From positions 64,001-128,000 of the IMG/VR virus record IMGVR_UViG_641201351_000001: a DNA stretch of 64,000 nt, one strand, 5' to 3'. The stretch is from a virus. Taxonomy: Duplodnaviria; Caudoviricetes. Made by a program: the position numbers and the translations under genes. This document shows positions 1 through 64,000 of this stretch, one piece after another (position 1 is the stretch's first letter; each line of letters starts with the position of its first letter). Below the pieces are notes generated by a model. The model was given only the letters and a program-made list of their open reading frames with translations, made no database searches and was not told where the DNA came from.

Positions 1-838
1 CTAAAACCTGAGCTTCATCTTGCTTCATTTCTTGTTTTTCTTCAGAAGCATCTTCTGAAGCGTCTGCTTGAACCTCCTCTTCCAAGGCCTCAAGAACTCC
101 TTCTTGCTTTTCTTCTTCTGGGTTTTTTAGGTCTTTCGCCATAGTATCTTCCTCCATAGCTTTTTCTACACCATTATAAACTAGGCTTTTTAAAACTTTA
201 ACGAAAGTATCAATATTTATAGGTTGACCAGTAATAGAAACTTCATATAAGCGCATTTTGGGAGGAACATTTACATATACTCCATTGATAACCTTTGTCT
301 GAGGTTTGCCAATAGGTATAGCTCCTATAGACAAACCAATTTTACTAGTAAACCTATCATCTGCAGATTGAAGATGCTTGTAAACTTTTTGCGCAAGCTC
401 ATGATTTTTATCTAACAATATCCAAACAAAAAGCTTGTTGTCATAAATTTCTGCCGCAATGGGAATTCCAATAGGAACATCTATATCTGGATGCTTTGAA
501 GGATTTCCAGCGTGCTTATAGCCATGCTCATAGAAAATTCTTCCTGAATTTACAAATTCTTCTAAAGAATCTCCAAAAGTGTATTTAACATCTAAAATCG
601 CATCATTAACTAAATCAATGCTAGGCGTAGAAGCTACGCCAAATATTACCCAATCACCAGGTTTTAGTTCAAGATTTTTTCTTTTTACAAAAAATTCGCC
701 TTTGATAGGTTTTATTTCTGGAACCTTATCAGAAAAAAATTCTGCTCCACTAGGCGTTGTGTAAACATTTGTGCTTTTTATTACTTCAAACTTTGTTTCT
801 AGTGGAATATTAAGCACTTCTTTCATAGCTTTACTCAT
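1..838 (-). CDS. HK97-family prohead protease with acidic C-terminal scaffold-like region (runs off window start)
   Basis: Not in the ORF track; translated by hand from ATG 838 (TAATG overlap with the upstream stop): IFGVASTPSIDLVND...IFYEH...PIG...GLSIGA...RLYEVSITGQPIN, the HK97/S78 protease pattern, followed by an E/D/Q-rich tail. Confidence 0.85.
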   Translation of the reverse strand, partial: MSKAMKEVLNIPLETKFEVIKSTNVYTTPSGAEFFSDKVPEIKPIKGEFFVKRKNLELKPGDWVIFGVASTPSIDLVNDAILDVKYTFGDSLEEFVNSGRIFYEHGYKHAGNPSKHPDIDVPIGIPIAAEIYDNKLFVWILLDKNHELAQKVYKHLQSADDRFTSKIGLSIGAIPIGKPQTKVINGVYVNVPPKMRLYEVSITGQPINIDTFVKVLKSLVYNGVEKAMEEDTMAKDLKNPEEEKQEGVLEALEEEVQADASEDASEEKQEMKQDEAQVL

Positions 839-1098
839 TATAGTTTTTCGTTATAGAATTTTTTAGCTTCTTGCAAAAGAAGCTCAAAAAACCAGCCTTC
901 AAAGGTATCAAGGTGAAAATAATCTAAAATTTCTTCTTCTTTAATGTCAAACAATTTTATTGTGTCAATAAAAGCTTTTACTGCTTCATCAATAAGTCTT
1001 TGTTTTTCTTCTTTGTCGTCTGTGTTTTCAGCTTCTTGAAGTCTAGATTTCATAAATAGCGTTGTGATGGCTGCAATAAGTTGTTTACTCAGCTTCAT
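838..1098 (-). CDS. hypothetical protein (86 aa) in head gene cluster
   Basis: ORF overlaps both neighbours; GGAG SD upstream. Confidence 0.75.
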   Translation of the reverse strand: MKLSKQLIAAITTLFMKSRLQEAENTDDKEEKQRLIDEAVKAFIDTIKLFDIKEEEILDYFHLDTFEGWFFELLLQEAKKFYNEKL

Positions 1099-4000
1099 TT
1101 TCTTTCTCCTTTTTCAAAGCGAGTTTATAATCTTCTATTAGTCTTTTTATTATCGGGTAGTAAGTTGGATACTTGTTTTTGAATTCTTCTTCGCCATAAA
1201 GGAAGTAAAATTCTAAAGAAGTTGAAGGTACTTCAATGATATTAAAGAAAGAATAAAAGTTCATTATCTCATACTCTTTCATCATTTCTTCTAATTTTGA
1301 TTCAAATTCTTCGCCCATTTCTGATATTTTTTTCTGGGCATCTTTTAGAAAGCTGTAGTAATTCGAGTAAAGAACTTGAAGATCGCTACTTAAACTTGTT
1401 GATGTTAGTTGGATTTTACCTAGAATGTTTTTATCTAATCCTAATTCTTCTGATGCTCTTTTTGTAAACTCAACTATTCTTGGCCTTTGATGTCTAAGGA
1501 AAGTCAAAACAATAAATTCTGGGATTTCTTCAGACAACTTTTTGATTTCGCTAGAATCAAAATTTTTTCTTTCAATTTCCTTTTCAATAATATTTTCTAT
1601 TGTATCATATTCGTCTATTTCTACATCATAGTCTTCTGATGAGTAGTTTTCTGTTGTGTCATCTTTTCTTTGTACCAAATCTTTTATATGACGATATGCA
1701 CTCGCTAACGCATGTCCTATTTCGTGCATCAAAGTAGCAGTAAAAGGCGTAACTACTTTTATATACCTATCTTTTTCTTTTTTCTCTAGTGATATTTCTT
1801 TTTTATCCTCAATAATTGCGTCAATTGTTCCTTTTTTATCTAAAGAAGCACTTTCAAGCGATCTCAACATCATGCTAATAGACGGCCTTTGAAGATGTTG
1901 TTTTAATAGGTAGGCTATAGGATTGATATTAATTGTGTTTCCTGACGCATAATACCAACCATTTGGATTAATGACGACATTGATATACTTTTCAGATATT
2001 TCTTTAACAAAATTAAACCAATCTTCGCCTAATATAGGCTTCACTTTGTCTAAAAACTTACTAAACATTAGAGAAGACATTGGTGTATCAAAAGGAGAGT
2101 AGTATCCTACCATGGAATCTACAAGGTTTTGCGCATTGACAGATTCTGGAGGTGGAGGAGTTGTTCTTATACTTTCTTCATCAGATAAAGCGATTGAGCT
2201 TTTTCCTTCTGCTGAAAGTTCAATTGCATTTTTTATTAGAAGTTCTACGAAACGATTTTTTTCTATTTTTCCTTCAAACCACTTAAAAAATTTGTTGAAA
2301 GTTAATCTTTCTTTTAAATTTCCTTTTGTTTCTTCTATGAAGTAGTTAAAGGATTCCAATTCCTGAATAATTTCTTTTTCGCTTTTTCCAATTGAATAGA
2401 AATATTCAACAAGCGCATGCATGTATACATGAAAACCTAAATCTCTTACTGAAACTTTATAGACATTTTTTCCGATTCTAACTTTTGCTGACAATTCTAG
2501 TCCTCTTATGTCGTCATTAGCAGAATAGTCAACAACTTCAAAATCTTGCAAAGACAGCCTTATTTTGTCTAAGGTTTTCATCTTTTCTTTTGATGAAAGC
2601 GCCTTTCTTAGCTCATGAATTTTGCTTGAAACAAAGCCTTCTAAAGCCTTGCTTATAGCGCTCTTATCTCCTGATAGAAAATAAGCTCCTCCTCTACCGA
2701 TGAAAGCTAAGGTCATCGCTTGAAGATCGCTTGGAGTCAAGAAATTTGGACTGTTTAACTTGTGAGTAAATATATGATCCAAACTTCTTAAAGCAAGCTC
2801 CTTAGGAAGAATTTCTAAAAGTCCATATGTTTCAGGAGTTCTTTTATCTAAAAGTTCTTCAAGCGTTTTTTCAAAGAAAAATTCCTTCATTTCTTCAATG
2901 TCAATTAGATTATAAAAATCCTCAGAATTCTTTCTTGAAGAAAACTCAGGAGAAGAAATTCTCACTTTTAATACAGGTTTTCCTAATAGATTTACAACTC
3001 TTATAAAGTCTAATTTTTGATCGTTACTAATAAAGCTAGTTTCATTAGCGCTGTAAAGTGAAAAGATGTTCTTTTCTTCTTTTTCTGCGTAAATCAAGTC
3101 AGAGTTTTCTGATAGTCTTCTCATCGCATCAACAATAATCGCTTTGTATCTAGAAGTTAAGAATGCAGGAAACCTTTTTGGTTTTTCTTTTTCAAAAATT
3201 CCAACCAAGGAGTTTGCAATCAGATTATTTCTCATAGCAAACAAAGATGTGTAGATTTTTTTGTATTCTTTTTGTATCTTACTTATCTCTTCGCTAAAAG
3301 TTTCTAAAGCATTTTTTTCGCTTTCAAAAAGATACATTAAATCTTCTCGTATGAAATATTCTAAGTAATACATCATTGATTCTAGTGATGCGATAGTTCT
3401 TTTTGTAATTCTTCTTTTTGCGTTAATGTCGTTTAACATTTTGTTTATTGACGATACAACATTTTCTATACCTTTTAGAATATCTGCTTTTTGTTCTACT
3501 GAAAGAGATGAAATACTTCTGAGTAGATCAGTAATATTTTGATAAGAATTTAGAATCGCCTCAAAATGTTCACCAGAAGTAATCTTAAAATATTCAGCTA
3601 GTGTTGAAGGATTTGCTAAGTGTGTAAGAAGATTTGCAGCAGCTATTCTATACATCAACTTCTTTTCGCCTGAAGAATTAACTTCTTTTTCAATAATTTT
3701 ATCGTATGCGTAAATCATGTAATCTGTAAAGTCTGCTACTGCACTAATTGCACTAAGATTATTTGGTTCTGCAACATAAGACAAATTTTTTGTAGAAATA
3801 TCTGTAAGAAACTCAACAAATCCTTTTATAAAATCAGCTATCTCAAAAAGCTTCTCTGGATAATCTTCATATTTTTCTAAAAGCGCTTTTATTATTGGAA
3901 AAACTTTTTCTGTTACAAGAGAATCGCTTTTGTTATGATACCTGCTCAATAGTGTGTTTATTATGTCTACAACAAATTTAAGCTCTTGTATATCTTCTGA

Positions 4001-5668
4001 AGGTTTTCTTTGAGAAAATATTTCTAAAACTCTATAAAGATTGTTGTCTTCAAGCATTTCTTTTATTTCTTCAGGATTAAACTGTATTTCTCTAGCCAAA
4101 AGAGAAGTGTCAGTATATTTAGCTAGCTCTGGAGAAATTAAAGTTAAAGCTTTTGCGTCTGCAAGAAGATCAGCTAAATCTGAAGCAACATTGCGATCGC
4201 TGTAAAGATCAAGAAAAAATCTTCTTAGATAGGTTGATGCAGGTATATTTTCTGAAAGTAAGTTTATTTCTTCAGAAAATACATGTTCTATAAAAGTTTC
4301 TTTGTAAGCATTTTCGCTAGGCAGGAAGAAAGACAAAAATAGAATTAGACTATGCACATCATCTTCTTTTAATAAAGGCTCCTTAGAAACAAACGAAATG
4401 ACTTGCTCAGTTGCGAAGTCTAAAAGTTTGTCTAAAGATTCTTTATATCTTGCCTCATGTATTGCTATTTCAACATCGTCAGAAGAGTCGTATAATTCTT
4501 CTAACGAACTTAGATTTTCAATAGCTTTTACTATCAAGTCTTTTAGCTTAAAATAAGAACTTTCTTCTGAAAATTTATCTAAGGACGCAAACAAAACGAG
4601 CGCAGACATTATAACTTCTTCTTTAGAATTTGCAAATTCCTTAAAGGCTTTTTGAATAGTAAGAGGAGCCAATATAGCTTTATCTAGTCTAGGTGTTACT
4701 TCTAGAAGAACTTCAAAAAAAGAACTCAGATAGTTTTTTATGTTTTCTGGAGAATAAAGGTCAAATCCATAAAATTCTTTTCGCAAAAAATTGTTTACAT
4801 CAAGCATTACTTTTATTAGGCTTTTTTTAGACATTAACTCTTCTACTGTAAGCTCTGTGAGCGCTTTTGGAGATAAAGCGTAAATTAAATTTCTCTCTAT
4901 GTCGTAGAGGTCTATGTTAGCTTTTGAAAAGTATATTCCTTTTAACCTGTCTTTGTAGAGGTTATAAAAGGACAAAAACCAGTTAGCGTCAACATCTAAT
5001 TGAGCGCCGTTATATTTTGAAATAACTAAATAAGTGAGAACATTTAAAGCGCCATCAGAAATATCTTTTAAGTAGTTAGACAAAAATTTCTTTAGCTCCT
5101 GAAAAGCGCCTTCCTTCTTAAATACAAATGTTATATCTTCTTGACCTATAAAATCGTACTTATTTAAATAGCCCCTTTCTAGCAAAAATCCGATTGCTAA
5201 AGAAGTCATTAAAGTGAAAAATCCTGATATCTGTTTAGTTCCACTAGGAACTTCCCAATTTTCATCAATTCCTAAAATATTGTTCAATTCAATTAGATTG
5301 CCTTCGCTAGCGTCTATGTCAAAGATGCTTTCGTCTAGCTTTTCTATAAATTCTTCCAAATAGCTGCTTTCTTCTTCTTTTTCAGGTTCCTGAAAACTTT
5401 CTTCTCTGTAGCTTTCATAGACTTGTTGTTTTTGCGCAATTTGATATTTTTGCGCATATTTTTCGTATTCTTCGAGTATCCAATTTGAATCAGGTTGATT
5501 AACGATAACGCCGTTCTTAGGTTTAATTACTTGTCCTTCAAAAAATACAAAAGTAGTAGGATAGTCTTTGTGATAAAGAACAAATCCTTCAGGAACTCTT
5601 TTTACAACATCATAATCTTTTTCTGTTGTAATAGGACCAGTTATTGAATAAAAAGTGCCCATATTCAA
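1085..5668 (-). CDS. giant probable virion protein with C-terminal zincin metallopeptidase domain
   Basis: 1527 aa; NGWYY...INI...TLMHEIGHAL (HExxH) with downstream Glu in NIIEVPS; N-terminal VPEG motif shared with the neighbouring giant ORFs. Confidence 0.75.
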   Translation of the reverse strand: MNMGTFYSITGPITTEKDYDVVKRVPEGFVLYHKDYPTTFVFFEGQVIKPKNGVIVNQPDSNWILEEYEKYAQKYQIAQKQQVYESYREESFQEPEKEEESSYLEEFIEKLDESIFDIDASEGNLIELNNILGIDENWEVPSGTKQISGFFTLMTSLAIGFLLERGYLNKYDFIGQEDITFVFKKEGAFQELKKFLSNYLKDISDGALNVLTYLVISKYNGAQLDVDANWFLSFYNLYKDRLKGIYFSKANIDLYDIERNLIYALSPKALTELTVEELMSKKSLIKVMLDVNNFLRKEFYGFDLYSPENIKNYLSSFFEVLLEVTPRLDKAILAPLTIQKAFKEFANSKEEVIMSALVLFASLDKFSEESSYFKLKDLIVKAIENLSSLEELYDSSDDVEIAIHEARYKESLDKLLDFATEQVISFVSKEPLLKEDDVHSLILFLSFFLPSENAYKETFIEHVFSEEINLLSENIPASTYLRRFFLDLYSDRNVASDLADLLADAKALTLISPELAKYTDTSLLAREIQFNPEEIKEMLEDNNLYRVLEIFSQRKPSEDIQELKFVVDIINTLLSRYHNKSDSLVTEKVFPIIKALLEKYEDYPEKLFEIADFIKGFVEFLTDISTKNLSYVAEPNNLSAISAVADFTDYMIYAYDKIIEKEVNSSGEKKLMYRIAAANLLTHLANPSTLAEYFKITSGEHFEAILNSYQNITDLLRSISSLSVEQKADILKGIENVVSSINKMLNDINAKRRITKRTIASLESMMYYLEYFIREDLMYLFESEKNALETFSEEISKIQKEYKKIYTSLFAMRNNLIANSLVGIFEKEKPKRFPAFLTSRYKAIIVDAMRRLSENSDLIYAEKEEKNIFSLYSANETSFISNDQKLDFIRVVNLLGKPVLKVRISSPEFSSRKNSEDFYNLIDIEEMKEFFFEKTLEELLDKRTPETYGLLEILPKELALRSLDHIFTHKLNSPNFLTPSDLQAMTLAFIGRGGAYFLSGDKSAISKALEGFVSSKIHELRKALSSKEKMKTLDKIRLSLQDFEVVDYSANDDIRGLELSAKVRIGKNVYKVSVRDLGFHVYMHALVEYFYSIGKSEKEIIQELESFNYFIEETKGNLKERLTFNKFFKWFEGKIEKNRFVELLIKNAIELSAEGKSSIALSDEESIRTTPPPPESVNAQNLVDSMVGYYSPFDTPMSSLMFSKFLDKVKPILGEDWFNFVKEISEKYINVVINPNGWYYASGNTININPIAYLLKQHLQRPSISMMLRSLESASLDKKGTIDAIIEDKKEISLEKKEKDRYIKVVTPFTATLMHEIGHALASAYRHIKDLVQRKDDTTENYSSEDYDVEIDEYDTIENIIEKEIERKNFDSSEIKKLSEEIPEFIVLTFLRHQRPRIVEFTKRASEELGLDKNILGKIQLTSTSLSSDLQVLYSNYYSFLKDAQKKISEMGEEFESKLEEMMKEYEIMNFYSFFNIIEVPSTSLEFYFLYGEEEFKNKYPTYYPIIKRLIEDYKLALKKEKENEAE

Positions 5669-5683
5669 AATTTATTTTATCAT

Positions 5684-8600
5684 CTACCTTGTTATCTCTA
5701 CAAAAGCCTTTATAAGTTCGTCTAAAATGAAGGACTCAGAAGCTTCTATGCCAACTCTAGACAAAGCGTCTTTTACTATTTTCTTGAAATCTTCAACGAC
5801 TGAAGTTGATAGGTTGTTTTTATTTATTTTGTATTGATAGGCATCTATCTTGTCAGGAAAATCTAAGCCTTCAATCAAGGAAGACAAGTCTTCTTCGCTT
5901 AAATCATACACAGCAACAATTTTAGGTATTAGCGATTTCGCAAGCTTTTCTTTAAATTTGTTTCCAGAATAACTTTTTATAACATCTTTAGCAAGAACTC
6001 TAAGCTCTTTGTCTTCAGGTCTTTCTTGAAGCACGAATTCTAAAAGCGCATCAAGAATTTCATTTGTATCAGAATAGTAAATTAACCTCTTGTCTTCTGA
6101 AACTCTAGCTTTTTCTTTTTCAATGTTTTCTGCAATTTTTTCAGCTTCTTTGAGGAGTTCTTCATCTTTTTCATAAGGAAGAATAGGAAGGTTGAACTTT
6201 TTTAGCACACGATTTGTCAGACTAACAATCGCTTTATCAGGTGAAATGTTAACCTTTTCTTGTTGTATAAATCCTTGCTCATCTTCTGTCTGAATTGTTG
6301 TTTGTATTCCTTCTTCTGTTACATTCACATCTACAACATCTTTTTTGCCTTTAGGTTTTTTCTTAGATTTTGATTTCTTTTTTTCTTTCTTTCGATTTTC
6401 TTTTTTTGCTTCGCTAGATTTTTGTTGCTCTTCTTGTTGAGCTTCAGTTGTTTCTTCTTCTTGTATAGATTCAGCTTCTGTATTAGGACGCAAAGTATCA
6501 ACAATTGCAAATGCTTCTGCTAAGAAATCTGAAGTCCTAGAATACACCTTTGTCTTTTCGCCTTCTCTGATATAATAAAATCCTCTCTCTCCTAAAGATT
6601 TTTTGCCAAAAGAAAAGTTTTCTAGTGAAAACTCAAAATCGCTTTCAAAAAGCATTCTTGAAAAGTAAGGAAGATAGCCTTCAACATTAGGATTTTCTAA
6701 AGCTGCATAAATAATGAGAAGATTGTTTGAAAACAGAGGATTATCAGTATCGTCTAAAGCTAAATAGTGTTCGTTTTCTTCGCTTTCTGCAAACTTGAAA
6801 GTAGCTACTTCTGGTTTGCCCTTTTCGTCTGTGATGACTTCAAGCGATATCTTATCAGTTAAAGGCATTTCAATATATTCGTTAGATTTTGATATTTTCT
6901 TAAAAAGTTCTGCATATGTTTCGCTTCTAATTTTTCTTTTAATTCTATCGCTAATGTAGCTTTCATCAGAAGTTCTTTGAAGTATTGTTTGAGCAACGCT
7001 TCTAGCTAAAGGATTTTTTGATTGCTTGAAAACTTTTTCAGCAGTTGCACGCAAAGATTCTTTCTTTGTTGAAGATGAATACTCATCTAGAATTTCATAA
7101 GAAACATCAACTAAGCTTTTAAAATCTTCGTCTTCATTGTAAGCTTTTTCAAAATCTACTAGATAAGCGTATGCGTTATCTATACTTACAAAGTAAGGCG
7201 ACACTTTGTCTAAGTTTTTAGGATTAAAGATGCCAAAGTAAATTAAACCTTTTATGTCCTTTTCTACTTCAGGATCAAAATCAACAGCTTGTTGAATCGC
7301 CTCAGCAACATAAGAAATTGTTGAAGGCGAAGAAAAAAGATTTATTAAACTAGAGTAGTACTCTTCTTTTTCATCAGAAAGACTTTTTTCAACTTCTTCA
7401 ACAGCTTCTTTATTTTCTTCTACTAAAACAACCTCGCTAGCTTGTTGTTCAAGGTTTTCTTTAGCGAATTCTTTAGCTTTTTCTCTTTGCTTATCAGAAG
7501 ATGTCTTTTTTGTCTTGTCGGATTTAGCTTTTTTGCTAGAGGCTCTTGTTTCAGTTTTTCTAGCTTCTTCAGAAGCTTCTTCAACTGAAGGAGTAGCTTC
7601 AGGAACTTCCTCAGTTTGAGAAGCTGTTTCAACAGCTTCTTCTGCTCTTGTTTCTTCAGAAGGTGTTTCTTCTTTTTCTTTAATTTTCTTTTTAGCTTTC
7701 TTTTTAGACTTCTTTTTCTCTTTTATTGCCTTGTTAAGTTGTTCAATAGACGAATTTAGAAGCTTTTCTTGCGAAGTTGCTTCAGAAATAGTTTCAAAAG
7801 CTTCATCAACTGCTTTTTTAAACTCTTTTCCTAACTTCTTTAAATCCTCTAGCTGAAGAGTTCCTATAATTTTATCGTTAGATTTAAATGCAAAAGATAG
7901 CTTATTGCCTATCTTTTTAATTTCAACTTCTTTATCTTCGTCTACATAAAGAGTCAAAAATTCGCCCTTATCTAGTGTTTTCTCAAGATTTTCTAGGTCT
8001 TCAAAGGCAACTTCTTTATAACTTACTTTTTCCAAAGGAGCTTCAGGTATTGAAGATGTTTCCTCAGTTAAAGAAGGCTGCTCTTCTTCGCCAATAGCAG
8101 GAATTTCTTCTTCAAAGACAATTGGAGGAGTTTGTGTGTGTATTACATTAGGTGAAAAGTCGTCAAAGAGATATAAAAGATTTTCTTTCGGTACTTTTGT
8201 CTTTAAAATGTTGAAAATCGCATCTTCATAATCTTCAAACTCACTATAAGGTACTATGTCTTCAAACTTATTGGAGAAAGAATACTCTTTTGTGCCGTCA
8301 TATTTACCAAAAACTTCTTTCATGAAGGTATTGATTTTGTAAACATAAGGCGCTGTGCCAAATACAAGTGTGTCTAGGTCTTCTTTTGTTGTTATGTCAG
8401 TAAATATGCTTGAAATTTCTCTCAAAACTTCATTTAATCTTACATTGTCTTCTACGCCTTCAATTTCTTGTTCAAGATAAGTTTCAAGAGGCATTCCTTT
8501 GGCTTGCTCTATCTCGCTAATTTTCTTAGATAGTTCTTCAACATTTGGATTATATTGATCAAAAAGATGATAAGCAACAATTGAGGAAGCTAAATCTCTA

Positions 8601-10918
8601 AATCTGTTTACAAAGCTGTCTAAATAAGATTCTATTTCCCACTCCTTGTTTGGTTCTGAGTGATTTTCGTAGACTATGTTTCCAAACTCATCAGTTTTTA
8701 AATTTTGCGCATTAAAAAGTTTTCCTTCTTTAGGTAGAAAAGCTAAATTTCTAACAGACTCCTTGACTTTACTTAAAAGTGTTGCGTTAAGTCTGTTCGT
8801 GCAAGCTTCTTTAGATTCTCCTTCAGCGCAAACATAGCTATCTATTAATACCTTCAAAGCTTCTGCAAAAACTTGTTTATCAAAATCTCTAACGCTTTCT
8901 GATTTTGCTTTCAGTTGCGTTGAATACCTTTCTTTAACTGCATCTAAGTAAGTTGAAGCTTGATATAAGAGGCCGCTTAATGCACGATCTGTGTCGTCAT
9001 TTAAAACTACCTTTAAAGTTCCATCAAACCTATCAAACATTCCTGCAAGTAGCGCTAAGTTTGCTAGGTTTTCTTCTACATCACCTATTCCTATTTTTGT
9101 TTCAGGTGAGTGATTAATAAGTTCTCTTATAGCAGAAGGAAGATCTTCAAATATTTCTTCTAGTTTTTCTGGTAATCTTATGCTTTTTGATAGTTCTTTG
9201 ATTTGCTGTTCTTCAATTTGTCTTTGTATTTCAGCTTGATTTAAGAGTTCTTCATACTCCTTTTCTTTTTCTGCTAACATTCGCTTGATAAGCGAAGATC
9301 TTACTAAAGGATTAAAGATTTGTTTAGGAAGGTCTTTTTGATCAGCAAGCTTTATTAATTCACTTGTTGTGTGTTGTAAAACTTTGTTTATATTTGGTAC
9401 AAATCTAAAGTAGCCGTGAACAAGCTGAGTTTCGTATTGGGGAAGAAAAGCGTCAATAAAGAAAGCTAAACCCCCTAGCTTATTTTCACAAAGGCTTGAT
9501 GCGCTTCTTGCCTCCTCTTTAAAGGATTGATATCCTCTTTTGGAGTATTCTAAGTCCATGCTGTAAGAAATGCAAAGGTCTTGAAGAATTTCATAAGTCT
9601 TGCCTCTTTTAGAAAAGTCTTTCATTAACTCTAGTGCTTGATAGATATCTAAAGGTTCAAGGCTGTTGTTTAAAGCCAAAAGGCCTGCAAATGTATTTGC
9701 TAAAGCAGTAAGCGTACGCTCAAAGCCTAAAGATTCTACATTTTTCATTAAGGAAGAAAAATTGAAATCAGCAAAAGATTGTCCCAAGAAAAATTGTGTT
9801 ATCTTGTCAATGTGCTCTTTGTAGTCTTCTTGGCTTTTGTCTAGATACTCTATGCTTTCTTGATAAAGTTTTTCAGGCGAAGTTTCTTTTGGTTCTAAAA
9901 CTTTATCAAGCGCTTCATCAATTAACTCTTCTTTAATTTCTTCAGACAAGTCTTGTGCGCTAGCAAAGGTTTCTTTAAATTCATCAAATTTTTCTTTGGC
10001 GAGGTTAACAAGTTTTCCTAAATCTTCTTCATTAAAAAGTCCTCTTAATTCAAATAAAGCTTCTTTTACTTTGTCTAACGCATTTTCTAACTTTTCTAGA
10101 TTGCTTTCTTTGTCTTCATCTAAATCGTTAGGAAAGAATTGCTCTACAAATTCATCAAATTTGCTTTCTATTAACTTTTTATTCGCCTCAGAAATTAGGT
10201 CTTCTAAAGTAAAAAATTCTTTAAGCTCATCTAAGATTTCTTTTGATTTTTTATCAAGGCTTTCATAAAGATCTTTTGCTTCTGAAAGCTTTAGAGGATT
10301 GCCTTCTTTTAATCTTTCTTCTGCTAACTGAGAAATTGCTTCAAGAAGATCATTTTTTATCGCTTGTATTTCTAGCTGCCTTTGATTTTCTAAAACCTCA
10401 GCTTCTTTTGTAGAAATTTCTTTGCTTTCTAGTTCCTCTGATATTTCTTCTAAAGCTTCTGAACCTTCTTTAAGCTGTTCCTCTAAAACATCTACTACTT
10501 CTTCAGTTTTTTCTTCTGCTAACTCTTGTTGTAATTCTTTAATTTCTTCTTGGCGCTCAACAGAAACTTCTTCTTTTTGCTCAGTAGTTTTTTCTTCTAT
10601 CTTTGTTTCTTCTGGTGAAATTTCTTCTTGTTGCAGGTATTGAGAAATGTCTATATTGTATATCTTCGAAATAGTGTTTAATTGTTCCTCATCTAGCGCA
10701 TTACCAAATCTGTTTAAGTATTCTTCAACATCTACTAAGTGCCAACCGTTTTCAGTTTCTATTGCGATACCATGTTTTGTAGTTTTTTGTCCTTGAAAAT
10801 AGACGCTTCTAGTAGGATTAGACTCCTTATATAAAACCTTTCCTTCAGGTACTACCTTTACCTTATCAAAAGGTGAGTTATCAGTATAGGTATTATTGTA
10901 ATCGTATACAAGGCCCAT
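5684..10918 (-). CDS. giant acidic coiled-coil protein, probable internal virion protein
   Basis: 1744 aa, E/K-rich with Lys clusters; N-terminal VPEG motif; TAGAAT lies 6 nt before the ATG. Confidence 0.7.
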   Translation of the reverse strand: MGLVYDYNNTYTDNSPFDKVKVVPEGKVLYKESNPTRSVYFQGQKTTKHGIAIETENGWHLVDVEEYLNRFGNALDEEQLNTISKIYNIDISQYLQQEEISPEETKIEEKTTEQKEEVSVERQEEIKELQQELAEEKTEEVVDVLEEQLKEGSEALEEISEELESKEISTKEAEVLENQRQLEIQAIKNDLLEAISQLAEERLKEGNPLKLSEAKDLYESLDKKSKEILDELKEFFTLEDLISEANKKLIESKFDEFVEQFFPNDLDEDKESNLEKLENALDKVKEALFELRGLFNEEDLGKLVNLAKEKFDEFKETFASAQDLSEEIKEELIDEALDKVLEPKETSPEKLYQESIEYLDKSQEDYKEHIDKITQFFLGQSFADFNFSSLMKNVESLGFERTLTALANTFAGLLALNNSLEPLDIYQALELMKDFSKRGKTYEILQDLCISYSMDLEYSKRGYQSFKEEARSASSLCENKLGGLAFFIDAFLPQYETQLVHGYFRFVPNINKVLQHTTSELIKLADQKDLPKQIFNPLVRSSLIKRMLAEKEKEYEELLNQAEIQRQIEEQQIKELSKSIRLPEKLEEIFEDLPSAIRELINHSPETKIGIGDVEENLANLALLAGMFDRFDGTLKVVLNDDTDRALSGLLYQASTYLDAVKERYSTQLKAKSESVRDFDKQVFAEALKVLIDSYVCAEGESKEACTNRLNATLLSKVKESVRNLAFLPKEGKLFNAQNLKTDEFGNIVYENHSEPNKEWEIESYLDSFVNRFRDLASSIVAYHLFDQYNPNVEELSKKISEIEQAKGMPLETYLEQEIEGVEDNVRLNEVLREISSIFTDITTKEDLDTLVFGTAPYVYKINTFMKEVFGKYDGTKEYSFSNKFEDIVPYSEFEDYEDAIFNILKTKVPKENLLYLFDDFSPNVIHTQTPPIVFEEEIPAIGEEEQPSLTEETSSIPEAPLEKVSYKEVAFEDLENLEKTLDKGEFLTLYVDEDKEVEIKKIGNKLSFAFKSNDKIIGTLQLEDLKKLGKEFKKAVDEAFETISEATSQEKLLNSSIEQLNKAIKEKKKSKKKAKKKIKEKEETPSEETRAEEAVETASQTEEVPEATPSVEEASEEARKTETRASSKKAKSDKTKKTSSDKQREKAKEFAKENLEQQASEVVLVEENKEAVEEVEKSLSDEKEEYYSSLINLFSSPSTISYVAEAIQQAVDFDPEVEKDIKGLIYFGIFNPKNLDKVSPYFVSIDNAYAYLVDFEKAYNEDEDFKSLVDVSYEILDEYSSSTKKESLRATAEKVFKQSKNPLARSVAQTILQRTSDESYISDRIKRKIRSETYAELFKKISKSNEYIEMPLTDKISLEVITDEKGKPEVATFKFAESEENEHYLALDDTDNPLFSNNLLIIYAALENPNVEGYLPYFSRMLFESDFEFSLENFSFGKKSLGERGFYYIREGEKTKVYSRTSDFLAEAFAIVDTLRPNTEAESIQEEETTEAQQEEQQKSSEAKKENRKKEKKKSKSKKKPKGKKDVVDVNVTEEGIQTTIQTEDEQGFIQQEKVNISPDKAIVSLTNRVLKKFNLPILPYEKDEELLKEAEKIAENIEKEKARVSEDKRLIYYSDTNEILDALLEFVLQERPEDKELRVLAKDVIKSYSGNKFKEKLAKSLIPKIVAVYDLSEEDLSSLIEGLDFPDKIDAYQYKINKNNLSTSVVEDFKKIVKDALSRVGIEASESFILDELIKAFVEITR

Positions 10919-10930
10919 ATCTGTATTCTA

Positions 10931-11308
10931 CTATTCGCCTTTTTCTTCTTCTGGTATACAGTAGATTTCTCTTAAAGCAGTAAGTGGATCTTCATCTACG
11001 CCATATTTGCTTAGATATTTGATAGCCAAATCTAAGTGATAACAAGACTGAAACTTATCATCATTTTGCTCAAATTCTACCAAAGCGCTTAGGCCGCTAA
11101 GATATTCAGCGAATTTTTTACCGCTATAATCTTCCTCTAAAGACGGTGTTTTTTCATACAAAACATTAGCCCATTCCCAAGATAAATGTGGTAAAAACAG
11201 CGATAAAAATTTTCCTACATATTCTTTTCTTCTTTCAGTATCCATTTCTTTGCACATTTCAAGAAGTTCTTTGGGCATTTGTTCTTCGTTTGTCATGTTA
11301 TCCTCCAA
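10931..11308 (-). CDS. hypothetical protein
   Basis: 125-aa ORF abutting the helicase; the start may be the ATG after the internal GGAGG (MTNEE). Confidence 0.7.
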   Translation of the reverse strand: MEDNMTNEEQMPKELLEMCKEMDTERRKEYVGKFLSLFLPHLSWEWANVLYEKTPSLEEDYSGKKFAEYLSGLSALVEFEQNDDKFQSCYHLDLAIKYLSKYGVDEDPLTALREIYCIPEEEKGE

Positions 11309-14300
11309 CTACTTAACATCTATCTTAACAGGAGTAATGATGTTAGATAAAGCATCGACTACTTTTCTATAGAAGGCTTCTTCCCTTTCTCTCATAATAG
11401 CCTCATATTCTTCTTCCTCGCCTTGTTCAAGAATAGGTGTATTTTGAGCAAGAAGTTTTTGTGTATCAAAGAGTTTTTTAACTTCAAACGACTTCAATCC
11501 TAAAACAGATGCAACACTTTGAGGAAGAATAATTGACGCATCTACTTTACCTTTTTGTTTTCCACCGGGGCGAAAAGCTCTACCTAGCATTTGCAAAATA
11601 GTTTCGTAAGAGAAAGTAGCACCATGAACAACGATTTTTTGTGAAGGCATGTTTACGCCTCTAGCTAACGCTCTTGAGAGAACAGTTATAGAAGGCTTGT
11701 TGTTAGCGTTATGACTTTCAATGATTTTCATTCTATCAGCCATGTCAGTTTCACCAGTAACTGCTCCATTGTAATACCTCTTAAGCGCCTCAACAATGCC
11801 CTTATCGCCAAATAACGGTATCAAATTTCTAAACATTTTTCCTAAAGGCGTATTTTTTCTAATATTGTCAAAAACATAGTCTAAAGACTTTACAAAAGCT
11901 GTGCTAGGAGAAGTAATTAGAATTTTTCGGCCTAAATCTTGAGAAGTTTTACTTGATGTTGCGAATGGCTTCAAAGCTTCTTCTACTACTCTTTTAAATT
12001 GTTCTGTAGTTGCGATTGCGTTGTAAGAAGCTTTATCAAGCTCTTTACCAATCTGTTCGCCAATTGTATCTAGTGTAACATCGTTACCTTCGCTTTGTTT
12101 AATTTGGAAATTTTCATTTAGTGTTCCATCTTCATTTAAAAAAGGCGCTGCCTTAGGATCGTTTCTATCAACAAGTGTTTTTACACCTGTTTGAAGGTCT
12201 TGCTTAGCTAAGCGAATTCTAAACTCACCTTGGGCTGTGTTTTCAATTACTGGATAGTAGAGGTGTTTATCGTCAGAAAGCATAGGTGTAATAAAGAAAG
12301 TGTATTTCATCATTTTGTTTCTCGTTTCAATAGAAATCTTTCTTTCGCTTCCTGTTTTTTGTTTCCTTTGCTCCAATAAGCCGCTAACGCCTGTCCTTCT
12401 TTTCAAGGTTCCAGACATTTCTTGTTCTTTATCAACCTTTTTATTCCAAGCATAACCAGGAAATCTAATCTTAAATCCCTTTTTAAACTTTTGTTGTCTA
12501 TTTTCTCTTGAAGCATTAACATCTACATCAAACTCAATTTCAGCAGAACCAAGGCCGTGAGTTACTACATTTTCAAATCCTAAACTAAGCAAATCAGCAA
12601 ATGTATATTGTGTGTTGCCCAAAGAAATTACAGGAACTTTTGTTGCCAATTCAAGAATTTCTTTCTTTAACTTTGTTTTCTTTTCACCTTCAGCTGTCTT
12701 GTATTCCTTTATTTTGGGAATTATGTGTTTTAAGATGTTGTTGCTGCCAAATCTGTCTAAAATATTTGGACTAACTGACGATAAAGTGTCAACCAAGCTT
12801 CTTATAGCAATTTCTCTAACTGAGGCATTTTTAGGTTTATTTTCTTCGTCAACAATTATGAATGGACCTTCTTCATCAAAGCTAGTAAAACCGTATTCTA
12901 ATGCACGTTCCCAGGTAAAAGCACCACCTTGTACATAACTAAATAAGGTAGCAAAACCAGGCACATACATTTCATAGAACAACTTAGAATCTACTGATTT
13001 TTTTGATCGTGTAACAGGATCATAAATTGTTGTATCTACAGGTCTGTCTTCTTTATATAACTTAGCTATTTGATAAATAGTTGAAGCTACAGTTAAGAAC
13101 ATGTCTTCAAACTTTTGTTTTGCTTTTTCTGGTTCTCTAACTAAAGGATCATCAGAAGATAGTTTTTGTGGATCAGCGGATGAAGTAGGCCATGCTAAAG
13201 GATCATCAGTTTTTATATCAAGAGTAATTCCTTTAAGTTCAAGGTTAGTAGCACCAACAACATCAAGATAAGTTGCAGTAGTTTTAAGCATGTCTTCATT
13301 GATTATTGGTCCACTAGGTGTTTTAATTACAGGATCTCCAAGAATTCTTTTAAATAAATGTCCTTGATAGAACAGCATTTCCATTGCTGAAGAAAAATCT
13401 TTAGGGCTGTTAGACATTGCAGTAGCGTTAAGTAGTAATGTATAACCACGATTTGCGTCAGAAGTTATAGAATCTGATAAATCTTCAATGTGTCTTCTTC
13501 TAGCAGAACTTTTTGAGAAAATTGTAGAAGCTTCGTCTACTAACAACATTCCAAACATTCCGAAAGGAACTGCAAGTCTTTGTCCTTTGTGAGAAATAAT
13601 AGAAGGACCAGAAAGAAGGTTTAAGAAATATTTGTCAGCTTCATCCTCTGCACTAGCAGATTCCATTTTTTGGAATGTAGAAAGCTTCATGATTACCATT
13701 TTGGGAAGATTTACTTTTTCTCCCCTGTTTGCTCTGGCCCACAAATCTAGCAGTTGACTCCATTTTTCTCTTCTTTGCTGAGGATTGCCTTCTATGACAA
13801 ATATTTCTTGACCCACTTTCCAGCCAAACAATGTTTCAGCGTCATCAATCCAGCCTTTTGCAATGGATTCAGGCATTACTGCTAAGGCTGGTCTTTGGTC
13901 AAAAGTAATTGTTTTGTTGTCCCTATTATAAGAAACTGTATGAAGTCCGAGATTTGTTGCTAGTGCGTACGCTAAAAGTCCAGTAAAAGTTTTTCCTAGA
14001 CCAGTAGCGTGCGCAATAAACATTCCTACTTTCTGTAAGTTTTCTAACTTAGAAGTGTGTCTTAGATAATGAGGATGTAAAAACTTAAGAAGCGCTTGAA
14101 CTTGATAAGGCTGCAAAGAAATTTTAGAATTTGCGAACTTTATTCTTTCGTTGTAGGAAATTGGACCAAGTTTAGGAGAATTATATCCTATAATGCCAAA
14201 TTTCTGAAGCAGTAGCGGCATCCACATTAAAGGAAACTTTTCGCCAAAGTTTCCTTTAGGAACAGGTAAAATTTCTTTTTTGTTGCCGTCAATTCTTATT

Positions 14301-15883
14301 AGATTTCCTTTAGCATCTTTTTGTATGTTTAATAAAGACCACAAATCATCAAGTTCTTCTTTAAACTTGCCCCCTTTAACGAAAAGAGAAAATAGCTTTC
14401 TATGATAATCTCTTTCCTCCTCAGGAAATAGTGTGTTAATAACATTAGGATCTTCTTCAGCGCTAGGAATATTTTCTCTTTTACCTCTTTCAAAAACTCT
14501 TGCAGAAATGTCTTTTTTAAGAATTTTTGCGGCCTCTTCAATCGTAGAAGAACTAACTTCTTGATAAAGGGGATGAAGATATTTTTGTTTACCAATAGGA
14601 AGACCAAATATTTTTGCAGTATCATCATCTAGCTTAATGATGTTTCCTGTTGGTATATCTAAAACACCAGCAGGTATTATTGCATTACTGCCTAAAATTT
14701 CTGCCACTAATATATCGATATCTCTTTGTGCAGCGCCTCTTTTGTTTAAAAGTTTTGGATTTTGTATTATTTCGGTGAGAAGATTATCAAGAGCTCTTTC
14801 GTATTCTTCACTATCAATTTTCAACAATCTTTTCAATTCAGTAAACAACGCTTCATTACTAGCACCTTGAGAACGGAGTTTGAGGAGGTTGTCAGAGAAG
14901 AAAACCTCTTTTCCAGAAAACTGATCTTTTGTAGCTAGATAGGTTGAAAGGTTTGTAAGATACTTATTCTCTGGATCGTACACATAAACATAATCAAGGT
15001 TGTTTTTTTGATTTTGTGCAGAAAGTTTCTTTTCTTGTTGCAGATACTTATTTGCATCAGAATCTACTGCTTGAAGCAAGTCTTTCAAGAGCTTTTTCTT
15101 AGCCTCTGTAATTCCTCTAAAATAAACACCTTCTTTTAAAATTTCGTCAATAATGCCTTCGTCTTTTTTATTTTTTTGAAGAGAAGCTTCAATTAGTCCA
15201 GCAACATCTTCTTTGCTAGCCTTTCCTGCTTGAACCTTAGCTAGCGCTTGTGCTGTATTTTTGTTTGCAGGTATGAGCATCCAAGGTTTACCTTCTTCTA
15301 GTTGTTCTACTTTTACACCTAAAAATTTTCCTCCAACTAAAACACGCCCATCCTCAACATTGTAAGCAATATAACCTGCAGGAACTTTTTCTACAACGCC
15401 TTTTTCGTTAGCGAATTGAGAATAGTTGATAGACTTAGTAGTAGCTAAAAGAAGAATATCTTTGCTTCTTTCCTGAAAGCTAAATAGAATGTCCTCAATA
15501 GACTTTATGTAATTTTGCATATTCACACCTTCCTCTTCTGTTTCCAATTTTATATCTTCTAATAGTGAGAGAGATTTTAGCGTTCTGTCTGAAATTTTCT
15601 CTACTTTTTCTATTTTAAATCCGTGCCAAACAAGAATTTGAGGCAAGATAAAAAGCGCCTCTTCTGTTTTTAATTCTACGCCAACAAAAACTTGAATACT
15701 AAAGTGTTTGTTTCTTTTCGCTACAGAATAAAAAATCTCTCTTTCCAATATCTGTTCTAACGCAAACTTAATGTTTTCATTGATTGCCTTAATGTAATAA
15801 TCTTGTATTTTGTTTTTTGCTAGTATAAAGTGAATTTCTGCTTCGTTATCTCCTTGAGAAAGATGATATACAATTTTCTTCAT
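11309..15883 (-). CDS. SF2 (SNF2-like) helicase/translocase with long N-terminal extension
   Basis: LQPYQ (Q motif), HATGLGKT (I), LLVDEAS (II), NAT (III), LARGVNM (V), QMLGRAFRPG (VI). Confidence 0.85.
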   Translation of the reverse strand: MKKIVYHLSQGDNEAEIHFILAKNKIQDYYIKAINENIKFALEQILEREIFYSVAKRNKHFSIQVFVGVELKTEEALFILPQILVWHGFKIEKVEKISDRTLKSLSLLEDIKLETEEEGVNMQNYIKSIEDILFSFQERSKDILLLATTKSINYSQFANEKGVVEKVPAGYIAYNVEDGRVLVGGKFLGVKVEQLEEGKPWMLIPANKNTAQALAKVQAGKASKEDVAGLIEASLQKNKKDEGIIDEILKEGVYFRGITEAKKKLLKDLLQAVDSDANKYLQQEKKLSAQNQKNNLDYVYVYDPENKYLTNLSTYLATKDQFSGKEVFFSDNLLKLRSQGASNEALFTELKRLLKIDSEEYERALDNLLTEIIQNPKLLNKRGAAQRDIDILVAEILGSNAIIPAGVLDIPTGNIIKLDDDTAKIFGLPIGKQKYLHPLYQEVSSSTIEEAAKILKKDISARVFERGKRENIPSAEEDPNVINTLFPEEERDYHRKLFSLFVKGGKFKEELDDLWSLLNIQKDAKGNLIRIDGNKKEILPVPKGNFGEKFPLMWMPLLLQKFGIIGYNSPKLGPISYNERIKFANSKISLQPYQVQALLKFLHPHYLRHTSKLENLQKVGMFIAHATGLGKTFTGLLAYALATNLGLHTVSYNRDNKTITFDQRPALAVMPESIAKGWIDDAETLFGWKVGQEIFVIEGNPQQRREKWSQLLDLWARANRGEKVNLPKMVIMKLSTFQKMESASAEDEADKYFLNLLSGPSIISHKGQRLAVPFGMFGMLLVDEASTIFSKSSARRRHIEDLSDSITSDANRGYTLLLNATAMSNSPKDFSSAMEMLFYQGHLFKRILGDPVIKTPSGPIINEDMLKTTATYLDVVGATNLELKGITLDIKTDDPLAWPTSSADPQKLSSDDPLVREPEKAKQKFEDMFLTVASTIYQIAKLYKEDRPVDTTIYDPVTRSKKSVDSKLFYEMYVPGFATLFSYVQGGAFTWERALEYGFTSFDEEGPFIIVDEENKPKNASVREIAIRSLVDTLSSVSPNILDRFGSNNILKHIIPKIKEYKTAEGEKKTKLKKEILELATKVPVISLGNTQYTFADLLSLGFENVVTHGLGSAEIEFDVDVNASRENRQQKFKKGFKIRFPGYAWNKKVDKEQEMSGTLKRRTGVSGLLEQRKQKTGSERKISIETRNKMMKYTFFITPMLSDDKHLYYPVIENTAQGEFRIRLAKQDLQTGVKTLVDRNDPKAAPFLNEDGTLNENFQIKQSEGNDVTLDTIGEQIGKELDKASYNAIATTEQFKRVVEEALKPFATSSKTSQDLGRKILITSPSTAFVKSLDYVFDNIRKNTPLGKMFRNLIPLFGDKGIVEALKRYYNGAVTGETDMADRMKIIESHNANNKPSITVLSRALARGVNMPSQKIVVHGATFSYETILQMLGRAFRPGGKQKGKVDASIILPQSVASVLGLKSFEVKKLFDTQKLLAQNTPILEQGEEEEYEAIMREREEAFYRKVVDALSNIITPVKIDVK

Positions 15884-16743
15884 AAATCCTCCAAAAACTT
15901 TTCAAGGTTTCTCATGTATGCAAAGACTTTGGGAAACTGCTGCAGATAGTTTCTATGAAAAAAGTAAAAAACAAAAGCTTCTATGAAATCTTCTTTTGGC
16001 CCAAGTGTAGATTCTAAGCTGATAATTTCATCGTTTTCATGGTATAAATTTTTACTCAAATTTAGGCCAAAAAACTCTCCAACCTTCAAATCTTCGTCAG
16101 AAAGTTTTTCTCTTTTCCAGCCCCTCAAAGATATAAATCTTTCAATTTGTTCTGGAAAAGAAGAAGAAAGCTTTTGAAAGGTTATATTTGCAATTTCTCT
16201 TGCAGTAGCCAAAGAAGCTACTGAAATGCCCTGAGTAAAGTTAGGTACTCTTCTAACTACAGGTACAGTCAAGTAAAGGTAGTAAGGTTGAAAGACATGA
16301 AGATAAATTTTGTCATGGGAAAAACTAGAACCTATAATAGCTAAATCAGGATCAAAGTCTACAAGTTCTCTAATCTCACTTTTCTTATGCCAATAAACTT
16401 TTGTGATTTTAAAGAGATTAAACACTACTTCTACTTGCTTAAAAACAGCACGAAGATTTAAAAGCGCATAAAAAGGAATTACATTATCTACTACTAGCGC
16501 CGCAAAACTCAAAAGTTCTTCTTTGTTTAGCCTAGCAACTTTGTTTTCATCAATGTTTCCTTCGTCATCATAAATATCAATAGTAGGATCATAAAACAAA
16601 CCTTGGTCTTTTGCTTCTAATAGCCTTAGCGCTGATAATGTGGAATCGCTAGGCGAATATTGTCCTACTTCATAAAGGTTATTTGAAAAAGGAACTGGGT
16701 AATTGGGGGCTATTAAAGGATTATCTTCACTAATTCTTGCCAC
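15880..16743 (-). CDS. degenerate zincin-like protein
   Basis: REIAN in place of HExxH, followed by PKEDFIEAFVFYF...FPKVFAYM, typical of zincin C-terminal helices; TGTTAAAAT 6 nt before GTG. Confidence 0.55.
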   Translation of the reverse strand: MARISEDNPLIAPNYPVPFSNNLYEVGQYSPSDSTLSALRLLEAKDQGLFYDPTIDIYDDEGNIDENKVARLNKEELLSFAALVVDNVIPFYALLNLRAVFKQVEVVFNLFKITKVYWHKKSEIRELVDFDPDLAIIGSSFSHDKIYLHVFQPYYLYLTVPVVRRVPNFTQGISVASLATAREIANITFQKLSSSFPEQIERFISLRGWKREKLSDEDLKVGEFFGLNLSKNLYHENDEIISLESTLGPKEDFIEAFVFYFFHRNYLQQFPKVFAYMRNLEKFLEDL

Positions 16744-16787
16744 AAGACTATTTTAACACAAGTTAAAAAGGTTTATTTTGCAAGAAA

Positions 16788-18740
16788 TTAAGGAGGATAT
16801 ACACTATTTATGTCTTTAAAGTACAAAAACATAAAATTTTCCACAAAATCCGATTCGGCAAACATTTGGCGCAAAACAATAGAATTTCTTCTGTTGAAGT
16901 AGTTATCTTGATAATATTCATTCGACGAATCAATTGTGTATAACTTACCAGCATCTAAAATTTTTACTTTAACTTCGTTTGATGGATCGTTTGTATCTAC
17001 ATATAAAGCAACAGTAATGTAAAATTCATCTACGAGAATACTTCCGTATCTTTCTTGGTTTTGATTACCTTGAAGACCAGGATTTCTAGCTACAGGAATA
17101 GTAAAAACAATTCCAACAATACAATCTTTATAAAATTCTACAAAACCAACAGAAAAATCATTACTTGTTGTGTATATAGATTTGTAAAAATGATAAGACA
17201 AACACCCTGTATAATCAATATCTGGATGTTTAGAAGATAAAATTGAGCAAATGTCTTCATTAAATTCTTGTTTTACAACTAAACCTGGTGGGTTTCCAGG
17301 AGAAGAAGACTGCTTTTTGTCTTCAAATAACGGAAGTTCGCTGTTGTGAATTTCTATGTTTCCTGAAGTTGCCATGAATGTAAAGCAACCGCTCTTTTTA
17401 GCCGCATTTAAAATATACTCACTATTATCTCTTGTAAAAATTAACACACTAGGCAGGGAAGGACAGAAATCCAAGTAAGAATTTCCCCTTAGAACAGAAT
17501 TTGTTGATCCACCATAAGAAGACGTGTCAAAAATATCACTAAATCTTGGATATGCAAAAATAACTAACTTATTATTTTTTTCTTTTGCAAAGAACAAATT
17601 TTTCTTATAATAAAGCTCAGAGTGCAATGTGTCATCATAAATATTTACATTATTAGTGTATGTACTATTTGAACCAAGAGAGGCCAAATAAGAAAATTTG
17701 TAAAATTCTTTTGGATTTTCTCTTACAAATGGAATATAATTTGAAAAAGAAAAATTAAAATTGTCATCAAGACTAACAACTCTGATGTACCCCAAGTAAA
17801 GAGTTATAGATTTTCTGTTAACAGAGGTAGAAACATAAAGAGAATATGGTTCTAAAAACTTTGTTTCATTTGAATATATCTTGCGAATATATGTGTTGTT
17901 AACAAAATATGTATATACAGAATAGTAATTATTGTCATAAACATCCAAGTTAATAGAAAAATTTTCCAAAAGATAGGAAGTGTCTTTAAGATGATTTTCC
18001 GTTCTTGTTTCTACCTTAATCGGTGTTATACTTGGTTGCCCATTTGAAAGACCAATAGAAAAAACATGATAAGTATAATCTAAAGTAAAACTTTCACTAT
18101 TATAATCACCATGCAAATATGAAGCCAAAAATACATTATCTTTTAAGTGAGTAATCCCCATAAAATTTCCGTGAGGTACTTGCGGATACAGAGAAAGAGG
18201 ATGATAAATCCCCTCTAAAGTAATACTACTTGAAGTTATTTTGTAAATAAAATAAATGTCATCGTAGAATAAATAAATAGAAGTTGAACCACCTTGCTTT
18301 TCAGCGTAAATAAGGCCCTTTTCAACATAATAAAAACCATCCTCAGTTTTAAATATTATCTTTTGAGTGTCATCATTTGTATAGTAATACTTTACAATAA
18401 AACCTGTTTCATTTGAAAAAAATGGGTGGGAATAAAAATTGGTTATGACGCTCAGTAAATCGTTAATGGGATTGTATACAGCAACAGCTTCAAGACAATC
18501 ATTTCCTTCTGATGTTGTACATCCATCAATAAGTTTGTATAGCTTTAATCTGTAATTAACGCCACCTATATTAGATAGATAATTTAAGTATTCAGTTTGC
18601 AATAAATAAATTTCACCATTTTTTTCTAAAAACGCTCCTGTCTGATAAAATGGGTTCCAAAACCCTTCTTCAGAAACTCGCCAATAAGTTAATTCTGTAT
18701 TTTTTTGTTCACTTTGTTTTTGTATACAATCTGTAGCCAT
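16788..18740 (-). CDS. Tyr/Asn/Cys-rich beta-rich protein, putative receptor-binding/structural; paralog of 18771..20609
   Basis: Shared blocks NSxLPxFE(D/E)K, DICxILS, KILDAxxLY and N-terminal MxxDC. Confidence 0.6.
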   Translation of the reverse strand: MATDCIQKQSEQKNTELTYWRVSEEGFWNPFYQTGAFLEKNGEIYLLQTEYLNYLSNIGGVNYRLKLYKLIDGCTTSEGNDCLEAVAVYNPINDLLSVITNFYSHPFFSNETGFIVKYYYTNDDTQKIIFKTEDGFYYVEKGLIYAEKQGGSTSIYLFYDDIYFIYKITSSSITLEGIYHPLSLYPQVPHGNFMGITHLKDNVFLASYLHGDYNSESFTLDYTYHVFSIGLSNGQPSITPIKVETRTENHLKDTSYLLENFSINLDVYDNNYYSVYTYFVNNTYIRKIYSNETKFLEPYSLYVSTSVNRKSITLYLGYIRVVSLDDNFNFSFSNYIPFVRENPKEFYKFSYLASLGSNSTYTNNVNIYDDTLHSELYYKKNLFFAKEKNNKLVIFAYPRFSDIFDTSSYGGSTNSVLRGNSYLDFCPSLPSVLIFTRDNSEYILNAAKKSGCFTFMATSGNIEIHNSELPLFEDKKQSSSPGNPPGLVVKQEFNEDICSILSSKHPDIDYTGCLSYHFYKSIYTTSNDFSVGFVEFYKDCIVGIVFTIPVARNPGLQGNQNQERYGSILVDEFYITVALYVDTNDPSNEVKVKILDAGKLYTIDSSNEYYQDNYFNRRNSIVLRQMFAESDFVENFMFLYFKDINSVYPP

Positions 18741-18770
18741 ATCGGTTTTTATTATACAAGGAAAATATTG

Positions 18771-20609
18771 TTACGCAGCAACGCCACCTCCATCTCCTTG
18801 AGGTAGTTCGCTGTAAACATACACAGAATAGTGTAATCTTTTTTGATTATCAAAGAAAATTTGTGGAATATGTACAGAAGCTCCTCTATTAGTATAAGTA
18901 TCACTAGGAGAAGCTACATAAAGCGGTGCAGCGTCTAGTATTTTATATTCTTTTATAAGATTACCTTGTTCATCAAAAGAAAATCTGAACAAAACGATAA
19001 CTAAATATTCTTCTATTGGGGATTCGTTTGGAGCAGATTTTAAATCGTTTTGCGTATTCAAAAGCCTAAAAGCACCTACTATCGATAAACTACACCCATC
19101 ACTAAAACTTTGAACTGCATTTAATAGCTGAATAAAATAACCAATAATGTTTACGAAATAAAACCCTAGAGAAGAACAATCAGAGATTGCATATTTGTAA
19201 GATAGAATTTGACATATATCTGACTTCGCTGAGTTATTTACAAATACTCCATAAGGAGTTGTTGGATTTGTTGTTTTTTCTTCGAAAATTGGCAAAGCAC
19301 TATTAAAAAACTTATAGTAAAAATCCAAATTGTTGTCTTCACTTACACCAGTAAAATAATTTTCATTAAAAACAAATTTTAGATTTGCTTCATCAAAGTC
19401 ATAGATAACAAAGGTTGCTGGAATTCTAACAAAAGTATAGTGCGACATTGCTACATTTGTTTTACCAATATCTGGTAAATCTTCTATCGTTAAGTAATCA
19501 ATCATTCCCACCAGAACAACTTTGTTGCCAATTTTGAAAAACTTACCATTAATAAAATCGATATGGTTAACATATGTATTACTTACATTAAGTAGATTTG
19601 TAAGAAGAGTGTTCAGATCACTATAAAAGGCTGGAGTGTAAAAATCAGATATTGTTAAACCATCTCGATTGGAAAATTTAATAACTTTTAATAGTAATGG
19701 TTCAAGTTCGACACCAAACCCACTAGTATCATCGTAAAAATAAAAGTAAAGATACGTTCCTAGAACAAACAAATCATCAGAATTATGCACAGCCTGCAAA
19801 AAGTAGCTGTTTACTTGAAATGTATATGGATCCAAAGTGCTTATTCCATAATCTGAAGGGTTTGTAGAAAATGACAACTGATGTTGTGCAAGTATACTCT
19901 TTTGACCACTTTGCGTATCTAATGAATACATCAAAAGTTTAGGCATAAGGTAGAGATCTGACGTAGAGCTTACTCCTGCATATAAAAATAAGCTATTTCC
20001 TTTATACTTCAAAAATCCTTGTTCATATGTTGCGCTATCTGGTAGACAACCTCCAAGGGCTGCATGTTCCAAAATTGGAATTTCTATTCTTTCTAAAGTC
20101 ATTGAATTAGAAGAGATTCTAAAAATAAGATAGATATCGAAGGAAGATAAAATGTAGGTGTTATAATAACCCGTAGTTCTAAACAGGGAATTTTCTACTT
20201 TAATAACCGCCAAATATTCATCAGAACCTACTTGTTGCAGATCATAAAAATTTATAGGATAAATATTAAGAAGCTTGTAAATTTGCTCACCACCTTGAAC
20301 GCTGCATAAATACTGTGAAAGAGCGTTAAAAATTTCACTATCTACATAAGTTAAGTCAATTGATGATACAACGCTGCAGGTATCTTCATAACAACTTGTT
20401 TCATCTACAAGTTTTGCCTCAACTACATAGTTTTGAATTACTTCATCATATCTTCTTGCAAAATAAAAAAGATAGTTTCTTCCGTTTATAGGAAACTTAA
20501 ACGAGGAATAAAGATTATTTTGATTATAATAGTAAGGTAGCAACTCATCAATAAATCCGTTAAAGTTTGGTTCTTGAGTTCTGTTTATGTTTGCGCAATC
20601 TATTCCCAT
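18771..20609 (-). CDS. Tyr/Asn/Cys-rich beta-rich protein; paralog of 16788..18740
   Basis: Same shared blocks; TAAAAT 7 nt before the ATG. Confidence 0.6.
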   Translation of the reverse strand: MGIDCANINRTQEPNFNGFIDELLPYYYNQNNLYSSFKFPINGRNYLFYFARRYDEVIQNYVVEAKLVDETSCYEDTCSVVSSIDLTYVDSEIFNALSQYLCSVQGGEQIYKLLNIYPINFYDLQQVGSDEYLAVIKVENSLFRTTGYYNTYILSSFDIYLIFRISSNSMTLERIEIPILEHAALGGCLPDSATYEQGFLKYKGNSLFLYAGVSSTSDLYLMPKLLMYSLDTQSGQKSILAQHQLSFSTNPSDYGISTLDPYTFQVNSYFLQAVHNSDDLFVLGTYLYFYFYDDTSGFGVELEPLLLKVIKFSNRDGLTISDFYTPAFYSDLNTLLTNLLNVSNTYVNHIDFINGKFFKIGNKVVLVGMIDYLTIEDLPDIGKTNVAMSHYTFVRIPATFVIYDFDEANLKFVFNENYFTGVSEDNNLDFYYKFFNSALPIFEEKTTNPTTPYGVFVNNSAKSDICQILSYKYAISDCSSLGFYFVNIIGYFIQLLNAVQSFSDGCSLSIVGAFRLLNTQNDLKSAPNESPIEEYLVIVLFRFSFDEQGNLIKEYKILDAAPLYVASPSDTYTNRGASVHIPQIFFDNQKRLHYSVYVYSELPQGDGGGVAA

Positions 20610-20866
20610 AAGTACTATTTTAATCAGAATGTTTTAGCAATAATTTAAATTTGAAAAAGCGTTTACTTACATTTCGCTCTCACTACATATATAAACTTAT
20701 TCCTATTTCGCACTTTATCCAAAACAAAATCCGTTTCAAGTTATTGCCAAAAAACGCAATATATATGGATAGCGTTTAGCTCTTTTTTGTATGGAGTTTG
20801 TGATAAGAATGTTTCTCAAAAAATAATTAGGGGGGCTTGTTTGGCCCCCCACACCCCTTTCCTCCC

Positions 20867-21073
20867 TTACTTTAGCCTATAGGCATATTCTGTTGCGTAA
20901 GGGAGAAAGGGCACCTCCCAAACCTCAATGTATTCTGCACCCCTTTTCTTAACGATAAGGGCTTCTGCATGGCGATTTATGCCGATAGTCTTGAGAATGT
21001 TCTTGACAAGCATGGGGTTAAGAACAAGAACATACCCCTTTTCGTCCCAAAATTGTCCAATGGGCTTCTTCAT
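20867..21073 (-). CDS. small early protein, paralog of 21328..21534
   Basis: TTGACA-17-TATTAT promoter and GGAGGTG SD put the start at ATG 21073; shares LxVK..GAxYxEVW...AYRLK with its neighbour. Confidence 0.8.
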   Translation of the reverse strand: MKKPIGQFWDEKGYVLVLNPMLVKNILKTIGINRHAEALIVKKRGAEYIEVWEVPFLPYATEYAYRLK

Positions 21074-21092
21074 CCCACTCACCTCCACCTTC

Positions 21093-21121
21093 ATAATACC
21101 CTACTTAATCCTTTTTGTCAA
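21093..21121 (-). promoter_or_regulatory. sigma70/sigmaA-type early promoter (representative of >20 in 21-51 kb)
   Basis: TTGACA-17 nt-TATTAT. Similar TTGAC(A/C/T/G)-17/18-TAnnnT promoters have -35 boxes near 21580, 21963, 22298, 22683, 23216, 24505, 25283, 26960, 27312, 28432, 30175, 31419, 32076, 32704, 33404, 36385, 38041, 40152, 40740, 41312, 41960, 44097, 44692, 45873, 46561, 48165, 49766. Confidence 0.85.
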
Positions 21122-21327
21122 GCCCCAACACTTAATCACCATGCGTATCATGCGTGTATTCGGCATATAGGGAGGGCGCATAAGCTTGAGTGAGAGTGTG
21201 TTAGGAAAATTTACACGCTGAAACGCTAATGCACAAAATGTAACTTTTTTATTTTTCCCCTAGCGTTTAATTTTGTTTTAAAAAAAGATTAAGGGGGGCC
21301 AAGTTAGCCCCCCCACTACGCCTATCG

Positions 21328-21534
21328 CTACTTCAAGCGATAGGCAATATCGTAAAGCTTCCACCCAAAGGTACCCCACACCTCGGCGTAATCGGCCCCA
21401 GAAGAATCAAGCTTTACAAGAAGATAGGGGAAGCGCTCACAAGTACCAATATACTCAAGTACGGACTTCACATCCTGAGAATCTTGCAAGAAAATGTAGC
21501 TATCGTCAAAGTCCCTGAGAAGCTTCTTTTCCAT
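21328..21534 (-). CDS. small early protein, paralog of 20867..21073
   Basis: TTGACA-17-TATGAT and near-identical leader GAAGGTGGAGGTGAGTAGGATG. Confidence 0.8.
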   Translation of the reverse strand: MEKKLLRDFDDSYIFLQDSQDVKSVLEYIGTCERFPYLLVKLDSSGADYAEVWGTFGWKLYDIAYRLK

Positions 21535-21766
21535 CCTACTCACCTCCACCTTCATCATAACCCATTAATGACTATTTGTCAAGCCTATCTGCCAATAGCG
21601 TGCACCTAACGTTGAGGTAAGTATGAAGTTTGTGTTGGGGAAAATTGCTTAAAGCGTAAACGCATAAACGCTAAACGCAAAGCCACAGAATTTTGTCTGT
21701 TGGAGATATTAATGGATAGCGTTTAATTGTTTTTGTATGCCCCCCTTCAACGGGGGGGCGTGCAAG

Positions 21767-21919
21767 CTAACCTTCTATGACCTCTCCTCCGATGAGGAGG
21801 AATACTATTTTCCCGCCCCTTTTATCCATAGCTTCTAGGGCGAATCCTGACAACCTTATTTCCTCAGCGTACCTGATGAAGTGTAGAAGATTTTCAATGA
21901 ACCTGATGACTTTGCTCAT
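21767..21919 (-). CDS. small early protein (50 aa), missing from the ORF track
   Basis: MSKVIRFIENLLHFIRYAEEIRLSGFALEAMDKRGGKIVFLLIGGEVIEG; TTGACA-17-TATCTT promoter, GGAGGTG SD, downstream GC hairpin. Confidence 0.75.
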   Translation of the reverse strand: MSKVIRFIENLLHFIRYAEEIRLSGFALEAMDKRGGKIVFLLIGGEVIEG

Positions 21920-21984
21920 GGTTCACCTCCCAACACTAAGATACCTCTTTTAGTACATTTTGTCAAGGGGGGAGTAAAAAGAAA

Positions 21985-22007
21985 AACCTCCCCTTTACGG
22001 GGAGGTT
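21985..22007 (-). terminator. intrinsic terminator (CCTCCCC-loop-GGGGAGG family)
   Basis: Perfect stem followed by a U-tract on the minus strand. Confidence 0.8.
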
Positions 22008-22021
22008 AAGGTTAGGGGGGC

Positions 22022-22252
22022 TTACTTAAACTCCTTCACATAAGGAGCTTGCAAGCCCCTCTGCCTTATTAACAAAACCCTATCAGGAAACACAGCGAGA
22101 GAGTGATGAACAAAGTCAAGCTTGCTTAGAGTTTCGGAGAAGTCCAAAAGAAGGACTTCACCAAAGTTTTCATCCTCCAAGATTTTTACCGAGATTCCGA
22201 GATTGAGGGATTCAAGGAACTCTTTCAACGCTTCTTTCTCTTGCCTAGTCAT
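22022..22252 (-). CDS. small early protein
   Basis: TTGACG-17-TAAGAT and GGAGGTG SD give a start at ATG 22252. Confidence 0.75.
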   Translation of the reverse strand: MTRQEKEALKEFLESLNLGISVKILEDENFGEVLLLDFSETLSKLDFVHHSLAVFPDRVLLIRQRGLQAPYVKEFK

Positions 22253-22339
22253 GCTCATCACCTCCACCCTCATCTTAGCACCAGAAAATAAGTGCGTCAA
22301 GAGGCATTAGCGTTTACTTAGCGTTTTAAAAAAGAAAAA

Positions 22340-22357
22340 CCTCCCCGAAAGGGGAGG
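22340..22357 (-). terminator. intrinsic terminator
   Basis: CCTCCCC-GAAA-GGGGAGG with a minus-strand U-tract. Confidence 0.8.
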
Positions 22358-22381
22358 CTACACTTCCTCTACCATTTCCAC

Positions 22382-22618
22382 TCAGGATCGGATATACATC
22401 ACGCTATCCCCGTAGTACCATGCACTAAGTACTTTATCTTTGTCAGTAACTACCACGGCCACTCCAGTTGGATTGTGAAGATTAAAGTAGATGTCGTGTG
22501 TTAGACCATACTCATCTTCAGCGATGATGTGTAAGAGATCGCCGTCTGTATAGACTTCCTTTACTTTTTTCCTGACCAAAGACCCGTTTAGTAAGATGTT
22601 TAGTACCTTTCCGACCAT
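22382..22618 (-). CDS. small early protein
   Basis: Own promoter, 5' hairpin at 22633-22651, GGAGGTG SD. Confidence 0.75.
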   Translation of the reverse strand: MVGKVLNILLNGSLVRKKVKEVYTDGDLLHIIAEDEYGLTHDIYFNLHNPTGVAVVVTDKDKVLSAWYYGDSVMYIRS

Positions 22619-22873
22619 CTTCTTCACCTCCTTGAGCCTTCCTCAGGCTCACATCTATCTTAATACCTCAGCACCTCAAAGTCAAGGCTCCATAGCGTGT
22701 ACATTATCTATTTCTAGGTGCGTATGCTTGCGATTTGCGATTTATTTACGCTAAAAGCGTAATACACGCTAAAAGCAAAATAAAAACTATCTCCAAAATA
22801 CTTTTTCCACTTAGCTTTATCAAAACACTATAGGTTATCTTTTGCGTTTACTTAGCACATCTTAAAAGAAAAG

Positions 22874-22893
22874 ACCTCCCCTTTCGGGGAGGT
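22874..22893 (-). terminator. intrinsic terminator
   Basis: ACCTCCCC-TTTC-GGGGAGGT with a U-tract. Confidence 0.8.
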
Positions 22894-22908
22894 ATCCTTG
22901 TAGGGATT

Positions 22909-23154
22909 TTACTCTACAAGGATCTTACGAATCTTGCCCTTTCTTTCCTCTATGCGCACTTTTCCAAAGGGGCTGTCCTCAAAGCCAACAAGCCTCCAGC
23001 TACTAGCACTAGTAACGCGGCATTGATCGCACCTCTTGGGTGGTTTGGTCTTAGCTTCAGCCACAAACTCCTTTCCACACTTCTCGCAAACGAGGACGAT
23101 CTTTTTAGGTGTCGGGCTCCTTTTCGTCATGCTAGCCTTTGTGCTCTTTCCCAT
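22909..23154 (-). CDS. basic C4 zinc-ribbon protein, paralog of 27036..27266
   Basis: CEKC-x15-CDQC; own promoter, 5' hairpin, SD and terminator. Confidence 0.8.
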   Translation of the reverse strand: MGKSTKASMTKRSPTPKKIVLVCEKCGKEFVAEAKTKPPKRCDQCRVTSASSWRLVGFEDSPFGKVRIEERKGKIRKILVE

Positions 23155-23504
23155 CTTTTACCTCCTTTGTCCCCTTGCGGGGACACCTTCACTATACCTC
23201 ATATCCCCCTTTTTGTCAAGACCTATCTTGTGGGGTTTATTAGGGGGGGCGCTCAAAGCGTGTAGATTTGAAGATTGTCGTGAGATTTTGAAGATAGTTA
23301 AATGTAAACGCTAAAGCAGAGATTAGGGAGAGTTTTATGAAAATAAACGCTAGGATAATAAAAGTTTTGATTTTGAGATTTTTATTTTTGGGGTTTTTGT
23401 TTTTGAGATTTTTTGATCATTGGGTTTGTTTTGGGCGCTTGTTTTAAAATCTATTGAAAGCGTTTACTTGTTTTTGCGCAAAATAAAAAACAAAACATTT
23501 TCTT

Positions 23505-23990
23505 TTAATCTTCGTAAACAATCAAAATAGCATTCTTTGATATTCCTAGTTTAATAGCTTTCTCGTAAGTATCAACTACTATATCTGCAGATTTTATGTA
23601 TCTGGAGTTCATTGTGTCGTAGACAATACCTTCAAAAATTCCTAAATCTGAGATGATTTTTACTTTTTTGCCGCAAAGATGTTTTTTACGATTTTTGTCA
23701 AAGAATAAATCTTGTGATAGCGCTATGATTGTTTCTTTAACTCTTTCTATTGGGCCACAAGAGGCAACATATGGATCATCATCAGTTTGCTGAGGAACTA
23801 AGTTATAGAAGGATAATCTATTTAGCTTTTTGGCTAGAATAATATTAAAGTCTTCTTTGCTTTTGTCTTTTATGTAAAAATTCTTTGCGATTTGATATCT
23901 TTTATGGGCGATTTTTTCTTTGATCACAAAATATTGATCAATCATTAGAGGATTGAACAAAAACAGGAAAATGGTAAAAAGTTTTTTCAT
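23505..23990 (-). CDS. 3D-domain (MltA/RlpA-like) lytic transglycosylase-like protein with N-terminal anchor
   Basis: SFYN..QTDDDPYVASCG...IALSQDL...VYDTMNSRY..ADI...AIKLG; hydrophobic N-terminus. Confidence 0.7.
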   Translation of the reverse strand: MKKLFTIFLFLFNPLMIDQYFVIKEKIAHKRYQIAKNFYIKDKSKEDFNIILAKKLNRLSFYNLVPQQTDDDPYVASCGPIERVKETIIALSQDLFFDKNRKKHLCGKKVKIISDLGIFEGIVYDTMNSRYIKSADIVVDTYEKAIKLGISKNAILIVYED

Positions 23991-24029
23991 CTTGTTCCTC
24001 CTTTGCGTTTAGTTACCGAGCCTAAAGAA

Positions 24030-24055
24030 AAAACCTCCCCGAAAGGGGAGGTTTT
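24030..24055 (-). terminator. intrinsic terminator (possibly bidirectional)
   Basis: AAAACCTCCCC-GAAA-GGGGAGGTTTT. Confidence 0.8.
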
Positions 24056-24073
24056 CTTCTTCAGGTATGCAGG

Positions 24074-24439
24074 TTAACTGACATACCTGAAGAATGGCAA
24101 CACCTTGGGGTGAGGAACTACCTCAATGATTAGTTTTTTTCCGTCAAAGCTAGAGATGATTAGCCCATCGTCAAGATATAGGTAGACATTCCTATCCCCC
24201 CTCGGAACGACAAAGAAGTTAGCAAAACCATTGTAACCCTCAGGAACCCCCCTAAGTGAAGCACCAGCGTACTCTACAAAGATGCGCCTAAGGTTAGAAA
24301 CCTCTACAAAGGCCCTAACGCTAAGCGCATCTTCACCCTTCTTCACATTCCCACCGATTTTTACATCGGTAGGCAGACCCCACTTCTCAAGGTACCTCTT
24401 GACCTCTTCCACGATCTTGTTCTGGAGTTTTTCTTCCAT
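24074..24439 (-). CDS. early hypothetical protein
   Basis: Promoter, 5' hairpin at 24453-24473 and GGAGGTG SD give the start MEEKLQ. Confidence 0.75.
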   Translation of the reverse strand: MEEKLQNKIVEEVKRYLEKWGLPTDVKIGGNVKKGEDALSVRAFVEVSNLRRIFVEYAGASLRGVPEGYNGFANFFVVPRGDRNVYLYLDDGLIISSFDGKKLIIEVVPHPKVLPFFRYVS

Positions 24440-24641
24440 CTTACACCTCCTCGCCTGAGGATTTACCCCAGGCACCTTCATCCTACCACACCTTTCGTCT
24501 TGTGTCAAGCCCTCCCCCTCTCCGAGCATTGACTTGAGATTTTCGTGCGCTTTTGCGAGAAAGCTAAAATGTAAACGCTTTGGGAGAAATGAACGCTGAA
24601 ACGCTTAAGCAAAGAATGGTGTGTCTTGTTTTGTGGTAATA

Positions 24642-25250
24642 TTAAAAGTTTTCTTCTATTTCAAAGAGAACGCAAATATAACTCCTAGAAACGACAATGC
24701 TTTCTGTTTTCTTTGATAGTGAAACTTGGGAGATTAAAGGAAAGTATATTTCTTTTTCTTTGGCAAAATCTTCTTCTTTTGCCGGATAAAAGAAAATGTT
24801 TTTGCTTTCTATTGTTTGATAGGATCTCGTTATTGGGCTGTAAAATTTTTGTTGTGTTGTTTTTATCTTCATGAGAAAAGGTTTTGTTGAGTTGATGAGA
24901 TATCTCTTTTCGTCATCATTAACATAGTTTAAATACATGCTTTCAAAAAGCAAATCTAAAAAGTCTTCTAAGCCGCTTTCTAAATCTTCTTTATTTGGAA
25001 ACATGTCAAAAGTTTTTCTGAGGTAAAAGAAAGATTTATTTACAGCTTCTAGATGAGAGAAGGGGTTATCTAGTCTTCTTTCTTTTAACTGAAAAAGTAT
25101 TGATCTGCTAAAAAACTTTGGTTTTCTAAGAAAAAGAAGCTCTTTGTTTTGTTCAAGGATTTTTTCAACTGCTTCATAAATCATTGACTTAACTTTGTTT
25201 TGGTCAAATTTTTTGCTATCTAGCAAAATTAGTTTTTTCTCTAGCCTCAT
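24642..25250 (-). CDS. array protein, C-terminus EENF
   Basis: Leaderless: TTGACA-17-TAACCT-6 nt-ATG. Confidence 0.75.
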   Translation of the reverse strand: MRLEKKLILLDSKKFDQNKVKSMIYEAVEKILEQNKELLFLRKPKFFSRSILFQLKERRLDNPFSHLEAVNKSFFYLRKTFDMFPNKEDLESGLEDFLDLLFESMYLNYVNDDEKRYLINSTKPFLMKIKTTQQKFYSPITRSYQTIESKNIFFYPAKEEDFAKEKEIYFPLISQVSLSKKTESIVVSRSYICVLFEIEENF

Positions 25251-25348
25251 GTTTTTAGGTTAGCAAAGCGCTAAAGCGTTGTCAAGCGTTATATATTTGA
25301 GATGACAGCGTTTACTTATTTTTTCGTTAGAAAAAACTAAAAATTTTC

Positions 25349-25783
25349 TCAAAACACTTCTCTTAATATCACAAACTCAACTTCTCCAAAGCACAAATAT
25401 AGCGAACTATTTTTATCATAAACTCCAAAAATTGGTTTGTATATTGAATATGATCGGTGCGCATAATCCTTTTCAGACTTTTCTTTTAAGTAATATCTAA
25501 TCAAATCTTCATAATCTTCTATTTGTATAATGTCAAGAAGTTCTAATGTTATTCTTCTTTTGAAATCCTCCACGCTTGCATGTTCTTTTAAAGCAAACAT
25601 TCTTTTTTCTTTCCAGCGATTTAAAGCGTGTTTGTAATTTTTAAAATTCTCTTTGTATTTTGAATACGCTTTCTCAAAATCTTTGTAGTAAGTAATTTTG
25701 TGAGCATAATGCTTTAGAGAAATCATCGGGCTGTAGTGAGGTTGTGCAAAAAAGTATTTTTTGGCCTTTACTTCAAAAATCAT
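25349..25783 (-). CDS. array protein family a, C-terminus REVF
   Basis: Close paralog of 25796..26221. Confidence 0.8.
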   Translation of the reverse strand: MIFEVKAKKYFFAQPHYSPMISLKHYAHKITYYKDFEKAYSKYKENFKNYKHALNRWKEKRMFALKEHASVEDFKRRITLELLDIIQIEDYEDLIRYYLKEKSEKDYAHRSYSIYKPIFGVYDKNSSLYLCFGEVEFVILREVF

Positions 25784-25795
25784 AATTAAACCCCT

Positions 25796-26221
25796 TCAAA
25801 ACACTTCATGAATTTTCACATATTCAACTTCTCCGAAAAATACATAAGCTAGATTACTTTTATCGTGAAACCCCAAAATCGGTTTATGTATCAAAAAGAG
25901 ATTTCTTTTAAACTTCCCATTCAAATATGAAGTTATCAAATCTTCGTAAGTTTCCATTGGAAACATATAAAGAACTTCTGATGTTCTTAAATTTTCAAAG
26001 TATTCTATAGGTTTTAATTCTTCCTCTAAAACAAACATTTTTATTCCCTCCCAACGATTAAATGCAACTTTGTAATTACGAAATTCTTTTTTGTAGGCTT
26101 CAAAAGCATTTTCAAAGGTTTTGTAATAGTAAATTTTGTAAGTATATCTCTTTAAGTGTATCTTTGGATTGTAGTAGGGTTTTACATAGAAATATTTTTT
26201 ACCCTTGACCTCCAATGTCAT
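25796..26221 (-). CDS. array protein family a, C-terminus HEVF
   Basis: GGAGGTG SD; paralog of 25349..25783. Confidence 0.8.
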   Translation of the reverse strand: MTLEVKGKKYFYVKPYYNPKIHLKRYTYKIYYYKTFENAFEAYKKEFRNYKVAFNRWEGIKMFVLEEELKPIEYFENLRTSEVLYMFPMETYEDLITSYLNGKFKRNLFLIHKPILGFHDKSNLAYVFFGEVEYVKIHEVF

Positions 26222-26480
26222 GACTCACCTCCTAGCATCAGGCTAACACAAGGGGTGCTAAAAGGCAAGAAGGGCTTTGGTGTGGAAAAGGGTATTAAAA
26301 TAGGGGGCCCAAAAATATGTGGATAGCGTTTACTTAGTTTTGGCAAAAATAAAAACAAAAAATAATTTCCTAGAAAATCTCTAGTGGAAAAATTTCAAAA
26401 ACTTCTATATCTCCGAACAAAAGATTTCTCTATGTACTATTGGTCTAGTTTTCATTACAAACGGAATGTTTATGTTCACC

Positions 26481-26927
26481 TCAAAAGTAAGGAAAATAGT
26501 CAGGGAAAAATATTAAGTCTACAAGTATTCTCTTCTTCGGATTATATCTATGTGTACTTTCGGCAAAAGACAATATGATTGTATCAGGAACTAAACCTTT
26601 CCTATACGCAGATATTACCTTTTTGTGAATAAAAGGATGTGGGTTTTTAATAAATTCAAAAATGTTTTTGGATTTTCTATAGTTAAGCCTGAAGTTATAG
26701 GGTGTAAAGGTAAAATATTGGTTTAGCATTAAAAACGCCTTAATACCAATATCTACAGGAATATCTGTACTTACATACTTGTATCCGCTATATTTGTGGT
26801 CTTCCTTTAATCCGTATCCTTGAGGATTAAGAAATTCATTTACATCTTGAGCATACTTTTCTAAAATTTTCTTAAAGTGCGAACTTTTTACAATATAAAG
26901 TTTTGCGTAAGTGCTGCTTGCAACCAT
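26481..26927 (-). CDS. array protein, C-terminus FPYF
   Basis: Leaderless: TTGACT-17-TAGGGT-6 nt-ATG. Confidence 0.7.
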   Translation of the reverse strand: MVASSTYAKLYIVKSSHFKKILEKYAQDVNEFLNPQGYGLKEDHKYSGYKYVSTDIPVDIGIKAFLMLNQYFTFTPYNFRLNYRKSKNIFEFIKNPHPFIHKKVISAYRKGLVPDTIILSFAESTHRYNPKKRILVDLIFFPDYFPYF

Positions 26928-27002
26928 GCTTGTACCCTATCACACACCAGGGGAATAGTCAAGGGGGGCTTAGCGTTTACTTAATTTTGGGTAAAAGAAA
27001 AA

Positions 27003-27020
27003 CCTCCCCTTTCGGGGAGG
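27003..27020 (-). terminator. intrinsic terminator
   Basis: CCTCCCC-TTTC-GGGGAGG with a U-tract; same stem-loop as 22874. Confidence 0.8.
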
Positions 27021-27035
27021 CTTGTATTCTTCTTG

Positions 27036-27266
27036 CTATTCAACCAAGATTTTCCTCACTTTACCATTCCTTTCCTCAACCCTAACCTTACCATATTTAG
27101 TATCCTCGTAGCCAATCACTTTCCATGTAGTATTCTTGCGGCAATCTTCACAATATTTAGGAGGACGGGTTTTGCTTTCGGTAACAAACTCCTTTTGGCA
27201 CTTTTGGCACACAATCAAGACCTTCTTTACATGAACATTACGGACCTTCTTTTCGTTCTTGCCCAT
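27036..27266 (-). CDS. basic C4 zinc-ribbon protein, paralog of 22909..23154
   Basis: CQKC-x15-CEDC; GGAGGTG SD gives the start MGKNEKK; same C-terminal RKILVE. Confidence 0.8.
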   Translation of the reverse strand: MGKNEKKVRNVHVKKVLIVCQKCQKEFVTESKTRPPKYCEDCRKNTTWKVIGYEDTKYGKVRVEERNGKVRKILVE

Positions 27267-27416
27267 CTTCTTCACCTCCACCCCCAAGATACCACAAAGA
27301 AAGATGATTGTCAAGGGGGGATTGAGAAGATTGACCTCGGTTGGGCTGGTTTTGCGTGAACTTCAGACTGCAAAGTTGCGAAGTTTGGAAGGGGATTGTT
27401 AAAAATAAACGCTTAA

Positions 27417-27824
27417 TCATAAATTGTCAGTTTCTTTATTTTCTTCTAGTTCCCTCAACTTTTTAGCATAAAACCACTCTAAGAAGATGATAAAAAGTGT
27501 GTTAAATAGGAGATAAAGAACTAAGTCATTTGTATAAATCTTTTTTGTTATCATTTCTGTGGCAAAAAGAAAAATAAATTGAATTACAATGAAAGCTAAT
27601 ATTAAAATCCTTAAAAGGGGAATATCTTTGAAATCTGGATAAGTTTTCAAATAAGAGTCCTCAGCTTTTTTGCCAAAATTCATCATGAATATCGCAAACA
27701 AAATATAAAATTCCTTTTCGCTTAAAGCTAATAATTTTGCAACAATAAAAGAAAATGCGTTATAAATTAAATAGAAAAACATTGACATTCTTATTGATTG
27801 TATTTGTGCTTCATGCTTGTTCAC
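27417..27824 (-). CDS. membrane protein (about 4 TM segments)
   Basis: Several long hydrophobic stretches; GAGGTG SD. Confidence 0.7.
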   Translation of the reverse strand: MNKHEAQIQSIRMSMFFYLIYNAFSFIVAKLLALSEKEFYILFAIFMMNFGKKAEDSYLKTYPDFKDIPLLRILILAFIVIQFIFLFATEMITKKIYTNDLVLYLLFNTLFIIFLEWFYAKKLRELEENKETDNL

Positions 27825-27834
27825 TTTTCACCTC

Positions 27835-28380
27835 TCAGAAAGAAATGTTCTTTTTAACAAGGTAAGCGTTAGCGTACACTCTGAAAATATCTTCTCTTTC
27901 ACCTTTAAACTCTACTTCTAACCTAAAAATTTTTATTGGCACAAAAAGATACGCTGGTATTCTTTGTAGAATTTGCAAATCATTACATGCTTTAAAAAGC
28001 TCTTTAAAGGACTTAAAGAAAAATGCATGGTTTTCTACTCTTTTTAAATTTCTTGAAATTTCTAAAAAAAACTCAGAATCAGCAGATCCTTTTACTGCAA
28101 GTGTTCTTGCTACACTAGCGGGATAAAGAAGCCAATATATGTCTTTCAAATCCACACTTTCTACCGAAACAAGTTTAAGATTTTTTAGTTTTAATATTTG
28201 CGGCCCTAACCCTTCATTTAGCATTTTAAAATCTTTTTCTATTTGAGAAAAATCATCTATGAAAACAACTTTGTTGCTAACGATTGAAGCCAATTTTTCA
28301 GACATTTTTTGAATATAGTCTTTTTCATTAAAGACTGCATATCGTTTATGTAAAACATCTAAGAATGGTGGTACTTCCAT
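27835..28380 (-). CDS. array protein, C-terminus NISF
   Basis: Own promoter and SD. Confidence 0.75.
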   Translation of the reverse strand: MEVPPFLDVLHKRYAVFNEKDYIQKMSEKLASIVSNKVVFIDDFSQIEKDFKMLNEGLGPQILKLKNLKLVSVESVDLKDIYWLLYPASVARTLAVKGSADSEFFLEISRNLKRVENHAFFFKSFKELFKACNDLQILQRIPAYLFVPIKIFRLEVEFKGEREDIFRVYANAYLVKKNISF

Positions 28381-28502
28381 TTAGGTTCACCTCCCCCCAA
28401 GAGGGAGTGTAACACAAGCCTAGGCGCTTGTCAAGAGCGCTTGATAAATGTGTATATATTTTGATAGCGTTTATTTGTTTTATGACAAAACAAAAAAATT
28501 CC

Positions 28503-29045
28503 TTAAAATATCTCGTTAAGGCTATACAAATACATCTTTCCTAGCATTGCAGAAACCTCTATTTTTAGAGAGGTTTCTTCAGGTTTTGTATTTTCAAAGG
28601 TTATGTAATAATCGGGAATAAAGATTTGACCTTTTTTAAAATCAAAGATGTTGTCAATAGCGTAAAAGTATTTTTTGCTTACAACTTTAACTCTTATTTT
28701 GTCGCTATAAATTCCATTTATTCCATTTGCTGGAACAGCATAATCTGCTATGTAAAAAGCTATATCGTTTTTAAAAGTTTTTATTTTTCTTGGCGCAAAT
28801 TTGTCAAGTAGCGATTCAAAAGGTGCGGATCTATAGTGATAAAGATTTTTAACAAATAAAGTTCCCAAATCAAGAATTGTGTCTATATCATATTTGTCTT
28901 CCTCAAAAATCATCATTGGAAGCCTTTTCTTTTCATTAAAGTCAAACTTTTTACCATTCTGAGTAATGTAGTATCTGAAGATAACAAGAACTTCATCAGA
29001 AAATTTTTTCTCAAAAACTTCAGTATTTACGATGTTTCTAATCAT
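28503..29045 (-). CDS. array protein, C-terminus NEIF
   Basis: TAATG coupling to the upstream gene. Confidence 0.75.
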   Translation of the reverse strand: MIRNIVNTEVFEKKFSDEVLVIFRYYITQNGKKFDFNEKKRLPMMIFEEDKYDIDTILDLGTLFVKNLYHYRSAPFESLLDKFAPRKIKTFKNDIAFYIADYAVPANGINGIYSDKIRVKVVSKKYFYAIDNIFDFKKGQIFIPDYYITFENTKPEETSLKIEVSAMLGKMYLYSLNEIF

Positions 29046-29575
29046 TAAAACACCTCCTCTATTTTGTATTCATACAAAACTCCAATTAATCCTTCTATCA
29101 TTCCAGAAAGTTCATCTGTATCTTTCAAAAGTATTTTCCTTTGTGCAACAAATAAAGTATCGCCTTCTATTACTTCTTTTAAATCTTTTATCTCTTCTAT
29201 TTGAGAAGGCCTAAGATAAACAATAGACATTGTGTAGTCATCAATAACATGTTCGCTATAATCATCAATAAAAACCGAGAAATACTTTTTTTCAATAGCT
29301 TTGCTACAAACAACCTTTGTGCTGAAAGTCTTCAACAAATCTCTCTCAAGAGATAAACATGACAAGTTGTTGTAAAAATACTCAATTGATCTGTAAAAAG
29401 TTTTGTTGTCTACGAAATCAGAAATAATGAAAGATTTGTACAAAGAAAACTCTCCTACTATTTCGTCAGCAAAGCGATTGTTTTCGCTAGGATAATAGTC
29501 TAGTTCTAGATACGCTTTATATCTCTTCAAGATTTTAAAGGACTTTGACTCCAAGAAACCTTCTACTGCTTTCAT
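29045..29575 (-). CDS. array protein family b, C-terminus EEVF
   Basis: Paralog of 30337 and 32833 (KAYLELxYYP...GMIEGLxGVLYEYK); start MKAVEG follows a G-rich SD. Confidence 0.8.
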   Translation of the reverse strand: MKAVEGFLESKSFKILKRYKAYLELDYYPSENNRFADEIVGEFSLYKSFIISDFVDNKTFYRSIEYFYNNLSCLSLERDLLKTFSTKVVCSKAIEKKYFSVFIDDYSEHVIDDYTMSIVYLRPSQIEEIKDLKEVIEGDTLFVAQRKILLKDTDELSGMIEGLIGVLYEYKIEEVF

Positions 29576-29618
29576 TCTAATCCCCCCCTTCTTAAAGACA
29601 TAATCATAGCAATGAAAC

Positions 29619-30131
29619 TTAAAAAATCTCTTCACGATGCTTTACTCTATATATTCTTCCAACAAAACATTTTTCAATTAATTCTACCCTTTTAAACCAT
29701 CTGCCTTCTCTAAATGACTCAACAACAGAATCAACAATAAGCAAGTAAACTGCAGGATAAAGCATTTCTAAATCTGTTATTCTCTCTCTTATGTAATTCA
29801 CTTCTGAAATCTTCATTCTATCGTAAACATAAGTTGTGTGAATTACTCTTTTGTTAGAAATAACCTTTTTCTCACTACCACTATGAGCTATAATATAGCA
29901 ATCATACTCAGGGTCAAGAACTTGGTAAAAATAAATGTATTTGCGTCCTATCTTGTCAGTTGTTAGCTTAGATATCTTTTTCAAGTATTCCTCTTTGTTC
30001 AAAATCTTCACTTCTCTAGATATGCCGCTATTAGAGAAAAAGTAGTTGGCATCTAAGATTTCTAAAAAAGGCAAAAAGTTTTTGAGGCTTTTGTAATCTT
30101 CTAGTTCTTTAATAATGCTTTCCCCCACCAT
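29619..30131 (-). CDS. array protein family c, C-terminus EEIF
   Basis: Paralog of 31510 and 32096 (FLPFLEI, KEEY, GRIYxxK). Confidence 0.8.
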   Translation of the reverse strand: MVGESIIKELEDYKSLKNFLPFLEILDANYFFSNSGISREVKILNKEEYLKKISKLTTDKIGRKYIYFYQVLDPEYDCYIIAHSGSEKKVISNKRVIHTTYVYDRMKISEVNYIRERITDLEMLYPAVYLLIVDSVVESFREGRWFKRVELIEKCFVGRIYRVKHREEIF

Positions 30132-30336
30132 GACACCTCCCCTCTTAAAGGCTACTGCTAAGGCCCTATAAAGTCAAGAAGAGAGAGGCAAGGCTTTATG
30201 AAGCACAAAAGCTAGGGGGGGGAAGATATATTTAGGATAGCGTTTACTTGTTTTTAACGAAACAAAAATCAAAAAGCTTCATTTGGAGTGTGGAAATGTC
30301 TATAAAACGGGGGACTATTTACTATGTCTTTAATCA

Positions 30337-30876
30337 TCAAAACACCTCCTCTATTTTGTATTCATATAAAACTCCAGCCAATCCTTCTATCATTCCAGGA
30401 AAATCGCTAACATCATCAAGTAATATTTCTCTTTCAGCAACAAATAGTTGGTAGTTTCCTACTAGTTCTCTTAAGCTTTTTACTTCTTCTATTTGTGAAG
30501 GTTTGAGATATGAAACGACTATTGAGCTAACTTCATTGCTATAATCAACATATTCGTCAATAAAAAGCGAATAATATTTTTTGGCAATTCTCTTGCCACT
30601 AATAACTTTCGTATCAAAAGTTTTAAATAAATCTCTTTCTAATGTTAAACCAGACATAACATTGTAGTAATACTCAATGGCCTTGTAAAAGATTTTGTTG
30701 CTTACATAGTCAGAAATAATAAAAGCCTTACAACGAGAAAATTCTTCAACTATTTCGTCTGCAAAACGATTGCTATTGTTTGGATAGTAATTAAGTTCTA
30801 AGTAAGCTTTGTATATCTTTAATGCTTTAAAGTTAGCCGATTTTAAAAATTCCTCTAAAACTTTCACCTGCATCAC
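30337..30876 (-). CDS. array protein family b, C-terminus EEVF
   Basis: Paralog of 29045. Confidence 0.8.
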   Translation of the reverse strand: MMQVKVLEEFLKSANFKALKIYKAYLELNYYPNNSNRFADEIVEEFSRCKAFIISDYVSNKIFYKAIEYYYNVMSGLTLERDLFKTFDTKVISGKRIAKKYYSLFIDEYVDYSNEVSSIVVSYLKPSQIEEVKSLRELVGNYQLFVAEREILLDDVSDFPGMIEGLAGVLYEYKIEEVF

Positions 30877-30884
30877 CTCCTTTC

Positions 30885-31373
30885 TCAGAACATGTAATCA
30901 TAGGTCAATAAAAACCCCAGACCTAAAATATTGTGTGTTTCTTTCAATTTTCTAAAGCCTGCATTTAACACAAAAAACTCATCGTACTCCATAATAGGAA
31001 GAAACATAAAGTCTGTAAAATAATCTTCAATATGTGGCTTTACGAATGAGAAAATATTTTCCTCGTTTATTTCTTTAAATAAGATTTTTCCGTTTTCATC
31101 GTTAGTTACAAAAAATAGCTTTTCTTCATCGTAAAACTTAATATTTTTCACTTTTCTATCAGCGTCTTGATCTAAGGAAGCTTTTATTGCAGTATTTAAA
31201 AAATGTTCAAAATTTTTTCCTCCCAGATCAGTTTCGTATATGTGAGAAATCGTTGAAGCCACATCATTATCAAAATAATAGTATTTGATAGTTACTATTG
31301 AAAAGTGTCTTGCTTTAAACATTCCACTAATCTTCTTGATTTTTTCGTTTACTAAGCGAATGTATTCTTTCAT
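30885..31373 (-). CDS. array protein, C-terminus DYMF
   Basis: Own promoter; SD gives the start MKEYIR. Confidence 0.75.
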   Translation of the reverse strand: MKEYIRLVNEKIKKISGMFKARHFSIVTIKYYYFDNDVASTISHIYETDLGGKNFEHFLNTAIKASLDQDADRKVKNIKFYDEEKLFFVTNDENGKILFKEINEENIFSFVKPHIEDYFTDFMFLPIMEYDEFFVLNAGFRKLKETHNILGLGFLLTYDYMF

Positions 31374-31509
31374 CTCTTCACCCCCTCGCCTTAGTTTAAA
31401 GGACAAAACGCCTTAGGTCAAGTAGCGTGCAAGCGCTCAGTTGTCTATATATAGAGGATAGCGTTTATCTAACCTTTCACAAAAAAGAAAAAAATAAAAA
31501 ACAATAATC

Positions 31510-32025
31510 TTAGAATACTTCTTTGCGATATTTGATCTTATATATTCGTCCTAAAGTTGACTCCTCAACTATTTCTATTCTTTTTGTAAACATATTTTCT
31601 TTATAAGACGCAATCCTGTAATCAAGTACCAATAAGTAAACATTTGGATAAATGTTACTAACAAACTCTACTTCTCTTTGGAAGCTTTTTATTTTAATGG
31701 GAGAAGAATTATTAAATCTATCATATATGTAAGAAGGAAAACGCTTTCTAACATTAGATAATATATTGCTTTCTTCCCATTCGTGATAAACTAGATAGTA
31801 TTTCGTTTCAGGGCGAAAAATTTGGTGGAAATATAAATACTTCCTGCCTTTTTTGTCAACTACTAGGCGAGATAAAATTCTAATATATTCTTCTTTTTCT
31901 ATCATTTTTATTTCATTAGAAACTTTCCACCCAGAACGAAAGTATTGTGATTTAATTATCTCAAGGAAAGGAAGAAAAGGTTTAATATCTTGAAAATCAT
32001 TCAAGTCTTTTATTAGGTTTTTCAT
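31510..32025 (-). CDS. array protein family c, C-terminus KEVF
   Basis: Paralog of 29619. Confidence 0.8.
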   Translation of the reverse strand: MKNLIKDLNDFQDIKPFLPFLEIIKSQYFRSGWKVSNEIKMIEKEEYIRILSRLVVDKKGRKYLYFHQIFRPETKYYLVYHEWEESNILSNVRKRFPSYIYDRFNNSSPIKIKSFQREVEFVSNIYPNVYLLVLDYRIASYKENMFTKRIEIVEESTLGRIYKIKYRKEVF

Positions 32026-32095
32026 CTCTTTACCTCCCCTCCTCCCTAAAGCTTATACCTAAAGCGCCGTGGAGTCAAGGGAAGGCGCTTAACTC

Positions 32096-32626
32096 TTAAA
32101 AAACTTCTTTATGATGTTTAATTTTGTAAATTCGTCCAAATGTACATCTTTTAACGAAAGTTATTTCTTCTGTCAATTTGTTTTTCATATACAAGTCAAT
32201 CTCAAAATCGTCAACTAAAAAGTAAATCAACTTGTCGCTTTTAAAATTCTCACTAGAAATTCTTAAAAGGACTCTTCTAAACCTTTCTATCTCGTCATTG
32301 GTTATTCCATTAGAAAAAATATATGAGTAATGTCTACAAATACTAGGAATAACTTCAGTTTCCTCTCCAGTATATTCCAATAAACAACAAGATTTTGGGT
32401 AAATGATTTTGTAGAAGAAGGTATACCTATTGTCTTCCTTCTCGCTTATTAACTCAGATATTGTCTGTAAGCATTCTTCTTTTTCAATGATTTCTATATC
32501 TGGACATAAGTTTTCCTTTAAAACAAAATATTTTCCTTCAAAAACTTCTGCAAATGAAAGAATAAGCTTAAATTTAGAAAAGTCGTCAAAATCTTTAACC
32601 AAATCTTTTGCCTCTTCTTTCCTCAT
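32096..32626 (-). CDS. array protein family c, C-terminus KEVF
   Basis: Paralog of 29619 and 31510. Confidence 0.8.
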   Translation of the reverse strand: MRKEEAKDLVKDFDDFSKFKLILSFAEVFEGKYFVLKENLCPDIEIIEKEECLQTISELISEKEDNRYTFFYKIIYPKSCCLLEYTGEETEVIPSICRHYSYIFSNGITNDEIERFRRVLLRISSENFKSDKLIYFLVDDFEIDLYMKNKLTEEITFVKRCTFGRIYKIKHHKEVF

Positions 32627-32832
32627 CCTTACTCGCCCCCTCCTTACTTGCCCCTCCTTGACCTATGACACAATAAAAGCTTACCCCTAAAGCCCCATAA
32701 GGTCAAGGAGGAGGATGAAGCTTTAGGAGAAGGTAAGCCCAAGGCTTTAGGGGGACATAAAACTGGCGAGAAGACATTTATTTAGGATAGCGTTTACTTA
32801 TTTTTGACGAAACAAAAAATCAAAAAGCTTCA

Positions 32833-33354
32833 TTAGAAAACCTCATTAAGCTTATAAGTATACAAAGTGCCTACTAACCCCTCTATTATTCCTGAACATT
32901 CATCAACATCATCTAGAAATACTTTTCTTTTTGCAACAAATAAAATATTAACATCTAGCAAGTTTTTCACATCTTTTATTTCCGTTATTTGCTGTGGTTT
33001 AAAATAAGTAACATATACACCTACACTTTTTTCAATAGCTTTATAATCGTCAATTAAGATTGAATAACACTCTTTGTTTATTTTTTCCTCACCCAAAAAT
33101 CTTACATCAAATTTCTTTGGAGCACCTCTTTCAACAGGAACAGATAAGAATCTATTGTAAAAATGTCCAATGCGCTTATAAAAAACTTGGTATTTCTCAG
33201 AATAATCACAAGTAATAAGTGTTTTATAAAATTCAAAACTAGAAACTACTTCTTTGGCAAAAATATTTCTTTCGCTAGGATGATAAGTAACTTCCATATA
33301 AGCCTTCTTTTTGCTAAGAATTTTAAATAGCCCTGCCTTTAAAAATCTTTCCAT
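32833..33354 (-). CDS. array protein family b, C-terminus NEVF
   Basis: Paralog of 29045 and 30337. Confidence 0.8.
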   Translation of the reverse strand: MERFLKAGLFKILSKKKAYMEVTYHPSERNIFAKEVVSSFEFYKTLITCDYSEKYQVFYKRIGHFYNRFLSVPVERGAPKKFDVRFLGEEKINKECYSILIDDYKAIEKSVGVYVTYFKPQQITEIKDVKNLLDVNILFVAKRKVFLDDVDECSGIIEGLVGTLYTYKLNEVF

Positions 33355-33574
33355 CCCACCACCTCCCCTTACCTTAAAGGTTACTACTAAAGCCTTATAA
33401 GGTCAAGGGGGAATAGGAAAAGGCCTTGTGGGGATTGAGAGAGGGAACAAGACTTTACGAGGAAAAGACTAGCAGGGAAATATATATTTAGGATAGCGTT
33501 TACTTGATTTCTCTTTAAGTTTTGAGAAATAAAAAATCATTGGAAAAGAAAGATTTGTGAGAATATTAACCCTA

Positions 33575-35263
33575 TTACTCCAAATCTTCCATCCTAACGA
33601 CAAGATATCCTTTGCTCATTAAGTCATTAAAGGCTTGCTTATCATAACCTTCTGTAGCGATTACAACAACATCTTTGGGCATTTTTTCTAATCCGTAGAT
33701 ATGCAAATCTGTAATGACTATACCAGGAATATTCTTTTTAGACACATGTTCAAAAACTTTATCAAAAACGCTACCACCACCTCCTTTTACACCATTTTTT
33801 AAGGATTTATGGAGTTTTGATACGCTATTAACATTTTCTATCTCTTGGAAATCAACATCATTAAAGTAGAGATGAACATTAGCATTGTTCTCTACCAAAA
33901 ACCTCAAGATTTTTATTGATTTCTCTAAATCCTCATTACCCATTGAGCCCGAGGTATCTACAATAACATACATTTCAAGGCCAAAGTATTTTTTCTTCCC
34001 TAACACTAGACCATCGTTGCTTCTAAAGGATTTCTTTGGGTAAACGATTCTATGTCTAAAATATCCTCCACGATACAAACGATTAAATAACTGAAGGACA
34101 AACTGAGGAATCTTTATCTTTTCATTTGTGTCAAGAATATTCCTAAGGAATCCACCTGTATTTCCGATGTGCTTTTTATTTTTCTCCAAAAATCCTTCAA
34201 GTATTCTCCTGTTCTTTTCATCATCGTAATCACTAACTTCATTGTTTTCGCCAATAAGTTGGCGAATGATTTCGTTTTTTATTGCATTATCCAAGGGACC
34301 AAATGATGAAGCATTCGCTAAATCTTCTTTAAACTTTGGATCGTTCTTTGCCTTATTCCTTATTTGATTAGCAACATCATTAAAGATGTTGTTTAGCAGA
34401 TCAAAGAAGTTTTCTTGGGAACCTTGTCCTTGCTGATTGTTATTTTGTTCCTGGTTATTATTGTTTTGTACACCCTGATTCTGTTGATTGTTTCCCCCTT
34501 GGTTTTGCTGGTTATTACCTTGATTCTGTTGATTATTCTCCTCTTGATTTTGCTGATTATCATTATCTTGTTTACCTTGATTTTGCTGACTATTTTGATT
34601 ATTTAAGTGTTTATCAATGGATTCGCTAATCATCTGAGATATTTGTTGTGAAATATCTTCAAAAATATCAAAGAAGAACTCCATTAGCTCATAATCACTC
34701 ATTTTCTTCAGTTGCTCAATATTAACGCCTTTAAGATTAGGCTTAAGTAGCATTCCCAAAGTATTAACGCCATTGCGAATATTCTTTTCAAAATTTTCAA
34801 AACATATACTATTTTCCTTGATTTCCTTAGGATCATCTATAAACTGATACACGATTTCCTGAATAAACAAATCCAAAACAAAATTAGTTAGCATCGAATT
34901 TATTCTAAAATAATGCTCAAATCGTTTAATATGCGATAGCCTTTGGTGCAAGATTTCGTGAAATAGGGTAGTTCCAACTGCATTATAAACTGGAGTATAC
35001 TTTGTAAAAAGTTTTTCGTTAAGGTATATTACGGGCTTATTTTTTTCCTGAGTAGTGAATCCGTACATTCCAACATTTTGACCATTAATCTCATCAGGAA
35101 AAACATAAATATCGGAAACCAATAAATCCTCGTAACCATTGAGAGTATAAAGTAGAGGTTCTCTATTCTTTGTACGATTAGGGGCAAAGAGGATTACTTT
35201 AAAAATATCCAAATATTCTGTATTTTCTATCTTTTTGGCGTGCTTTTTAATGATGTCAGTCAT
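33575..35263 (-). CDS. DUF2201-like metallopeptidase + VWA domain protein
   Basis: LFHEILHQRLSH (HExxH), Q/N-rich linker, MIDAS VDTSGSM, GGGGS, VITD. Confidence 0.85.
   Translation of the reverse strand: MTDIIKKHAKKIENTEYLDIFKVILFAPNRTKNREPLLYTLNGYEDLLVSDIYVFPDEINGQNVGMYGFTTQEKNKPVIYLNEKLFTKYTPVYNAVGTTLFHEILHQRLSHIKRFEHYFRINSMLTNFVLDLFIQEIVYQFIDDPKEIKENSICFENFEKNIRNGVNTLGMLLKPNLKGVNIEQLKKMSDYELMEFFFDIFEDISQQISQMISESIDKHLNNQNSQQNQGKQDNDNQQNQEENNQQNQGNNQQNQGGNNQQNQGVQNNNNQEQNNNQQGQGSQENFFDLLNNIFNDVANQIRNKAKNDPKFKEDLANASSFGPLDNAIKNEIIRQLIGENNEVSDYDDEKNRRILEGFLEKNKKHIGNTGGFLRNILDTNEKIKIPQFVLQLFNRLYRGGYFRHRIVYPKKSFRSNDGLVLGKKKYFGLEMYVIVDTSGSMGNEDLEKSIKILRFLVENNANVHLYFNDVDFQEIENVNSVSKLHKSLKNGVKGGGGSVFDKVFEHVSKKNIPGIVITDLHIYGLEKMPKDVVVIATEGYDKQAFNDLMSKGYLVVRMEDLE
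34430..34605 (-). repeat. coding low-complexity repeat (NNQQNQG)n
   Basis: QNSQQNQGKQDNDNQQNQEENNQQNQGNNQQNQGGNNQQNQG in translation. Confidence 0.8.
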
Positions 35264-35279
35264 CTTCTCACCTCCCCTT

Positions 35280-36323
35280 CTAAACGCCCTTTTTGGAGAT
35301 ATTTTGCAAGTATTTGCTCAAGGTACTATTTTTGTGAGTGTGAACATACTCGTAAACATCGGCTTTCCATTCGTTACCATTGACCAATGCAGTATAGGAC
35401 AACATATAGTGATCATATTTCTTGTGGTTTTTGTGAATGTAGTCAAAGATTTCGCTAAATTTATTAAGATCAATCATTCCTTTCTTTACAAGATCGGCGA
35501 CATCCACAATCAACGATAACACCTCATTGTCATTTCTAGGATAATCTCCCTTAGCGTAGTTTTTGTAAGAATAATACCTACCTTGAATAATATAGTTCTT
35601 AAAGGCTAAATATACTTTCCTTCCCGATGATCCAGAGATGATAATATCAAGCTCGCTATCAATAGACATAACATAATCTTCATTTCCTACCATTTCGTTA
35701 TTGATTAAATCCTTTAGAAGAATAGCAGTACGAGTATTATTCCTTGGAGAAGGATACTGGTTTAAATCATCATCTTTTGGCTCTTCGTAAAACATATGAT
35801 CTGGACTATTAAGAATGAAAGATACAAACAAAGGATTCCCGCCTCTACTCATCGTATACGAAGCCCATTCCTCTTTTGAGGGAATGGGAAAATCAATAAC
35901 TACAAACCTCTCTACTAATGGACGAGGGATTATTGTGGCTACTGAAGATTGTTCAGGTTTATTGCCTGTAGCAATGAAGTAAATATTTTCAAACTTTTTG
36001 TCGCCGATTCTCTTGTCAAGTACCAAAGATTGTAAAAGCGAGTGCATATCTGGATTCCTATTCGTCAACTCATCAAGAATAACGATTTTATTATTAAGAT
36101 CAAAGGTTACAAAGTGTAGCATTTCTTCCCTGACTTGTGGGAATGAAATATTTTCTGGAAACATTTGAGAAACATTAAGATAGAATACCTCCAAACCCAT
36201 TTCCCTGGCGATTTCCCAAGATACATTAGTTTTTCCTATTCCCCTATCTCCGAGGAATAGGACCGGGAATCCACTAGTAAGAATTTTTTTAGCGATGTTT
36301 TTTACCTTTGTTACTCTCTCCAT
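35280..36323 (-). CDS. MoxR-like AAA+ ATPase
   Basis: Walker A GDRGIGKT, Walker B IVILDE, sensor-1 ATGN, Arg finger LVERF, PSPR; directly upstream of the VWA gene. Confidence 0.88.
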   Translation of the reverse strand: MERVTKVKNIAKKILTSGFPVLFLGDRGIGKTNVSWEIAREMGLEVFYLNVSQMFPENISFPQVREEMLHFVTFDLNNKIVILDELTNRNPDMHSLLQSLVLDKRIGDKKFENIYFIATGNKPEQSSVATIIPRPLVERFVVIDFPIPSKEEWASYTMSRGGNPLFVSFILNSPDHMFYEEPKDDDLNQYPSPRNNTRTAILLKDLINNEMVGNEDYVMSIDSELDIIISGSSGRKVYLAFKNYIIQGRYYSYKNYAKGDYPRNDNEVLSLIVDVADLVKKGMIDLNKFSEIFDYIHKNHKKYDHYMLSYTALVNGNEWKADVYEYVHTHKNSTLSKYLQNISKKGV

Positions 36324-36461
36324 CTTTTACCTCCTTTGCCCCTCAAGGGGGCGCTTTTAGCTTAACACAAGCCGCTACGCAAGTCAAGCGCCTAGGCAAG
36401 ACAAAAGAAGCAAAGCGCCTAGGCGCAACAAAGAGAATAAGATAGCGTTTACTTATTTTTC

Positions 36462-37157
36462 TCAGAAAACTTCTTCAAGAAAAATGTTTAGCGAAAAGTG
36501 ATAGTTGAAATAAAACACTCTATCATTTATTCTTTCACCAGAAAGATAGAACTTGTGATTTAGTGTTTTTGAAAGGTTGTAGAGTATTTTTTCTTCATTT
36601 ATTTCTGTTGGCGCTGAAATCAGGTTTTCAAAAAAAGCTTCTTTTAAAACATTGCTGTAAACGCTTGGATTGCTACGATAATAATAGGCATCTTTTATTG
36701 TTGCGAAGTGTAAATAAACGATTGTATCGTAGTTTGAAGGAAGTTTGTAAAGTTTGTCTTCATTTTCTAGTTCTATTGATAGAAGATGATACTTTTCTTT
36801 GATTTTCTTTTTTATTGGGTTTTGTTGAAATGCCAAGCGATAAATCTTTTTTTTGCTCAAAAATTTTTTAAACTTGTGAACTACTTGCCCTACAAAGCTA
36901 TCAAAATCGTTAGGAGTTGTGTAATACTTTTCAAATCCTCTTTTGACCTCAAACCTCAAAGTTGAAGTTTTGTATTGAACTACAAAAAACTTTGAGGATT
37001 CTTCTATTTCTGTTTTCAGCGATATCAACCTTTTTTCAAAGACTTTTAAAAAATCCTCATATGAAAATACAGATAAAGTTTTTGTTTTAATCTTATACTT
37101 CAGATTGTTTTTCGGCCTATATAAAGTAATCGTGATTAGTTTAGCATCAGCAGACAT
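36462..37157 (-). CDS. array protein, C-terminus EEVF
   Basis: 231-aa ORF followed by motif A. Confidence 0.75.
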   Translation of the reverse strand: MSADAKLITITLYRPKNNLKYKIKTKTLSVFSYEDFLKVFEKRLISLKTEIEESSKFFVVQYKTSTLRFEVKRGFEKYYTTPNDFDSFVGQVVHKFKKFLSKKKIYRLAFQQNPIKKKIKEKYHLLSIELENEDKLYKLPSNYDTIVYLHFATIKDAYYYRSNPSVYSNVLKEAFFENLISAPTEINEEKILYNLSKTLNHKFYLSGERINDRVFYFNYHFSLNIFLEEVF

Positions 37158-37185
37158 ATCTCATTTTTGCAAAACAAAAAGAAAA

Positions 37186-37215
37186 CTTCACTACCCCAAA
37201 ACGAGGTAGTGAAGT
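37186..37215 (-). terminator. intrinsic terminator
   Basis: ACTTCACTACC...GGTAGTGAAGT stem with a minus-strand U-tract. Confidence 0.75.
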
Positions 37216-37226
37216 CTAAATATTGC

Positions 37227-37973
37227 TTAGAACAAGCTCATGATGTTGTATTTATCTACGAGGATTTTAGTGAACTCTTCAGATGTGCTTACCAATCCCT
37301 TAACAGCATTCAAAGATTCATTGTTCTTTTCCACAATATTAACCACAAGTTGAACCATATCCCTAACATTAGTGATGTGGCTCTTCAAAAACTCAGCATT
37401 GATCTCGTTTTCTTTTGCTATAGTATTAAGAGCCTTTTTAATGACCCTTGGACCAAAAGCATTTATAAACTTTTCAAGATCCTTATCATCTACATTTTGT
37501 TCAAGGAAAGTATTTGCAACATCTTTGTTTTCTTCAAGGATGTTGATGATTTTGTAGACATCACGCTTCATAATATTCCCCTTTGTATGTTTATTGGAAA
37601 AGTTTAGAAGAAGTGGCTTGTAAATGATATTTTCCTTAAACATACCAGAATAAGAGTTCACATAGTAGATAGTATTGTTCTTTGTAAGGAAATAGTACCT
37701 AGAGATGTAAACTGGATTATCAGGTTCAAACAATGGATTAATGTTGTCAAGTTCAGAGAACTTGAAAACACCATAACGAGAAGTAACATAGTTGAAGAAG
37801 AGTTTTTCAGTTTCATGGGCGAAAATGTATTCATCGCTAAAAAGATTAATGAGGACCAAATCATTTTCAAAATCCTTAACATTATTTACCCTAAGAACAT
37901 AGAAGAAGTTTTTACGAAGATTTTCAACGAGATTGACAGACTCTTTAATGTTGTAGATCTTCATCTCTTTCAT
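37227..37973 (-). CDS. early protein (248 aa), C-terminus MSLF
   Basis: Own promoter, 5' hairpin at 37986-38007, SD and terminator. Confidence 0.8.
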   Translation of the reverse strand: MKEMKIYNIKESVNLVENLRKNFFYVLRVNNVKDFENDLVLINLFSDEYIFAHETEKLFFNYVTSRYGVFKFSELDNINPLFEPDNPVYISRYYFLTKNNTIYYVNSYSGMFKENIIYKPLLLNFSNKHTKGNIMKRDVYKIINILEENKDVANTFLEQNVDDKDLEKFINAFGPRVIKKALNTIAKENEINAEFLKSHITNVRDMVQLVVNIVEKNNESLNAVKGLVSTSEEFTKILVDKYNIMSLF

Positions 37974-38137
37974 CTTTACCTCCTTGCCTACCCAAGGCGG
38001 GGTAGGCTATGCCTAGCCTATCACTACTGAACTATTTAGTCAAGGGGGCCTGGTAAGCAGAAGGAGAAGCGCACTAAGGAATAGGATAGCGTTTACTTAT
38101 TTTTTGCGGATTAAAAAAATAATCAAAAACATTTCGC

Positions 38138-38530
38138 TTAAAATAGCTCTCTAAATACTACCCTATCCTCAAGCTTTATGTCAAACTTCATCAGGTCTTC
38201 ATTTAAAAAGCAGTAAAAACTAATATATGCAAAAATGTGGTAGTCATTGTCTAACTTTTCTGTATTTTTGTTTTCAACGATTTTGTAAAGAAACTTTTCG
38301 TTGCGAATATCAGTATTTTTTGAGAAGATTTTTTCGTCATTAATACAGATGTCTACTTTTACCTTGTGAATCTTGTTCACTTGAGAGAGGATTTTTCTAT
38401 TAAGTTTTCGCCAAAAGGGAATAAGGCTACTATGTTCTTTCATACGATAAATAACTTCATCAGATTTTCTACATTGCGAAAGGTTTTGTAGTGTAAGTAC
38501 AACCTTTACAAATACTTCTTTTCTCTTCAC
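38138..38530 (-). CDS. array protein, C-terminus RELF
   Basis: GTG start directly after the upstream stop. Confidence 0.7.
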   Translation of the reverse strand: MKRKEVFVKVVLTLQNLSQCRKSDEVIYRMKEHSSLIPFWRKLNRKILSQVNKIHKVKVDICINDEKIFSKNTDIRNEKFLYKIVENKNTEKLDNDYHIFAYISFYCFLNEDLMKFDIKLEDRVVFRELF

Positions 38531-39076
38531 TTAAATCACCTCCTTATTAAGGCGAAGCTTCAAGATGATTTCCAGGAAAATGTACTCGTAAAAATAGTCA
38601 GAATATACTTTATATCCGTTATATGTATCAACTTTTCTTTTTCTATATATTGCGGCGTGGATTTCTGGTCTTTTAACATTATTTTCCAAAAGCTCCGGCA
38701 ACGCTTGTTTAAAGAACTCGTTAATATTTCTAAGAAGGTAATCCGAATATTTTTCATCATCATTGGGCAAAGCTTTGAATCTTTTTGGATTTAAACGCTT
38801 TCCACGAATATTTGTTTCAATGTTTATATAGAACATATTTTGCTCATTGGGTAAGAATGTGTGCAAGTAGCAATATAACTTTTCGGCATGCTCTAATACC
38901 TTACAGAAATCTTCAAACTTAGGATTTGAAACTATCCTCATTTTGAAGCTATCATAGATTTCCTTAGAATCTTCACCACCTATTTCGTTCATAAAGTAAT
39001 GTGAGGCACCAACATAATATTCGTCAAGATCAGCTATCATTTCCCATTTCCACGCCTCTTTGAGCTTGTCTTTCAC
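38531..39076 (-). CDS. array protein family d, C-terminus KEVI
   Basis: Paralog of 39077 (WKWEMI..L..YYVG.SHY, SNPKFED). Confidence 0.8.
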   Translation of the reverse strand: MKDKLKEAWKWEMIADLDEYYVGASHYFMNEIGGEDSKEIYDSFKMRIVSNPKFEDFCKVLEHAEKLYCYLHTFLPNEQNMFYINIETNIRGKRLNPKRFKALPNDDEKYSDYLLRNINEFFKQALPELLENNVKRPEIHAAIYRKRKVDTYNGYKVYSDYFYEYIFLEIILKLRLNKEVI

Positions 39077-39616
39077 TTAAATCACCTCCCTTAGCATTTC
39101 CAGATTTAAAGAAACTTCAAAAAGGACATACTCATAAAATAACGAATCCTCATAATCTTCAATGTCATCATCTTCTAACTGCACCTTACTTCTCCTGTAT
39201 ATAGAAGCATATATTTTAACATTCTTAATGTTATCTTTCAAAAGCTTTGGCAAGTTCTTTTTAAATACATGATTTATCCTGTTCATCATAAAATCTGAAT
39301 AGCTTTTCCACCTTCTGGGTGATACATAAGAAGTATAAGGCTTTGTGCTTCTAGAATATGGCTCTGTTTCAATGTCAATATACAATATGTCCTCCTCCTT
39401 GGGAAGAAAGGTTTGAAAATAGGCATAAAGGCTTTCTGCATGCTTTAAGTTTTTGTATAAATCTTCAAACTTAGGATTTGAAAATATTTTTATTGAAAAC
39501 TCGGCGTATACTTTCTTTGTATTTTCTTCATCAAACTCATCTACAACATAGTGAGAACTGCCAACATAGTAAGAAGATAGTTTAGTTATCATTTCCCATT
39601 TCCAGATTTTGTTCAT
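39077..39616 (-). CDS. array protein family d, C-terminus REVI
   Basis: Paralog of 38531. Confidence 0.8.
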   Translation of the reverse strand: MNKIWKWEMITKLSSYYVGSSHYVVDEFDEENTKKVYAEFSIKIFSNPKFEDLYKNLKHAESLYAYFQTFLPKEEDILYIDIETEPYSRSTKPYTSYVSPRRWKSYSDFMMNRINHVFKKNLPKLLKDNIKNVKIYASIYRRSKVQLEDDDIEDYEDSLFYEYVLFEVSLNLEMLREVI

Positions 39617-40107
39617 CAGAACACCCCCTTTATCGCAAGAAGAAGTTCTGTTTCAAATGTGGCATATTGAGTATATATTTCAGATATTTTGTGTCTTCTC
39701 TCAATACCAAGAAGCATCTTAATCTTTTTTGTGTTTTTTGAAACGATTTCTTTTAAAACATTCCTAAAATATTGGTTCATTTCAGAAACGATATAGTCTG
39801 CATAACTTACACAAGCTTTTACCTCTTTTACATAATCAGGGTGCAAAAGATACATGCCTTCTAAATAGGTTCTAATGAAAAATCTTTCATCACCATTTAA
39901 ATCCTCCACAAGATATAAATAAAAATCTTCTCCTTCTTTAAGGAGTTCATAAAGTTTTTCAAAGCTTTTGTCTTTTACGATTCTTTTTGAGAACTCATCA
40001 AAGATTCTAAAACTTTCTATTTCGCCGCCATCATCTATAATATAGGCATGACATTTTACAGACATCATTTCTATCTCAGATATTGAATCCCACAAAAGCT
40101 TTTGCAC
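39616..40107 (-). CDS. array protein family d, C-terminus KGVF
   Basis: More distant paralog (EFSxRI, FExLYxxLK, SYxDY); own promoter. Confidence 0.75.
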   Translation of the reverse strand: MQKLLWDSISEIEMMSVKCHAYIIDDGGEIESFRIFDEFSKRIVKDKSFEKLYELLKEGEDFYLYLVEDLNGDERFFIRTYLEGMYLLHPDYVKEVKACVSYADYIVSEMNQYFRNVLKEIVSKNTKKIKMLLGIERRHKISEIYTQYATFETELLLAIKGVF

Positions 40108-40450
40108 GGCTCACCTCCCAGGTCTAGGATAAGGCTCAAGAGGAGTCCAGTCAAGCCCACTCTAGGAAAAGATTTGATTTTGCATTTCAAACTTTTTATT
40201 TTTCGCTAAACACAAAATGAACTTCTACGCTAACATTTTTATTACTGCACCTTATTTTTGTAAACTACATAAAAAAATAGCTATTCTTCTAGTATCTTTG
40301 GTTTGGCTTGTGTTAAGGTTTAGGATTGCGTTTATTTTTTTAGCAAAAATCTTTAAGCTTTCTCACAAAAGTTCAATTTATGAGTAAACGCTTAATCATA
40401 GTTTGCGAAAAAAAAAATAAAAAATCATTAGAAGAAGGATTTCTTATAGT

Positions 40451-40702
40451 TTAGAAAATCTTTAGATGTTCTTCGTGCCTCCAAGAATTCCTTGAAACCC
40501 AAACATTTAGATTTGGATTATTTTTTATCAAGCTTTCGGCTGAAATTCCAAAATACTTTTCAAATACATCTTTAAGCTTCTTATTCAAATCTTCCTCATC
40601 AACATACTTGTCATTAATTAAAAGATCATATTCATCGATGTTCTTGAAGAATTCCTTGACAACCTTGCCTAGCGCTTCTTTGAGAGTCCACATTCCTATC
40701 AC
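40451..40702 (-). CDS. small array protein, C-terminus LKIF
   Basis: Own promoter and GGAGGTG SD. Confidence 0.7.
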   Translation of the reverse strand: MIGMWTLKEALGKVVKEFFKNIDEYDLLINDKYVDEEDLNKKLKDVFEKYFGISAESLIKNNPNLNVWVSRNSWRHEEHLKIF

Positions 40703-40802
40703 CTCCGATGCTCATCCTAGCAAAGGTGTGTCCTTTTGTCAAGCTCTCCTCTTCAATCAAGCGCACTCCTCTTCAAAGGTATTGCGAATTTTTTTCTAGC
40801 GC

Positions 40803-41279
40803 TTAAAAAACTTCGCTTTTTTCGTATTCTGTTCTTATGTTTAATTCATACTTAACATTTTTGCTATTGTTTTTATTGTTTGCTAGAATATTAAAAACCA
40901 AAATAAAAGTGCGGTCTGAAAGTGATTCGCTAAACTTTAAGAGTTTCTTGTAAGTCTTTATTACATATTCCTCATCTTGCTTATAATCAAAGTTCAATAT
41001 AACTTTCTTACTCATTGTTGTCTTTAATGTTCTTTCTTTCTTAGTTATATTTCTTTTTCCTGTAGCCTCAAAATAAATCTTCATTAGCGCTTTTGTATTT
41101 TCTTTTGAGATAGAGTTTTTGAGAATTTTAAAGTATTTTCTAAATAACGCCTCAATATCGTAAAGCTTTTCTTCTCTAAAATCAATTAGAAAAGCGATGC
41201 TTTTCTTCACTTCTTCTTTTTCTTTATTTGCGACAACTGAAAATACTAAATGATATTTCTTTGGTGCAAAAGGTGTCAT
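40803..41279 (-). CDS. array protein, C-terminus SEVF
   Basis: Leaderless: TTGACA-17-TAGCTT-6 nt-ATG. Confidence 0.75.
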   Translation of the reverse strand: MTPFAPKKYHLVFSVVANKEKEEVKKSIAFLIDFREEKLYDIEALFRKYFKILKNSISKENTKALMKIYFEATGKRNITKKERTLKTTMSKKVILNFDYKQDEEYVIKTYKKLLKFSESLSDRTFILVFNILANNKNNSKNVKYELNIRTEYEKSEVF

Positions 41280-41421
41280 GTCTTCAAGCTAACACAATAG
41301 CGAAACGCTGTCAAGCGTTGGTACACTAATAATAAAGTCTGGAAAGTCTAGACGATAGACACCTTGGTACACTATTACCAAAGTCTGGAGGATAGAGATA
41401 CTAGCTGAAATATTGACATAG

Positions 41422-41928
41422 TTAGACATAAGGAAAAGTTCTCCTAAACTTAGTCTTTAGTGAAAATTCAATTGTCTTTTCACCAGTAAAGAAGTGAGTT
41501 CCTAGAGAAAAGGTAAAACTTTTTGCATCTTTATTCTCAAAGATTCTATCTTGTGCTTTTTTAGTTGTAAGATAAAAGTCTTCAAGTAATGCGTTTACTT
41601 CCTTTGGTGAACCTAGAGTTTTGTATTCGATGTGTGAAGCATACTGATTTAATTTAAAGTTCACATCAAAAAAGGTTTCTTCGTAGATGCTTAGAATTAA
41701 TTTTGTTGGCAAGAATTTACTAAACAAATCTAGGAAAAGATTATAGGTTCTAAAAATCTCATCGCTATACAAATGAAAAGTGTGCAAGTGTTTTGTAGAC
41801 TTGGTTTTGAAGTTGATTGATTTGTTTATTTTTTTAATGTTACTTTCTTCTAGTGAAAGGATAACTTCTACTAATTCAAAGGCAGGATGACAATAAATTT
41901 TTACTTTATTTTCTTGCGTGCTTTTCAT
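41422..41928 (-). CDS. array protein, C-terminus FPYV
   Basis: Leaderless: TTGACA-17-TATACT-6 nt-ATG 41928. Confidence 0.75.
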   Translation of the reverse strand: MKSTQENKVKIYCHPAFELVEVILSLEESNIKKINKSINFKTKSTKHLHTFHLYSDEIFRTYNLFLDLFSKFLPTKLILSIYEETFFDVNFKLNQYASHIEYKTLGSPKEVNALLEDFYLTTKKAQDRIFENKDAKSFTFSLGTHFFTGEKTIEFSLKTKFRRTFPYV

Positions 41929-41968
41929 GTTTTGAGTATATGCGATTTGCTTTTTGTTGTCAAGTGTG

Positions 41969-42520
41969 TCAGAACACATCTTTTGTTTTTTTAAGAACTA
42001 AGGCTGCTTTAAGGATATAGTAGAAGTGTTTTGACTCCTCTACAGACGATTTTATGATCAAATAGTTGTATACAAAAATTAATCTAGCATTTCGTACAAT
42101 CGCTTGTTTTGTAGATTCGTTTAGGTTTTCGTTTATTTTTGAAACAAACAAGCTTAAATTTAGGTCTTCAATATAATCTTTTTGCTGTTTGTATTCTACT
42201 GAACGAATATCGTTGTTTTCGTCTTCAATTCCTTCTACTAATGCGAAGAATGTAGTTTTGCCTTGAGGATTTCTTGCTTTGTTCGCTAAAAATCTTTTAA
42301 ACAGCTTTATTACATCATAAGTTCTCATTAGCGAAACAGTATTTTTTGTTTCGTTGTAATTAAAATCATTTCTATTAAACCTTTCTTCCTCTGCTGCCAA
42401 AGTAAAAAAGCTTTCTATTACTTCTTCTTCTGATTTATCTTTATTGGTGTAGTGTATATAAAAGCACAACGAAAAATTATCTAGTTCGTAAGGATAGGTA
42501 TTGATTAACTCAAAAGACAT
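41969..42520 (-). CDS. array protein family i, C-terminus KDVF
   Basis: Paralog of 42510 (E.IN..P..L, SLFxxxxN). Confidence 0.75.
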   Translation of the reverse strand: MSFELINTYPYELDNFSLCFYIHYTNKDKSEEEVIESFFTLAAEEERFNRNDFNYNETKNTVSLMRTYDVIKLFKRFLANKARNPQGKTTFFALVEGIEDENNDIRSVEYKQQKDYIEDLNLSLFVSKINENLNESTKQAIVRNARLIFVYNYLIIKSSVEESKHFYYILKAALVLKKTKDVF

Positions 42521-43076
42521 CTTTGCCTCCTTCAAAAGAAAGCGTTAATTTAAACAAATTAGTCGAGTTTATAGCAGCTTCTTTTGCTTTGTATTTGTAA
42601 GAAAGATAAGATATCACTTCAAATTCTTTAGCTTCGAAGTAAAAGACTTTAGGCAGTCCTTGTGCGATATATTTGTTTAGGTTTTCGCTAAATAGCGAAA
42701 TAGAAAATTCTTTTATTGGCGTTTCTATCTTTATCAGCTCATGTTCGTCAAGGTATGCGCATTCTGCAACACATGTCATTTCAAAGTAAAAGAACCTTTC
42801 TTTAATAAACTTTTTATCTTTTGAGAAATAGTCTTTCGCAAAATTTTCAAACATATCACGAATTTTTTCTTCTCCTTTTAGAATAAACAAGTTTCTTTCT
42901 TCATCAAAGTCGATGAGATTTTCTCTTAGTTCTATGTAGTTGTCAATAGCGCCAATTTTTTCATATCCTCCATTAATTCTTGAATAAAACTTAGAGAAAT
43001 GTTCAACCTTTGCGCTTTTAAGCGAAAAAGGAACAAAGTTATTAATTTCAATCGCTTTGCTTTTTTCCTCTTTCAT
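42510..43076 (-). CDS. array protein family i, C-terminus KDVF
   Basis: GGAGGTG SD gives the start MKEEKS. Confidence 0.75.
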   Translation of the reverse strand: MKEEKSKAIEINNFVPFSLKSAKVEHFSKFYSRINGGYEKIGAIDNYIELRENLIDFDEERNLFILKGEEKIRDMFENFAKDYFSKDKKFIKERFFYFEMTCVAECAYLDEHELIKIETPIKEFSISLFSENLNKYIAQGLPKVFYFEAKEFEVISYLSYKYKAKEAAINSTNLFKLTLSFEGGKDVF

Positions 43077-43089
43077 GCTCACCTCCTTC

Positions 43090-43539
43090 TCAGAACAGCT
43101 CATCTCTTACTAGTCTTACTGATATGTCTACAGAACGCTTCTTTCTTGATAGCTCATTATCTAAAAACTCAACGTAGATCGTCATGTAAAATATAGCTTT
43201 TGGAAAGTCTTTGTTTTTGCTCAAAATGTCGTATAAAGTGTTTCTTATTTCATTCGTTATGTCAAACTTAAAAATTTCTTCTAAAGAGTAAGACTTTTCG
43301 TAGTCGTGAATTATTTCTTGCTTTTTGCTAGGTTCAGGATAAATCATAAAGAAAGACAAAACAACAGAAAATATTCCTGCTTTTTTTGCCTTTGCGATTA
43401 TAAAGTCATCTCTTAGTTCTCTTCTAATGATTTCAAATTCGTTAAGAAATTCTTCATAATTTTCAAAGTCTTTTTCTTCGTTAAGATGTCTTAGCGCTAT
43501 TGTAGCGCTTTCAAATTTAGCGAAAGGCAAACCTAACAT
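43090..43539 (-). CDS. array protein family f, C-terminus DELF
   Basis: Paralog of 45328 (NYEEFL.E, SY.LEE.F..DITN.I.N.LY). Confidence 0.78.
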   Translation of the reverse strand: MLGLPFAKFESATIALRHLNEEKDFENYEEFLNEFEIIRRELRDDFIIAKAKKAGIFSVVLSFFMIYPEPSKKQEIIHDYEKSYSLEEIFKFDITNEIRNTLYDILSKNKDFPKAIFYMTIYVEFLDNELSRKKRSVDISVRLVRDELF

Positions 43540-43551
43540 GTTCGCCTCCTT

Positions 43552-44046
43552 TCAAAACAAGTCTTCGTGCATATAGAAGAAGTTTTTGCTGAGATGAAAT
43601 ATTAAATTAGAATTTTCAAAAAACATATCTACATCAATGAAAATGCTTTCGCTTCCTGTTACTAAAGCGCCAAAGCGAAGCATTGAATAAGATGCTTTTT
43701 CAAGAAATTCTTTGATTTCTTCGTAATTCTTTAATGCGAGGTTTTCTTTATAAGACGCTTTAGGAAACATTTCTTTGTAATAGCATCTAATCTCAACCTT
43801 ATATTTTTCGATGTCAAATTCTCGCATGAGATTGAAAAATTTGTCTTTAAAAGACAACGCTTTTCTGCTATTAGTAAAGACTAAACCTTCTTCATTTTTC
43901 TTAAGAACATTTTTTGTTCTTTTAAGAACGACTTTTTCTTCAAAATTTCTTCTGTAGTCGTCTGTCTTATCAATAACAAAGAAGCTTATTTTTACTTTTT
44001 CAAGCTTGTAAGGAATTTCTTCTTTCACAAAGAAGTCAAGTTTCAT
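43552..44046 (-). CDS. array protein family e, C-terminus EDLF
   Basis: Paralog of 44772 (FVKEExPYK, NSxKAL). Confidence 0.78.
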   Translation of the reverse strand: MKLDFFVKEEIPYKLEKVKISFFVIDKTDDYRRNFEEKVVLKRTKNVLKKNEEGLVFTNSRKALSFKDKFFNLMREFDIEKYKVEIRCYYKEMFPKASYKENLALKNYEEIKEFLEKASYSMLRFGALVTGSESIFIDVDMFFENSNLIFHLSKNFFYMHEDLF

Positions 44047-44140
44047 TTTGCACCTCCTCTTGCAGAGGGGATTATACAACGGGACAGGACGCATGTCAAG
44101 GCCTCAGGAGTTAATTAAAAGACATTTAATTTCACTAGAG

Positions 44141-44644
44141 TTAAAAAGGATCATTTCTCGCTATACGAATTGTCATTTCTAGATTTGTTTTTACATCTGA
44201 ATCGTAGTTGTCTTTTATTGACTCGTAGATTAAGTAAAACGAAAAAGAAATCTCATAAAAGCTAGGAATTTCTTTCATAGTTTTCTTAACAATCTTTTTC
44301 AAGGTTGACTTAATATTTAGCGAACTGAAATTCTCAATGTTGTAGTGAACAGGCTCAACCTGATAGAAATCTCTTTCTTGTTGACCTGACAACAAATCTT
44401 TAGCATAAAAGTAAACAGAATAAAAATGATAAGCATTAAAATGCAAGTTTGCTATTTCTTCTTTTTGTTTCAAAGACTTAAAGATATTTAGTTCTTTTAT
44501 TATCCTTTTGTGAAGCAGTCTAAAAGCGCTGATAAATTCAGAAAAGTTTGAAGTGTTTAGATGATAGTTCTCAACAGATGTTTCTTTGTCTTTTCTAGCG
44601 AAAGACAACTTTGCGCTATTTACTTTCGCATAGCTAGTCAACAC
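44141..44644 (-). CDS. array protein, C-terminus NDPF
   Basis: Own promoter and GGAGGTG SD; GTG start at ~44644. Confidence 0.72.
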   Translation of the reverse strand: MLTSYAKVNSAKLSFARKDKETSVENYHLNTSNFSEFISAFRLLHKRIIKELNIFKSLKQKEEIANLHFNAYHFYSVYFYAKDLLSGQQERDFYQVEPVHYNIENFSSLNIKSTLKKIVKKTMKEIPSFYEISFSFYLIYESIKDNYDSDVKTNLEMTIRIARNDPF

Positions 44645-44771
44645 AACGCACCTCCTCTCAAGCTCTAGGATAAGCGCTATAGGACGCTTTGTCAAGAGTC
44701 TAGTGTCGTCAACTAAGCGAAGCGAAATAAGGCTTTATCTTGCGTGAAAATCTTATTTAAACTTTAATTCG

Positions 44772-45290
44772 CTAAAACACGCTTAAAAACTTGTACTTTA
44801 AGGATGTGTTAAAAGAAAACACTAACGAAAATTCATCTATGTCAACATAAAGATCCTTTCCTGAAGTCAAAATGAAATTGTTAAGGTTTAGTTTAAGCGC
44901 TTCTTTTATCGCTAGCGAAGAAAAACTTTTAAGAATTTCTTTGCTTTCTTCTAGTTTGCTTAGTTTGTGATTTTGCTTTAAGAAGACTTTGAAATTTGGA
45001 TCCTCATAAAATGCAGAAACTTTAAAATCGTAATGCTCAATATTAAAAAGTTCTAAGGCGTTGAAAAAATGTTTTCTAAGTTCTAAAGCTTTTGTGCTAT
45101 TAATAAACAGCAGATCTTCTTTATCTTTTCTAAATTTCTTTTTGTTTGGCGTAAATATTAATTTTTCTTTTCGAACTAATTTTCTAGAATAGCTAATTCC
45201 ATAACTGACTTCTTTTTCGATGTAAAAATAAAGGCTAACTCTAGTGATTTTGTAAGGCATTTCTTCTTTGACAAAAAGCTCAAACTTCAT
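44772..45290 (-). CDS. array protein family e, C-terminus LSVF
   Basis: Paralog of 43552. Confidence 0.78.
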   Translation of the reverse strand: MKFELFVKEEMPYKITRVSLYFYIEKEVSYGISYSRKLVRKEKLIFTPNKKKFRKDKEDLLFINSTKALELRKHFFNALELFNIEHYDFKVSAFYEDPNFKVFLKQNHKLSKLEESKEILKSFSSLAIKEALKLNLNNFILTSGKDLYVDIDEFSLVFSFNTSLKYKFLSVF

Positions 45291-45327
45291 CTTCCACCTC
45301 CTTAGGAATGTCCTTCCTGGTGGTTCT

Positions 45328-45819
45328 CTAGAAAGGAAAATTGCTAACAACTTCTACTGAACACGATATGGACTGTTTTTTGTAAATTTCCTTATTTTTA
45401 AAATAAGCTGCATAAATCAACAAATTAAATTGCGCCTTTGAAAAAAATCCACAGGTTTTTAAAGCTTTATATAAGAGATTTTCAATGCTGTTTGTTATAT
45501 CAAGGTCAAAAACTTCCTCTAGTTTGTAAGATTCTCCAGAGATATATTCTCCAAAGAGGTCTAAGTCATCAATGAGGAGTCCTTTCTCTATTGGTAAATA
45601 GATAAGGTCAGAAAAAGAGATGGCATTTATCTCTAAATTATTTCCTTTAGCAAAAAGATATTCATCTTTTACTTTGTTAATATGGTTTTTAAGCTCCATT
45701 AAAAATTCTTCATAGTTGCGAAAACTTTTGGCTTCTTCTAAAGCAAAATCTTTTTTTATCTTCTTAGAATATTCTGTTTTGACATAAGCGATTTTGAATT
45801 CTGTGAAGGCTAACCTCAC
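45328..45819 (-). CDS. array protein family f, C-terminus NFPF
   Basis: Paralog of 43090. Confidence 0.78.
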   Translation of the reverse strand: MRLAFTEFKIAYVKTEYSKKIKKDFALEEAKSFRNYEEFLMELKNHINKVKDEYLFAKGNNLEINAISFSDLIYLPIEKGLLIDDLDLFGEYISGESYKLEEVFDLDITNSIENLLYKALKTCGFFSKAQFNLLIYAAYFKNKEIYKKQSISCSVEVVSNFPF

Positions 45820-45997
45820 GCTACACACCTCCCCTCTGCTACCCCAACTATAAGCCTCACAAGGCCCTATGTCAAGGGGGGGTTAGTGTGTTTTTACTAG
45901 AAGAAGCACGGCGAGGCTTTTATTGTGAGTGAAATCTTGTTTAAACATTTTTGGGTGGTACACTATTATCCAAGTCTGGAAGGACAAACAAACAACG

Positions 45998-46513
45998 CTA
46001 GAAAACCTCATTACCCTTCTTGTATTCAAACTTCACTACGAAGAGTTTTTCTGTGCTTTCAACTTCTTTGTTTGCTAGTAGTCCCTGTAGAAGCGTAGGA
46101 AACTTGATGATAGTTGCATTAAAGCGAAAGTAGTAAGTAATGCTCACCATTCCTTCTCTTAAAGCTTTTATTGTGATAGATTTTCCAAATAGGTTTATCA
46201 TTGAAGCGAATTCGTTTTCATTAAAGTTTGCAATTATGTTGTTTTCTTTACAAATGTAAATCGGCAGAGAAACTAGTTTGTAAGGTGAGAACATTAAGTA
46301 GGAGAACTCAAAAGATGAGTCTACTTTTACTAGTCCAGACTTTGAAGATAGGTCTTTTTTAAATTCCTCTAAGTAGTATTTGACTTCTTCAAAAAAGTTG
46401 TAAAAATCAAAATAATCTTTGTATAGTGATTGTTTTAATGCTTTTTTATTTTTTGCCTCCTTGTAGAGAATTGTGATAAAATCTAAGGAGTAAGGAAGAA
46501 AGCTCTCAAACAT
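45998..46513 (-). CDS. array protein, C-terminus NEVF
   Basis: Own promoter adjacent to motif B. Confidence 0.75.
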   Translation of the reverse strand: MFESFLPYSLDFITILYKEAKNKKALKQSLYKDYFDFYNFFEEVKYYLEEFKKDLSSKSGLVKVDSSFEFSYLMFSPYKLVSLPIYICKENNIIANFNENEFASMINLFGKSITIKALREGMVSITYYFRFNATIIKFPTLLQGLLANKEVESTEKLFVVKFEYKKGNEVF

Positions 46514-46560
46514 GTCTTTATCCTCTCGCTTGCGATAATATCGCCTAAATCATAGGCAGG

Positions 46561-47145
46561 TCAAGAGGTTGGTACACTATTATAGGAATCTGGAAGATAC
46601 TCACTAACAGCGAAAGAATAAAGAAATACTATCTCTAGATAAGGATAAAGAAGTTCAAAGTATTTGTATCTTCCTCTAGCAAACGATGCTACTATTTCGA
46701 CACCTTCAAGATTTTCGTTTAATTCTTCTTCTGTATTATTCAAGAAGTTTTCTTTTTCTTTAATTAAAGCGTTATAGACATTTTCAACTGTTGTGTTTCT
46801 TCCTAGGTTTACTTCTTTGATTTCAGGAATGTAGCTCAAGGTCTTTTCTTTCATGTTCTTTATTTGTTTGTGATAAATCTTGACGAAAGAAAGCGTTAAA
46901 TAGAGGTCAAGAGAGAAGTTTGCGTTTAGAACTTTGTCTAAAGATAAAGTTTTTTTGATGAATGTCTTTATGATAAAAGACAGCTTTTCTTCACAAAATT
47001 CTTTTTTGCGAGTATCTAATTCAACATAGATCAAGGTTCTTTTTGATGTATTTCTTATTTCCAGCTTTGATAGCTTTCTTATTTCCAGAGAAGAGCCGCT
47101 ATCAAAGTGTATTGTTGCTTTTTCTAGTGTGATGTTCGTCTTCAT
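46561..47145 (-). CDS. array protein family h, C-terminus LPDSYNSVPTS encoded by motif B
   Basis: Paralog of 48165 (FIKxT..xxKxL, KE.E/RN.L, LE.V..Y). Confidence 0.78.
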   Translation of the reverse strand: MKTNITLEKATIHFDSGSSLEIRKLSKLEIRNTSKRTLIYVELDTRKKEFCEEKLSFIIKTFIKKTLSLDKVLNANFSLDLYLTLSFVKIYHKQIKNMKEKTLSYIPEIKEVNLGRNTTVENVYNALIKEKENFLNNTEEELNENLEGVEIVASFARGRYKYFELLYPYLEIVFLYSFAVSEYLPDSYNSVPTS

Positions 47146-47156
47146 GTTTCTTTACC

Positions 47157-47654
47157 TCAGAATAAGACATTAAACTCAAAAGAAACTTCTATGCGCAAAT
47201 CTTGTGAAATAGTCGCTTTATTAGTTTTTAACTTTGCGAAAGATAAAAAGAAGACATTGAGCGTTTTTTCTTCTTTAATAGCATATTTATAGCGTTTATT
47301 AATTTCACGCTGCATTAGACTAAAAATCTTTTGTTCACTAAATTCTTCTAAGCTAATAAACTTCTTTCCTAAGCGCTTTCTTAGCTCTTTGTAAGGCATA
47401 TCGAAATAATAATCGCTTGATAGCAAAGATACGACTGCAAAATGTCCTAATTTGAAAAAAGGCGAATTAAAGTATCTTTTTAAAATCTCAAAACTCCTTG
47501 AGAAATTAGTAAACGCTTGATCAAAGAATTCGCTTCTTTCTTCTTCAAAAAACTCAGTTTTCCTAGTTGAAAGAAGGCTATCGTTAATCAAATATTCTTT
47601 TATAAACCTCAAACTTTTAGGTTTTTGCAGCGAAAAAAGCTCTTCGATTTTCAT
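47157..47654 (-). CDS. array protein family g, C-terminus NVLF
   Basis: Paralog of 48689 (KR...S..F..G.F.V.SL.S, EEFSE). Confidence 0.78.
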   Translation of the reverse strand: MKIEELFSLQKPKSLRFIKEYLINDSLLSTRKTEFFEEERSEFFDQAFTNFSRSFEILKRYFNSPFFKLGHFAVVSLLSSDYYFDMPYKELRKRLGKKFISLEEFSEQKIFSLMQREINKRYKYAIKEEKTLNVFFLSFAKLKTNKATISQDLRIEVSFEFNVLF

Positions 47655-47662
47655 GCTCTCAC

Positions 47663-48133
47663 CTAAAAGACTTCTTTTCTTTCTAGAGTAGCTTCTACTT
47701 CTAGAAAGACTTTATCAAGGTTTCTTGTTAGATAGCCTAGTTCTATGAAGATTACTATTGCAGTAATTTCTTTTTCGTTCCTAAACGCTTCATTGTAAAT
47801 TTGACTTATGCTTCCTTCAATAAATTTTAGGACTGACTTTTTATTAACGAAAGAAGTATTTTTAACGCCCAAATCTTCAAATTTAGGTGTTCCGTTTTTT
47901 GTATTTGTGATTAGTGTATAGTGTATTTTTAAAATGTCTTGCACAACATCGCCTTCAGAATTTTTTGTTTGCTGATAGTATTTTGAAATGAAACCTTTAA
48001 GGTACTTATAAAAGTCTTTAGCTTTTTCTTCTTTAAGTATCTTTTTAAACGAAAAATTATTTTCTTCATCTTTTGAGTTTTTAAAGTATTCAAAGGCAAA
48101 CTTCACTTTCACGAATTCAAAAGGCGCTAGCAT
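47663..48133 (-). CDS. array protein, C-terminus KEVF
   Basis: Leaderless: TTGACA-17-TAGCAT-6 nt-ATG. Confidence 0.75.
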   Translation of the reverse strand: MLAPFEFVKVKFAFEYFKNSKDEENNFSFKKILKEEKAKDFYKYLKGFISKYYQQTKNSEGDVVQDILKIHYTLITNTKNGTPKFEDLGVKNTSFVNKKSVLKFIEGSISQIYNEAFRNEKEITAIVIFIELGYLTRNLDKVFLEVEATLERKEVF

Positions 48134-48164
48134 AGCTTCATGCTAGCACGACAAGTCAATCGTG

Positions 48165-48677
48165 TCAACTTGGTACACTATTACTAAAGTCTGGAAGATG
48201 TACTATGTCGTAGTAGTATACAACCTCTAGAGATGCAACATGATCATCCTTATAAGGTGATCCTTTAGTGAAGATTATTGAAATGATAATCTGATCCTTT
48301 TTGTCTATGTTTTTTAGCTTTAACAGCTTTGTTAGCAATTCGTTTCTTTCTTTGAGGATTGTCTTAAGCACTTCTTCTGGTTTTATATCGTATCCAAGAG
48401 GTTTTTCTTTAGTATCAAGGTCTTCTTTCCTCATGTTGTGATTGACTGCTAAATAGAAATCTTCGTCTTCATATACTTCAAGAAGTTTTTCAATTTCTAT
48501 TGTTTGTTTTATAAACTTAAGCATTAGTTGAATTGCTTTTTCTTCTAGTTCTTTTTCTTCGTGATCTTTGTTGAAGGTAAATTTGTATTTATTTTCTGCT
48601 GCTTTTAAAAGTCCTTTTGACGCAGCAAAAGACTCCTGTAAGTAAAAAAGTGCGATTTCGCTGAGCTTCAGTTTCAT
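48165..48677 (-). CDS. array protein family h, C-terminus LPDFSNSVPS encoded by motif B
   Basis: Paralog of 46561; its stop codon lies within the next gene's -35 box. Confidence 0.78.
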   Translation of the reverse strand: MKLKLSEIALFYLQESFAASKGLLKAAENKYKFTFNKDHEEKELEEKAIQLMLKFIKQTIEIEKLLEVYEDEDFYLAVNHNMRKEDLDTKEKPLGYDIKPEEVLKTILKERNELLTKLLKLKNIDKKDQIIISIIFTKGSPYKDDHVASLEVVYYYDIVHLPDFSNSVPS

Positions 48678-48688
48678 CTCTTCTCCTT

Positions 48689-49195
48689 TCAAAAAACGCC
48701 GTGCAAAGAGTAGTGCATTTTCAAGAACAATTTTTTTACTATCAAAGATGTTTCTGTCTTTAGCGCAACAAAGAACATAGATTCTAATGATAGGTTTTCG
48801 TTATTTAACAAAGCTTCTCTGTATTTCTTGTAGAAGCATTCTTCTGCTAAACGAGAAAATTTTTCTTCGCTAAATTCTTCAATTCTATAAACATTTTCAG
48901 GAAATCTATCTAGCAGACTTTTTTCTCTGCCATAAATCTCAAAATATTCTTCAGAAAAACTTCCTAAAGAAAAAACTACAAAATAGCCTTTGTGAAAATA
49001 CTTTGACAACACAAACCTTTTGACGATGTTTAACTGCTTCAAAAATACAGCATTAAAGCTTTCAATTTCTTCTTCTGGAAAATTGTAGTAATATTTCTGC
49101 TTTCTAGCTTTAACAAATTTTTTCTTCACGAAGTGCTCAGTCGACACTTCTACGAAAAATATTTTGTGTGTTTTAATCAAGTCTTCAATGCGCAT
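48689..49195 (-). CDS. array protein family g, C-terminus HGVF
   Basis: Paralog of 47157. Confidence 0.78.
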   Translation of the reverse strand: MRIEDLIKTHKIFFVEVSTEHFVKKKFVKARKQKYYYNFPEEEIESFNAVFLKQLNIVKRFVLSKYFHKGYFVVFSLGSFSEEYFEIYGREKSLLDRFPENVYRIEEFSEEKFSRLAEECFYKKYREALLNNENLSLESMFFVALKTETSLIVKKLFLKMHYSLHGVF

Positions 49196-49201
49196 AACAC
49201 C

Positions 49202-49720
49202 TCAAAAGCTAGGAAGAACAATGTCGTTTATTTTTATCGTGTAAGGAGGCTTTAAAGAAAAGATGTGTTCTATTTCTAAAACCCAAACTTTTTCGCTTTG
49301 TTTTATTTCAAAAACTATTCTTGGCGCTATAGATATCGTGTAATCGTTAAAGTTTGTAATATTTTTTCTTATTTCATTTAGTGTTTTTTCTGTGCTTTCA
49401 ATCATTTCATAAGCTTTCTCTTTGAGAAAAAACGAAAGCTTCTTTTTCTTGTCTGACAAAATTTCGTCTTGTTTAATGTTTTTTATGTCCTCGAAGTAAA
49501 ACCTTGTTTTTCCTAAAACATAGCCTCTATAATTGACGAATATGTAAATAGAGATTGTCTTTACATCCTGCTTTAGCGATTTCAATACAAAGCTATCAAG
49601 CGTTTTAATAAGTTTGTCTTTTTCATTCACAGAAAAAACAACATTTGATGCATTCGTGTAGCTAAAGAAGGGTTTGTATATTCCTTTCTTTGTGATTAAG
49701 CAAAGCCTTTCTAATCTCAC
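49202..49720 (-). CDS. array protein, C-terminus LPSF
   Basis: Own promoter adjacent to motif B; GGAGGAG SD. Confidence 0.75.
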   Translation of the reverse strand: MRLERLCLITKKGIYKPFFSYTNASNVVFSVNEKDKLIKTLDSFVLKSLKQDVKTISIYIFVNYRGYVLGKTRFYFEDIKNIKQDEILSDKKKKLSFFLKEKAYEMIESTEKTLNEIRKNITNFNDYTISIAPRIVFEIKQSEKVWVLEIEHIFSLKPPYTIKINDIVLPSF

Positions 49721-49851
49721 TTTTCTCCTCCACAGAAGAAATCATAGAACACAAACCTAAGGCTGTCAAGCGTTGGTACACTATTAATAAGTCTGGAAGA
49801 TGTAAATGACTGACACTTGAAGACTAGGTGTCTATATGCTAGTATGTAGCT

Positions 49852-50388
49852 ATGCATCCTCAGGAAGGTTGGCTTTTTGATGAGTTTGTCTTCTTGAGAA
49901 GAGCGTTTTCTCATTGTTCATATGTTGACAGCAATAACATAGTTCGTGATTATCAGGAAGAAATTGAAAGCTTAGAAAAACTAGAGGCTATTGTTGAATT
50001 AGCAAAGGAAAAATTAAAAGAATATCATAAAGAATTAAAGGAGCTAATTAGGTTTGGATTAAGAATAGAAGAAAATTTTCATTTAATCGCTATAGCAAAC
50101 TTTTATAAGAGGTCATTAAGACACAAGTACGATAGAAAGTTAACGCTTGACGAAGTAATGTCTTTTTCTATTAGAGATGCGATAGACGAAACTATATCGC
50201 ACTTCTTGAGATTTTGTGAAATTGAAGATTTATCTTTGATTTTGAGCTTGAAGTTTCCTTATTTGTCTGTTTACAAGCCTATGTTAATTTCTAGAGCTTA
50301 TGATTGTTTTATGATGATTCCTTATACTTCACAGCTTTTTCACATTAGCGCTGAATTTCTCGTTGATAAAAATTTGCTTGTTTTCTAA
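49852..50388 (+). CDS. inverted array protein, C-terminus LLVF
   Basis: Leaderless TTGAAG-17-TAGTAT-6 nt-ATG; resembles 50385 and family f (LAK.....xxEL, LxEv.s.sI...I). Confidence 0.72.
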   Translation: MHPQEGWLFDEFVFLRRAFSHCSYVDSNNIVRDYQEEIESLEKLEAIVELAKEKLKEYHKELKELIRFGLRIEENFHLIAIANFYKRSLRHKYDRKLTLDEVMSFSIRDAIDETISHFLRFCEIEDLSLILSLKFPYLSVYKPMLISRAYDCFMMIPYTSQLFHISAEFLVDKNLLVF

Positions 50389-51032
50389 AAAAATTCTTCT
50401 ATTTCAGCGATTAAAGAATAATCGAACAAATTTGGTTCGCTTAAAATCTTCACTATCTCTCTAGTGTGTTTGTCAAATATTTTAGTATCTATTTGTTTTG
50501 TGTTTGTCGAATAAAGATCTGATGAAATTTCTTCATCGAAAACATTTAATCGAAAATCAAACTTGAACCGAAAGGAAATTTTTGACATTAAGCCAAAATT
50601 TTTAAGAAAATACATCGTTGCTTTTTCTAACTCTTTTTTTAGAGATAAGGAAGGAAGTTCAGAAAGCTTGTATTCTTTTTTCAAGTCAAATCCTTTGTCT
50701 TCTCCATAGAAGGCTAAAGCGCTAAATTCTAAAGATTCAAAAGTAACGACATTTAATTTGTTGTTGCTGCTTTGATTTCTTACTACTCGTTTTATATTAT
50801 TTAATTCACGATTAAACATCTTAGCTCTATCTTTAGCGAGATTAAAGAAGTTTTTTATTTCTTCAAACACATCACAGTAGTTTGGAAAAAAGTAGCTAAA
50901 TTTTACTTCGCTAAACTCGCAAGAATTTTTTGCAGGCAACTTCTTATCTGCTTTCTTTTCTAGGTAGCTTATGTAGACGAAGCCTCTCGTGAAATTTAGT
51001 ATGTCAAAGGCGCTGAAGGACACTTTAAACAC
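50385..51032 (-). CDS. array protein, C-terminus EEFF
   Basis: GGAGG SD; stop overlaps convergently with 49852..50388. Confidence 0.75.
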   Translation of the reverse strand: MFKVSFSAFDILNFTRGFVYISYLEKKADKKLPAKNSCEFSEVKFSYFFPNYCDVFEEIKNFFNLAKDRAKMFNRELNNIKRVVRNQSSNNKLNVVTFESLEFSALAFYGEDKGFDLKKEYKLSELPSLSLKKELEKATMYFLKNFGLMSKISFRFKFDFRLNVFDEEISSDLYSTNTKQIDTKIFDKHTREIVKILSEPNLFDYSLIAEIEEFF

Positions 51033-51154
51033 CTCCCTCCTACCTCTCTAGTATAGAGGCTAGGCGCAAAGCTGCCAAGCCTTTATTTTTAGGGTAAGCC
51101 TTATTTAAAAGTTTAAACATTTGCTAGATAAAAATCTTTTATGTTCATTATCTC

Positions 51155-51724
51155 TTAAACGCTAGGATGAGGAGTTGGTACACTATTGTATAAGTCTGGA
51201 AGGTTGAATAAATGCTGCCCAAGATCTAAGACTTTGTATTTCAGTTTAAAGACAGAACTGTAGGGAGTTTTGTGTCTTGATCTTTCGTGAGAAGATAAGC
51301 TAACAACAAGATCAAATCTAGTTAAAGGAATTCCTTTTCTTAGACTAAAGAATTCAATTAGTTCTTCTATTGAATCCTCGATGAAGAAATAAAACGCATT
51401 TTTTATTCTCTTTTCATTTGGCATTACTAGCCTCGCAAATTGAATTTGCTTAGACATTTCTAAATCTAGCTTGCATTCTTTGTTTTTTCCTAGTGAATAG
51501 ACATTTATGCTTTTTGAGATCGTTAGGTCAAAGTCTTTCTTAATTATTGCTTTTGACAATACTTTTTCTATAAGCCTCTCTAAAGAGTTTTTATTTTTCG
51601 CTGATATTTCTGCTAAATAATGAAACTTAAACTCTTCAAGGTTCTTTTCATTGAAATACTCGTAGTTTATTTCGATTTGATTAAGAAAAAAGGTTTGCTT
51701 GTTGATTTTGATAAGTTCTTTCAT
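51155..51724 (-). CDS. array protein, C-terminus LPDLYNSVPTPHPSV encoded by motif B
   Basis: Third protein reading through motif B. Confidence 0.75.
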   Translation of the reverse strand: MKELIKINKQTFFLNQIEINYEYFNEKNLEEFKFHYLAEISAKNKNSLERLIEKVLSKAIIKKDFDLTISKSINVYSLGKNKECKLDLEMSKQIQFARLVMPNEKRIKNAFYFFIEDSIEELIEFFSLRKGIPLTRFDLVVSLSSHERSRHKTPYSSVFKLKYKVLDLGQHLFNLPDLYNSVPTPHPSV

Positions 51725-51726
51725 CT

Positions 51727-52257
51727 TCAGATCTCAATTTTTTTTCTTTCAAAATACACTAAAAACCAAATGACATACTTTTCAGGAAAAGGTATTGTTT
51801 TATTTTTAAAGCTTGCGACAATTCTTTGCGCAAAAGATATCTTCAAGGTCTTGTTTTCGTATATGCAGTCTTTAAACATGCTATTTTCGATTATCTTTTC
51901 TATTCTTTCAGAAATCATTTTTGATAGGTCTACTTCGCTGACATCTTCAATGAATTCTTTGTTTGAACCTAGAAAATTTGTTAAATTTTTTATTCTCTTT
52001 TTCTTTTGTCCTTGTACTTCAATTTCAACATCATTAGCGATGACGACATCTAAATTCTCTTTTTTGATTTCTTTGAATGTTTTAGCGAGAAATTTTTTTG
52101 CAGCTTCAAAGTCTTCTGAAACAAACTTTCTTTGGTTGAATAATTCGTTTGTAAGGCCGCTAAAATCAATTCTTCTATAAATGCTAACTGCACAATTTTT
52201 CATTAAAAATCTTTGTTCGCCTAAGTCTTTGTTATAAAACAAAAGCTCTTTTCTCAT
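51727..52257 (-). CDS. array-like hypothetical protein
   Basis: GGAGG SD gives the start MRKELL. Confidence 0.7.
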   Translation of the reverse strand: MRKELLFYNKDLGEQRFLMKNCAVSIYRRIDFSGLTNELFNQRKFVSEDFEAAKKFLAKTFKEIKKENLDVVIANDVEIEVQGQKKKRIKNLTNFLGSNKEFIEDVSEVDLSKMISERIEKIIENSMFKDCIYENKTLKISFAQRIVASFKNKTIPFPEKYVIWFLVYFERKKIEI

Positions 52258-52270
52258 CCTAGACCTCCTC

Positions 52271-52693
52271 TTATGTGTAATCTTTAAAGACTTCTTCATC
52301 TAGCGCTCTTTCAAACTCTTCTTTAGTGAGCGTTATAATCTTTCCTTCCTCAAAGAAGTGAATGCGCTTGAAGTCTAATTCATTTAATATGCTTGCGCAA
52401 TACAAGCAAGGTCTAGTATTCTTAAGAAGGTTTTTTCTGTAGCCGAAAACAAAAATATCACTAGGATAAAAGTTTTCTTTTCTAGCCTTGTGAAAAAAGT
52501 CTAACTCAGCGTGAAGCGCTGAAAAGTGAGGATAGTCGTATTTAACTTGCTTGCTGATGATGTATTTATTTTCGCCAATTAGAATTTCTTTTCTATTTAC
52601 GCCAACGCAATACATCTTCACTTTGCCTTTTGGTATATTCGCATCTCTTTCTAGCAAAATATTCATTAGACGAAGTAAACGCTCAATCTTCAT
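52271..52693 (-). CDS. zinc-dependent cytidine/dCMP deaminase-superfamily protein
   Basis: LHAE and RPCLYC motifs; TAGACA-17-TATTAT-7 nt-ATG 52693. Confidence 0.8.
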   Translation of the reverse strand: MKIERLLRLMNILLERDANIPKGKVKMYCVGVNRKEILIGENKYIISKQVKYDYPHFSALHAELDFFHKARKENFYPSDIFVFGYRKNLLKNTRPCLYCASILNELDFKRIHFFEEGKIITLTKEEFERALDEEVFKDYT

Positions 52694-52700
52694 GTGCGTC

Positions 52701-52743
52701 ATAATAACACACGCTTGACAGAATGTCTAGCTTGCTTTATAGT
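52701..52743. promoter_or_regulatory. overlapping divergent sigma70-type promoters
   Basis: + strand TTGACA(52715)-17-TATAGT; - strand TAGACA(52729)-17-TATTAT. Confidence 0.75.
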
Positions 52744-52763
52744 AGGAGTTGCAATGAGGGGAG

Positions 52764-53474
52764 GTGTTTACCTTGCTGAAGTTAGGCGCACTAGACCTAG
52801 GCTCAAGAAGACAGATGATTGTAAAAGGAGTCGTAGAAGACGATGTACTGATAGTTAAAAGCTACAACTATTCTTACATTGAAGAGGAAGAAAAGAAAGA
52901 AAAGATTAGAAAGTTAGACGAGTTTTTAGAGAACAATGTTTTAAATGAAGACCTTGATACAATCATTTTAGAAAGAAGATTTAAAGACAAAAGAAAAAAT
53001 AAAATACTAACAAAAAAAGAAGGATACAAAACTAACATAGATGCGTTTATCACTTTAAGCGAATACGCTAAGAACAAACTTTTGAAAAGCAATATAAAGT
53101 TGCTAACAGTAGAAGCTAGTAATATTGAAGCTTTTAAAATAACGAGAAGAAAAGGAAACTTTTCTTCACCAGGCTGGAAGCAAATTCTTACTGGAATCAA
53201 TAAGCCTAACGACAAAGAAATTGAAAAAGAAATAAACAGTCTTGTAAATAAAGGAAAAATCATATACGAAGTAAACATTGAAGATTTACTTGCGCAAAAA
53301 GTTAAATTTTACATAGACTTCATTGACGCTGTAGGAATGCTTTATGCATACATTAAAAAACCAGAAATTTATGCGTTAGAAGAACAAAATGATAACAAAG
53401 AACCTGAAGCAGACTTATACGAAGAAATTACAAAGGAGTTGTCAAAAAAACTTCTTGGCCCAATAGTGTCTTGA
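52764..53474 (+). CDS. RuvC-like (RNase H fold) nuclease / Holliday junction resolvase candidate
   Basis: ALDLG at the N-terminus, IILER, GWKQ, DFIDAV; the real start may be TTG 52773 after GAGGTG. Confidence 0.65.
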   Translation: MFTLLKLGALDLGSRRQMIVKGVVEDDVLIVKSYNYSYIEEEEKKEKIRKLDEFLENNVLNEDLDTIILERRFKDKRKNKILTKKEGYKTNIDAFITLSEYAKNKLLKSNIKLLTVEASNIEAFKITRRKGNFSSPGWKQILTGINKPNDKEIEKEINSLVNKGKIIYEVNIEDLLAQKVKFYIDFIDAVGMLYAYIKKPEIYALEEQNDNKEPEADLYEEITKELSKKLLGPIVS

Positions 53475-54005
53475 GTGAAATAAAACTCTTTTTGTGTTTA
53501 ATGAAATTAAAAATTTTTTAGTGTTCCTTTTTATCTCATTGCTAATAACAAAAGCGTTTATTTCTTTGTAGTACTTATAAGCGAACCTAGCGTCCTCATT
53601 AAAGTCTGCAACGAAAAGAATTAAGTCTTCTAGATAATAAGAATTCACGATGTAGCTTTTTATCGTCTTGTAGTCTTCCTTTGTCTTTATGTGATAGAAG
53701 TCAAAAACTTCTTCAACTTCAATGAATTTTTTATACGCCTTATACAAAGGCAAAGGATTTTGCAGGAAGTAAAAAAACAAATATCTAGAAAAAGTTTCTA
53801 AATAGTTAGTGCTAAAGCGATATCTTTCAAACTCTGAGATTTTTCTTATAGACTTGTATTGCTTAACAAAAGCGAACTCTTTCAGTATCTTCTTTTGTAT
53901 TGGACTTATGTTAAAAATAATCCTATCGATGAAGTAAACGCTTCTAGCGTTTCTTTTAAACGCTTCGCTTGCTCTTAGAATTGGAAACGATAGTTTAGTG
54001 TTCAC
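53442..54005 (-). CDS. hypothetical protein
   Basis: 187-aa ORF with extended -10 TGCTATAGT upstream; ends KKFF. Confidence 0.65.
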   Translation of the reverse strand: MNTKLSFPILRASEAFKRNARSVYFIDRIIFNISPIQKKILKEFAFVKQYKSIRKISEFERYRFSTNYLETFSRYLFFYFLQNPLPLYKAYKKFIEVEEVFDFYHIKTKEDYKTIKSYIVNSYYLEDLILFVADFNEDARFAYKYYKEINAFVISNEIKRNTKKFLISLNTKRVLFHSRHYWAKKFF

Positions 54006-54074
54006 TCTTTATTCACTATAGCACAAGACCTTTATATCGTCCTGCACGCAAAAATTAAGATTTTAAAAGTGAAA

Positions 54075-54400
54075 CCTTGATTTTTGGGCAAAATTGGGGG
54101 TTTTATTTTCTTATGTCGATTTTCCTATAGGCGAAACAAAATTATAGGGCGACATAAAATCAAAATCTTTGATTTTTGCTAAAAATTGAAAGTTTTATTT
54201 TTTTATAAGATTTTCCTATAAGCGAAATAAAACTTTAGGTGGTGTGAAAATAAAAATCTTTGAATTTTGCGCAAAATTGAAGGTTTTAAAATTTCATAAG
54301 GTTTTGCTATAGGTGAAATAAAAAACTGAAAGAACAAAAAACTAAAATCTTTGATTTTTTGGCGAAATTAAAAGTTTTAAAATTTTGTAAGGTTTTATAG
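54075..54400. repeat. 91-92 bp tandem repeat, about 3.5 copies, with phased A/T tracts
   Basis: Units start at 54075, 54167, 54258 and 54349 (C(C/T)TTGA(T/A)TTTTG..AAAATT...GTTTTA...TTTTCCTATAGGCGAAA). Confidence 0.85.
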
Positions 54401-55999
54401 GGGATTAAATAAAACATAAACAAAATTTCCAGCAGTAGGAACTTTCATATAGCCATTAGCTTTCATGATTTCGCTTTCAGATGAATTTTCGTCAAAGAAT
54501 TTTATTTCGTATTTATTTTGCTCGTAATAACCTTTTAATTTATGTTTTTGAAAAAGTTCTCTAGGATAAAGCTCTCTTCCGTTCTTCGTATAAAAGTATC
54601 CAGGCTTTGTTATTCCAATTCTTTTAAATCCAAGTTTCTCGTAAACCTTGCCACTAGAATACATAAGGTCTGCATAAGAGATTAAGTTTTTTGGTGAAAA
54701 GTGTTTTATCATTTTTCCTAATGCGCCAATAACAATCGTGTTTTTCTTTGAGGCAAACCTAACTAGCTCCCAAGAGAAATTCTCGTTGTATCTAGGTTTT
54801 GCAAAAGAAGCTGCTGCTACGATTTCGTCATCATAATACAGACCAAAAGCATACTTAAAACTTGCGCTTCCAGAAATATGATTTTCTTCAAAAAATTCGT
54901 TTGCAGTAGTGTAGTCAACTTCTTCAATTTTTGTTTTCCTAGCAAATATTTTTCTTTCAAAGAGTCCTAGTTTCGCTTTAATTAGCGATTTGACGATATC
55001 TAGTTTTTGGTAAATAATAGGTTCGTAGAAGAACAGAACATCAATTCCTCTATCAAGAAACAGCAGCTTTTTCTTTTGCAGGTGATTGAAAGGTTTCTTT
55101 TCCTCTGAGTGCCAATAAGCTCCGTTGAGTTCTATTGCTAGATTTTTTGCCGGAATAAAAAAGTCTAATTCTAGTTCATCTCTATACCTAAATTCATAAG
55201 AAAAAGGAATGTTCTTTAAAACTTCGTTTTCAAAAAATTCTTCAAGCGTGCTTTTCTTAATCCTACAACTAGGACAAGAAGTTATGTTATATTGAAGTAG
55301 AACATTTAAATAATATTCAAAAACATTTCCACAAGAGCAAAGTAAAGGAACTCTAGATTTTATATTGTAGTCGTCATATAGAATCTTTAAGTTCGCCTTA
55401 GATGTAAACTCTTCTATTTTTTGTCTAGCTTTTAATGTGATTTCATTTTTCTGCTTAAGTTTTTCTTCTTTTTTATCTACTCCCTTCTTTTTCTCCTCAA
55501 TTAAAAAGAAAAACCTTTCCTTTTTCTTTAGATAAACATCTCGTAGCGTTGTGTACTTCAAGCGCCAAATTTCTTGGTTTTTGTAAATGAGAGAAAATTC
55601 TAAATTAGACAAATTCAAAACAGCCTCAATTGAAAAATTCTTTTCTGCTTCTTTTACAAGATGTGAAATTTGCGGCAAATGAATAAAAAATTTCATACTA
55701 GTCAAAAATTCAAAAAACGCTTTCTCAAAAGAAATTTCTTCAAAACTCTCAACAAGTTTATAATGCCTCTTCGTTTCTAAATTATAGACTAAATCTTTTT
55801 GGGCCTTTTGAGCGTTTGTAGCCTTTGTATAAAGCGAAGGATACGGAATAAGAAACTTGTTGTCTTTATAAAAGACAATTACGCCGTCTTTAGAAAATCT
55901 TTTCTCGAAGTTTTCTACAAAAGAAAGCATCTTGTCAAACTTTTTCTTCGCTTGAAGAACTTTTTTGTTTTCAATGTGGTTAGGAAGGATGATCTTCAC
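54395..55999 (-). CDS. Hef-like endonuclease: Zn ribbon + Vsr/DUF559-like PD-(D/E)xK domain + Mom-like GNAT domain
   Basis: CSC..CPSC; ELDFFIPAKNLAIELNGAYWHS; FFEENHISG, WELVRFAS, LISYAD..YSSGKVYEKLGF. Start is GTG 55999, 6 nt after TGTTATACT. Confidence 0.8.
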   Translation of the reverse strand: MKIILPNHIENKKVLQAKKKFDKMLSFVENFEKRFSKDGVIVFYKDNKFLIPYPSLYTKATNAQKAQKDLVYNLETKRHYKLVESFEEISFEKAFFEFLTSMKFFIHLPQISHLVKEAEKNFSIEAVLNLSNLEFSLIYKNQEIWRLKYTTLRDVYLKKKERFFFLIEEKKKGVDKKEEKLKQKNEITLKARQKIEEFTSKANLKILYDDYNIKSRVPLLCSCGNVFEYYLNVLLQYNITSCPSCRIKKSTLEEFFENEVLKNIPFSYEFRYRDELELDFFIPAKNLAIELNGAYWHSEEKKPFNHLQKKKLLFLDRGIDVLFFYEPIIYQKLDIVKSLIKAKLGLFERKIFARKTKIEEVDYTTANEFFEENHISGSASFKYAFGLYYDDEIVAAASFAKPRYNENFSWELVRFASKKNTIVIGALGKMIKHFSPKNLISYADLMYSSGKVYEKLGFKRIGITKPGYFYTKNGRELYPRELFQKHKLKGYYEQNKYEIKFFDENSSESEIMKANGYMKVPTAGNFVYVLFNPL

Positions 56000-56022
56000 A
56001 GCATCAGTATAACAAAAAAATT

Positions 56023-56099
56023 TGGTGGGGCGTGTAGGACTCGAACCTACAACCAATCGGTTATGAGCCGACCGCTCTCACCGCTTGAGCTAACGCCCC
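56023..56099 (-). tRNA. tRNA with CAT anticodon (Ile2-like; elongator Met not excluded)
   Basis: GGGGCGT TA GCTC..GAGC G GTCGG CTCATAA CCGAT..GTAGG TTCGAGT CCTAC ACGCCCC A CCA; full cloverleaf with encoded CCA. Confidence 0.92.
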
Positions 56100-56111
56100 A
56101 CGATTATTATT

Positions 56112-56188
56112 TGGCGAGGGGTGCAGGACTTGAACCTGCAACCTAGGGATTAGAAATCCCTTGCTCTGTCCTGTTGAGCTAACCCCTC
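56112..56188 (-). tRNA. tRNA-Arg(TCT)
   Basis: GAGGGGT..AGGGA TTTCTAA TCCCT..GCAGG TTCAAGT CCTGC ACCCCTC G CCA. Confidence 0.93.
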
Positions 56189-56200
56189 AAACACAAGTCT

Positions 56201-56229
56201 AGTATAGCACACCCTCACAAGTCTGTCAA
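56201..56229 (-). promoter_or_regulatory. consensus promoter for the tRNA pair
   Basis: TTGACA-17-TATACT ending 12 nt upstream of tRNA-Arg. Confidence 0.85.
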
Positions 56230-56777
56230 GCCTGTGTGTCAGGCTCCAAAACAACCTCTTCAACGAGTTCTCCTACTAGATATGTATAATACTTTGAAAA
56301 TTCTTTATAACCAGGTGCAAACACTTTTAATGTCATATTTACTCTAGCCTTATCTTCAATTACAATAACTTCACCCTCTTGAACATTGTATTCAACAAGG
56401 TTTTCTCCTTCTTGTCTTTGCATTGAACATCTAGCGAAAACAGGATTGCCTTGCTGGTCTTTAATGATTAGCGTTAGCTTAAAAGTAGTTTTTATTTGCC
56501 CACCAATAACTCCATAAATACCAGCTTCTAACATCTTACCTATAGTGCATTCATCAACGCCAAGGTTTTTATTAGTAAGCTGCATCAAGATAAAAACAGG
56601 TTCTCCTTCTATAGTTATACTACCTGTTTCTAATGTATACCACTTACCGTCTTTATAAAAACCATCAGCGTACTCAATTGTTACTCTTAAAGACTCTGTT
56701 GCGAAATCTCTTTCTATGTGAAGGCTTTTGTGTCTTCTCTCTATTTTTGTTTGAACTTCTCCTACTTCTAAAGCCAT
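56226..56777 (-). CDS. probable virion accessory protein with C-terminal PEGA/carboxypeptidase-regulatory-like beta domain
   Basis: LIIKDQQGNPV...LKVFAPGYKE pattern; TAGAAT-6 nt-ATG. Confidence 0.55.
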   Translation of the reverse strand: MALEVGEVQTKIERRHKSLHIERDFATESLRVTIEYADGFYKDGKWYTLETGSITIEGEPVFILMQLTNKNLGVDECTIGKMLEAGIYGVIGGQIKTTFKLTLIIKDQQGNPVFARCSMQRQEGENLVEYNVQEGEVIVIEDKARVNMTLKVFAPGYKEFSKYYTYLVGELVEEVVLEPDTQA

Positions 56778-56820
56778 AATTATATTCTATAACAAAGTCG
56801 TCTTGTGGTATGATGTGTGT

Positions 56821-56994
56821 ATGGAAATTTACTACGAGCTAAAAGATAAATTTGATTTTGGTTATTTCATTAAGATAAATTTTGATGCGAGAAATTTGTT
56901 TTTTGTTAGCGCAACAAATTTTGAGGAAAAATTTTGCGAAATAAAAAATACTCTACTTCTTAATGATGTTCAAATTTCTTATAAACTCCTCTAA
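56821..56994 (+). CDS. small hypothetical protein (57 aa)
   Basis: Extended -10 TGGTATGAT 6 nt before ATG 56821. Confidence 0.45.
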   Translation: MEIYYELKDKFDFGYFIKINFDARNLFFVSATNFEEKFCEIKNTLLLNDVQISYKLL

Positions 56995-59900
56995 AGGAAC
57001 TGAAGAAATATTGCCTTCTACAATAATCACATGTGTTCCTCTTACTCCAGAAGATACTTGTAAAGAAGGCGTTGTAGTAGAAGAAATAGAAACACTAGAA
57101 GCAGTATTAGTTGAAGGAATGTTTTCAATATTTCTACGCATCTCGTCAATTATTTTTTTAGACTCTGGGCTTAAATTGAGATACTTGTAAAGAAAATCAG
57201 TTCCTCCTTCTATCGCCTCAGAAGTTAAATTAATAATTCCTTTTCCTAAAGGCTCACTAAGCTTTAGCGTAATAGCAGCTAAAGTAGTGATGTTTTTATT
57301 TAGACTTACAACTGCTTGAGAGTTTTCTTTAAAAGTGTCAATAAGAAGTTGGAAAGAAGAATTTAACACATCTAACTGCCTAGCAAAAACTTCATCTGGT
57401 GTCTTTGTAGTTGGCATTCCTTTTCCTAGCTCTGTTTCTACAATTCTCCTAGCTCTCGTAATATCGCCAGTAATAGCAGACGCAATTAGAGTTCTAAACA
57501 CCTCAGGAGAAATATTAGTAAGACCTAAGACTTGCTGCATTATAGGAATTAAAAAGTTTTCTGCTTGCGCTGTAAATCTTCCTCCAGTAAATTGACTAAC
57601 TAATCCAGTTTCTATAGAAAGTCTTCTTAGAACCTGAATTAAATTATCAGGTGTAGCACCTCTTTGTAAGTCTAAAGGTGTCAAACCTGCACGAATACCA
57701 ATACCTAAAGCTATAGGATTTCCACTTAAGCCGCTTCTAATAAATTCGTTAAAAGTAGAAACACCTTGTTGAACTATCTCAGGATTTCTTTCAGCCAATC
57801 TAGCGATTTGATAGTTTGAAAAGTTTCGCAAAACAGTTTGCGCTGTTAAAAAAGTATTAAAGTAATCATAAGGATTCAAACCTTGCCTAATAGCGATAGA
57901 AGTTGAGGCGCTAATCAAAGCTTCACTAAAAGCTTTAGTAAACGCTGAATATTCACTTCCTAATAAAAAGGCTCCTCTTATAGCTCTTCTTTCATCTATT
58001 AACGCTCTTCTAGAAGTAGCTACAAGATTTACAGCCTCTGCAATAGAAGTACCAAACAGATTAGCTACTCTAGCGCTGTTTAATAAAGCAGAAGAAAAAT
58101 TATCTACGCTTCTACTTAAGCCGCCAATAGAAGCGAACAACCTAGCTGATGTACCTAGATATTCTTCTGTTGTAAATCCTTGATTAGCAGGAAATACTCT
58201 TCCTCCAAAAATAAATTGCCTAGAAACATTAGCTACATCTCCTCCTAATTGCTCACGAATTTGCTGAGGAAGAAGTCTTATTTGTGTAAAGCGGCTATAA
58301 AAAGTATCATAAGCTTTGTTTACGCTCTGCAAATAAAAATCAGTAAGAAAAGCTGCTGAACCTGCTAGAACGCCTGCACCTACGCTAGCTGCTGATGTGA
58401 GTATGTTTCTTCCTACTAGATTGTTAGCAGACAAAGAAGCTGCTAAACCTAAAGAACCTACAGAAACTGCTGCTGCGCTTGTTGCGATAGAAAATTGATT
58501 TAAATTTTTTGTGGTTTCAGAGATGTATTGCTTAACTTCTTCTTTCTCTTTAGGAGGAAAAATCTTATCTAATAAGAAACCAGTTCCTACACCTGCTGCT
58601 ACGCCGAGTATAGGATTAAAAAGTCCTACAAGCGAACCTACTGCAAAAGAAGCTCCTGTTTTTAAAACATTTTCGATATTAAAAGTTCTTCTTAATCCTT
58701 CGCCTAAATTTCCAGATTCTAAAGTATTTAGAATAGCGTCTAAACCTATACCAAATAACGCACCTGTTGCGCCTACTCTTAAACCTCTAGAAAAATTTGT
58801 AGGAGTTCTATCAGTAGTAGGTCTATTCGTAGGAACAGGTGTAGGAGTTCTATTAGTAGGAGGAGGAGTTGTTATAGGAGTTCTGCTTAACGAAGGAAAG
58901 TTTCTAGCTAATAAATTATCTACTGCGCTAAATACATTTGTGCCTATGAGAAAACCTTGTCTAAGCGAAGAAGCAAAGATATCTACAAAAGGATTTCTTG
59001 TTGTTGAAAAAATATAATCTAATTCTCTTATGCTGAAATTTTTGAAGGAGTTTAAAAGTTCTCTTAGTTCTTTATTCGCTTCATTTCTAATCTTTAATTC
59101 TTCTGCATATAGCTGAGTAAGAGATTTTAGATAGTTAAATCTCTCTTCTTGAAGCCTAGCAACTTCTTCTGGTGATTGCGCTTTTTGTAAGCTTTCATTT
59201 ACTCTGTTTAATTGCGCAATAAAATTTGACCTAGCGATGCTTATTGCGTTTAAAGATTCGTTGTAAAACTCACTAAGCGTTCTAGATAGAAATATTTCTC
59301 TTTCGCTTTTAAAAATTCTTTCAGATATAGAAAGCTGATTTCTTGTTGATTTCGCTAGCTCAAAAAGACTTCTAAATTCTGAGAACGCTCTTTGCGCACC
59401 TGTTTGTCTTAGGTCAAAGTAGTTAGAAAGAAAATCTCTATCTAAATCGCCTGAAGCTTCTAAATAGTATCCAGTTATAGGAAACTTTTCTATAGCTCTT
59501 TTATAAAATGCGCCTAAAGCGATGTCTTGTATAGATTTTTCCTGAGTTCTAATATCTTGAAGTTTTAAATCAGCAACAAATTTTTCTACAGCCTTTCTAA
59601 ATTCTCCTAGATTTACTGAAGCTATATTAAGCGCTTTAGGAAGTTGTTGTGATAATTCTTCAACAAAATTTCTTCCTGTAGCTTGAGAGAGGAGATTTAA
59701 GTTTTCTATTTGCTGCTTTAATGATGAAAGAAAATTTTGCAGCTCATTTAAATCTCTAGCATAAGGCAAGGATATGCCTCTTGATCTTCTAACTGATGAA
59801 ACGCTGTATTCTAATTGCTGTAAAGTTTCAATTAGCTGTTGTGTATTTCTAGATGCAGCTTTTAGTGTTGCTGATAAAATTTGCGAAAATGTTCCTGTTT

Positions 59901-59997
59901 CTGAGCCTAGAAGTTCTTCTATTGAGCCTTTAGATTTTATTAGATTTCTTAGCTCACCTAAAATTTCTTTTGTGTTTTCATCTCTGTCTTCGGGCAT
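56953..59997 (-). CDS. tape-measure-like tail protein
   Basis: 1014 aa, helical, A/G/S-rich with central Gly-rich hydrophobic segments; Pro/Thr repeat near 58800-58880. Confidence 0.6.
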   Translation of the reverse strand: MPEDRDENTKEILGELRNLIKSKGSIEELLGSETGTFSQILSATLKAASRNTQQLIETLQQLEYSVSSVRRSRGISLPYARDLNELQNFLSSLKQQIENLNLLSQATGRNFVEELSQQLPKALNIASVNLGEFRKAVEKFVADLKLQDIRTQEKSIQDIALGAFYKRAIEKFPITGYYLEASGDLDRDFLSNYFDLRQTGAQRAFSEFRSLFELAKSTRNQLSISERIFKSEREIFLSRTLSEFYNESLNAISIARSNFIAQLNRVNESLQKAQSPEEVARLQEERFNYLKSLTQLYAEELKIRNEANKELRELLNSFKNFSIRELDYIFSTTRNPFVDIFASSLRQGFLIGTNVFSAVDNLLARNFPSLSRTPITTPPPTNRTPTPVPTNRPTTDRTPTNFSRGLRVGATGALFGIGLDAILNTLESGNLGEGLRRTFNIENVLKTGASFAVGSLVGLFNPILGVAAGVGTGFLLDKIFPPKEKEEVKQYISETTKNLNQFSIATSAAAVSVGSLGLAASLSANNLVGRNILTSAASVGAGVLAGSAAFLTDFYLQSVNKAYDTFYSRFTQIRLLPQQIREQLGGDVANVSRQFIFGGRVFPANQGFTTEEYLGTSARLFASIGGLSRSVDNFSSALLNSARVANLFGTSIAEAVNLVATSRRALIDERRAIRGAFLLGSEYSAFTKAFSEALISASTSIAIRQGLNPYDYFNTFLTAQTVLRNFSNYQIARLAERNPEIVQQGVSTFNEFIRSGLSGNPIALGIGIRAGLTPLDLQRGATPDNLIQVLRRLSIETGLVSQFTGGRFTAQAENFLIPIMQQVLGLTNISPEVFRTLIASAITGDITRARRIVETELGKGMPTTKTPDEVFARQLDVLNSSFQLLIDTFKENSQAVVSLNKNITTLAAITLKLSEPLGKGIINLTSEAIEGGTDFLYKYLNLSPESKKIIDEMRRNIENIPSTNTASSVSISSTTTPSLQVSSGVRGTHVIIVEGNISSVPLEEFIRNLNIIKK

Positions 59998-60011
59998 ATT
60001 CTTCTTTTTTA

Positions 60012-60536
60012 TTATGCTAGATAAGCTTTGATATTTAGTATTACTGGCAAATTAAACACTCTTTCTATTGCGCCAACTAGACTTACTTTTAGTGCGAAAG
60101 GATAGAAGTCTTGATAATATAACCTTTCTCTAATTTCTATTGAACTTCCTTTAAACGCTATAAACTCATCTATACTCTTACCTTGAAACTCAATTATTTC
60201 TCCATAGGGTGTATAAGATAAGTGAATTTTATTTTTGCCGAAAAAATTTGCAACAACTACTTCTGATTTTATGTTTTTTAGCAGATACAAATCAAATTTA
60301 TCCTGGTGAAATTTATAGTCTATGTATTGACTAATTTTTATCTTATAAACATAAAATTCGCTCTCTAATTCGTTAACGAAATAGAAAAACCTATATTGAA
60401 AATTTCCCAAAATTGAATCTAATTCGTTAAATGTAAAAGTGAGTTTATATGTTTCTTCTGCTAGGTGGCCGCCTAGAGAATTTTTTCTTTCTGAGTTTCT
60501 TATCTTTAGTGGAAAAATAAGATTACTTGAAAACAT
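60012..60536 (-). CDS. hypothetical protein
   Basis: 174-aa ORF in operon context. Confidence 0.7.
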   Translation of the reverse strand: MFSSNLIFPLKIRNSERKNSLGGHLAEETYKLTFTFNELDSILGNFQYRFFYFVNELESEFYVYKIKISQYIDYKFHQDKFDLYLLKNIKSEVVVANFFGKNKIHLSYTPYGEIIEFQGKSIDEFIAFKGSSIEIRERLYYQDFYPFALKVSLVGAIERVFNLPVILNIKAYLA

Positions 60537-60552
60537 AATCTTTTATTTCTTA

Positions 60553-61593
60553 TTATCGCACAGCGAAACAAACTTTCATTGGTGTCAAACTTCTTCTAGT
60601 GCTAAAGCTAGGACAAACGCTTTGTGTCATTGGGCTATATATCTTATTTTGACCAAAACTCTTTAGAAAATTTAAAGGCTCAATGTAGCCATAATACTTC
60701 GCATAAGAGCCTCCATAAAAGATTTCGTCCGAGGTAGCTTGAACATATGAATTATTTTTTCCGAAAAAATTCCAGGGCCCACTTGGATCCATAAAAGAAG
60801 ATATGTAGTACTTGTAATCTATACAATATTGCGTTAATGATGTTGTATTTTTTAGTGTGTCATACAAAATTGCTGATATATAAGCTAAATTTAGGCCTTT
60901 GTCTTTATACATGTTTCTTGGATAGTTTTTGGGAAAATTTGAGTAGATATTTTTTAATGTAGTTTCAAAGTGAAGATGAGATGTGCTATTGCATTTGTAT
61001 TCTCCTATTGAAGCTATTCTTTCTCCCGCCTTGACTTTTTTTCCAATGTTTACTTCTGGAACAACATGACCATAAAGCGCATAGAAAACTTTATCTTGAC
61101 ATCTATGTTCTATTGCCACAAATCCAGAACAATCGCAAGAAGCACTACAAAATCGTCTACTAGCATTGATCACAATGCCGTCAGTTACTGCATATACAGG
61201 AAGTCCTAAATCTTGATTTCCTGAACCGTAGTTTATATCAACGCCTGGATGAAATGAAATATATTTAAAATTTGCTTTATTAATCAACTTTGCTCTGTCT
61301 GATAAAATTTTTCCTCTAGCGAAGTTTAATTTTTGCGGGTTTGTGTTTACTATGAATTCCAAAAGAAGTATTCTATTTTCTATAGATGACAAATCTTGTG
61401 GCAAATTTGGGTAATTTTGTTTGAAGGAAGAATAGTTTAATTCGTAAGATTGTATTAAAGAGGTTATATCAAATAAAATTTTTTGTTCTTGGTGCGTAAA
61501 AAATTTTTGATTGGGATACGGTTCACCATAGTTTGTGGCTATGGTTATTGGTGATAATGAGCAGTTGATTGGAAAGTAAACCTTTTGCGCCAT
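60553..61593 (-). CDS. M23 family peptidoglycan endopeptidase
   Basis: HPGVD (HxxxD), PVYAVTDG, YGHV, HLHFE (HxH). Confidence 0.88.
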   Translation of the reverse strand: MAQKVYFPINCSLSPITIATNYGEPYPNQKFFTHQEQKILFDITSLIQSYELNYSSFKQNYPNLPQDLSSIENRILLLEFIVNTNPQKLNFARGKILSDRAKLINKANFKYISFHPGVDINYGSGNQDLGLPVYAVTDGIVINASRRFCSASCDCSGFVAIEHRCQDKVFYALYGHVVPEVNIGKKVKAGERIASIGEYKCNSTSHLHFETTLKNIYSNFPKNYPRNMYKDKGLNLAYISAILYDTLKNTTSLTQYCIDYKYYISSFMDPSGPWNFFGKNNSYVQATSDEIFYGGSYAKYYGYIEPLNFLKSFGQNKIYSPMTQSVCPSFSTRRSLTPMKVCFAVR

Positions 61594-61597
61594 AACT

Positions 61598-62548
61598 TTA
61601 CCAAGCAGTCATTACTGGTCTGTAATAAGGAGATAATAGTTCTCTTAATCTTTCTTTGTATTCGTTATAAAGATTTTCGTAAAGTAGACCATTGTTTCCA
61701 AAGGATGCGTTAAAGCCTTCTATACCGAAAGACCTAAGTCCTGCAGTTAGGTTTGCAGAAATGGCTAAGATGAATTGCATTGCAGCTCTTATCGCTACTG
61801 CTTCTAGTAAATCGTATGGAGTGTCTGTGTAGCCAAATTCGTAATCAATCACTATGACTTGAGGAATTCTTGGTGCGATTGGACCATATTGCGAACCCCA
61901 AAGTGGGTCTTGAGAGGTTGTTTGTGATAAAATTCTAGCCATTACAGCAGGAAATATGTGTATTTCTCCAGTTCTATAAAAGTAAAATTCATTTGGTTTA
62001 TACAACCTAAAAAAGAGATTTTTCCCTTCGTATCCAGGAGGCGCTGTAAACGCTAAAGCCAAAGAATAAACAGTTATTATTGGGGCATAATAAGTAATAA
62101 TTAGTGGTGTGCCTTTTCCGTCTTGTCTTTCTGCATCACCAATTTTATTTGGGGCAACACGAATATTTGAAACCCATTGGTTTAATTGATCGTTTGTCAA
62201 AAGCTCAAAAGGAAGAGAACCTGGAACATAAAAACTAGGATTGTTACCATAAAGATTTTTTTGAGCCGCTGTTAAATCTTCCCATTTAGGAAATTGATAG
62301 AAATTTTCATTTATGGCATCCTTGTATTTAGCTCTGTTTTCGTAAGCTTCTTTTGGAGTTTTAGGAAGATTTGTAAATCTAGCTGGTGTAAGAGAAGTTC
62401 TCAATCTGTTCTCTATGTATTGTGCAGACCTTTCTATTTCTCTCTCTAAATACTGCTGAACTTCAGGAGTAATTTCTGGTAATAATACACCCTCAACTTT
62501 GTCTAGCAATATTTGAAATATGTCTTGTTTTACTTTTTCTGTAAGCAT
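61598..62548 (-). CDS. head-tail connector/neck-like protein
   Basis: AQYIENRL..., IVIDYEFGYTDTPYDLLEAV..., LLSPYYRP pattern typical of head-completion proteins. Confidence 0.6.
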   Translation of the reverse strand: MLTEKVKQDIFQILLDKVEGVLLPEITPEVQQYLEREIERSAQYIENRLRTSLTPARFTNLPKTPKEAYENRAKYKDAINENFYQFPKWEDLTAAQKNLYGNNPSFYVPGSLPFELLTNDQLNQWVSNIRVAPNKIGDAERQDGKGTPLIITYYAPIITVYSLALAFTAPPGYEGKNLFFRLYKPNEFYFYRTGEIHIFPAVMARILSQTTSQDPLWGSQYGPIAPRIPQVIVIDYEFGYTDTPYDLLEAVAIRAAMQFILAISANLTAGLRSFGIEGFNASFGNNGLLYENLYNEYKERLRELLSPYYRPVMTAW

Positions 62549-62552
62549 AGTC

Positions 62553-62813
62553 TTATATTAGAGTGTATAGATGATAAATTATTGCTATTAGGCCCAAAAT
62601 CATTAATAGCGCCAAAACATGAGCAACCAAAGGTTTTGTTTTTGATTTTCTATAAAATCTTTCAGAAAGCGTAACTCCAGTTAGCTTTATAGATATGTAT
62701 TCTCCTATACCTAGAGCTGTAAGAACCAGAAGAGTAAATATTGACCATTCTTTTAATCCAGCCAAATAAAAAGCAACAGTCCAAATCATGAATGTTCCTA
62801 ATACTATTAGCAT
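62553..62813 (-). CDS. small 3-TM membrane protein, holin candidate
   Basis: 86 aa with three hydrophobic segments, two genes upstream of the M23 peptidase; TAAAAT-6 nt-ATG. Confidence 0.5.
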   Translation of the reverse strand: MLIVLGTFMIWTVAFYLAGLKEWSIFTLLVLTALGIGEYISIKLTGVTLSERFYRKSKTKPLVAHVLALLMILGLIAIIYHLYTLI

Positions 62814-62869
62814 AATTTCATTTTATACAGGAACTTTTGTTTTTTCGCTTTTTGTTTTACAATATAAAT

Positions 62870-63055
62870 GTGCAGACACTTAAAACATGGTATCAAAATA
62901 AGATGTCAGTTTATAGAGAAACAAACAAAACAATTAGAGATATACAAAACTTGAGGACATTTTACTATCTAATGAAAGCAGAACACGGAGAATATGCTAT
63001 AAAGGATTGGAACACCTTATTTCGAAAATTTTTAAAAGAACAAGGACTTTTGTGA
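62870..63055 (+). CDS. small hypothetical protein
   Basis: TACAAT-6 nt-GTG 62870, in frame with the track ORF. Confidence 0.6.
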   Translation: MQTLKTWYQNKMSVYRETNKTIRDIQNLRTFYYLMKAEHGEYAIKDWNTLFRKFLKEQGLL

Positions 63056-63076
63056 TAGAATTAAGTGGAGGAAGTT

Positions 63077-63460
63077 ATGAAGAAGGTAAAAGTAAAGTTT
63101 AATCCAAGAACAACTCTTAGAGTTGCCTACAAAGGTCATATTTACAGACTTAGCACAGAAGATGAAGGACAATTTGTTGAGTTACCAATTTCAACAATGG
63201 GCAAGAAGGAAGCAAAAGAGCTTTTAGAGCATCTAAAAAATATAGGAATTTTATCCTCTTACGACACAGAAGTTGTTGAAGATAAGGAAGAAGTCAATGT
63301 TGTGCCAAACGATGATGTCTTAATGAAAGAAATGGATAATTTAACTGAAGAACAGGATACTGAAAAAAGAGTTGAAGAGGAACAAAATACTGAAGAGCCT
63401 GCGGTTGAGAAAGATACAACAGAAAAGCCAAAAAGAAAAAGAGGAAAGAAAAGCAAATAA
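63077..63460 (+). CDS. hypothetical protein with acidic region and basic tail
   Basis: GGAGG SD before ATG 63077; ends KPKRKRGKKSK. Confidence 0.75.
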   Translation: MKKVKVKFNPRTTLRVAYKGHIYRLSTEDEGQFVELPISTMGKKEAKELLEHLKNIGILSSYDTEVVEDKEEVNVVPNDDVLMKEMDNLTEEQDTEKRVEEEQNTEEPAVEKDTTEKPKRKRGKKSK

Positions 63461-63470
63461 TTAGCTTGTT

Positions 63471-63959
63471 ATGATTCAAATATCGCTTTCTCAAGCAAAC
63501 CCACTAACAACAACATTATCTGGTAGTACTTTTGATGTTAATAATGTAAATTATTATAATGCAGGTGTAATAAAAGAAGAAGATTCAGGGAGAACAAAAA
63601 TTTTTATTTATGGTGAAGATTTACAACTTGTTTTAAGTCCAAAGTTTATCTTTCTAAAAATTAGTGCAGATAAATTTTTGACTCACCAAGATTTTTGCTC
63701 ATCTTATTCTGTTGATATTTGTGATGGGTTTACTATAAATTATCTTCACGGCGCTGAACATATTTCGTTAATTTACATAAGGGGAAACATTCTGAATATA
63801 TTAAGGTTTTTGTTTAGTTTGACGCATCCAATATTCACACTAAACACAACTTTTAATGAAAACTACATACACGCAAAAGTGGCATTTGAAGAAGGGCCGA
63901 TAAAGATAAGAACAGAAAACATTGACGCTGGTAGTCCTTATAAAAAATATTGTTTTTGA
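63471..63959 (+). CDS. hypothetical protein
   Basis: 162-aa ORF following 63077..63460. Confidence 0.65.
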   Translation: MIQISLSQANPLTTTLSGSTFDVNNVNYYNAGVIKEEDSGRTKIFIYGEDLQLVLSPKFIFLKISADKFLTHQDFCSSYSVDICDGFTINYLHGAEHISLIYIRGNILNILRFLFSLTHPIFTLNTTFNENYIHAKVAFEEGPIKIRTENIDAGSPYKKYCF

Positions 63960-64000
63960 AAATTTAAAATAAAAAGCGATGAAAACAAAGTTTGAAATAT

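Follow-up and report, generated by a model that had tools for sequence, protein, structure and literature searches.

Terminal Tails and Amplified Families in Known Systems

Replication proteins such as E. coli SSB (...DDDIPF) and phage T7 gp2.5 and gp4 carry acidic C-terminal tails whose last residue is Phe. In these systems, a free C-terminal Phe following acidic residues is read by a partner pocket, and one and the same short tail works with many partners or on many carriers. The clamp-binding motif QL[SD]LF, which occurs, among others, as a C-terminal clamp peptide next to the little-finger domain of Pol IV, also ends in Phe. PDZ class III ligands follow the pattern [DE]-x-hydrophobic-COOH, and the EEVD tail of Hsp70/Hsp90, which pairs with a TPR clamp, ends in Asp. 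At the level of gene families, the poxvirus ankyrin/PRANC proteins and the MGF of ASFV are viral multigene families with a common terminal adaptor, and such amplified paralog families are typical of host-takeover or arms-race genes. The early proteins of T-even phages have dissimilar sequences and one fold, according to the available part of PMC12152347.

The Array in phiYS40

The window, the whole 64,000-nucleotide stretch that was analysed, comes from Thermus phage phiYS40 or from an isolate nearly identical to it (152,372 bp). Its minus-strand early-region block 24642-52299 comprises about 40 small genes, corresponding to YS40_091 to YS40_136 (numbering per the notes in the YS40_Isch record), and takes up ~28 kb of 152 kb, or 18% of the phage genome. 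ORFs were called by a crude procedure of our own (at least 60 aa, overlaps removed greedily); 33 of the 45 in the block end in Phe. Two short plus-strand ORFs (26903-27085 and 27033-27359) are doubtful, and dropping both gives 33 of 43. The sequence-only reading had counted 33 of 44, which the recount bears out, and its list of final tripeptides is reproduced exactly: EVF in eleven proteins, EIF, ELF, DVF, GVF, and EVI in two each, and DLF, DPF, ENF, EFF, and SVF in one each. The single inverted gene (49852-50388, plus strand), also said to end in F, ends LVF.

The tail-bearing proteins are soluble, confined to the phiYS40 lineage, and mostly 130-230 aa long, and no Pfam family was found among them. 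No F-ender has a hydrophobic segment or signal peptide (maximal 19-residue hydropathy below 1.6 throughout); the sole membrane-like protein of the array (27417-27824, minus; hydropathy 2.76) ends DNL. Two further array genes, neither F-terminated, encode a MoxR-type AAA+ ATPase (35280-36323, minus; PF00004 at 4.3e-7, PF07728 at 3.6e-5) and a 562-aa HExxH/VWA-like protein (33575-35263, minus). The latter harbors an HEILH motif, a Q/N-rich linker, and a VWA-like DUF2201 domain (PF09967, 7.5e-7) bearing a MIDAS-like D-T-S-G-S; beyond the HExxH motif, a peptidase domain has no Pfam support. The arrangement matches that of a MoxR AAA+ with a VWA partner, in which an AAA_5/AAA gene lies beside a VWA gene with DxSxS. 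A perfect TTGACA-17-TATAAT promoter-like site lies inside the array at 44071-44099 (minus), and further sites with 11/12 matches are found at 49769, 45875, and 41963.

Enrichment and Make-Up of the Tail

Comparison of the array with the rest of the genome and with another phage, as had been proposed, sets the array apart. Terminal Phe occurs in 33/45 array ORFs versus 10/124 in the remaining genome (Fisher odds ratio 31, p = 1.6e-16), and the array also exceeds the local Phe frequency of 0.085 (binomial p = 4.8e-26). The large Thermus myovirus phiLo (178,531 bp), used as a control, has 10 F-terminated ORFs out of 192 and no such array. The enrichment persists after collapse to families: among 34 BLASTP-level groups (E < 1e-3), 25 end in F (p = 4e-20), one of them mixed, with I, I, and F, and under the most conservative lumping terminal F is found in 10 of 15 lineages (p = 4e-8).

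In almost all array proteins, a beta-strand is directly followed by [K/R/N/E]-[E/D]-[V/I/L]-Phe-COOH. In the 32 F-enders of more than 100 aa, the terminal F carries 3.55 bits of information, position -1 (V17 L5 I2) 1.77 bits, and position -2 (E17 D4) 1.46 bits, while every other position stays below 1 bit. Position -2 is acidic in 21/32 and -1 hydrophobic in 27/32, and about 20/32 end [ED]-[VIL]-F. The alternating, strand-like hydrophobic run that had been noticed ahead of the tail is recovered as peaks at -4, -6, -8, -10, and -12 (18-23 of the 32), with mainly polar or charged residues at -2, -3, and -5. F is the sole invariant column of the cross-family alignment A3 (21 rows) and the sole column at 90% or more in alignment A4. 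Departures from F at the terminal position are limited to I in one subfamily and to Y in one set of orthologs. Among the exceptions, 38531 and 39077 encode products ending EVI, and the product of 41422-41979 has its F three residues before the end (RRTFPYV), where it is kept in all relatives.

Carrier Families and Predicted Fold

The carriers are mostly tandem, fast-diverging paralogs, and their sequences fall into at least two superfamilies plus singletons. The superfamilies are recognised by common motifs, length and, in group 2, a common predicted fold. Group 1 consists of ten minus-strand genes spanning 25349-33354 (25349-25783, 25796-26221, 28503-29045, 29045-29635, 29619-30131, 30337-30876, 30885-31406, 31510-32025, 32096-32626, and 32833-33354), whose products end in hydrophobic-G-x-hydrophobic-(Y/F)-x-hydrophobic-K-x-x-E-(V/I)-F, with G at -11. 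BLASTP resolves the subfamilies 29045/30337/32833, 29619/31510/32096, and 25349/25796.

Group 2 comprises about 18 genes spanning 38531-51032, assigned on the basis of alignments A2 and A3, hhalign links, AF2 models, and the A3 HMM. Its members are 38531, 39077, 39616, 40803, 41422 (F then PYV), 41969, 42510, 43090, 43552, 44141, 44772, 45328, 45998, 47157, 47663, 48689, and 50385 on the minus strand and the inverted gene 49852-50388 on the plus strand. They share an N-terminal P-[FY] strand, an L-E-E-F-type motif ahead of helix 2, and two long C-terminal strands running into x-[ED]-[VIL]-F. The glycosyltransferase label attached to 38531, 39077, and 39616 (TMA_110/111, YS40_114, phrog_17351) was rejected, as none of the three has a Pfam match at E <= 0.01; the PHROG label echoes the record annotation. 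Group 3 has three members, 46561-47145 (minus), 48165-48692, and 51155-51724, and has lost the Phe tail, with a divergent L-P-D-x-x-N-S-V-P-(T)-S in 46561-47145.

No similarity was detected between groups 1 and 2 (hhalign probability 0.1 for A4 versus A3), iterative HMM searches did not merge the families, and the 45 proteins map to 31 PHROGs. Since superfamilies without mutual similarity and singletons carry it, the tail spans sequence-unrelated bodies. The earlier picture of a variable cargo library with little mutual similarity is thereby only partly retained: most carriers are tandem paralogs, but the tail does extend across two superfamilies of unrelated sequence and singletons.

The AF2 model of the group 2 protein 43090-43539 (minus) places strands at residues 7-16, 55-69, 72-84, 114-127, and 131-145 and helices at 28-51 and 94-108, with the tail D-E-L-F at 146-149 (pLDDT 79.4, pTM 0.76; five models 77.6-79.4; last block pLDDT 77). 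A single-sequence model of 47663-48133 (minus; pLDDT 69.3, pTM 0.69) has the same element order, with the final 12 residues unplaced. The group 2 prediction contains the secondary-structure order expected of a ferredoxin-like fold (beta-alpha-beta-beta-alpha-beta), and the models suggest a generic ferredoxin-like beta-alpha-beta-beta-alpha-beta-beta arrangement; no specific solved structural relative was identified.

Conservation of the Terminal Phe

Codon and ortholog comparisons show that the terminal Phe is held by purifying selection on the peptide, as the sequence-only reading had proposed, and not on the DNA. The six codon strings quoted in its support are all present at the coordinates given; TTT (19) and TTC (13) both encode the Phe, and four Val codons and three stop codons are in use. 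Of the 82 ortholog pairs compared, 51 share an identical Phe codon and 24 differ by a synonymous one; the other 7 differences are non-synonymous, being F to Y or best matches that are paralogs. F is kept in orthologs down to 47-58% identity, and those at 47-66% identity (including P0029) retain it while adjacent residues change, e.g., KDVF to EEVF, EEFF to KETF, and DYMF to DYTF or DYKF. A first homolog search retrieved 22 sequences, 21 of which end in F; the other, a read-through fusion, has F at each of its two junctions. Every full-length natural variant retrieved, metagenomic ones included, retains the tail. Two genes found only in the relative L004 end likewise, 16539-17216 in KEIF and 6137-6652 in EKFF; in the latter (EDNPFEKFF), the sequence extends past an internal PF and once more terminates in F.

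Possible Roles of the Tail

We tentatively favor, at slightly less than an even chance, a reading of these sequences in which one common putative partner recognises the tail, [K/R/N/E]-[E/D]-[V/I/L]-Phe-COOH, as a C-terminal handle that the carriers share. The free C-terminal Phe and the acidic residue at -2 would fit a pocket of this partner, such that one machine would recruit or handle a wide range of early proteins while their bodies diversify. The tail is far richer in information than any other position, and its strict F (I in one subfamily, Y in one ortholog set) speaks against a buried core site, where I, L, V, M, and F can usually replace one another freely. Against a handle, the last strand runs into the tail without a flexible linker, and F is in register with the inward-facing -4, -6, and -8, which is also compatible with a packed structural Phe. 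The internal F of 41422-41979, the tail loss in group 3, and the EVI ends of 38531 and 39077 also count against it, and because most carriers are paralogs, inheritance explains much of the tail's spread.

The main rival, possible but on balance doubtful, holds that the tail is a structural relic of one ancestral small alpha/beta domain, in which E-V-F caps or anchors the C-terminus on a hydrophobic layer and has no reader. Such anchoring could help at 65-75 °C, with the tail as the slowest-evolving part of the fold. Tandem paralogy is clear, carrier lengths are alike (130-230 aa), and the tail continues a long strand, keeping the register of its inward face; AF2 puts strand 131-145 of 43090-43539 into the sheet with moderate confidence. 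The cross-family alignment also yields a confident, consistent model, although this comparison is uncontrolled, the query differing from that of the single-sequence model of 47663. A single ancestral domain, however, sits poorly with the lack of profile similarity between groups 1 and 2. The termini of a fold are as a rule under its weakest constraint, whereas here the terminus is under the strongest, and a strict Phe at a strict end position is unusual for a core site. Moreover, the EDNPFEKFF extension recreates a terminal F, and the other proteins of the same thermophilic phage differ (10/124). A C-terminal degron is improbable; it would time the removal of early proteins at the early-to-middle switch through a host protease or the phage MoxR/VWA-HExxH pair. 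The tail is restricted to the region with sigma-70-like promoters, the -10/-35 type that the phiYS40 transcription paper reportedly assigns to the early class, and an AAA+ ATPase and an HExxH protein are located within the array. However, the HExxH motif apart, the peptidase domain is without Pfam support, and bacterial C-terminal degrons such as that of ssrA (...LAA) look unlike the tail.

Translational coupling could be an origin of the tail, yet it is very unlikely that the peptide is its incidental by-product, with E-V encoded by GAGGTG as the Shine-Dalgarno sequence of the next gene, TTT/TTC as spacer, and an overlapping stop/start. In 29045, 38531, 39077, and 39616, where the gap is 0 or less, GGAGGTG or GGGGGTG lies 5 nt ahead of the next start; at 29045-29056 (minus), for example, the codons GAG GAG GTG TTT run into TAATG. 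Tail codons are also shifted relative to genome usage toward GAG (8/17), GTG (7/17), and TTC (13/32). However, at least 15 F-enders have downstream gaps of 46-664 nt and use non-Shine-Dalgarno codons such as GAAGTT and GAAGTA, which contradicts coupling as a general cause. Genes with gaps of 6-12 nt have their own Shine-Dalgarno sequence after the stop codon, and F is conserved through synonymous change. Judged from the sequence context, Shine-Dalgarno overlap accounts for codon choice in four genes only. An outer-membrane beta-signal or other Phe-ending export signal has next to no likelihood. A terminal Phe after an amphipathic strand does recall the outer-membrane C-terminus, whose pattern is Y-x-F with an aromatic or hydrophobic residue at -2 and a polar one at -1. 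The beta-signal was nevertheless excluded, as the F-enders lack export signals and hydrophobic segments, the acidic -2 (21/32) and hydrophobic -1 (27/32) reverse this pattern, and the predicted fold is alpha/beta.

Candidate Partners and Comparison with Known Tails

For the shared handle, the preferred candidate partner is the array-encoded MoxR AAA+ ATPase with its VWA/HExxH protein, since the VWA domain has a MIDAS-like DxSxS, a type of site that binds acidic ligands; counting against the handle, MoxR/VWA pairs are found in many phages not known for arrays of this kind. Next in preference would be a host hub that reads C-terminal peptides, e.g., the sliding clamp, followed by an oligomer interface of the tail-bearing proteins themselves. 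None of the 25 families listed of 53 Pfam families in the remaining genome is a PDZ, TPR, or clamp domain, and Pfam found no SSB in the phage. Whether the tail is an address tag that plugs some 30 early effectors into one hub, be it the phage's own MoxR/VWA or a host one such as the sliding clamp, is a more speculative matter, and we consider it rather unlikely.

The SSB-type tail, with its acidic run, hydrophobic-P-F, and disordered linker, is not matched in the array; the closest is 44141 (NDPF; DDPF in relatives). SSB and T7 tails sit on long disordered linkers, whereas the array tail directly follows a strand. In contrast to SSB, Pro occupies -1 in only 2/32, and -3 is acidic in only 7/32. 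SSB is one carrier with many partners, while the array has many carriers and one tail. The clamp-binding motif (Pol IV little finger and clamp peptide, 1unn_D) is among the closest known systems; an exact D/E-L-F end occurs in 43090, 43552, and 38138, but the Q-L part of the motif is not matched, with L at -3 in 3/32 and Q absent from the six commonest residues listed at -4. The PDZ class III pattern is matched in 21/32 (acidic -2, hydrophobic 0) as a pattern only. An Hsp70/Hsp90-type tail was rejected: IEEVF and LEEVF share only EEV with it, and the required terminal Asp carboxylates are replaced by Phe. Tandem-amplified paralogs that diverge fast, joining a conserved C-terminal element to variable bodies, recall PRANC and MGF proteins, but those belong to eukaryotic viruses and carry a folded adaptor of ~30-50 aa instead of a tripeptide in a phage. 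The T-even early proteins likewise are ORFans with a common fold despite unrecognisable sequences, but the available part of PMC12152347 mentions neither a terminal motif common to them nor a 28-kb array.

Literature searches turned up nothing on these paralogs or on phage early proteins with a C-terminal Phe, although the primary phiYS40/phiTMA papers and their supplements may describe the families; the YS40 passages of PMC3351154, PMC6452258, and a 2026 bioRxiv preprint mention neither tail nor paralogs. To our knowledge, a short-linear-motif effector library amplified in tandem would have no bacteriophage equivalent. Should the tail serve docking or handling, a single peptide would open the entire early programme of this thermophilic phage to experiment: one bait could pull down the hub, and each effector could be disabled by a single point change in its gene. 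Phages would then be seen to assemble libraries of effectors around a short linear motif, like eukaryotic viruses and secretion-system effectors. Even if the tail is structural, the array is an unusually large phage multigene family with a thermostable small alpha/beta fold, as predicted, for which no specific solved relative was identified. Just outside the array, a 187-aa ORF at 53442-54005 (minus) that the A2 and A3 HMMs did not pick up ends KKFF and is a possible extra member.

Terminal phenylalanine in the array and in related phages

The array (window 24642-52299), a mostly minus-strand run of small genes, is strongly enriched in proteins that end in Phe. In a mechanical ORF set (at least 60 aa, overlaps removed greedily), 33 of 45 ORFs within the array have a terminal Phe versus 10 of 124 elsewhere in the genome (Fisher p = 1.6e-16). 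The most frequent last tripeptide is EVF (11), followed by EIF, ELF, DVF, GVF, and EVI (2 each), with others fewer. A sequence-only reading had described an array of Phe-ending proteins and listed its tripeptides; the array is borne out, the same tripeptide counts are obtained, and the comparison of terminal residues that it proposed finds Phe enriched in the array, with the relatives alike. The enrichment reflects more than the counting of paralogs, since it persists in 25 of 34 groups defined by BLASTP and, under the most conservative lumping, in 10 of 15 lineages (p = 4e-8).

The source is a single contig of 152,372 bp and 32.6% G+C, of which the window is bases 64001-128000. One array protein shares 99.6% identity with Thermus phage TMA and 95.7% with YS40_Isch, whose record annotates homologs of array genes as “similar to YS40_091 ... 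YS40_136”. The genome is accordingly taken to be phiYS40 or an isolate nearly identical to it. The close relatives comprise only these two from the phage collection and two IMG/VR contigs, and terminal Phe occurs in 29 of 54, 27 of 60, and 22 of 32 ORFs of relatives' matching stretches. In phiLo, a different large Thermus myovirus, 10 of 192 ORFs end in F, and the family HMMs have no match there. DNA of a more divergent lineage (~58% identity) was not found among viral, genome, or metagenome contigs. Transposase insertions lie within the array at different places in TMA (L001, 28651-30673) and YS40_Isch (L002, 33026-34492); the latter transposase is annotated as IS607 family, and YS40 has no insertion at these places.

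Families and predicted folds

Pfam searches with the 45 array proteins return only three matches, to dCMP_cyt_deam_1, MobI, and Spectrin_5, in one protein each (E 1.3e-5 to 7.7e-3). PHROGs distributes the 45 over 31 lineage-specific families, none with a function, and a “glycosyltransferase” label on 38531-40107 has no model support. BLASTP yields 8 small families and 26 singletons, which stay unmerged in iterative HMM searches of a pool that includes the relatives. Global hhalign comparison of 378 family pairs links 43090 with 44141 (P = 2.3e-5), 41969 with 42510 (8.3e-5), and 38531 with 47663 (7.8e-4), genes being named by window start; only the first two pairs survive Bonferroni correction.

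Two cross-family alignments (A2 and A3) give a common plan for ~18 genes at 38.5-51.0 kb (group 2, 38531-51032), in which an N-terminal P-[FY] strand precedes a helix and two strands; an L-E-E-F-type motif then introduces the second helix, after which come two long strands and the tail. Recovery by the A3 HMM of the 12 window members that A3 contains is circular; its best four non-members are all array genes (43552, 39616, 49202, and 40451; E 0.01-0.1), and the first non-array ORF follows at E 0.15. From a single sequence, AF2 models 47663-48133 as beta-alpha-beta-beta-alpha-beta and leaves the final 12 residues unplaced (pLDDT 69, pTM 0.69). From a cross-family alignment, 43090-43539 is predicted with the same element order plus a fifth strand at residues 131-145 and DELF at 146-149 (pLDDT 79.4, pTM 0.76; 77.6-79.4 over five models). 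As modeled, group 2 has a ferredoxin-like arrangement. Searches of PDB sequence profiles give no match for group 2, and the ESM Atlas search gives scores all at or below 0.87 and no model. Foldseek against BFVD returns only weak rows (E >= 2e-3), some of which are unnamed proteins of 159-185 aa that may be TMA, YS40, or Isch paralogs, judging by accession ranges alone.

Group 1, ~10 genes at 25.3-33.4 kb (25349-33354), shares the ending hydrophobic-G-x-hydrophobic-(Y/F)-x-hydrophobic-K-x-x-E-(V/I)-F, and its profile comparison with group 2 detects no similarity (probability 0.1). The array proteins fall into two or more superfamilies unrelated in sequence, together with singletons.

Conservation and exceptions

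The terminal F is kept in orthologs at 47-66% identity, while adjacent residues vary. An exhaustive phmmer search with 47663-48133 found one representative among 1.84 billion proteins, with 58% identity and a KEIF end, a yield that makes deep alignments impossible. Among fetched homologs of group 2, 21 of 22 end in F, and the other is a read-through of two genes that carries F at each junction. Of 14 fetched group 1 homologs, 7 end in F, 4 have F followed by W and an extension, and the remaining 3 are fragments on contigs of at most 1.2 kb. Genes found only in one relative likewise end in F.

The W after F in those four homologs appears to be a TGA misread by the gene caller. An alternative genetic code, suggested by five metagenome proteins (P0024, P0031, P0032, P0035, and P0038) in which a TGA following the terminal F is called as W, was likewise judged a gene-caller artefact, TGA being the stop of 56 of 169 ORFs here. 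Such calls in YS40-like contigs fuse or lengthen genes past the terminal F. One YS40-like metagenome protein (P0008) is assigned to a “Candidatus Aenigmatarchaeota” MAG, probably through a binning error.

Several array genes depart from terminal Phe. The 38531 and 39077 subfamily ends in EVI, 41422 ends in RRTFPYV in all relatives, and the 83-aa ORF 40451 changes from KIF to KIS. The three members of group 3 (46561-47145, 48165-48692, and 51155-51724) share a conserved tail of another kind, LPDxxNSVP(T)S, which their orthologs in YS40_Isch and the IMG/VR relative L004 lack, with a stop directly ahead of it.

Selection on the tail and its possible role

In 32 Phe-ending proteins longer than 100 aa, information content is 3.55 bits at the F, 1.77 at -1 (V 17, L 5, I 2), and 1.46 at -2 (E 17, D 4), with each earlier position below 1 bit. 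Hydrophobics recur at -4, -6, -8, -10, and -12, as expected of a strand with one buried face and in agreement with the alternating, beta-strand-like run described from the sequence. The tail codons employ both Phe codons, four Val codons, and three stops, and all six codon strings quoted in the sequence-only reading are present. In the 82 ortholog pairs that cover both C-termini, which are not independent of one another, the Phe codon is unchanged in 51 and differs synonymously in 24 and non-synonymously in 7; these 7 comprise F-to-Y changes in orthologs of 25349/25796 and pairs whose best hit is a paralog. This synonymous turnover upholds the claim that selection acts on the peptide: the C-terminal tripeptide, with Phe strictly terminal, is under purifying selection at the peptide level.

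GAG, GTG, and TTC are commoner in array tail codons than in the genome (a GC shift), in part because of four tightly coupled genes (29045, 38531, 39077, and 39616) that the next gene overlaps. There, GAGGTG or GGGGTG stands 5 nt before the next start, such that the tail codons GAG/GGG GTG also serve as the next gene's Shine-Dalgarno (SD) sequence. As an explanation of the tail, such overlap is nevertheless very improbable. As a general cause it is ruled out, because at least 15 Phe-ending genes have downstream gaps of 46-664 nt and non-SD codons, and genes with 6-12 nt gaps carry their own SD after the stop. Least probable of all is an export signal, since no Phe-ending protein has a signal peptide or membrane segment; on the same ground and by tail composition, an outer-membrane beta-signal is rejected.

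On the favored reading, the tail would be read by some partner, and a partner common to the array is a plausible if tentative proposal. It is favored because no other part of these otherwise free-running sequences is as constrained as the extreme terminus, the residue is strictly Phe and strictly last, and the tail spans bodies without detectable similarity. A degron would be a special case of such recognition and is considered unlikely. The terminal Phe could instead be a structural residue inherited with the fold, a less likely account that is serious because the tail runs on from the last strand in register with it, and because paralogs make up most of the carriers. The nearest known mechanisms are the clamp-binding motif and the tails of SSB and of T7 gp2.5 and gp4, which are acidic and end in Phe; as these are generally defined, the array tail fits neither the SSB-type tail nor the clamp-binding motif in full. 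The phage genome has no SSB that could be found, and the 25 Pfam families listed, out of 53 found in the rest of the genome, include no PDZ, TPR, or clamp domain.

Genomic surroundings

Outside the array, the genome carries genes for Pol A, a DnaB-like helicase, primase, RecA, RNR, ThyX, and PrkA/DUF444/SpoVR, as well as structural genes. Upstream of the array, three giant ORFs (1527, 1744, and 1524 aa) occupy 1085-15883; family matches occur only in the third (SNF2-like helicase), the other two having none above Pfam cut-offs. Two genes interrupt the array itself, one for a MoxR-type AAA+ ATPase and one (33575-35263) for a protein of 562 aa that has HEILH, a linker rich in Q/N, and a VWA-like DUF2201 domain in which DTSGS occurs. 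The linker is a long low-complexity stretch (residues ~215-300) that separates the VWA-like domain from the HExxH region.

Strong TTGACA-17-TATAAT-like sites lie on the coding strand in intergenic gaps of the array. They fit the early class, to which such promoters are reportedly assigned in the phiYS40 transcription paper; the array, a tandemly amplified block of ORFan genes, would by that assignment be early.

The 11-mer AAGTAAACGCT occurs 27 times at up to 1 mismatch versus 2.4 expected, a count reached in 0 of 100 shuffles. Its sites (20658-38098) are mostly minus-strand and intergenic, usually directly past a gene stop, with a T-tract/A-tract imperfect palindrome before, ATCCTAAATATAT after, and a TTGAC box 40-90 nt downstream. 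The 11-mer could mark a regulatory or terminator-like site in the early region.

Downstream of 30337-30876, a 205-nt gap (30132-30336) opens with a TGATG stop/start overlap, as at the 29045/28503 junction, from which an ATG-led reading frame continues. The gap may be the remnant of a lost 28503-like gene copy, which would suggest duplication of multi-gene units. Small ORFs are duplicated at 20867-21094 and 21328-21558 (MKVEVS...AYRLK) and at 22909-23154 and 27036-27314 (...GKVR[IV]EER[KN]GK[IV]RKILVE), with repeated promoter-plus-SD sequences (repeat families D2 and D3) upstream.

Follow-up and report, generated by a model that had tools for sequence, protein, structure and literature searches.

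A short two-armed repeat recurs along an array of small genes in the 64,000-nucleotide stretch of DNA analyzed here (the window), which comes from the Thermus phage phiYS40 or an almost identical isolate, and the question is what kind of signal this repeat carries. An earlier note had read it as a 28-bp motif in seven copies, acting either as a class II activator/operator site or as a recombination site that swaps the C-terminal tails of proteins.

On the gene strand the element (motif B) reads YTTCCAGAC, 4 to 6 variable bases and AATAGTGTACCA(A/C), which gives 26 to 28 bases. Scanning the window with at most 3 mismatches returned 1 + 6 = 7 matches, every one on the plus strand in the written form of the pattern, with starts at 41318, 41364, 45955, 46569, 48170, 49773 and 51175, while 100 shuffled controls returned none. 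All seven expected copies were recovered, one of them starting at 45955 rather than 45956, and the length of 28 nt holds for six of them, the copy at 49773 having 27 nt. An eighth copy lies outside the window (genome 25324-25351), and the whole 152,372-bp record contains the pattern eight times forward, never in reverse and never for the reversed-pattern control; a single orientation is common to all eight copies. The arms are mixed sequence instead of A/T tracts and form neither a palindrome nor a clear direct repeat, and the spacing between them varies by 2 bp, the centre being 4, 5 or 6 nt long in the collected copies. Information content is about 2 bits over both arms versus 0 to 0.5 bits at most flank positions (26 distinct of 33 collected copies). 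The copies in the window are the following.

41318..41345, minus strand: copy c41318, non-coding, with the gene-strand sequence TTTCCAGACTTTATTATTAGTGTACCAA; a 3-nt gap separates it from the P116 -35 box downstream
41364..41391, minus strand: copy c41364, the upstream member of a tandem pair with c41318, 46 nt from it; the stop of ORF 41422..41979 precedes it by 30 nt
45955..45982, minus strand: copy c45955, non-coding; follows the stop of ORF 45998..46513 by 15 nt and precedes the -35 box at 45875 by 79 nt
46569..46596, minus strand: copy c46569, translated as LPDSYNSVPT in the last codons of ORF 46561..47145; TTGACC follows after 4 nt, and the stop codon falls inside this -35 box
48170..48197, minus strand: copy c48170, translated as LPDFSNSVP in the last codons of ORF 48165..48692; TTGACA follows after 1 nt, and the stop codon falls inside this -35 box
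49773..49799, minus strand: copy c49773, 27 nt, non-coding; its promoter region is divergent, and the minus-strand TTGACA is 3 nt away
51175..51202, minus strand: copy c51175, translated as LPDLYNSVPT shortly before ORF 51155..51724 ends; TTGGCA at 51078 follows after 96 nt

The neighboring promoter-like sites, which here means consensus matches, are these.

41286..41314, minus strand: P116, TTGACA, 17 nt, TAGCTT; leaderless layout, the ATG at 41279 following after 6 nt
45847..45875, minus strand: P124, TTGACA, 17 nt, TATAGT; next promoter after c45955
46535..46564, minus strand: P125, TTGACC, 18 nt, TATTAT, Shine-Dalgarno-like GAGAGGA, ATG at 46513
48140..48168, minus strand: P128, TTGACA, 17 nt, TAGCAT; leaderless layout, the ATG at 48133 following after 6 nt
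49741..49769, minus strand: P131, TTGACA, 17 nt, TATGAT, GGAGGAG, GTG at 49720
51050..51078, minus strand: P133, TTGGCA, 17 nt, TATACT; next promoter after c51175
49817..49845, plus strand: site of ORF 49852..50388, TTGAAG, 17 nt, TAGTAT and 6 nt to the ATG

Half of the copies (4 of 8) adjoin a TTGAC(A/C) -35 hexamer that is followed by a 17- to 18-nt spacer and a TAnnnT -10 box. On the gene strand the junctions read CCAA-cgc-TTGACA at c41318 (3 nt), CCAA-cctc-TTGACC at c46569 (4 nt), CCAA-g-TTGACA at c48170 (1 nt) and CCAA-cgc-TTGACA at c49773 (3 nt), in agreement with the earlier claim of four copies 1 to 4 bp upstream of a minus-strand -35 box. With 62 TTGAC[AC] hexamers on the minus strand of the window, the chance of at least four of seven copies abutting one is P = 7.8e-9. 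The other four copies have their next -35/-10 promoter 39 to 96 nt downstream, and these distances are kept in orthologues. Divergent promoters flank both c49773 and the eighth copy, neither of which has an upstream gene on its own strand; for c49773 the plus-strand TTGAAG, which belongs to ORF 49852..50388, is 17 nt away. The motif is absent from five consensus-like promoters of this gene array, and in the IMG/VR relative G001 the c46569 copy is retained although no -35-like hexamer follows it. Early promoters of phiYS40 reportedly consist of -10 and -35 boxes, and its middle and late transcripts are said to be leaderless. The -35 TTGACA and a -10 box are given as characteristic of phiYS40 early promoters in PMC9324360.

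In the abutting copies the element spans about -37 to -67, with its centre near -50 to -54. A class II activator site overlaps the -35 box and is centred near -41.5; motif B ends 1 to 4 nt before the hexamer without such an overlap, and the other copies are farther off still, so the class II reading is not supported. Two further promoter ideas were dropped. A promoter core formed by the motif itself, with TAGTGT as the -10 box, was rejected because conservation covers what would be the spacer and leaves out the -35 position; on either strand it is also unlike the middle- and late-like plus-strand sites, which have the form TGnTAAAAT, 6 to 8 nt and ATG.

Conservation was compared among YS40, YS40_Isch and G001, which are about 20% diverged, over 19 orthologue pairs from seven orthologous places. 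Across the 22 arm positions identity is 400/418 (96%), compared with 82/114 in the centre and 594/800 upstream and 597/800 downstream in the 40-nt flanks (about 74%); Fisher's P is 1.6e-26, the pairs not being independent. At c46569 both flanks are unalignable between genomes and the arms are retained, and non-coding or differently framed copies are conserved equally well. If the non-coding copies were decayed gene ends, as the earlier note had allowed for, they should be kept no better than their flanks; since the arms are far better kept across relatives, motif B behaves as an element of the DNA. Copy numbers are stable, as are the orthologous positions, with 8 copies in YS40, 8 in TMA and 6 in Isch, where a further copy is split by an IS607-like element; G001 has 6 copies and a degenerate one. 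The site of c41364 and c41318 is tandem in YS40 and TMA and holds a single copy in YS40_Isch and G001. Among paralogues, the proteins of 46561 and 48165 are 28% identical and those of 47157 and 48689 are 29% identical, and apart from the motif and one 39-nt coding stretch these modules have no DNA in common at E < 0.01. The arms are, on this comparison, the only near-identical DNA common to otherwise diverged paralogous cassettes.

The translated copies were confirmed as LPDxxNSVP(T/S): the tails are LPDSYNSVPTS in ORF 46561..47145, LPDFSNSVPS in ORF 48165..48692 and LPDLYNSVPTPHPSV in ORF 51155..51724, and ORF 49202..49720 does stop at LPSF. In the Isch and G001 orthologues of 48165..48692 the stop codon stands directly before the motif, orthologues of 51155..51724 end LPDL* inside it, and an Isch ORF reads c46569 in another frame. 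The tails are incidental by-products of the element, which arise only because upstream ORFs happen to run into it before any stop codon. Nor can the motif be a reading frame on either strand, plus-strand coding included, because the centre measures 4, 5 or 6 nt. Tail swapping is not supported: the tails are unconserved even between orthologues, and the one clean recombinant, metagenome contig L094, lost a whole gene and not a tail.

With a rough probability of 45%, we favor the reading that motif B binds a sequence-specific protein at early-promoter cassettes and doubles as recombination homology, the protein tails being by-products. In phiYS40-like Thermus phages the element would be a lineage- and strand-specific mark on the upstream boundary of some host-sigma-A-type (-35/-10) early cassettes, and a putative DNA-binding protein, most likely phage encoded, would modulate the adjacent early promoters from it; here we infer the binding itself, which way any regulation goes and that the genes are early. 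Positions of about -37 to -67 belong to the zone of class I activators, alpha-CTD and upstream operators, and four copies resemble such sites in this position and in their fixed orientation to the promoter; they differ from them in being neither A/T-rich nor palindromic, in variable spacing and in the distant placement of the other half of the copies. What speaks against a binding site is that the distance to the -35 box varies over 1 to 4 nt and the arm spacing by 2 bp, which is unusual for a site obliged to face RNA polymerase precisely. The four distant copies, the five promoters lacking the motif and the c46569 copy of G001 also count against it. Candidate binders are a 136-amino-acid Myb-like HTH protein (genome 16640-17050) and a 478-amino-acid AEP-primase-like/HTH protein adjoining the eighth copy. 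The sharper proposal, that motif B is the operator of a phiYS40 DNA-binding regulator such as the Myb-like HTH protein, switching defined early cassettes and doubling as their exchange point, seems doubtful. As a side effect, the arms may serve as short homology through which recombination adds, removes and rejoins genes, because they are the sole near-identical DNA of the diverged cassettes.

Could host RNA polymerase touch the arms directly, through alpha-CTD or sigma region 4 neighbors, and so strengthen early promoters without a dedicated factor? An unmodified host polymerase must read the early genes, and the arms of the abutting copies lie at about -37..-49 and -56..-64, where E. coli has its proximal and distal UP subsites. 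However, UP elements are A/T-rich tracts at a fixed -38 to -59, and motif B has neither the A/T tracts nor the fixed place: the gap to the -35 box varies by 1 to 4 nt, and half of the copies stand 39 to 96 nt away at distances that orthologues keep. An exact-pattern scan of genome records gave 40 scattered single matches, none of them titled Thermus, which also argues against a signal for the host enzyme, and we consider this explanation unlikely. For its transcription phiYS40 relies on the host RNA polymerase.

When relatives differ by a gained or lost gene, the difference often ends at a copy or close to one, in an array where whole-gene indels separate four genomes and metagenome contigs. 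Of 22 homology breaks, 6 have a copy no more than 100 nt away, whereas chance predicts about 2.4 (P = 0.025, from a hand-made clustering), a weak enrichment, breaks falling in intergenic DNA anyway. In contig L094, which is 98.4% identical to G001, the downstream flank of c45955, one hybrid motif and the upstream flank of c46569 are joined, and exactly the gene between those two copies is missing; the crossover lies within the motif and about 14 nt of flank, with the contig ending 20 nt past the junction, and looks as expected of homologous recombination. In hot-spring contigs the gene 46561..47145, its motif and P125 are absent as one unit, and one hot-spring contig has the motif and TTGACA directly upstream of ORF 47157..47654. 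Apparent joints 45982->48205 and 41175->49774 and rows marked 'goes back' are not deletions; in these a relative's own copy had aligned to a more similar paralogous copy (multi-mapping).

The part of the recombination claim that stands is this presence of copies at recombination and indel junctions; it came with neither a tail swap nor, in the regions screened, a motif-specific recombinase. A dedicated site, the core of a site-specific recombinase with cassettes excised and inserted as in integrons, would suit direct repeats that bracket one to three genes, the gene missing from L094, the tandem copy of YS40 and TMA against the single one of Isch and G001, and the IS607-like element inside one Isch copy. 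Like integron attC sites, the copies are direct, same-orientation sites at the 3' ends of serial small genes, and one natural variant lacks exactly one bracketed gene. Unlike attC, motif B has no imperfect inverted repeats or inverted-repeat core sites, its arms are not mutually complementary, its fold is inconsistent and its crossover point is not fixed. The annotations of the first 50 kb of TMA and of the TMA and Isch arrays list no integrase or recombinase, IS aside; the same IS family is inserted at a motif-free place in TMA, the L094 exchange used the extended homology typical of homologous exchange, and many array indels have the motif at neither end. A dedicated recombination site is therefore improbable. 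The TMA annotation contains UvsX-like, Erf-like and HTH DNA-binding proteins, and UvsX-like and Erf-like proteins are encoded by the phage.

We likewise give little credence to a signal in RNA, such as a processing, stability or factor-dependent termination site in read-through transcripts that separates early units. The orientation strictly follows transcription, the copies stand at gene ends at variable distances before the next promoter, and RNA would tolerate variable arm spacing more easily; but the seven folded copies share no hairpin (Z-scores -2.8 to +1.4, with the motif paired differently in each), and two copies have no same-strand upstream gene. Rfam 15 covariance models gave no match at E <= 1 in 40500-52500, and a scan of 38000-53000 found no intrinsic terminator (G+C-rich hairpin and T run) at any motif copy. 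P128 alone has an 11-bp stem, over its -10 box and ATG.

A non-functional remnant of duplicated gene ends, alike through recent duplication or gene conversion, is highly improbable, for although arm 1 and the first centre bases encode LPDF, reminiscent of the C-terminal Phe of a neighboring paralogue family and of the LPSF end of 49202..49720, and two neighboring G001 copies differ at one position only, the arms outlast their flanks in genomes some 20% apart whatever the frame or coding state, paralogues at 28% protein identity still have the motif in common, and gene conversion would not have spared the varying centre.

Motif B is confined to the phiYS40 group among the relatives found. In IMG/VR, 38 other stretches have one match each, a helicase search for more distant relatives returned only 2 near-identical IMG/VR loci, and an IS transposase search returned no relative. 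The metagenome matches L093, L095 and L098, single matches with imperfect arms and unrelated flanks, were treated as chance, and GTAC as a restriction or methylation target was set aside with only a mild depletion (200 observed versus 323 expected). In the titles and opening lines of abstracts of the YS40 and Thermus promoter literature, no description of the motif was found. The nearest parallel we compared is the promoter-early stem-loop (PeSL) of T4-like phages, described as a sigma-70-type early promoter with a stable stem-loop that acts as terminator or attenuator and an A/T-rich upstream region, about 50 per genome, with mini-circles forming when neighboring copies exchange (Arbiol et al. 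2010, PMC2839356; Comeau et al. 2014, PMC4122927). Both are short repeated cassettes, regulatory in PeSLs and probably so here, with sigma-70-type early promoters that in motif B are consensus matches abutting four of the 8 copies, placed directly after the upstream gene's stop codon in a hyperplastic array of small function-unassigned genes; in both, indels and replacements between close relatives end at copies, as found here, and homologous recombination between copies is the exchange route. They differ in what is conserved, here a specific sequence of two arms that precedes the -35 box, with no stem-loop common to the seven folded copies, up to 96 nt from the promoter and in 8 copies against about 50.

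For annotation, the LPDxxNSVP tails should be taken as read-through into a putative regulatory element and not as a protein motif. An independent counterpart of the PeSL cassette-boundary logic, different in structure, exists in a Thermus myovirus, and a 22-position signal with 96% identity at seven orthologous places offers a bait for a DNA-binding regulator active at 65 to 70 °C. Against such a regulator, a review states that analysis of YS40 yielded no transcription factors (PMC4124052). If the operator proposal is true, its controlled set would include the divergent helicase and primase-like replication genes, it would supply a missing layer of transcription control in a phage where searches for RNA-polymerase-binding factors found none, and a lytic thermophilic phage could shuffle its early genes via the same site.

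An 8-kb query from the motif region matched the related Thermus phages TMA (96.8% identity) and YS40_Isch (Isch; 81.9%), and the Isch annotation carries the labels "similar to YS40_110 ... YS40_142", collinear with the ORFs of the window. Because of these matches and labels, we infer that the window comes from phiYS40, a Thermus phage, or from an almost identical isolate (here YS40); gene numbers (e.g., g126 = 46561..47145) were deduced from gene order against the Isch annotation notes. Another relative, G001 (157,225 bp), comes from IMG/VR. A long minus-strand array (window 38531-52299) holds ORFs of 150 to 215 aa of unknown function, most ending in Phe; they belong to PHROG families without function, have no Pfam match, and include the paralogue pairs or sets g126/g129, g127/g130, g120/g124, g121/g123, and g112/g113/g114. 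The window also carries minus-strand genes for tRNA-Met (CAT) and tRNA-Arg (TCT) at 56023-56188 and, at 54072-54414, four noncoding A/T-rich tandem units of about 91 bp (70 to 83% alike), possibly an origin or iteron-like region. Across the whole genome, some palindromes are strongly avoided (observed versus expected: CGCG, 1 versus 119; ACGT, 25 versus 224; TCGA, 79 versus 249; GATC, 205 versus 420), a composition that suggests escape from restriction.

The seven copies described in the earlier note were recovered by its own patterns (1 + 6), with 0 in 100 shuffles. A looser pattern run over the whole 152,372-bp record, of which the window covers bases 64001-128000, gave 8 forward matches, 0 reverse matches, and 0 with a reversed-pattern control, the eighth copy lying outside the window.

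Motif copies and adjoining promoter-like sites (window copies by start)
41318, minus strand: copy adjoining promoter-like site P116
41364, minus strand: copy in tandem with c41318, 46 nt upstream of it
45955, minus strand: copy with the next promoter-like site 79 nt downstream
46569, minus strand: copy adjoining promoter-like site P125
48170, minus strand: copy adjoining promoter-like site P128
49773, minus strand: copy adjoining promoter-like site P131
51175, minus strand: copy with the next promoter-like site 96 nt downstream
Genome 25324-25351: eighth copy, with the next promoter-like site 39 nt downstream

On the gene (minus) strand, the consensus reads YTTCCAGAC, then a T-rich variable centre of 4 to 6 nt, then AATAGTGTACCA(A/C). 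Among 33 copies gathered from five sources (26 distinct), the distinct copies carry about 2 bits per position in both arms and 0 to 0.5 bits at most flanking positions. The 18 nt 5' of c41318 (window 41346-41363) match the 18 nt 5' of the eighth copy (L047:1525-1552) at 12/18 positions, and CTAGAC recurs beside several copies and also beside a -35 box at window 44695; possibly, copies far apart have undergone ectopic exchange, or these likenesses mark another small element.

TMA has eight copies, Isch six, and G001 six plus a degenerate seventh, all in the same relative places. The earlier note would have taken copies no better conserved than their flanks, as decayed gene ends, to refute its reading. 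Comparing 19 pairs of orthologous copies from YS40, Isch, and G001 gave arm identity at 400/418 positions, versus 594/800 for the upstream 40 nt, 597/800 for the downstream 40 nt, and 82/114 for the centre. The arms of c46569 are intact though both its flanks are unalignable among these three genomes, and the downstream flank of c51175 is unrelated beyond about 8 nt past the motif. Moreover, g130-g129-g128 and g127-g126-g125 of YS40 stem from an ancient duplication (28 to 29% protein identity); at the DNA level they match at E < 0.01 only in the motif and in a single coding stretch of 39 nt. The outcome that the note named as refuting its reading is thus not what these data show. Outside the phiYS40 group the motif was not found: among 50,697 phage records, a 46-nt query was covered to at least 80% only in 3 Thermus records; an exact-pattern scan of prokaryote genomes gave 40 scattered single matches, 0 titled Thermus, and metagenomes gave only G001's own contig, one more relative (contig L094), and three single matches that look like chance.

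Four copies are followed, after a 1- to 4-nt gap, by TTGACA/TTGACC, a 17- to 18-nt spacer, and a TAnnnT hexamer (predicted -10 boxes at window 41286, 46535, 48140, and 49741); the chance of at least 4/7 copies abutting such a -35 hexamer is P = 7.8e-9. One report describes phiYS40 early promoters as typified by a -35 TTGACA and a -10 box (PMC9324360). In P116 and P128 the ATG lies 6 nt past the -10 box, a leaderless layout, while P125 and P131 have a GGAGG-like sequence between the -10 box and the start. The eighth copy sits between two divergent promoter-like sites of leaderless layout, one belonging to a DEAD/SNF2-type helicase gene and the other to a 478-aa gene with weak AEP-primase and HTH matches; c49773 likewise lies between divergent promoter-like sites, and neither copy has a same-strand upstream gene. 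The product of the 478-aa gene and a 136-aa Myb-like HTH protein (genome 16640-17050) are candidates for binding the motif. Separate from the TTGACA class, many ORFs are preceded by TG-n-TAAAAT without a -35 box, the start following 6 to 8 nt on (e.g., genome 150256, 84609, and 80743), which is a leaderless extended -10 layout. On the minus strand, a stem-loop of 11 pairs (GTGCTAGCAT / ATGCTAGCGC; window 48124-48149), followed by CTTTTG and kept in Isch and G001, spans the -10 box and ATG of ORF 47663..48133; only read-through RNA could form it, giving a promoter/terminator overlap like that of the promoter-early stem-loops (PeSLs) of T4-like phages.

The array is hyperplastic: the four genomes differ in which whole genes they carry (g121, g124, g126, and others). 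Among 22 homology-break locations clustered by hand, 6 fall within 100 nt of a copy versus about 2.4 expected (P = 0.025), an enrichment that is weak because such breaks tend to be intergenic anyway. In L094 (98.4% identical to G001), the c45955 downstream flank leads through a single motif into the c46569 upstream flank, without the g125 homologue; the switch point falls in a stretch made up of the motif and about 14 nt of further similarity, and the contig stops 20 nt past the junction, so that an assembly artefact is conceivable. In hot-spring contigs g126, its motif, and P125 are missing as a single block, and one contig has a motif and TTGACA immediately 5' of g127. At c41364/c41318, YS40 and TMA carry an additional motif unit of 46 nt, where Isch and G001 have a single copy. 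Several motif-to-motif joints in metagenome contigs were rejected as multi-mapping artefacts. The g124 ORF (window 45328-45828), which has a promoter of its own, is missing from TMA, Isch, and G001 but present in contigs of all four metagenome runs compared. An IS607-like element (L002:10884-12561) splits the c49773 motif of Isch and retains no more of its small ORF than the HTH part; because a TMA element of the same family (L003:12952-15077) interrupts the g134 homologue where the motif is absent, we do not claim IS targeting. Both elements have the ends TATT...GGGGGAC, and both insertions lie just 5' of TA.

The three ORFs that the earlier note saw reading into the motif share a single frame, in TMA as well as in YS40. 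The g129 orthologue of Isch and G001 ends directly before the motif, their g134 orthologue ends LPDL* because a 26-nt motif variant makes TAA, and both genomes lack g126; a short Isch ORF reads c46569 in another frame. The motif DNA is thus kept irrespective of coding, and the LPDxxNSVP tails are by-products. Arm 1 spells LPDF, which resembles the Phe that ends proteins of the adjacent paralogue family, so an origin from a gene end is possible. Opposite-strand coding is ruled out because the centre length varies; no RNA fold common to the copies, Rfam match, or terminator-like hairpin at any copy was found, and the motif does not resemble the leaderless promoter-like sites of TGnTAAAAT type at other genome positions.

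The best explanation for recombination at the copies is homologous exchange, for which they offer the only sequence in common, much as two papers describe for PeSL copies (PMC2839356, PMC4122927). The motif differs from PeSLs in having no stem-loop and in what is conserved, a specific sequence upstream of the promoter instead of the promoter itself. Arm-specific conservation with a free centre, in seven orthologous places, suggests that double-stranded DNA is recognized in a sequence-specific manner, and the location of copies next to -35 boxes, as well as amid divergent promoters, suggests a role in promoter control. Because the spacing varies and four copies are distant from a promoter, we infer that a separate, putative binding protein is favoured over a rigid RNA polymerase contact.
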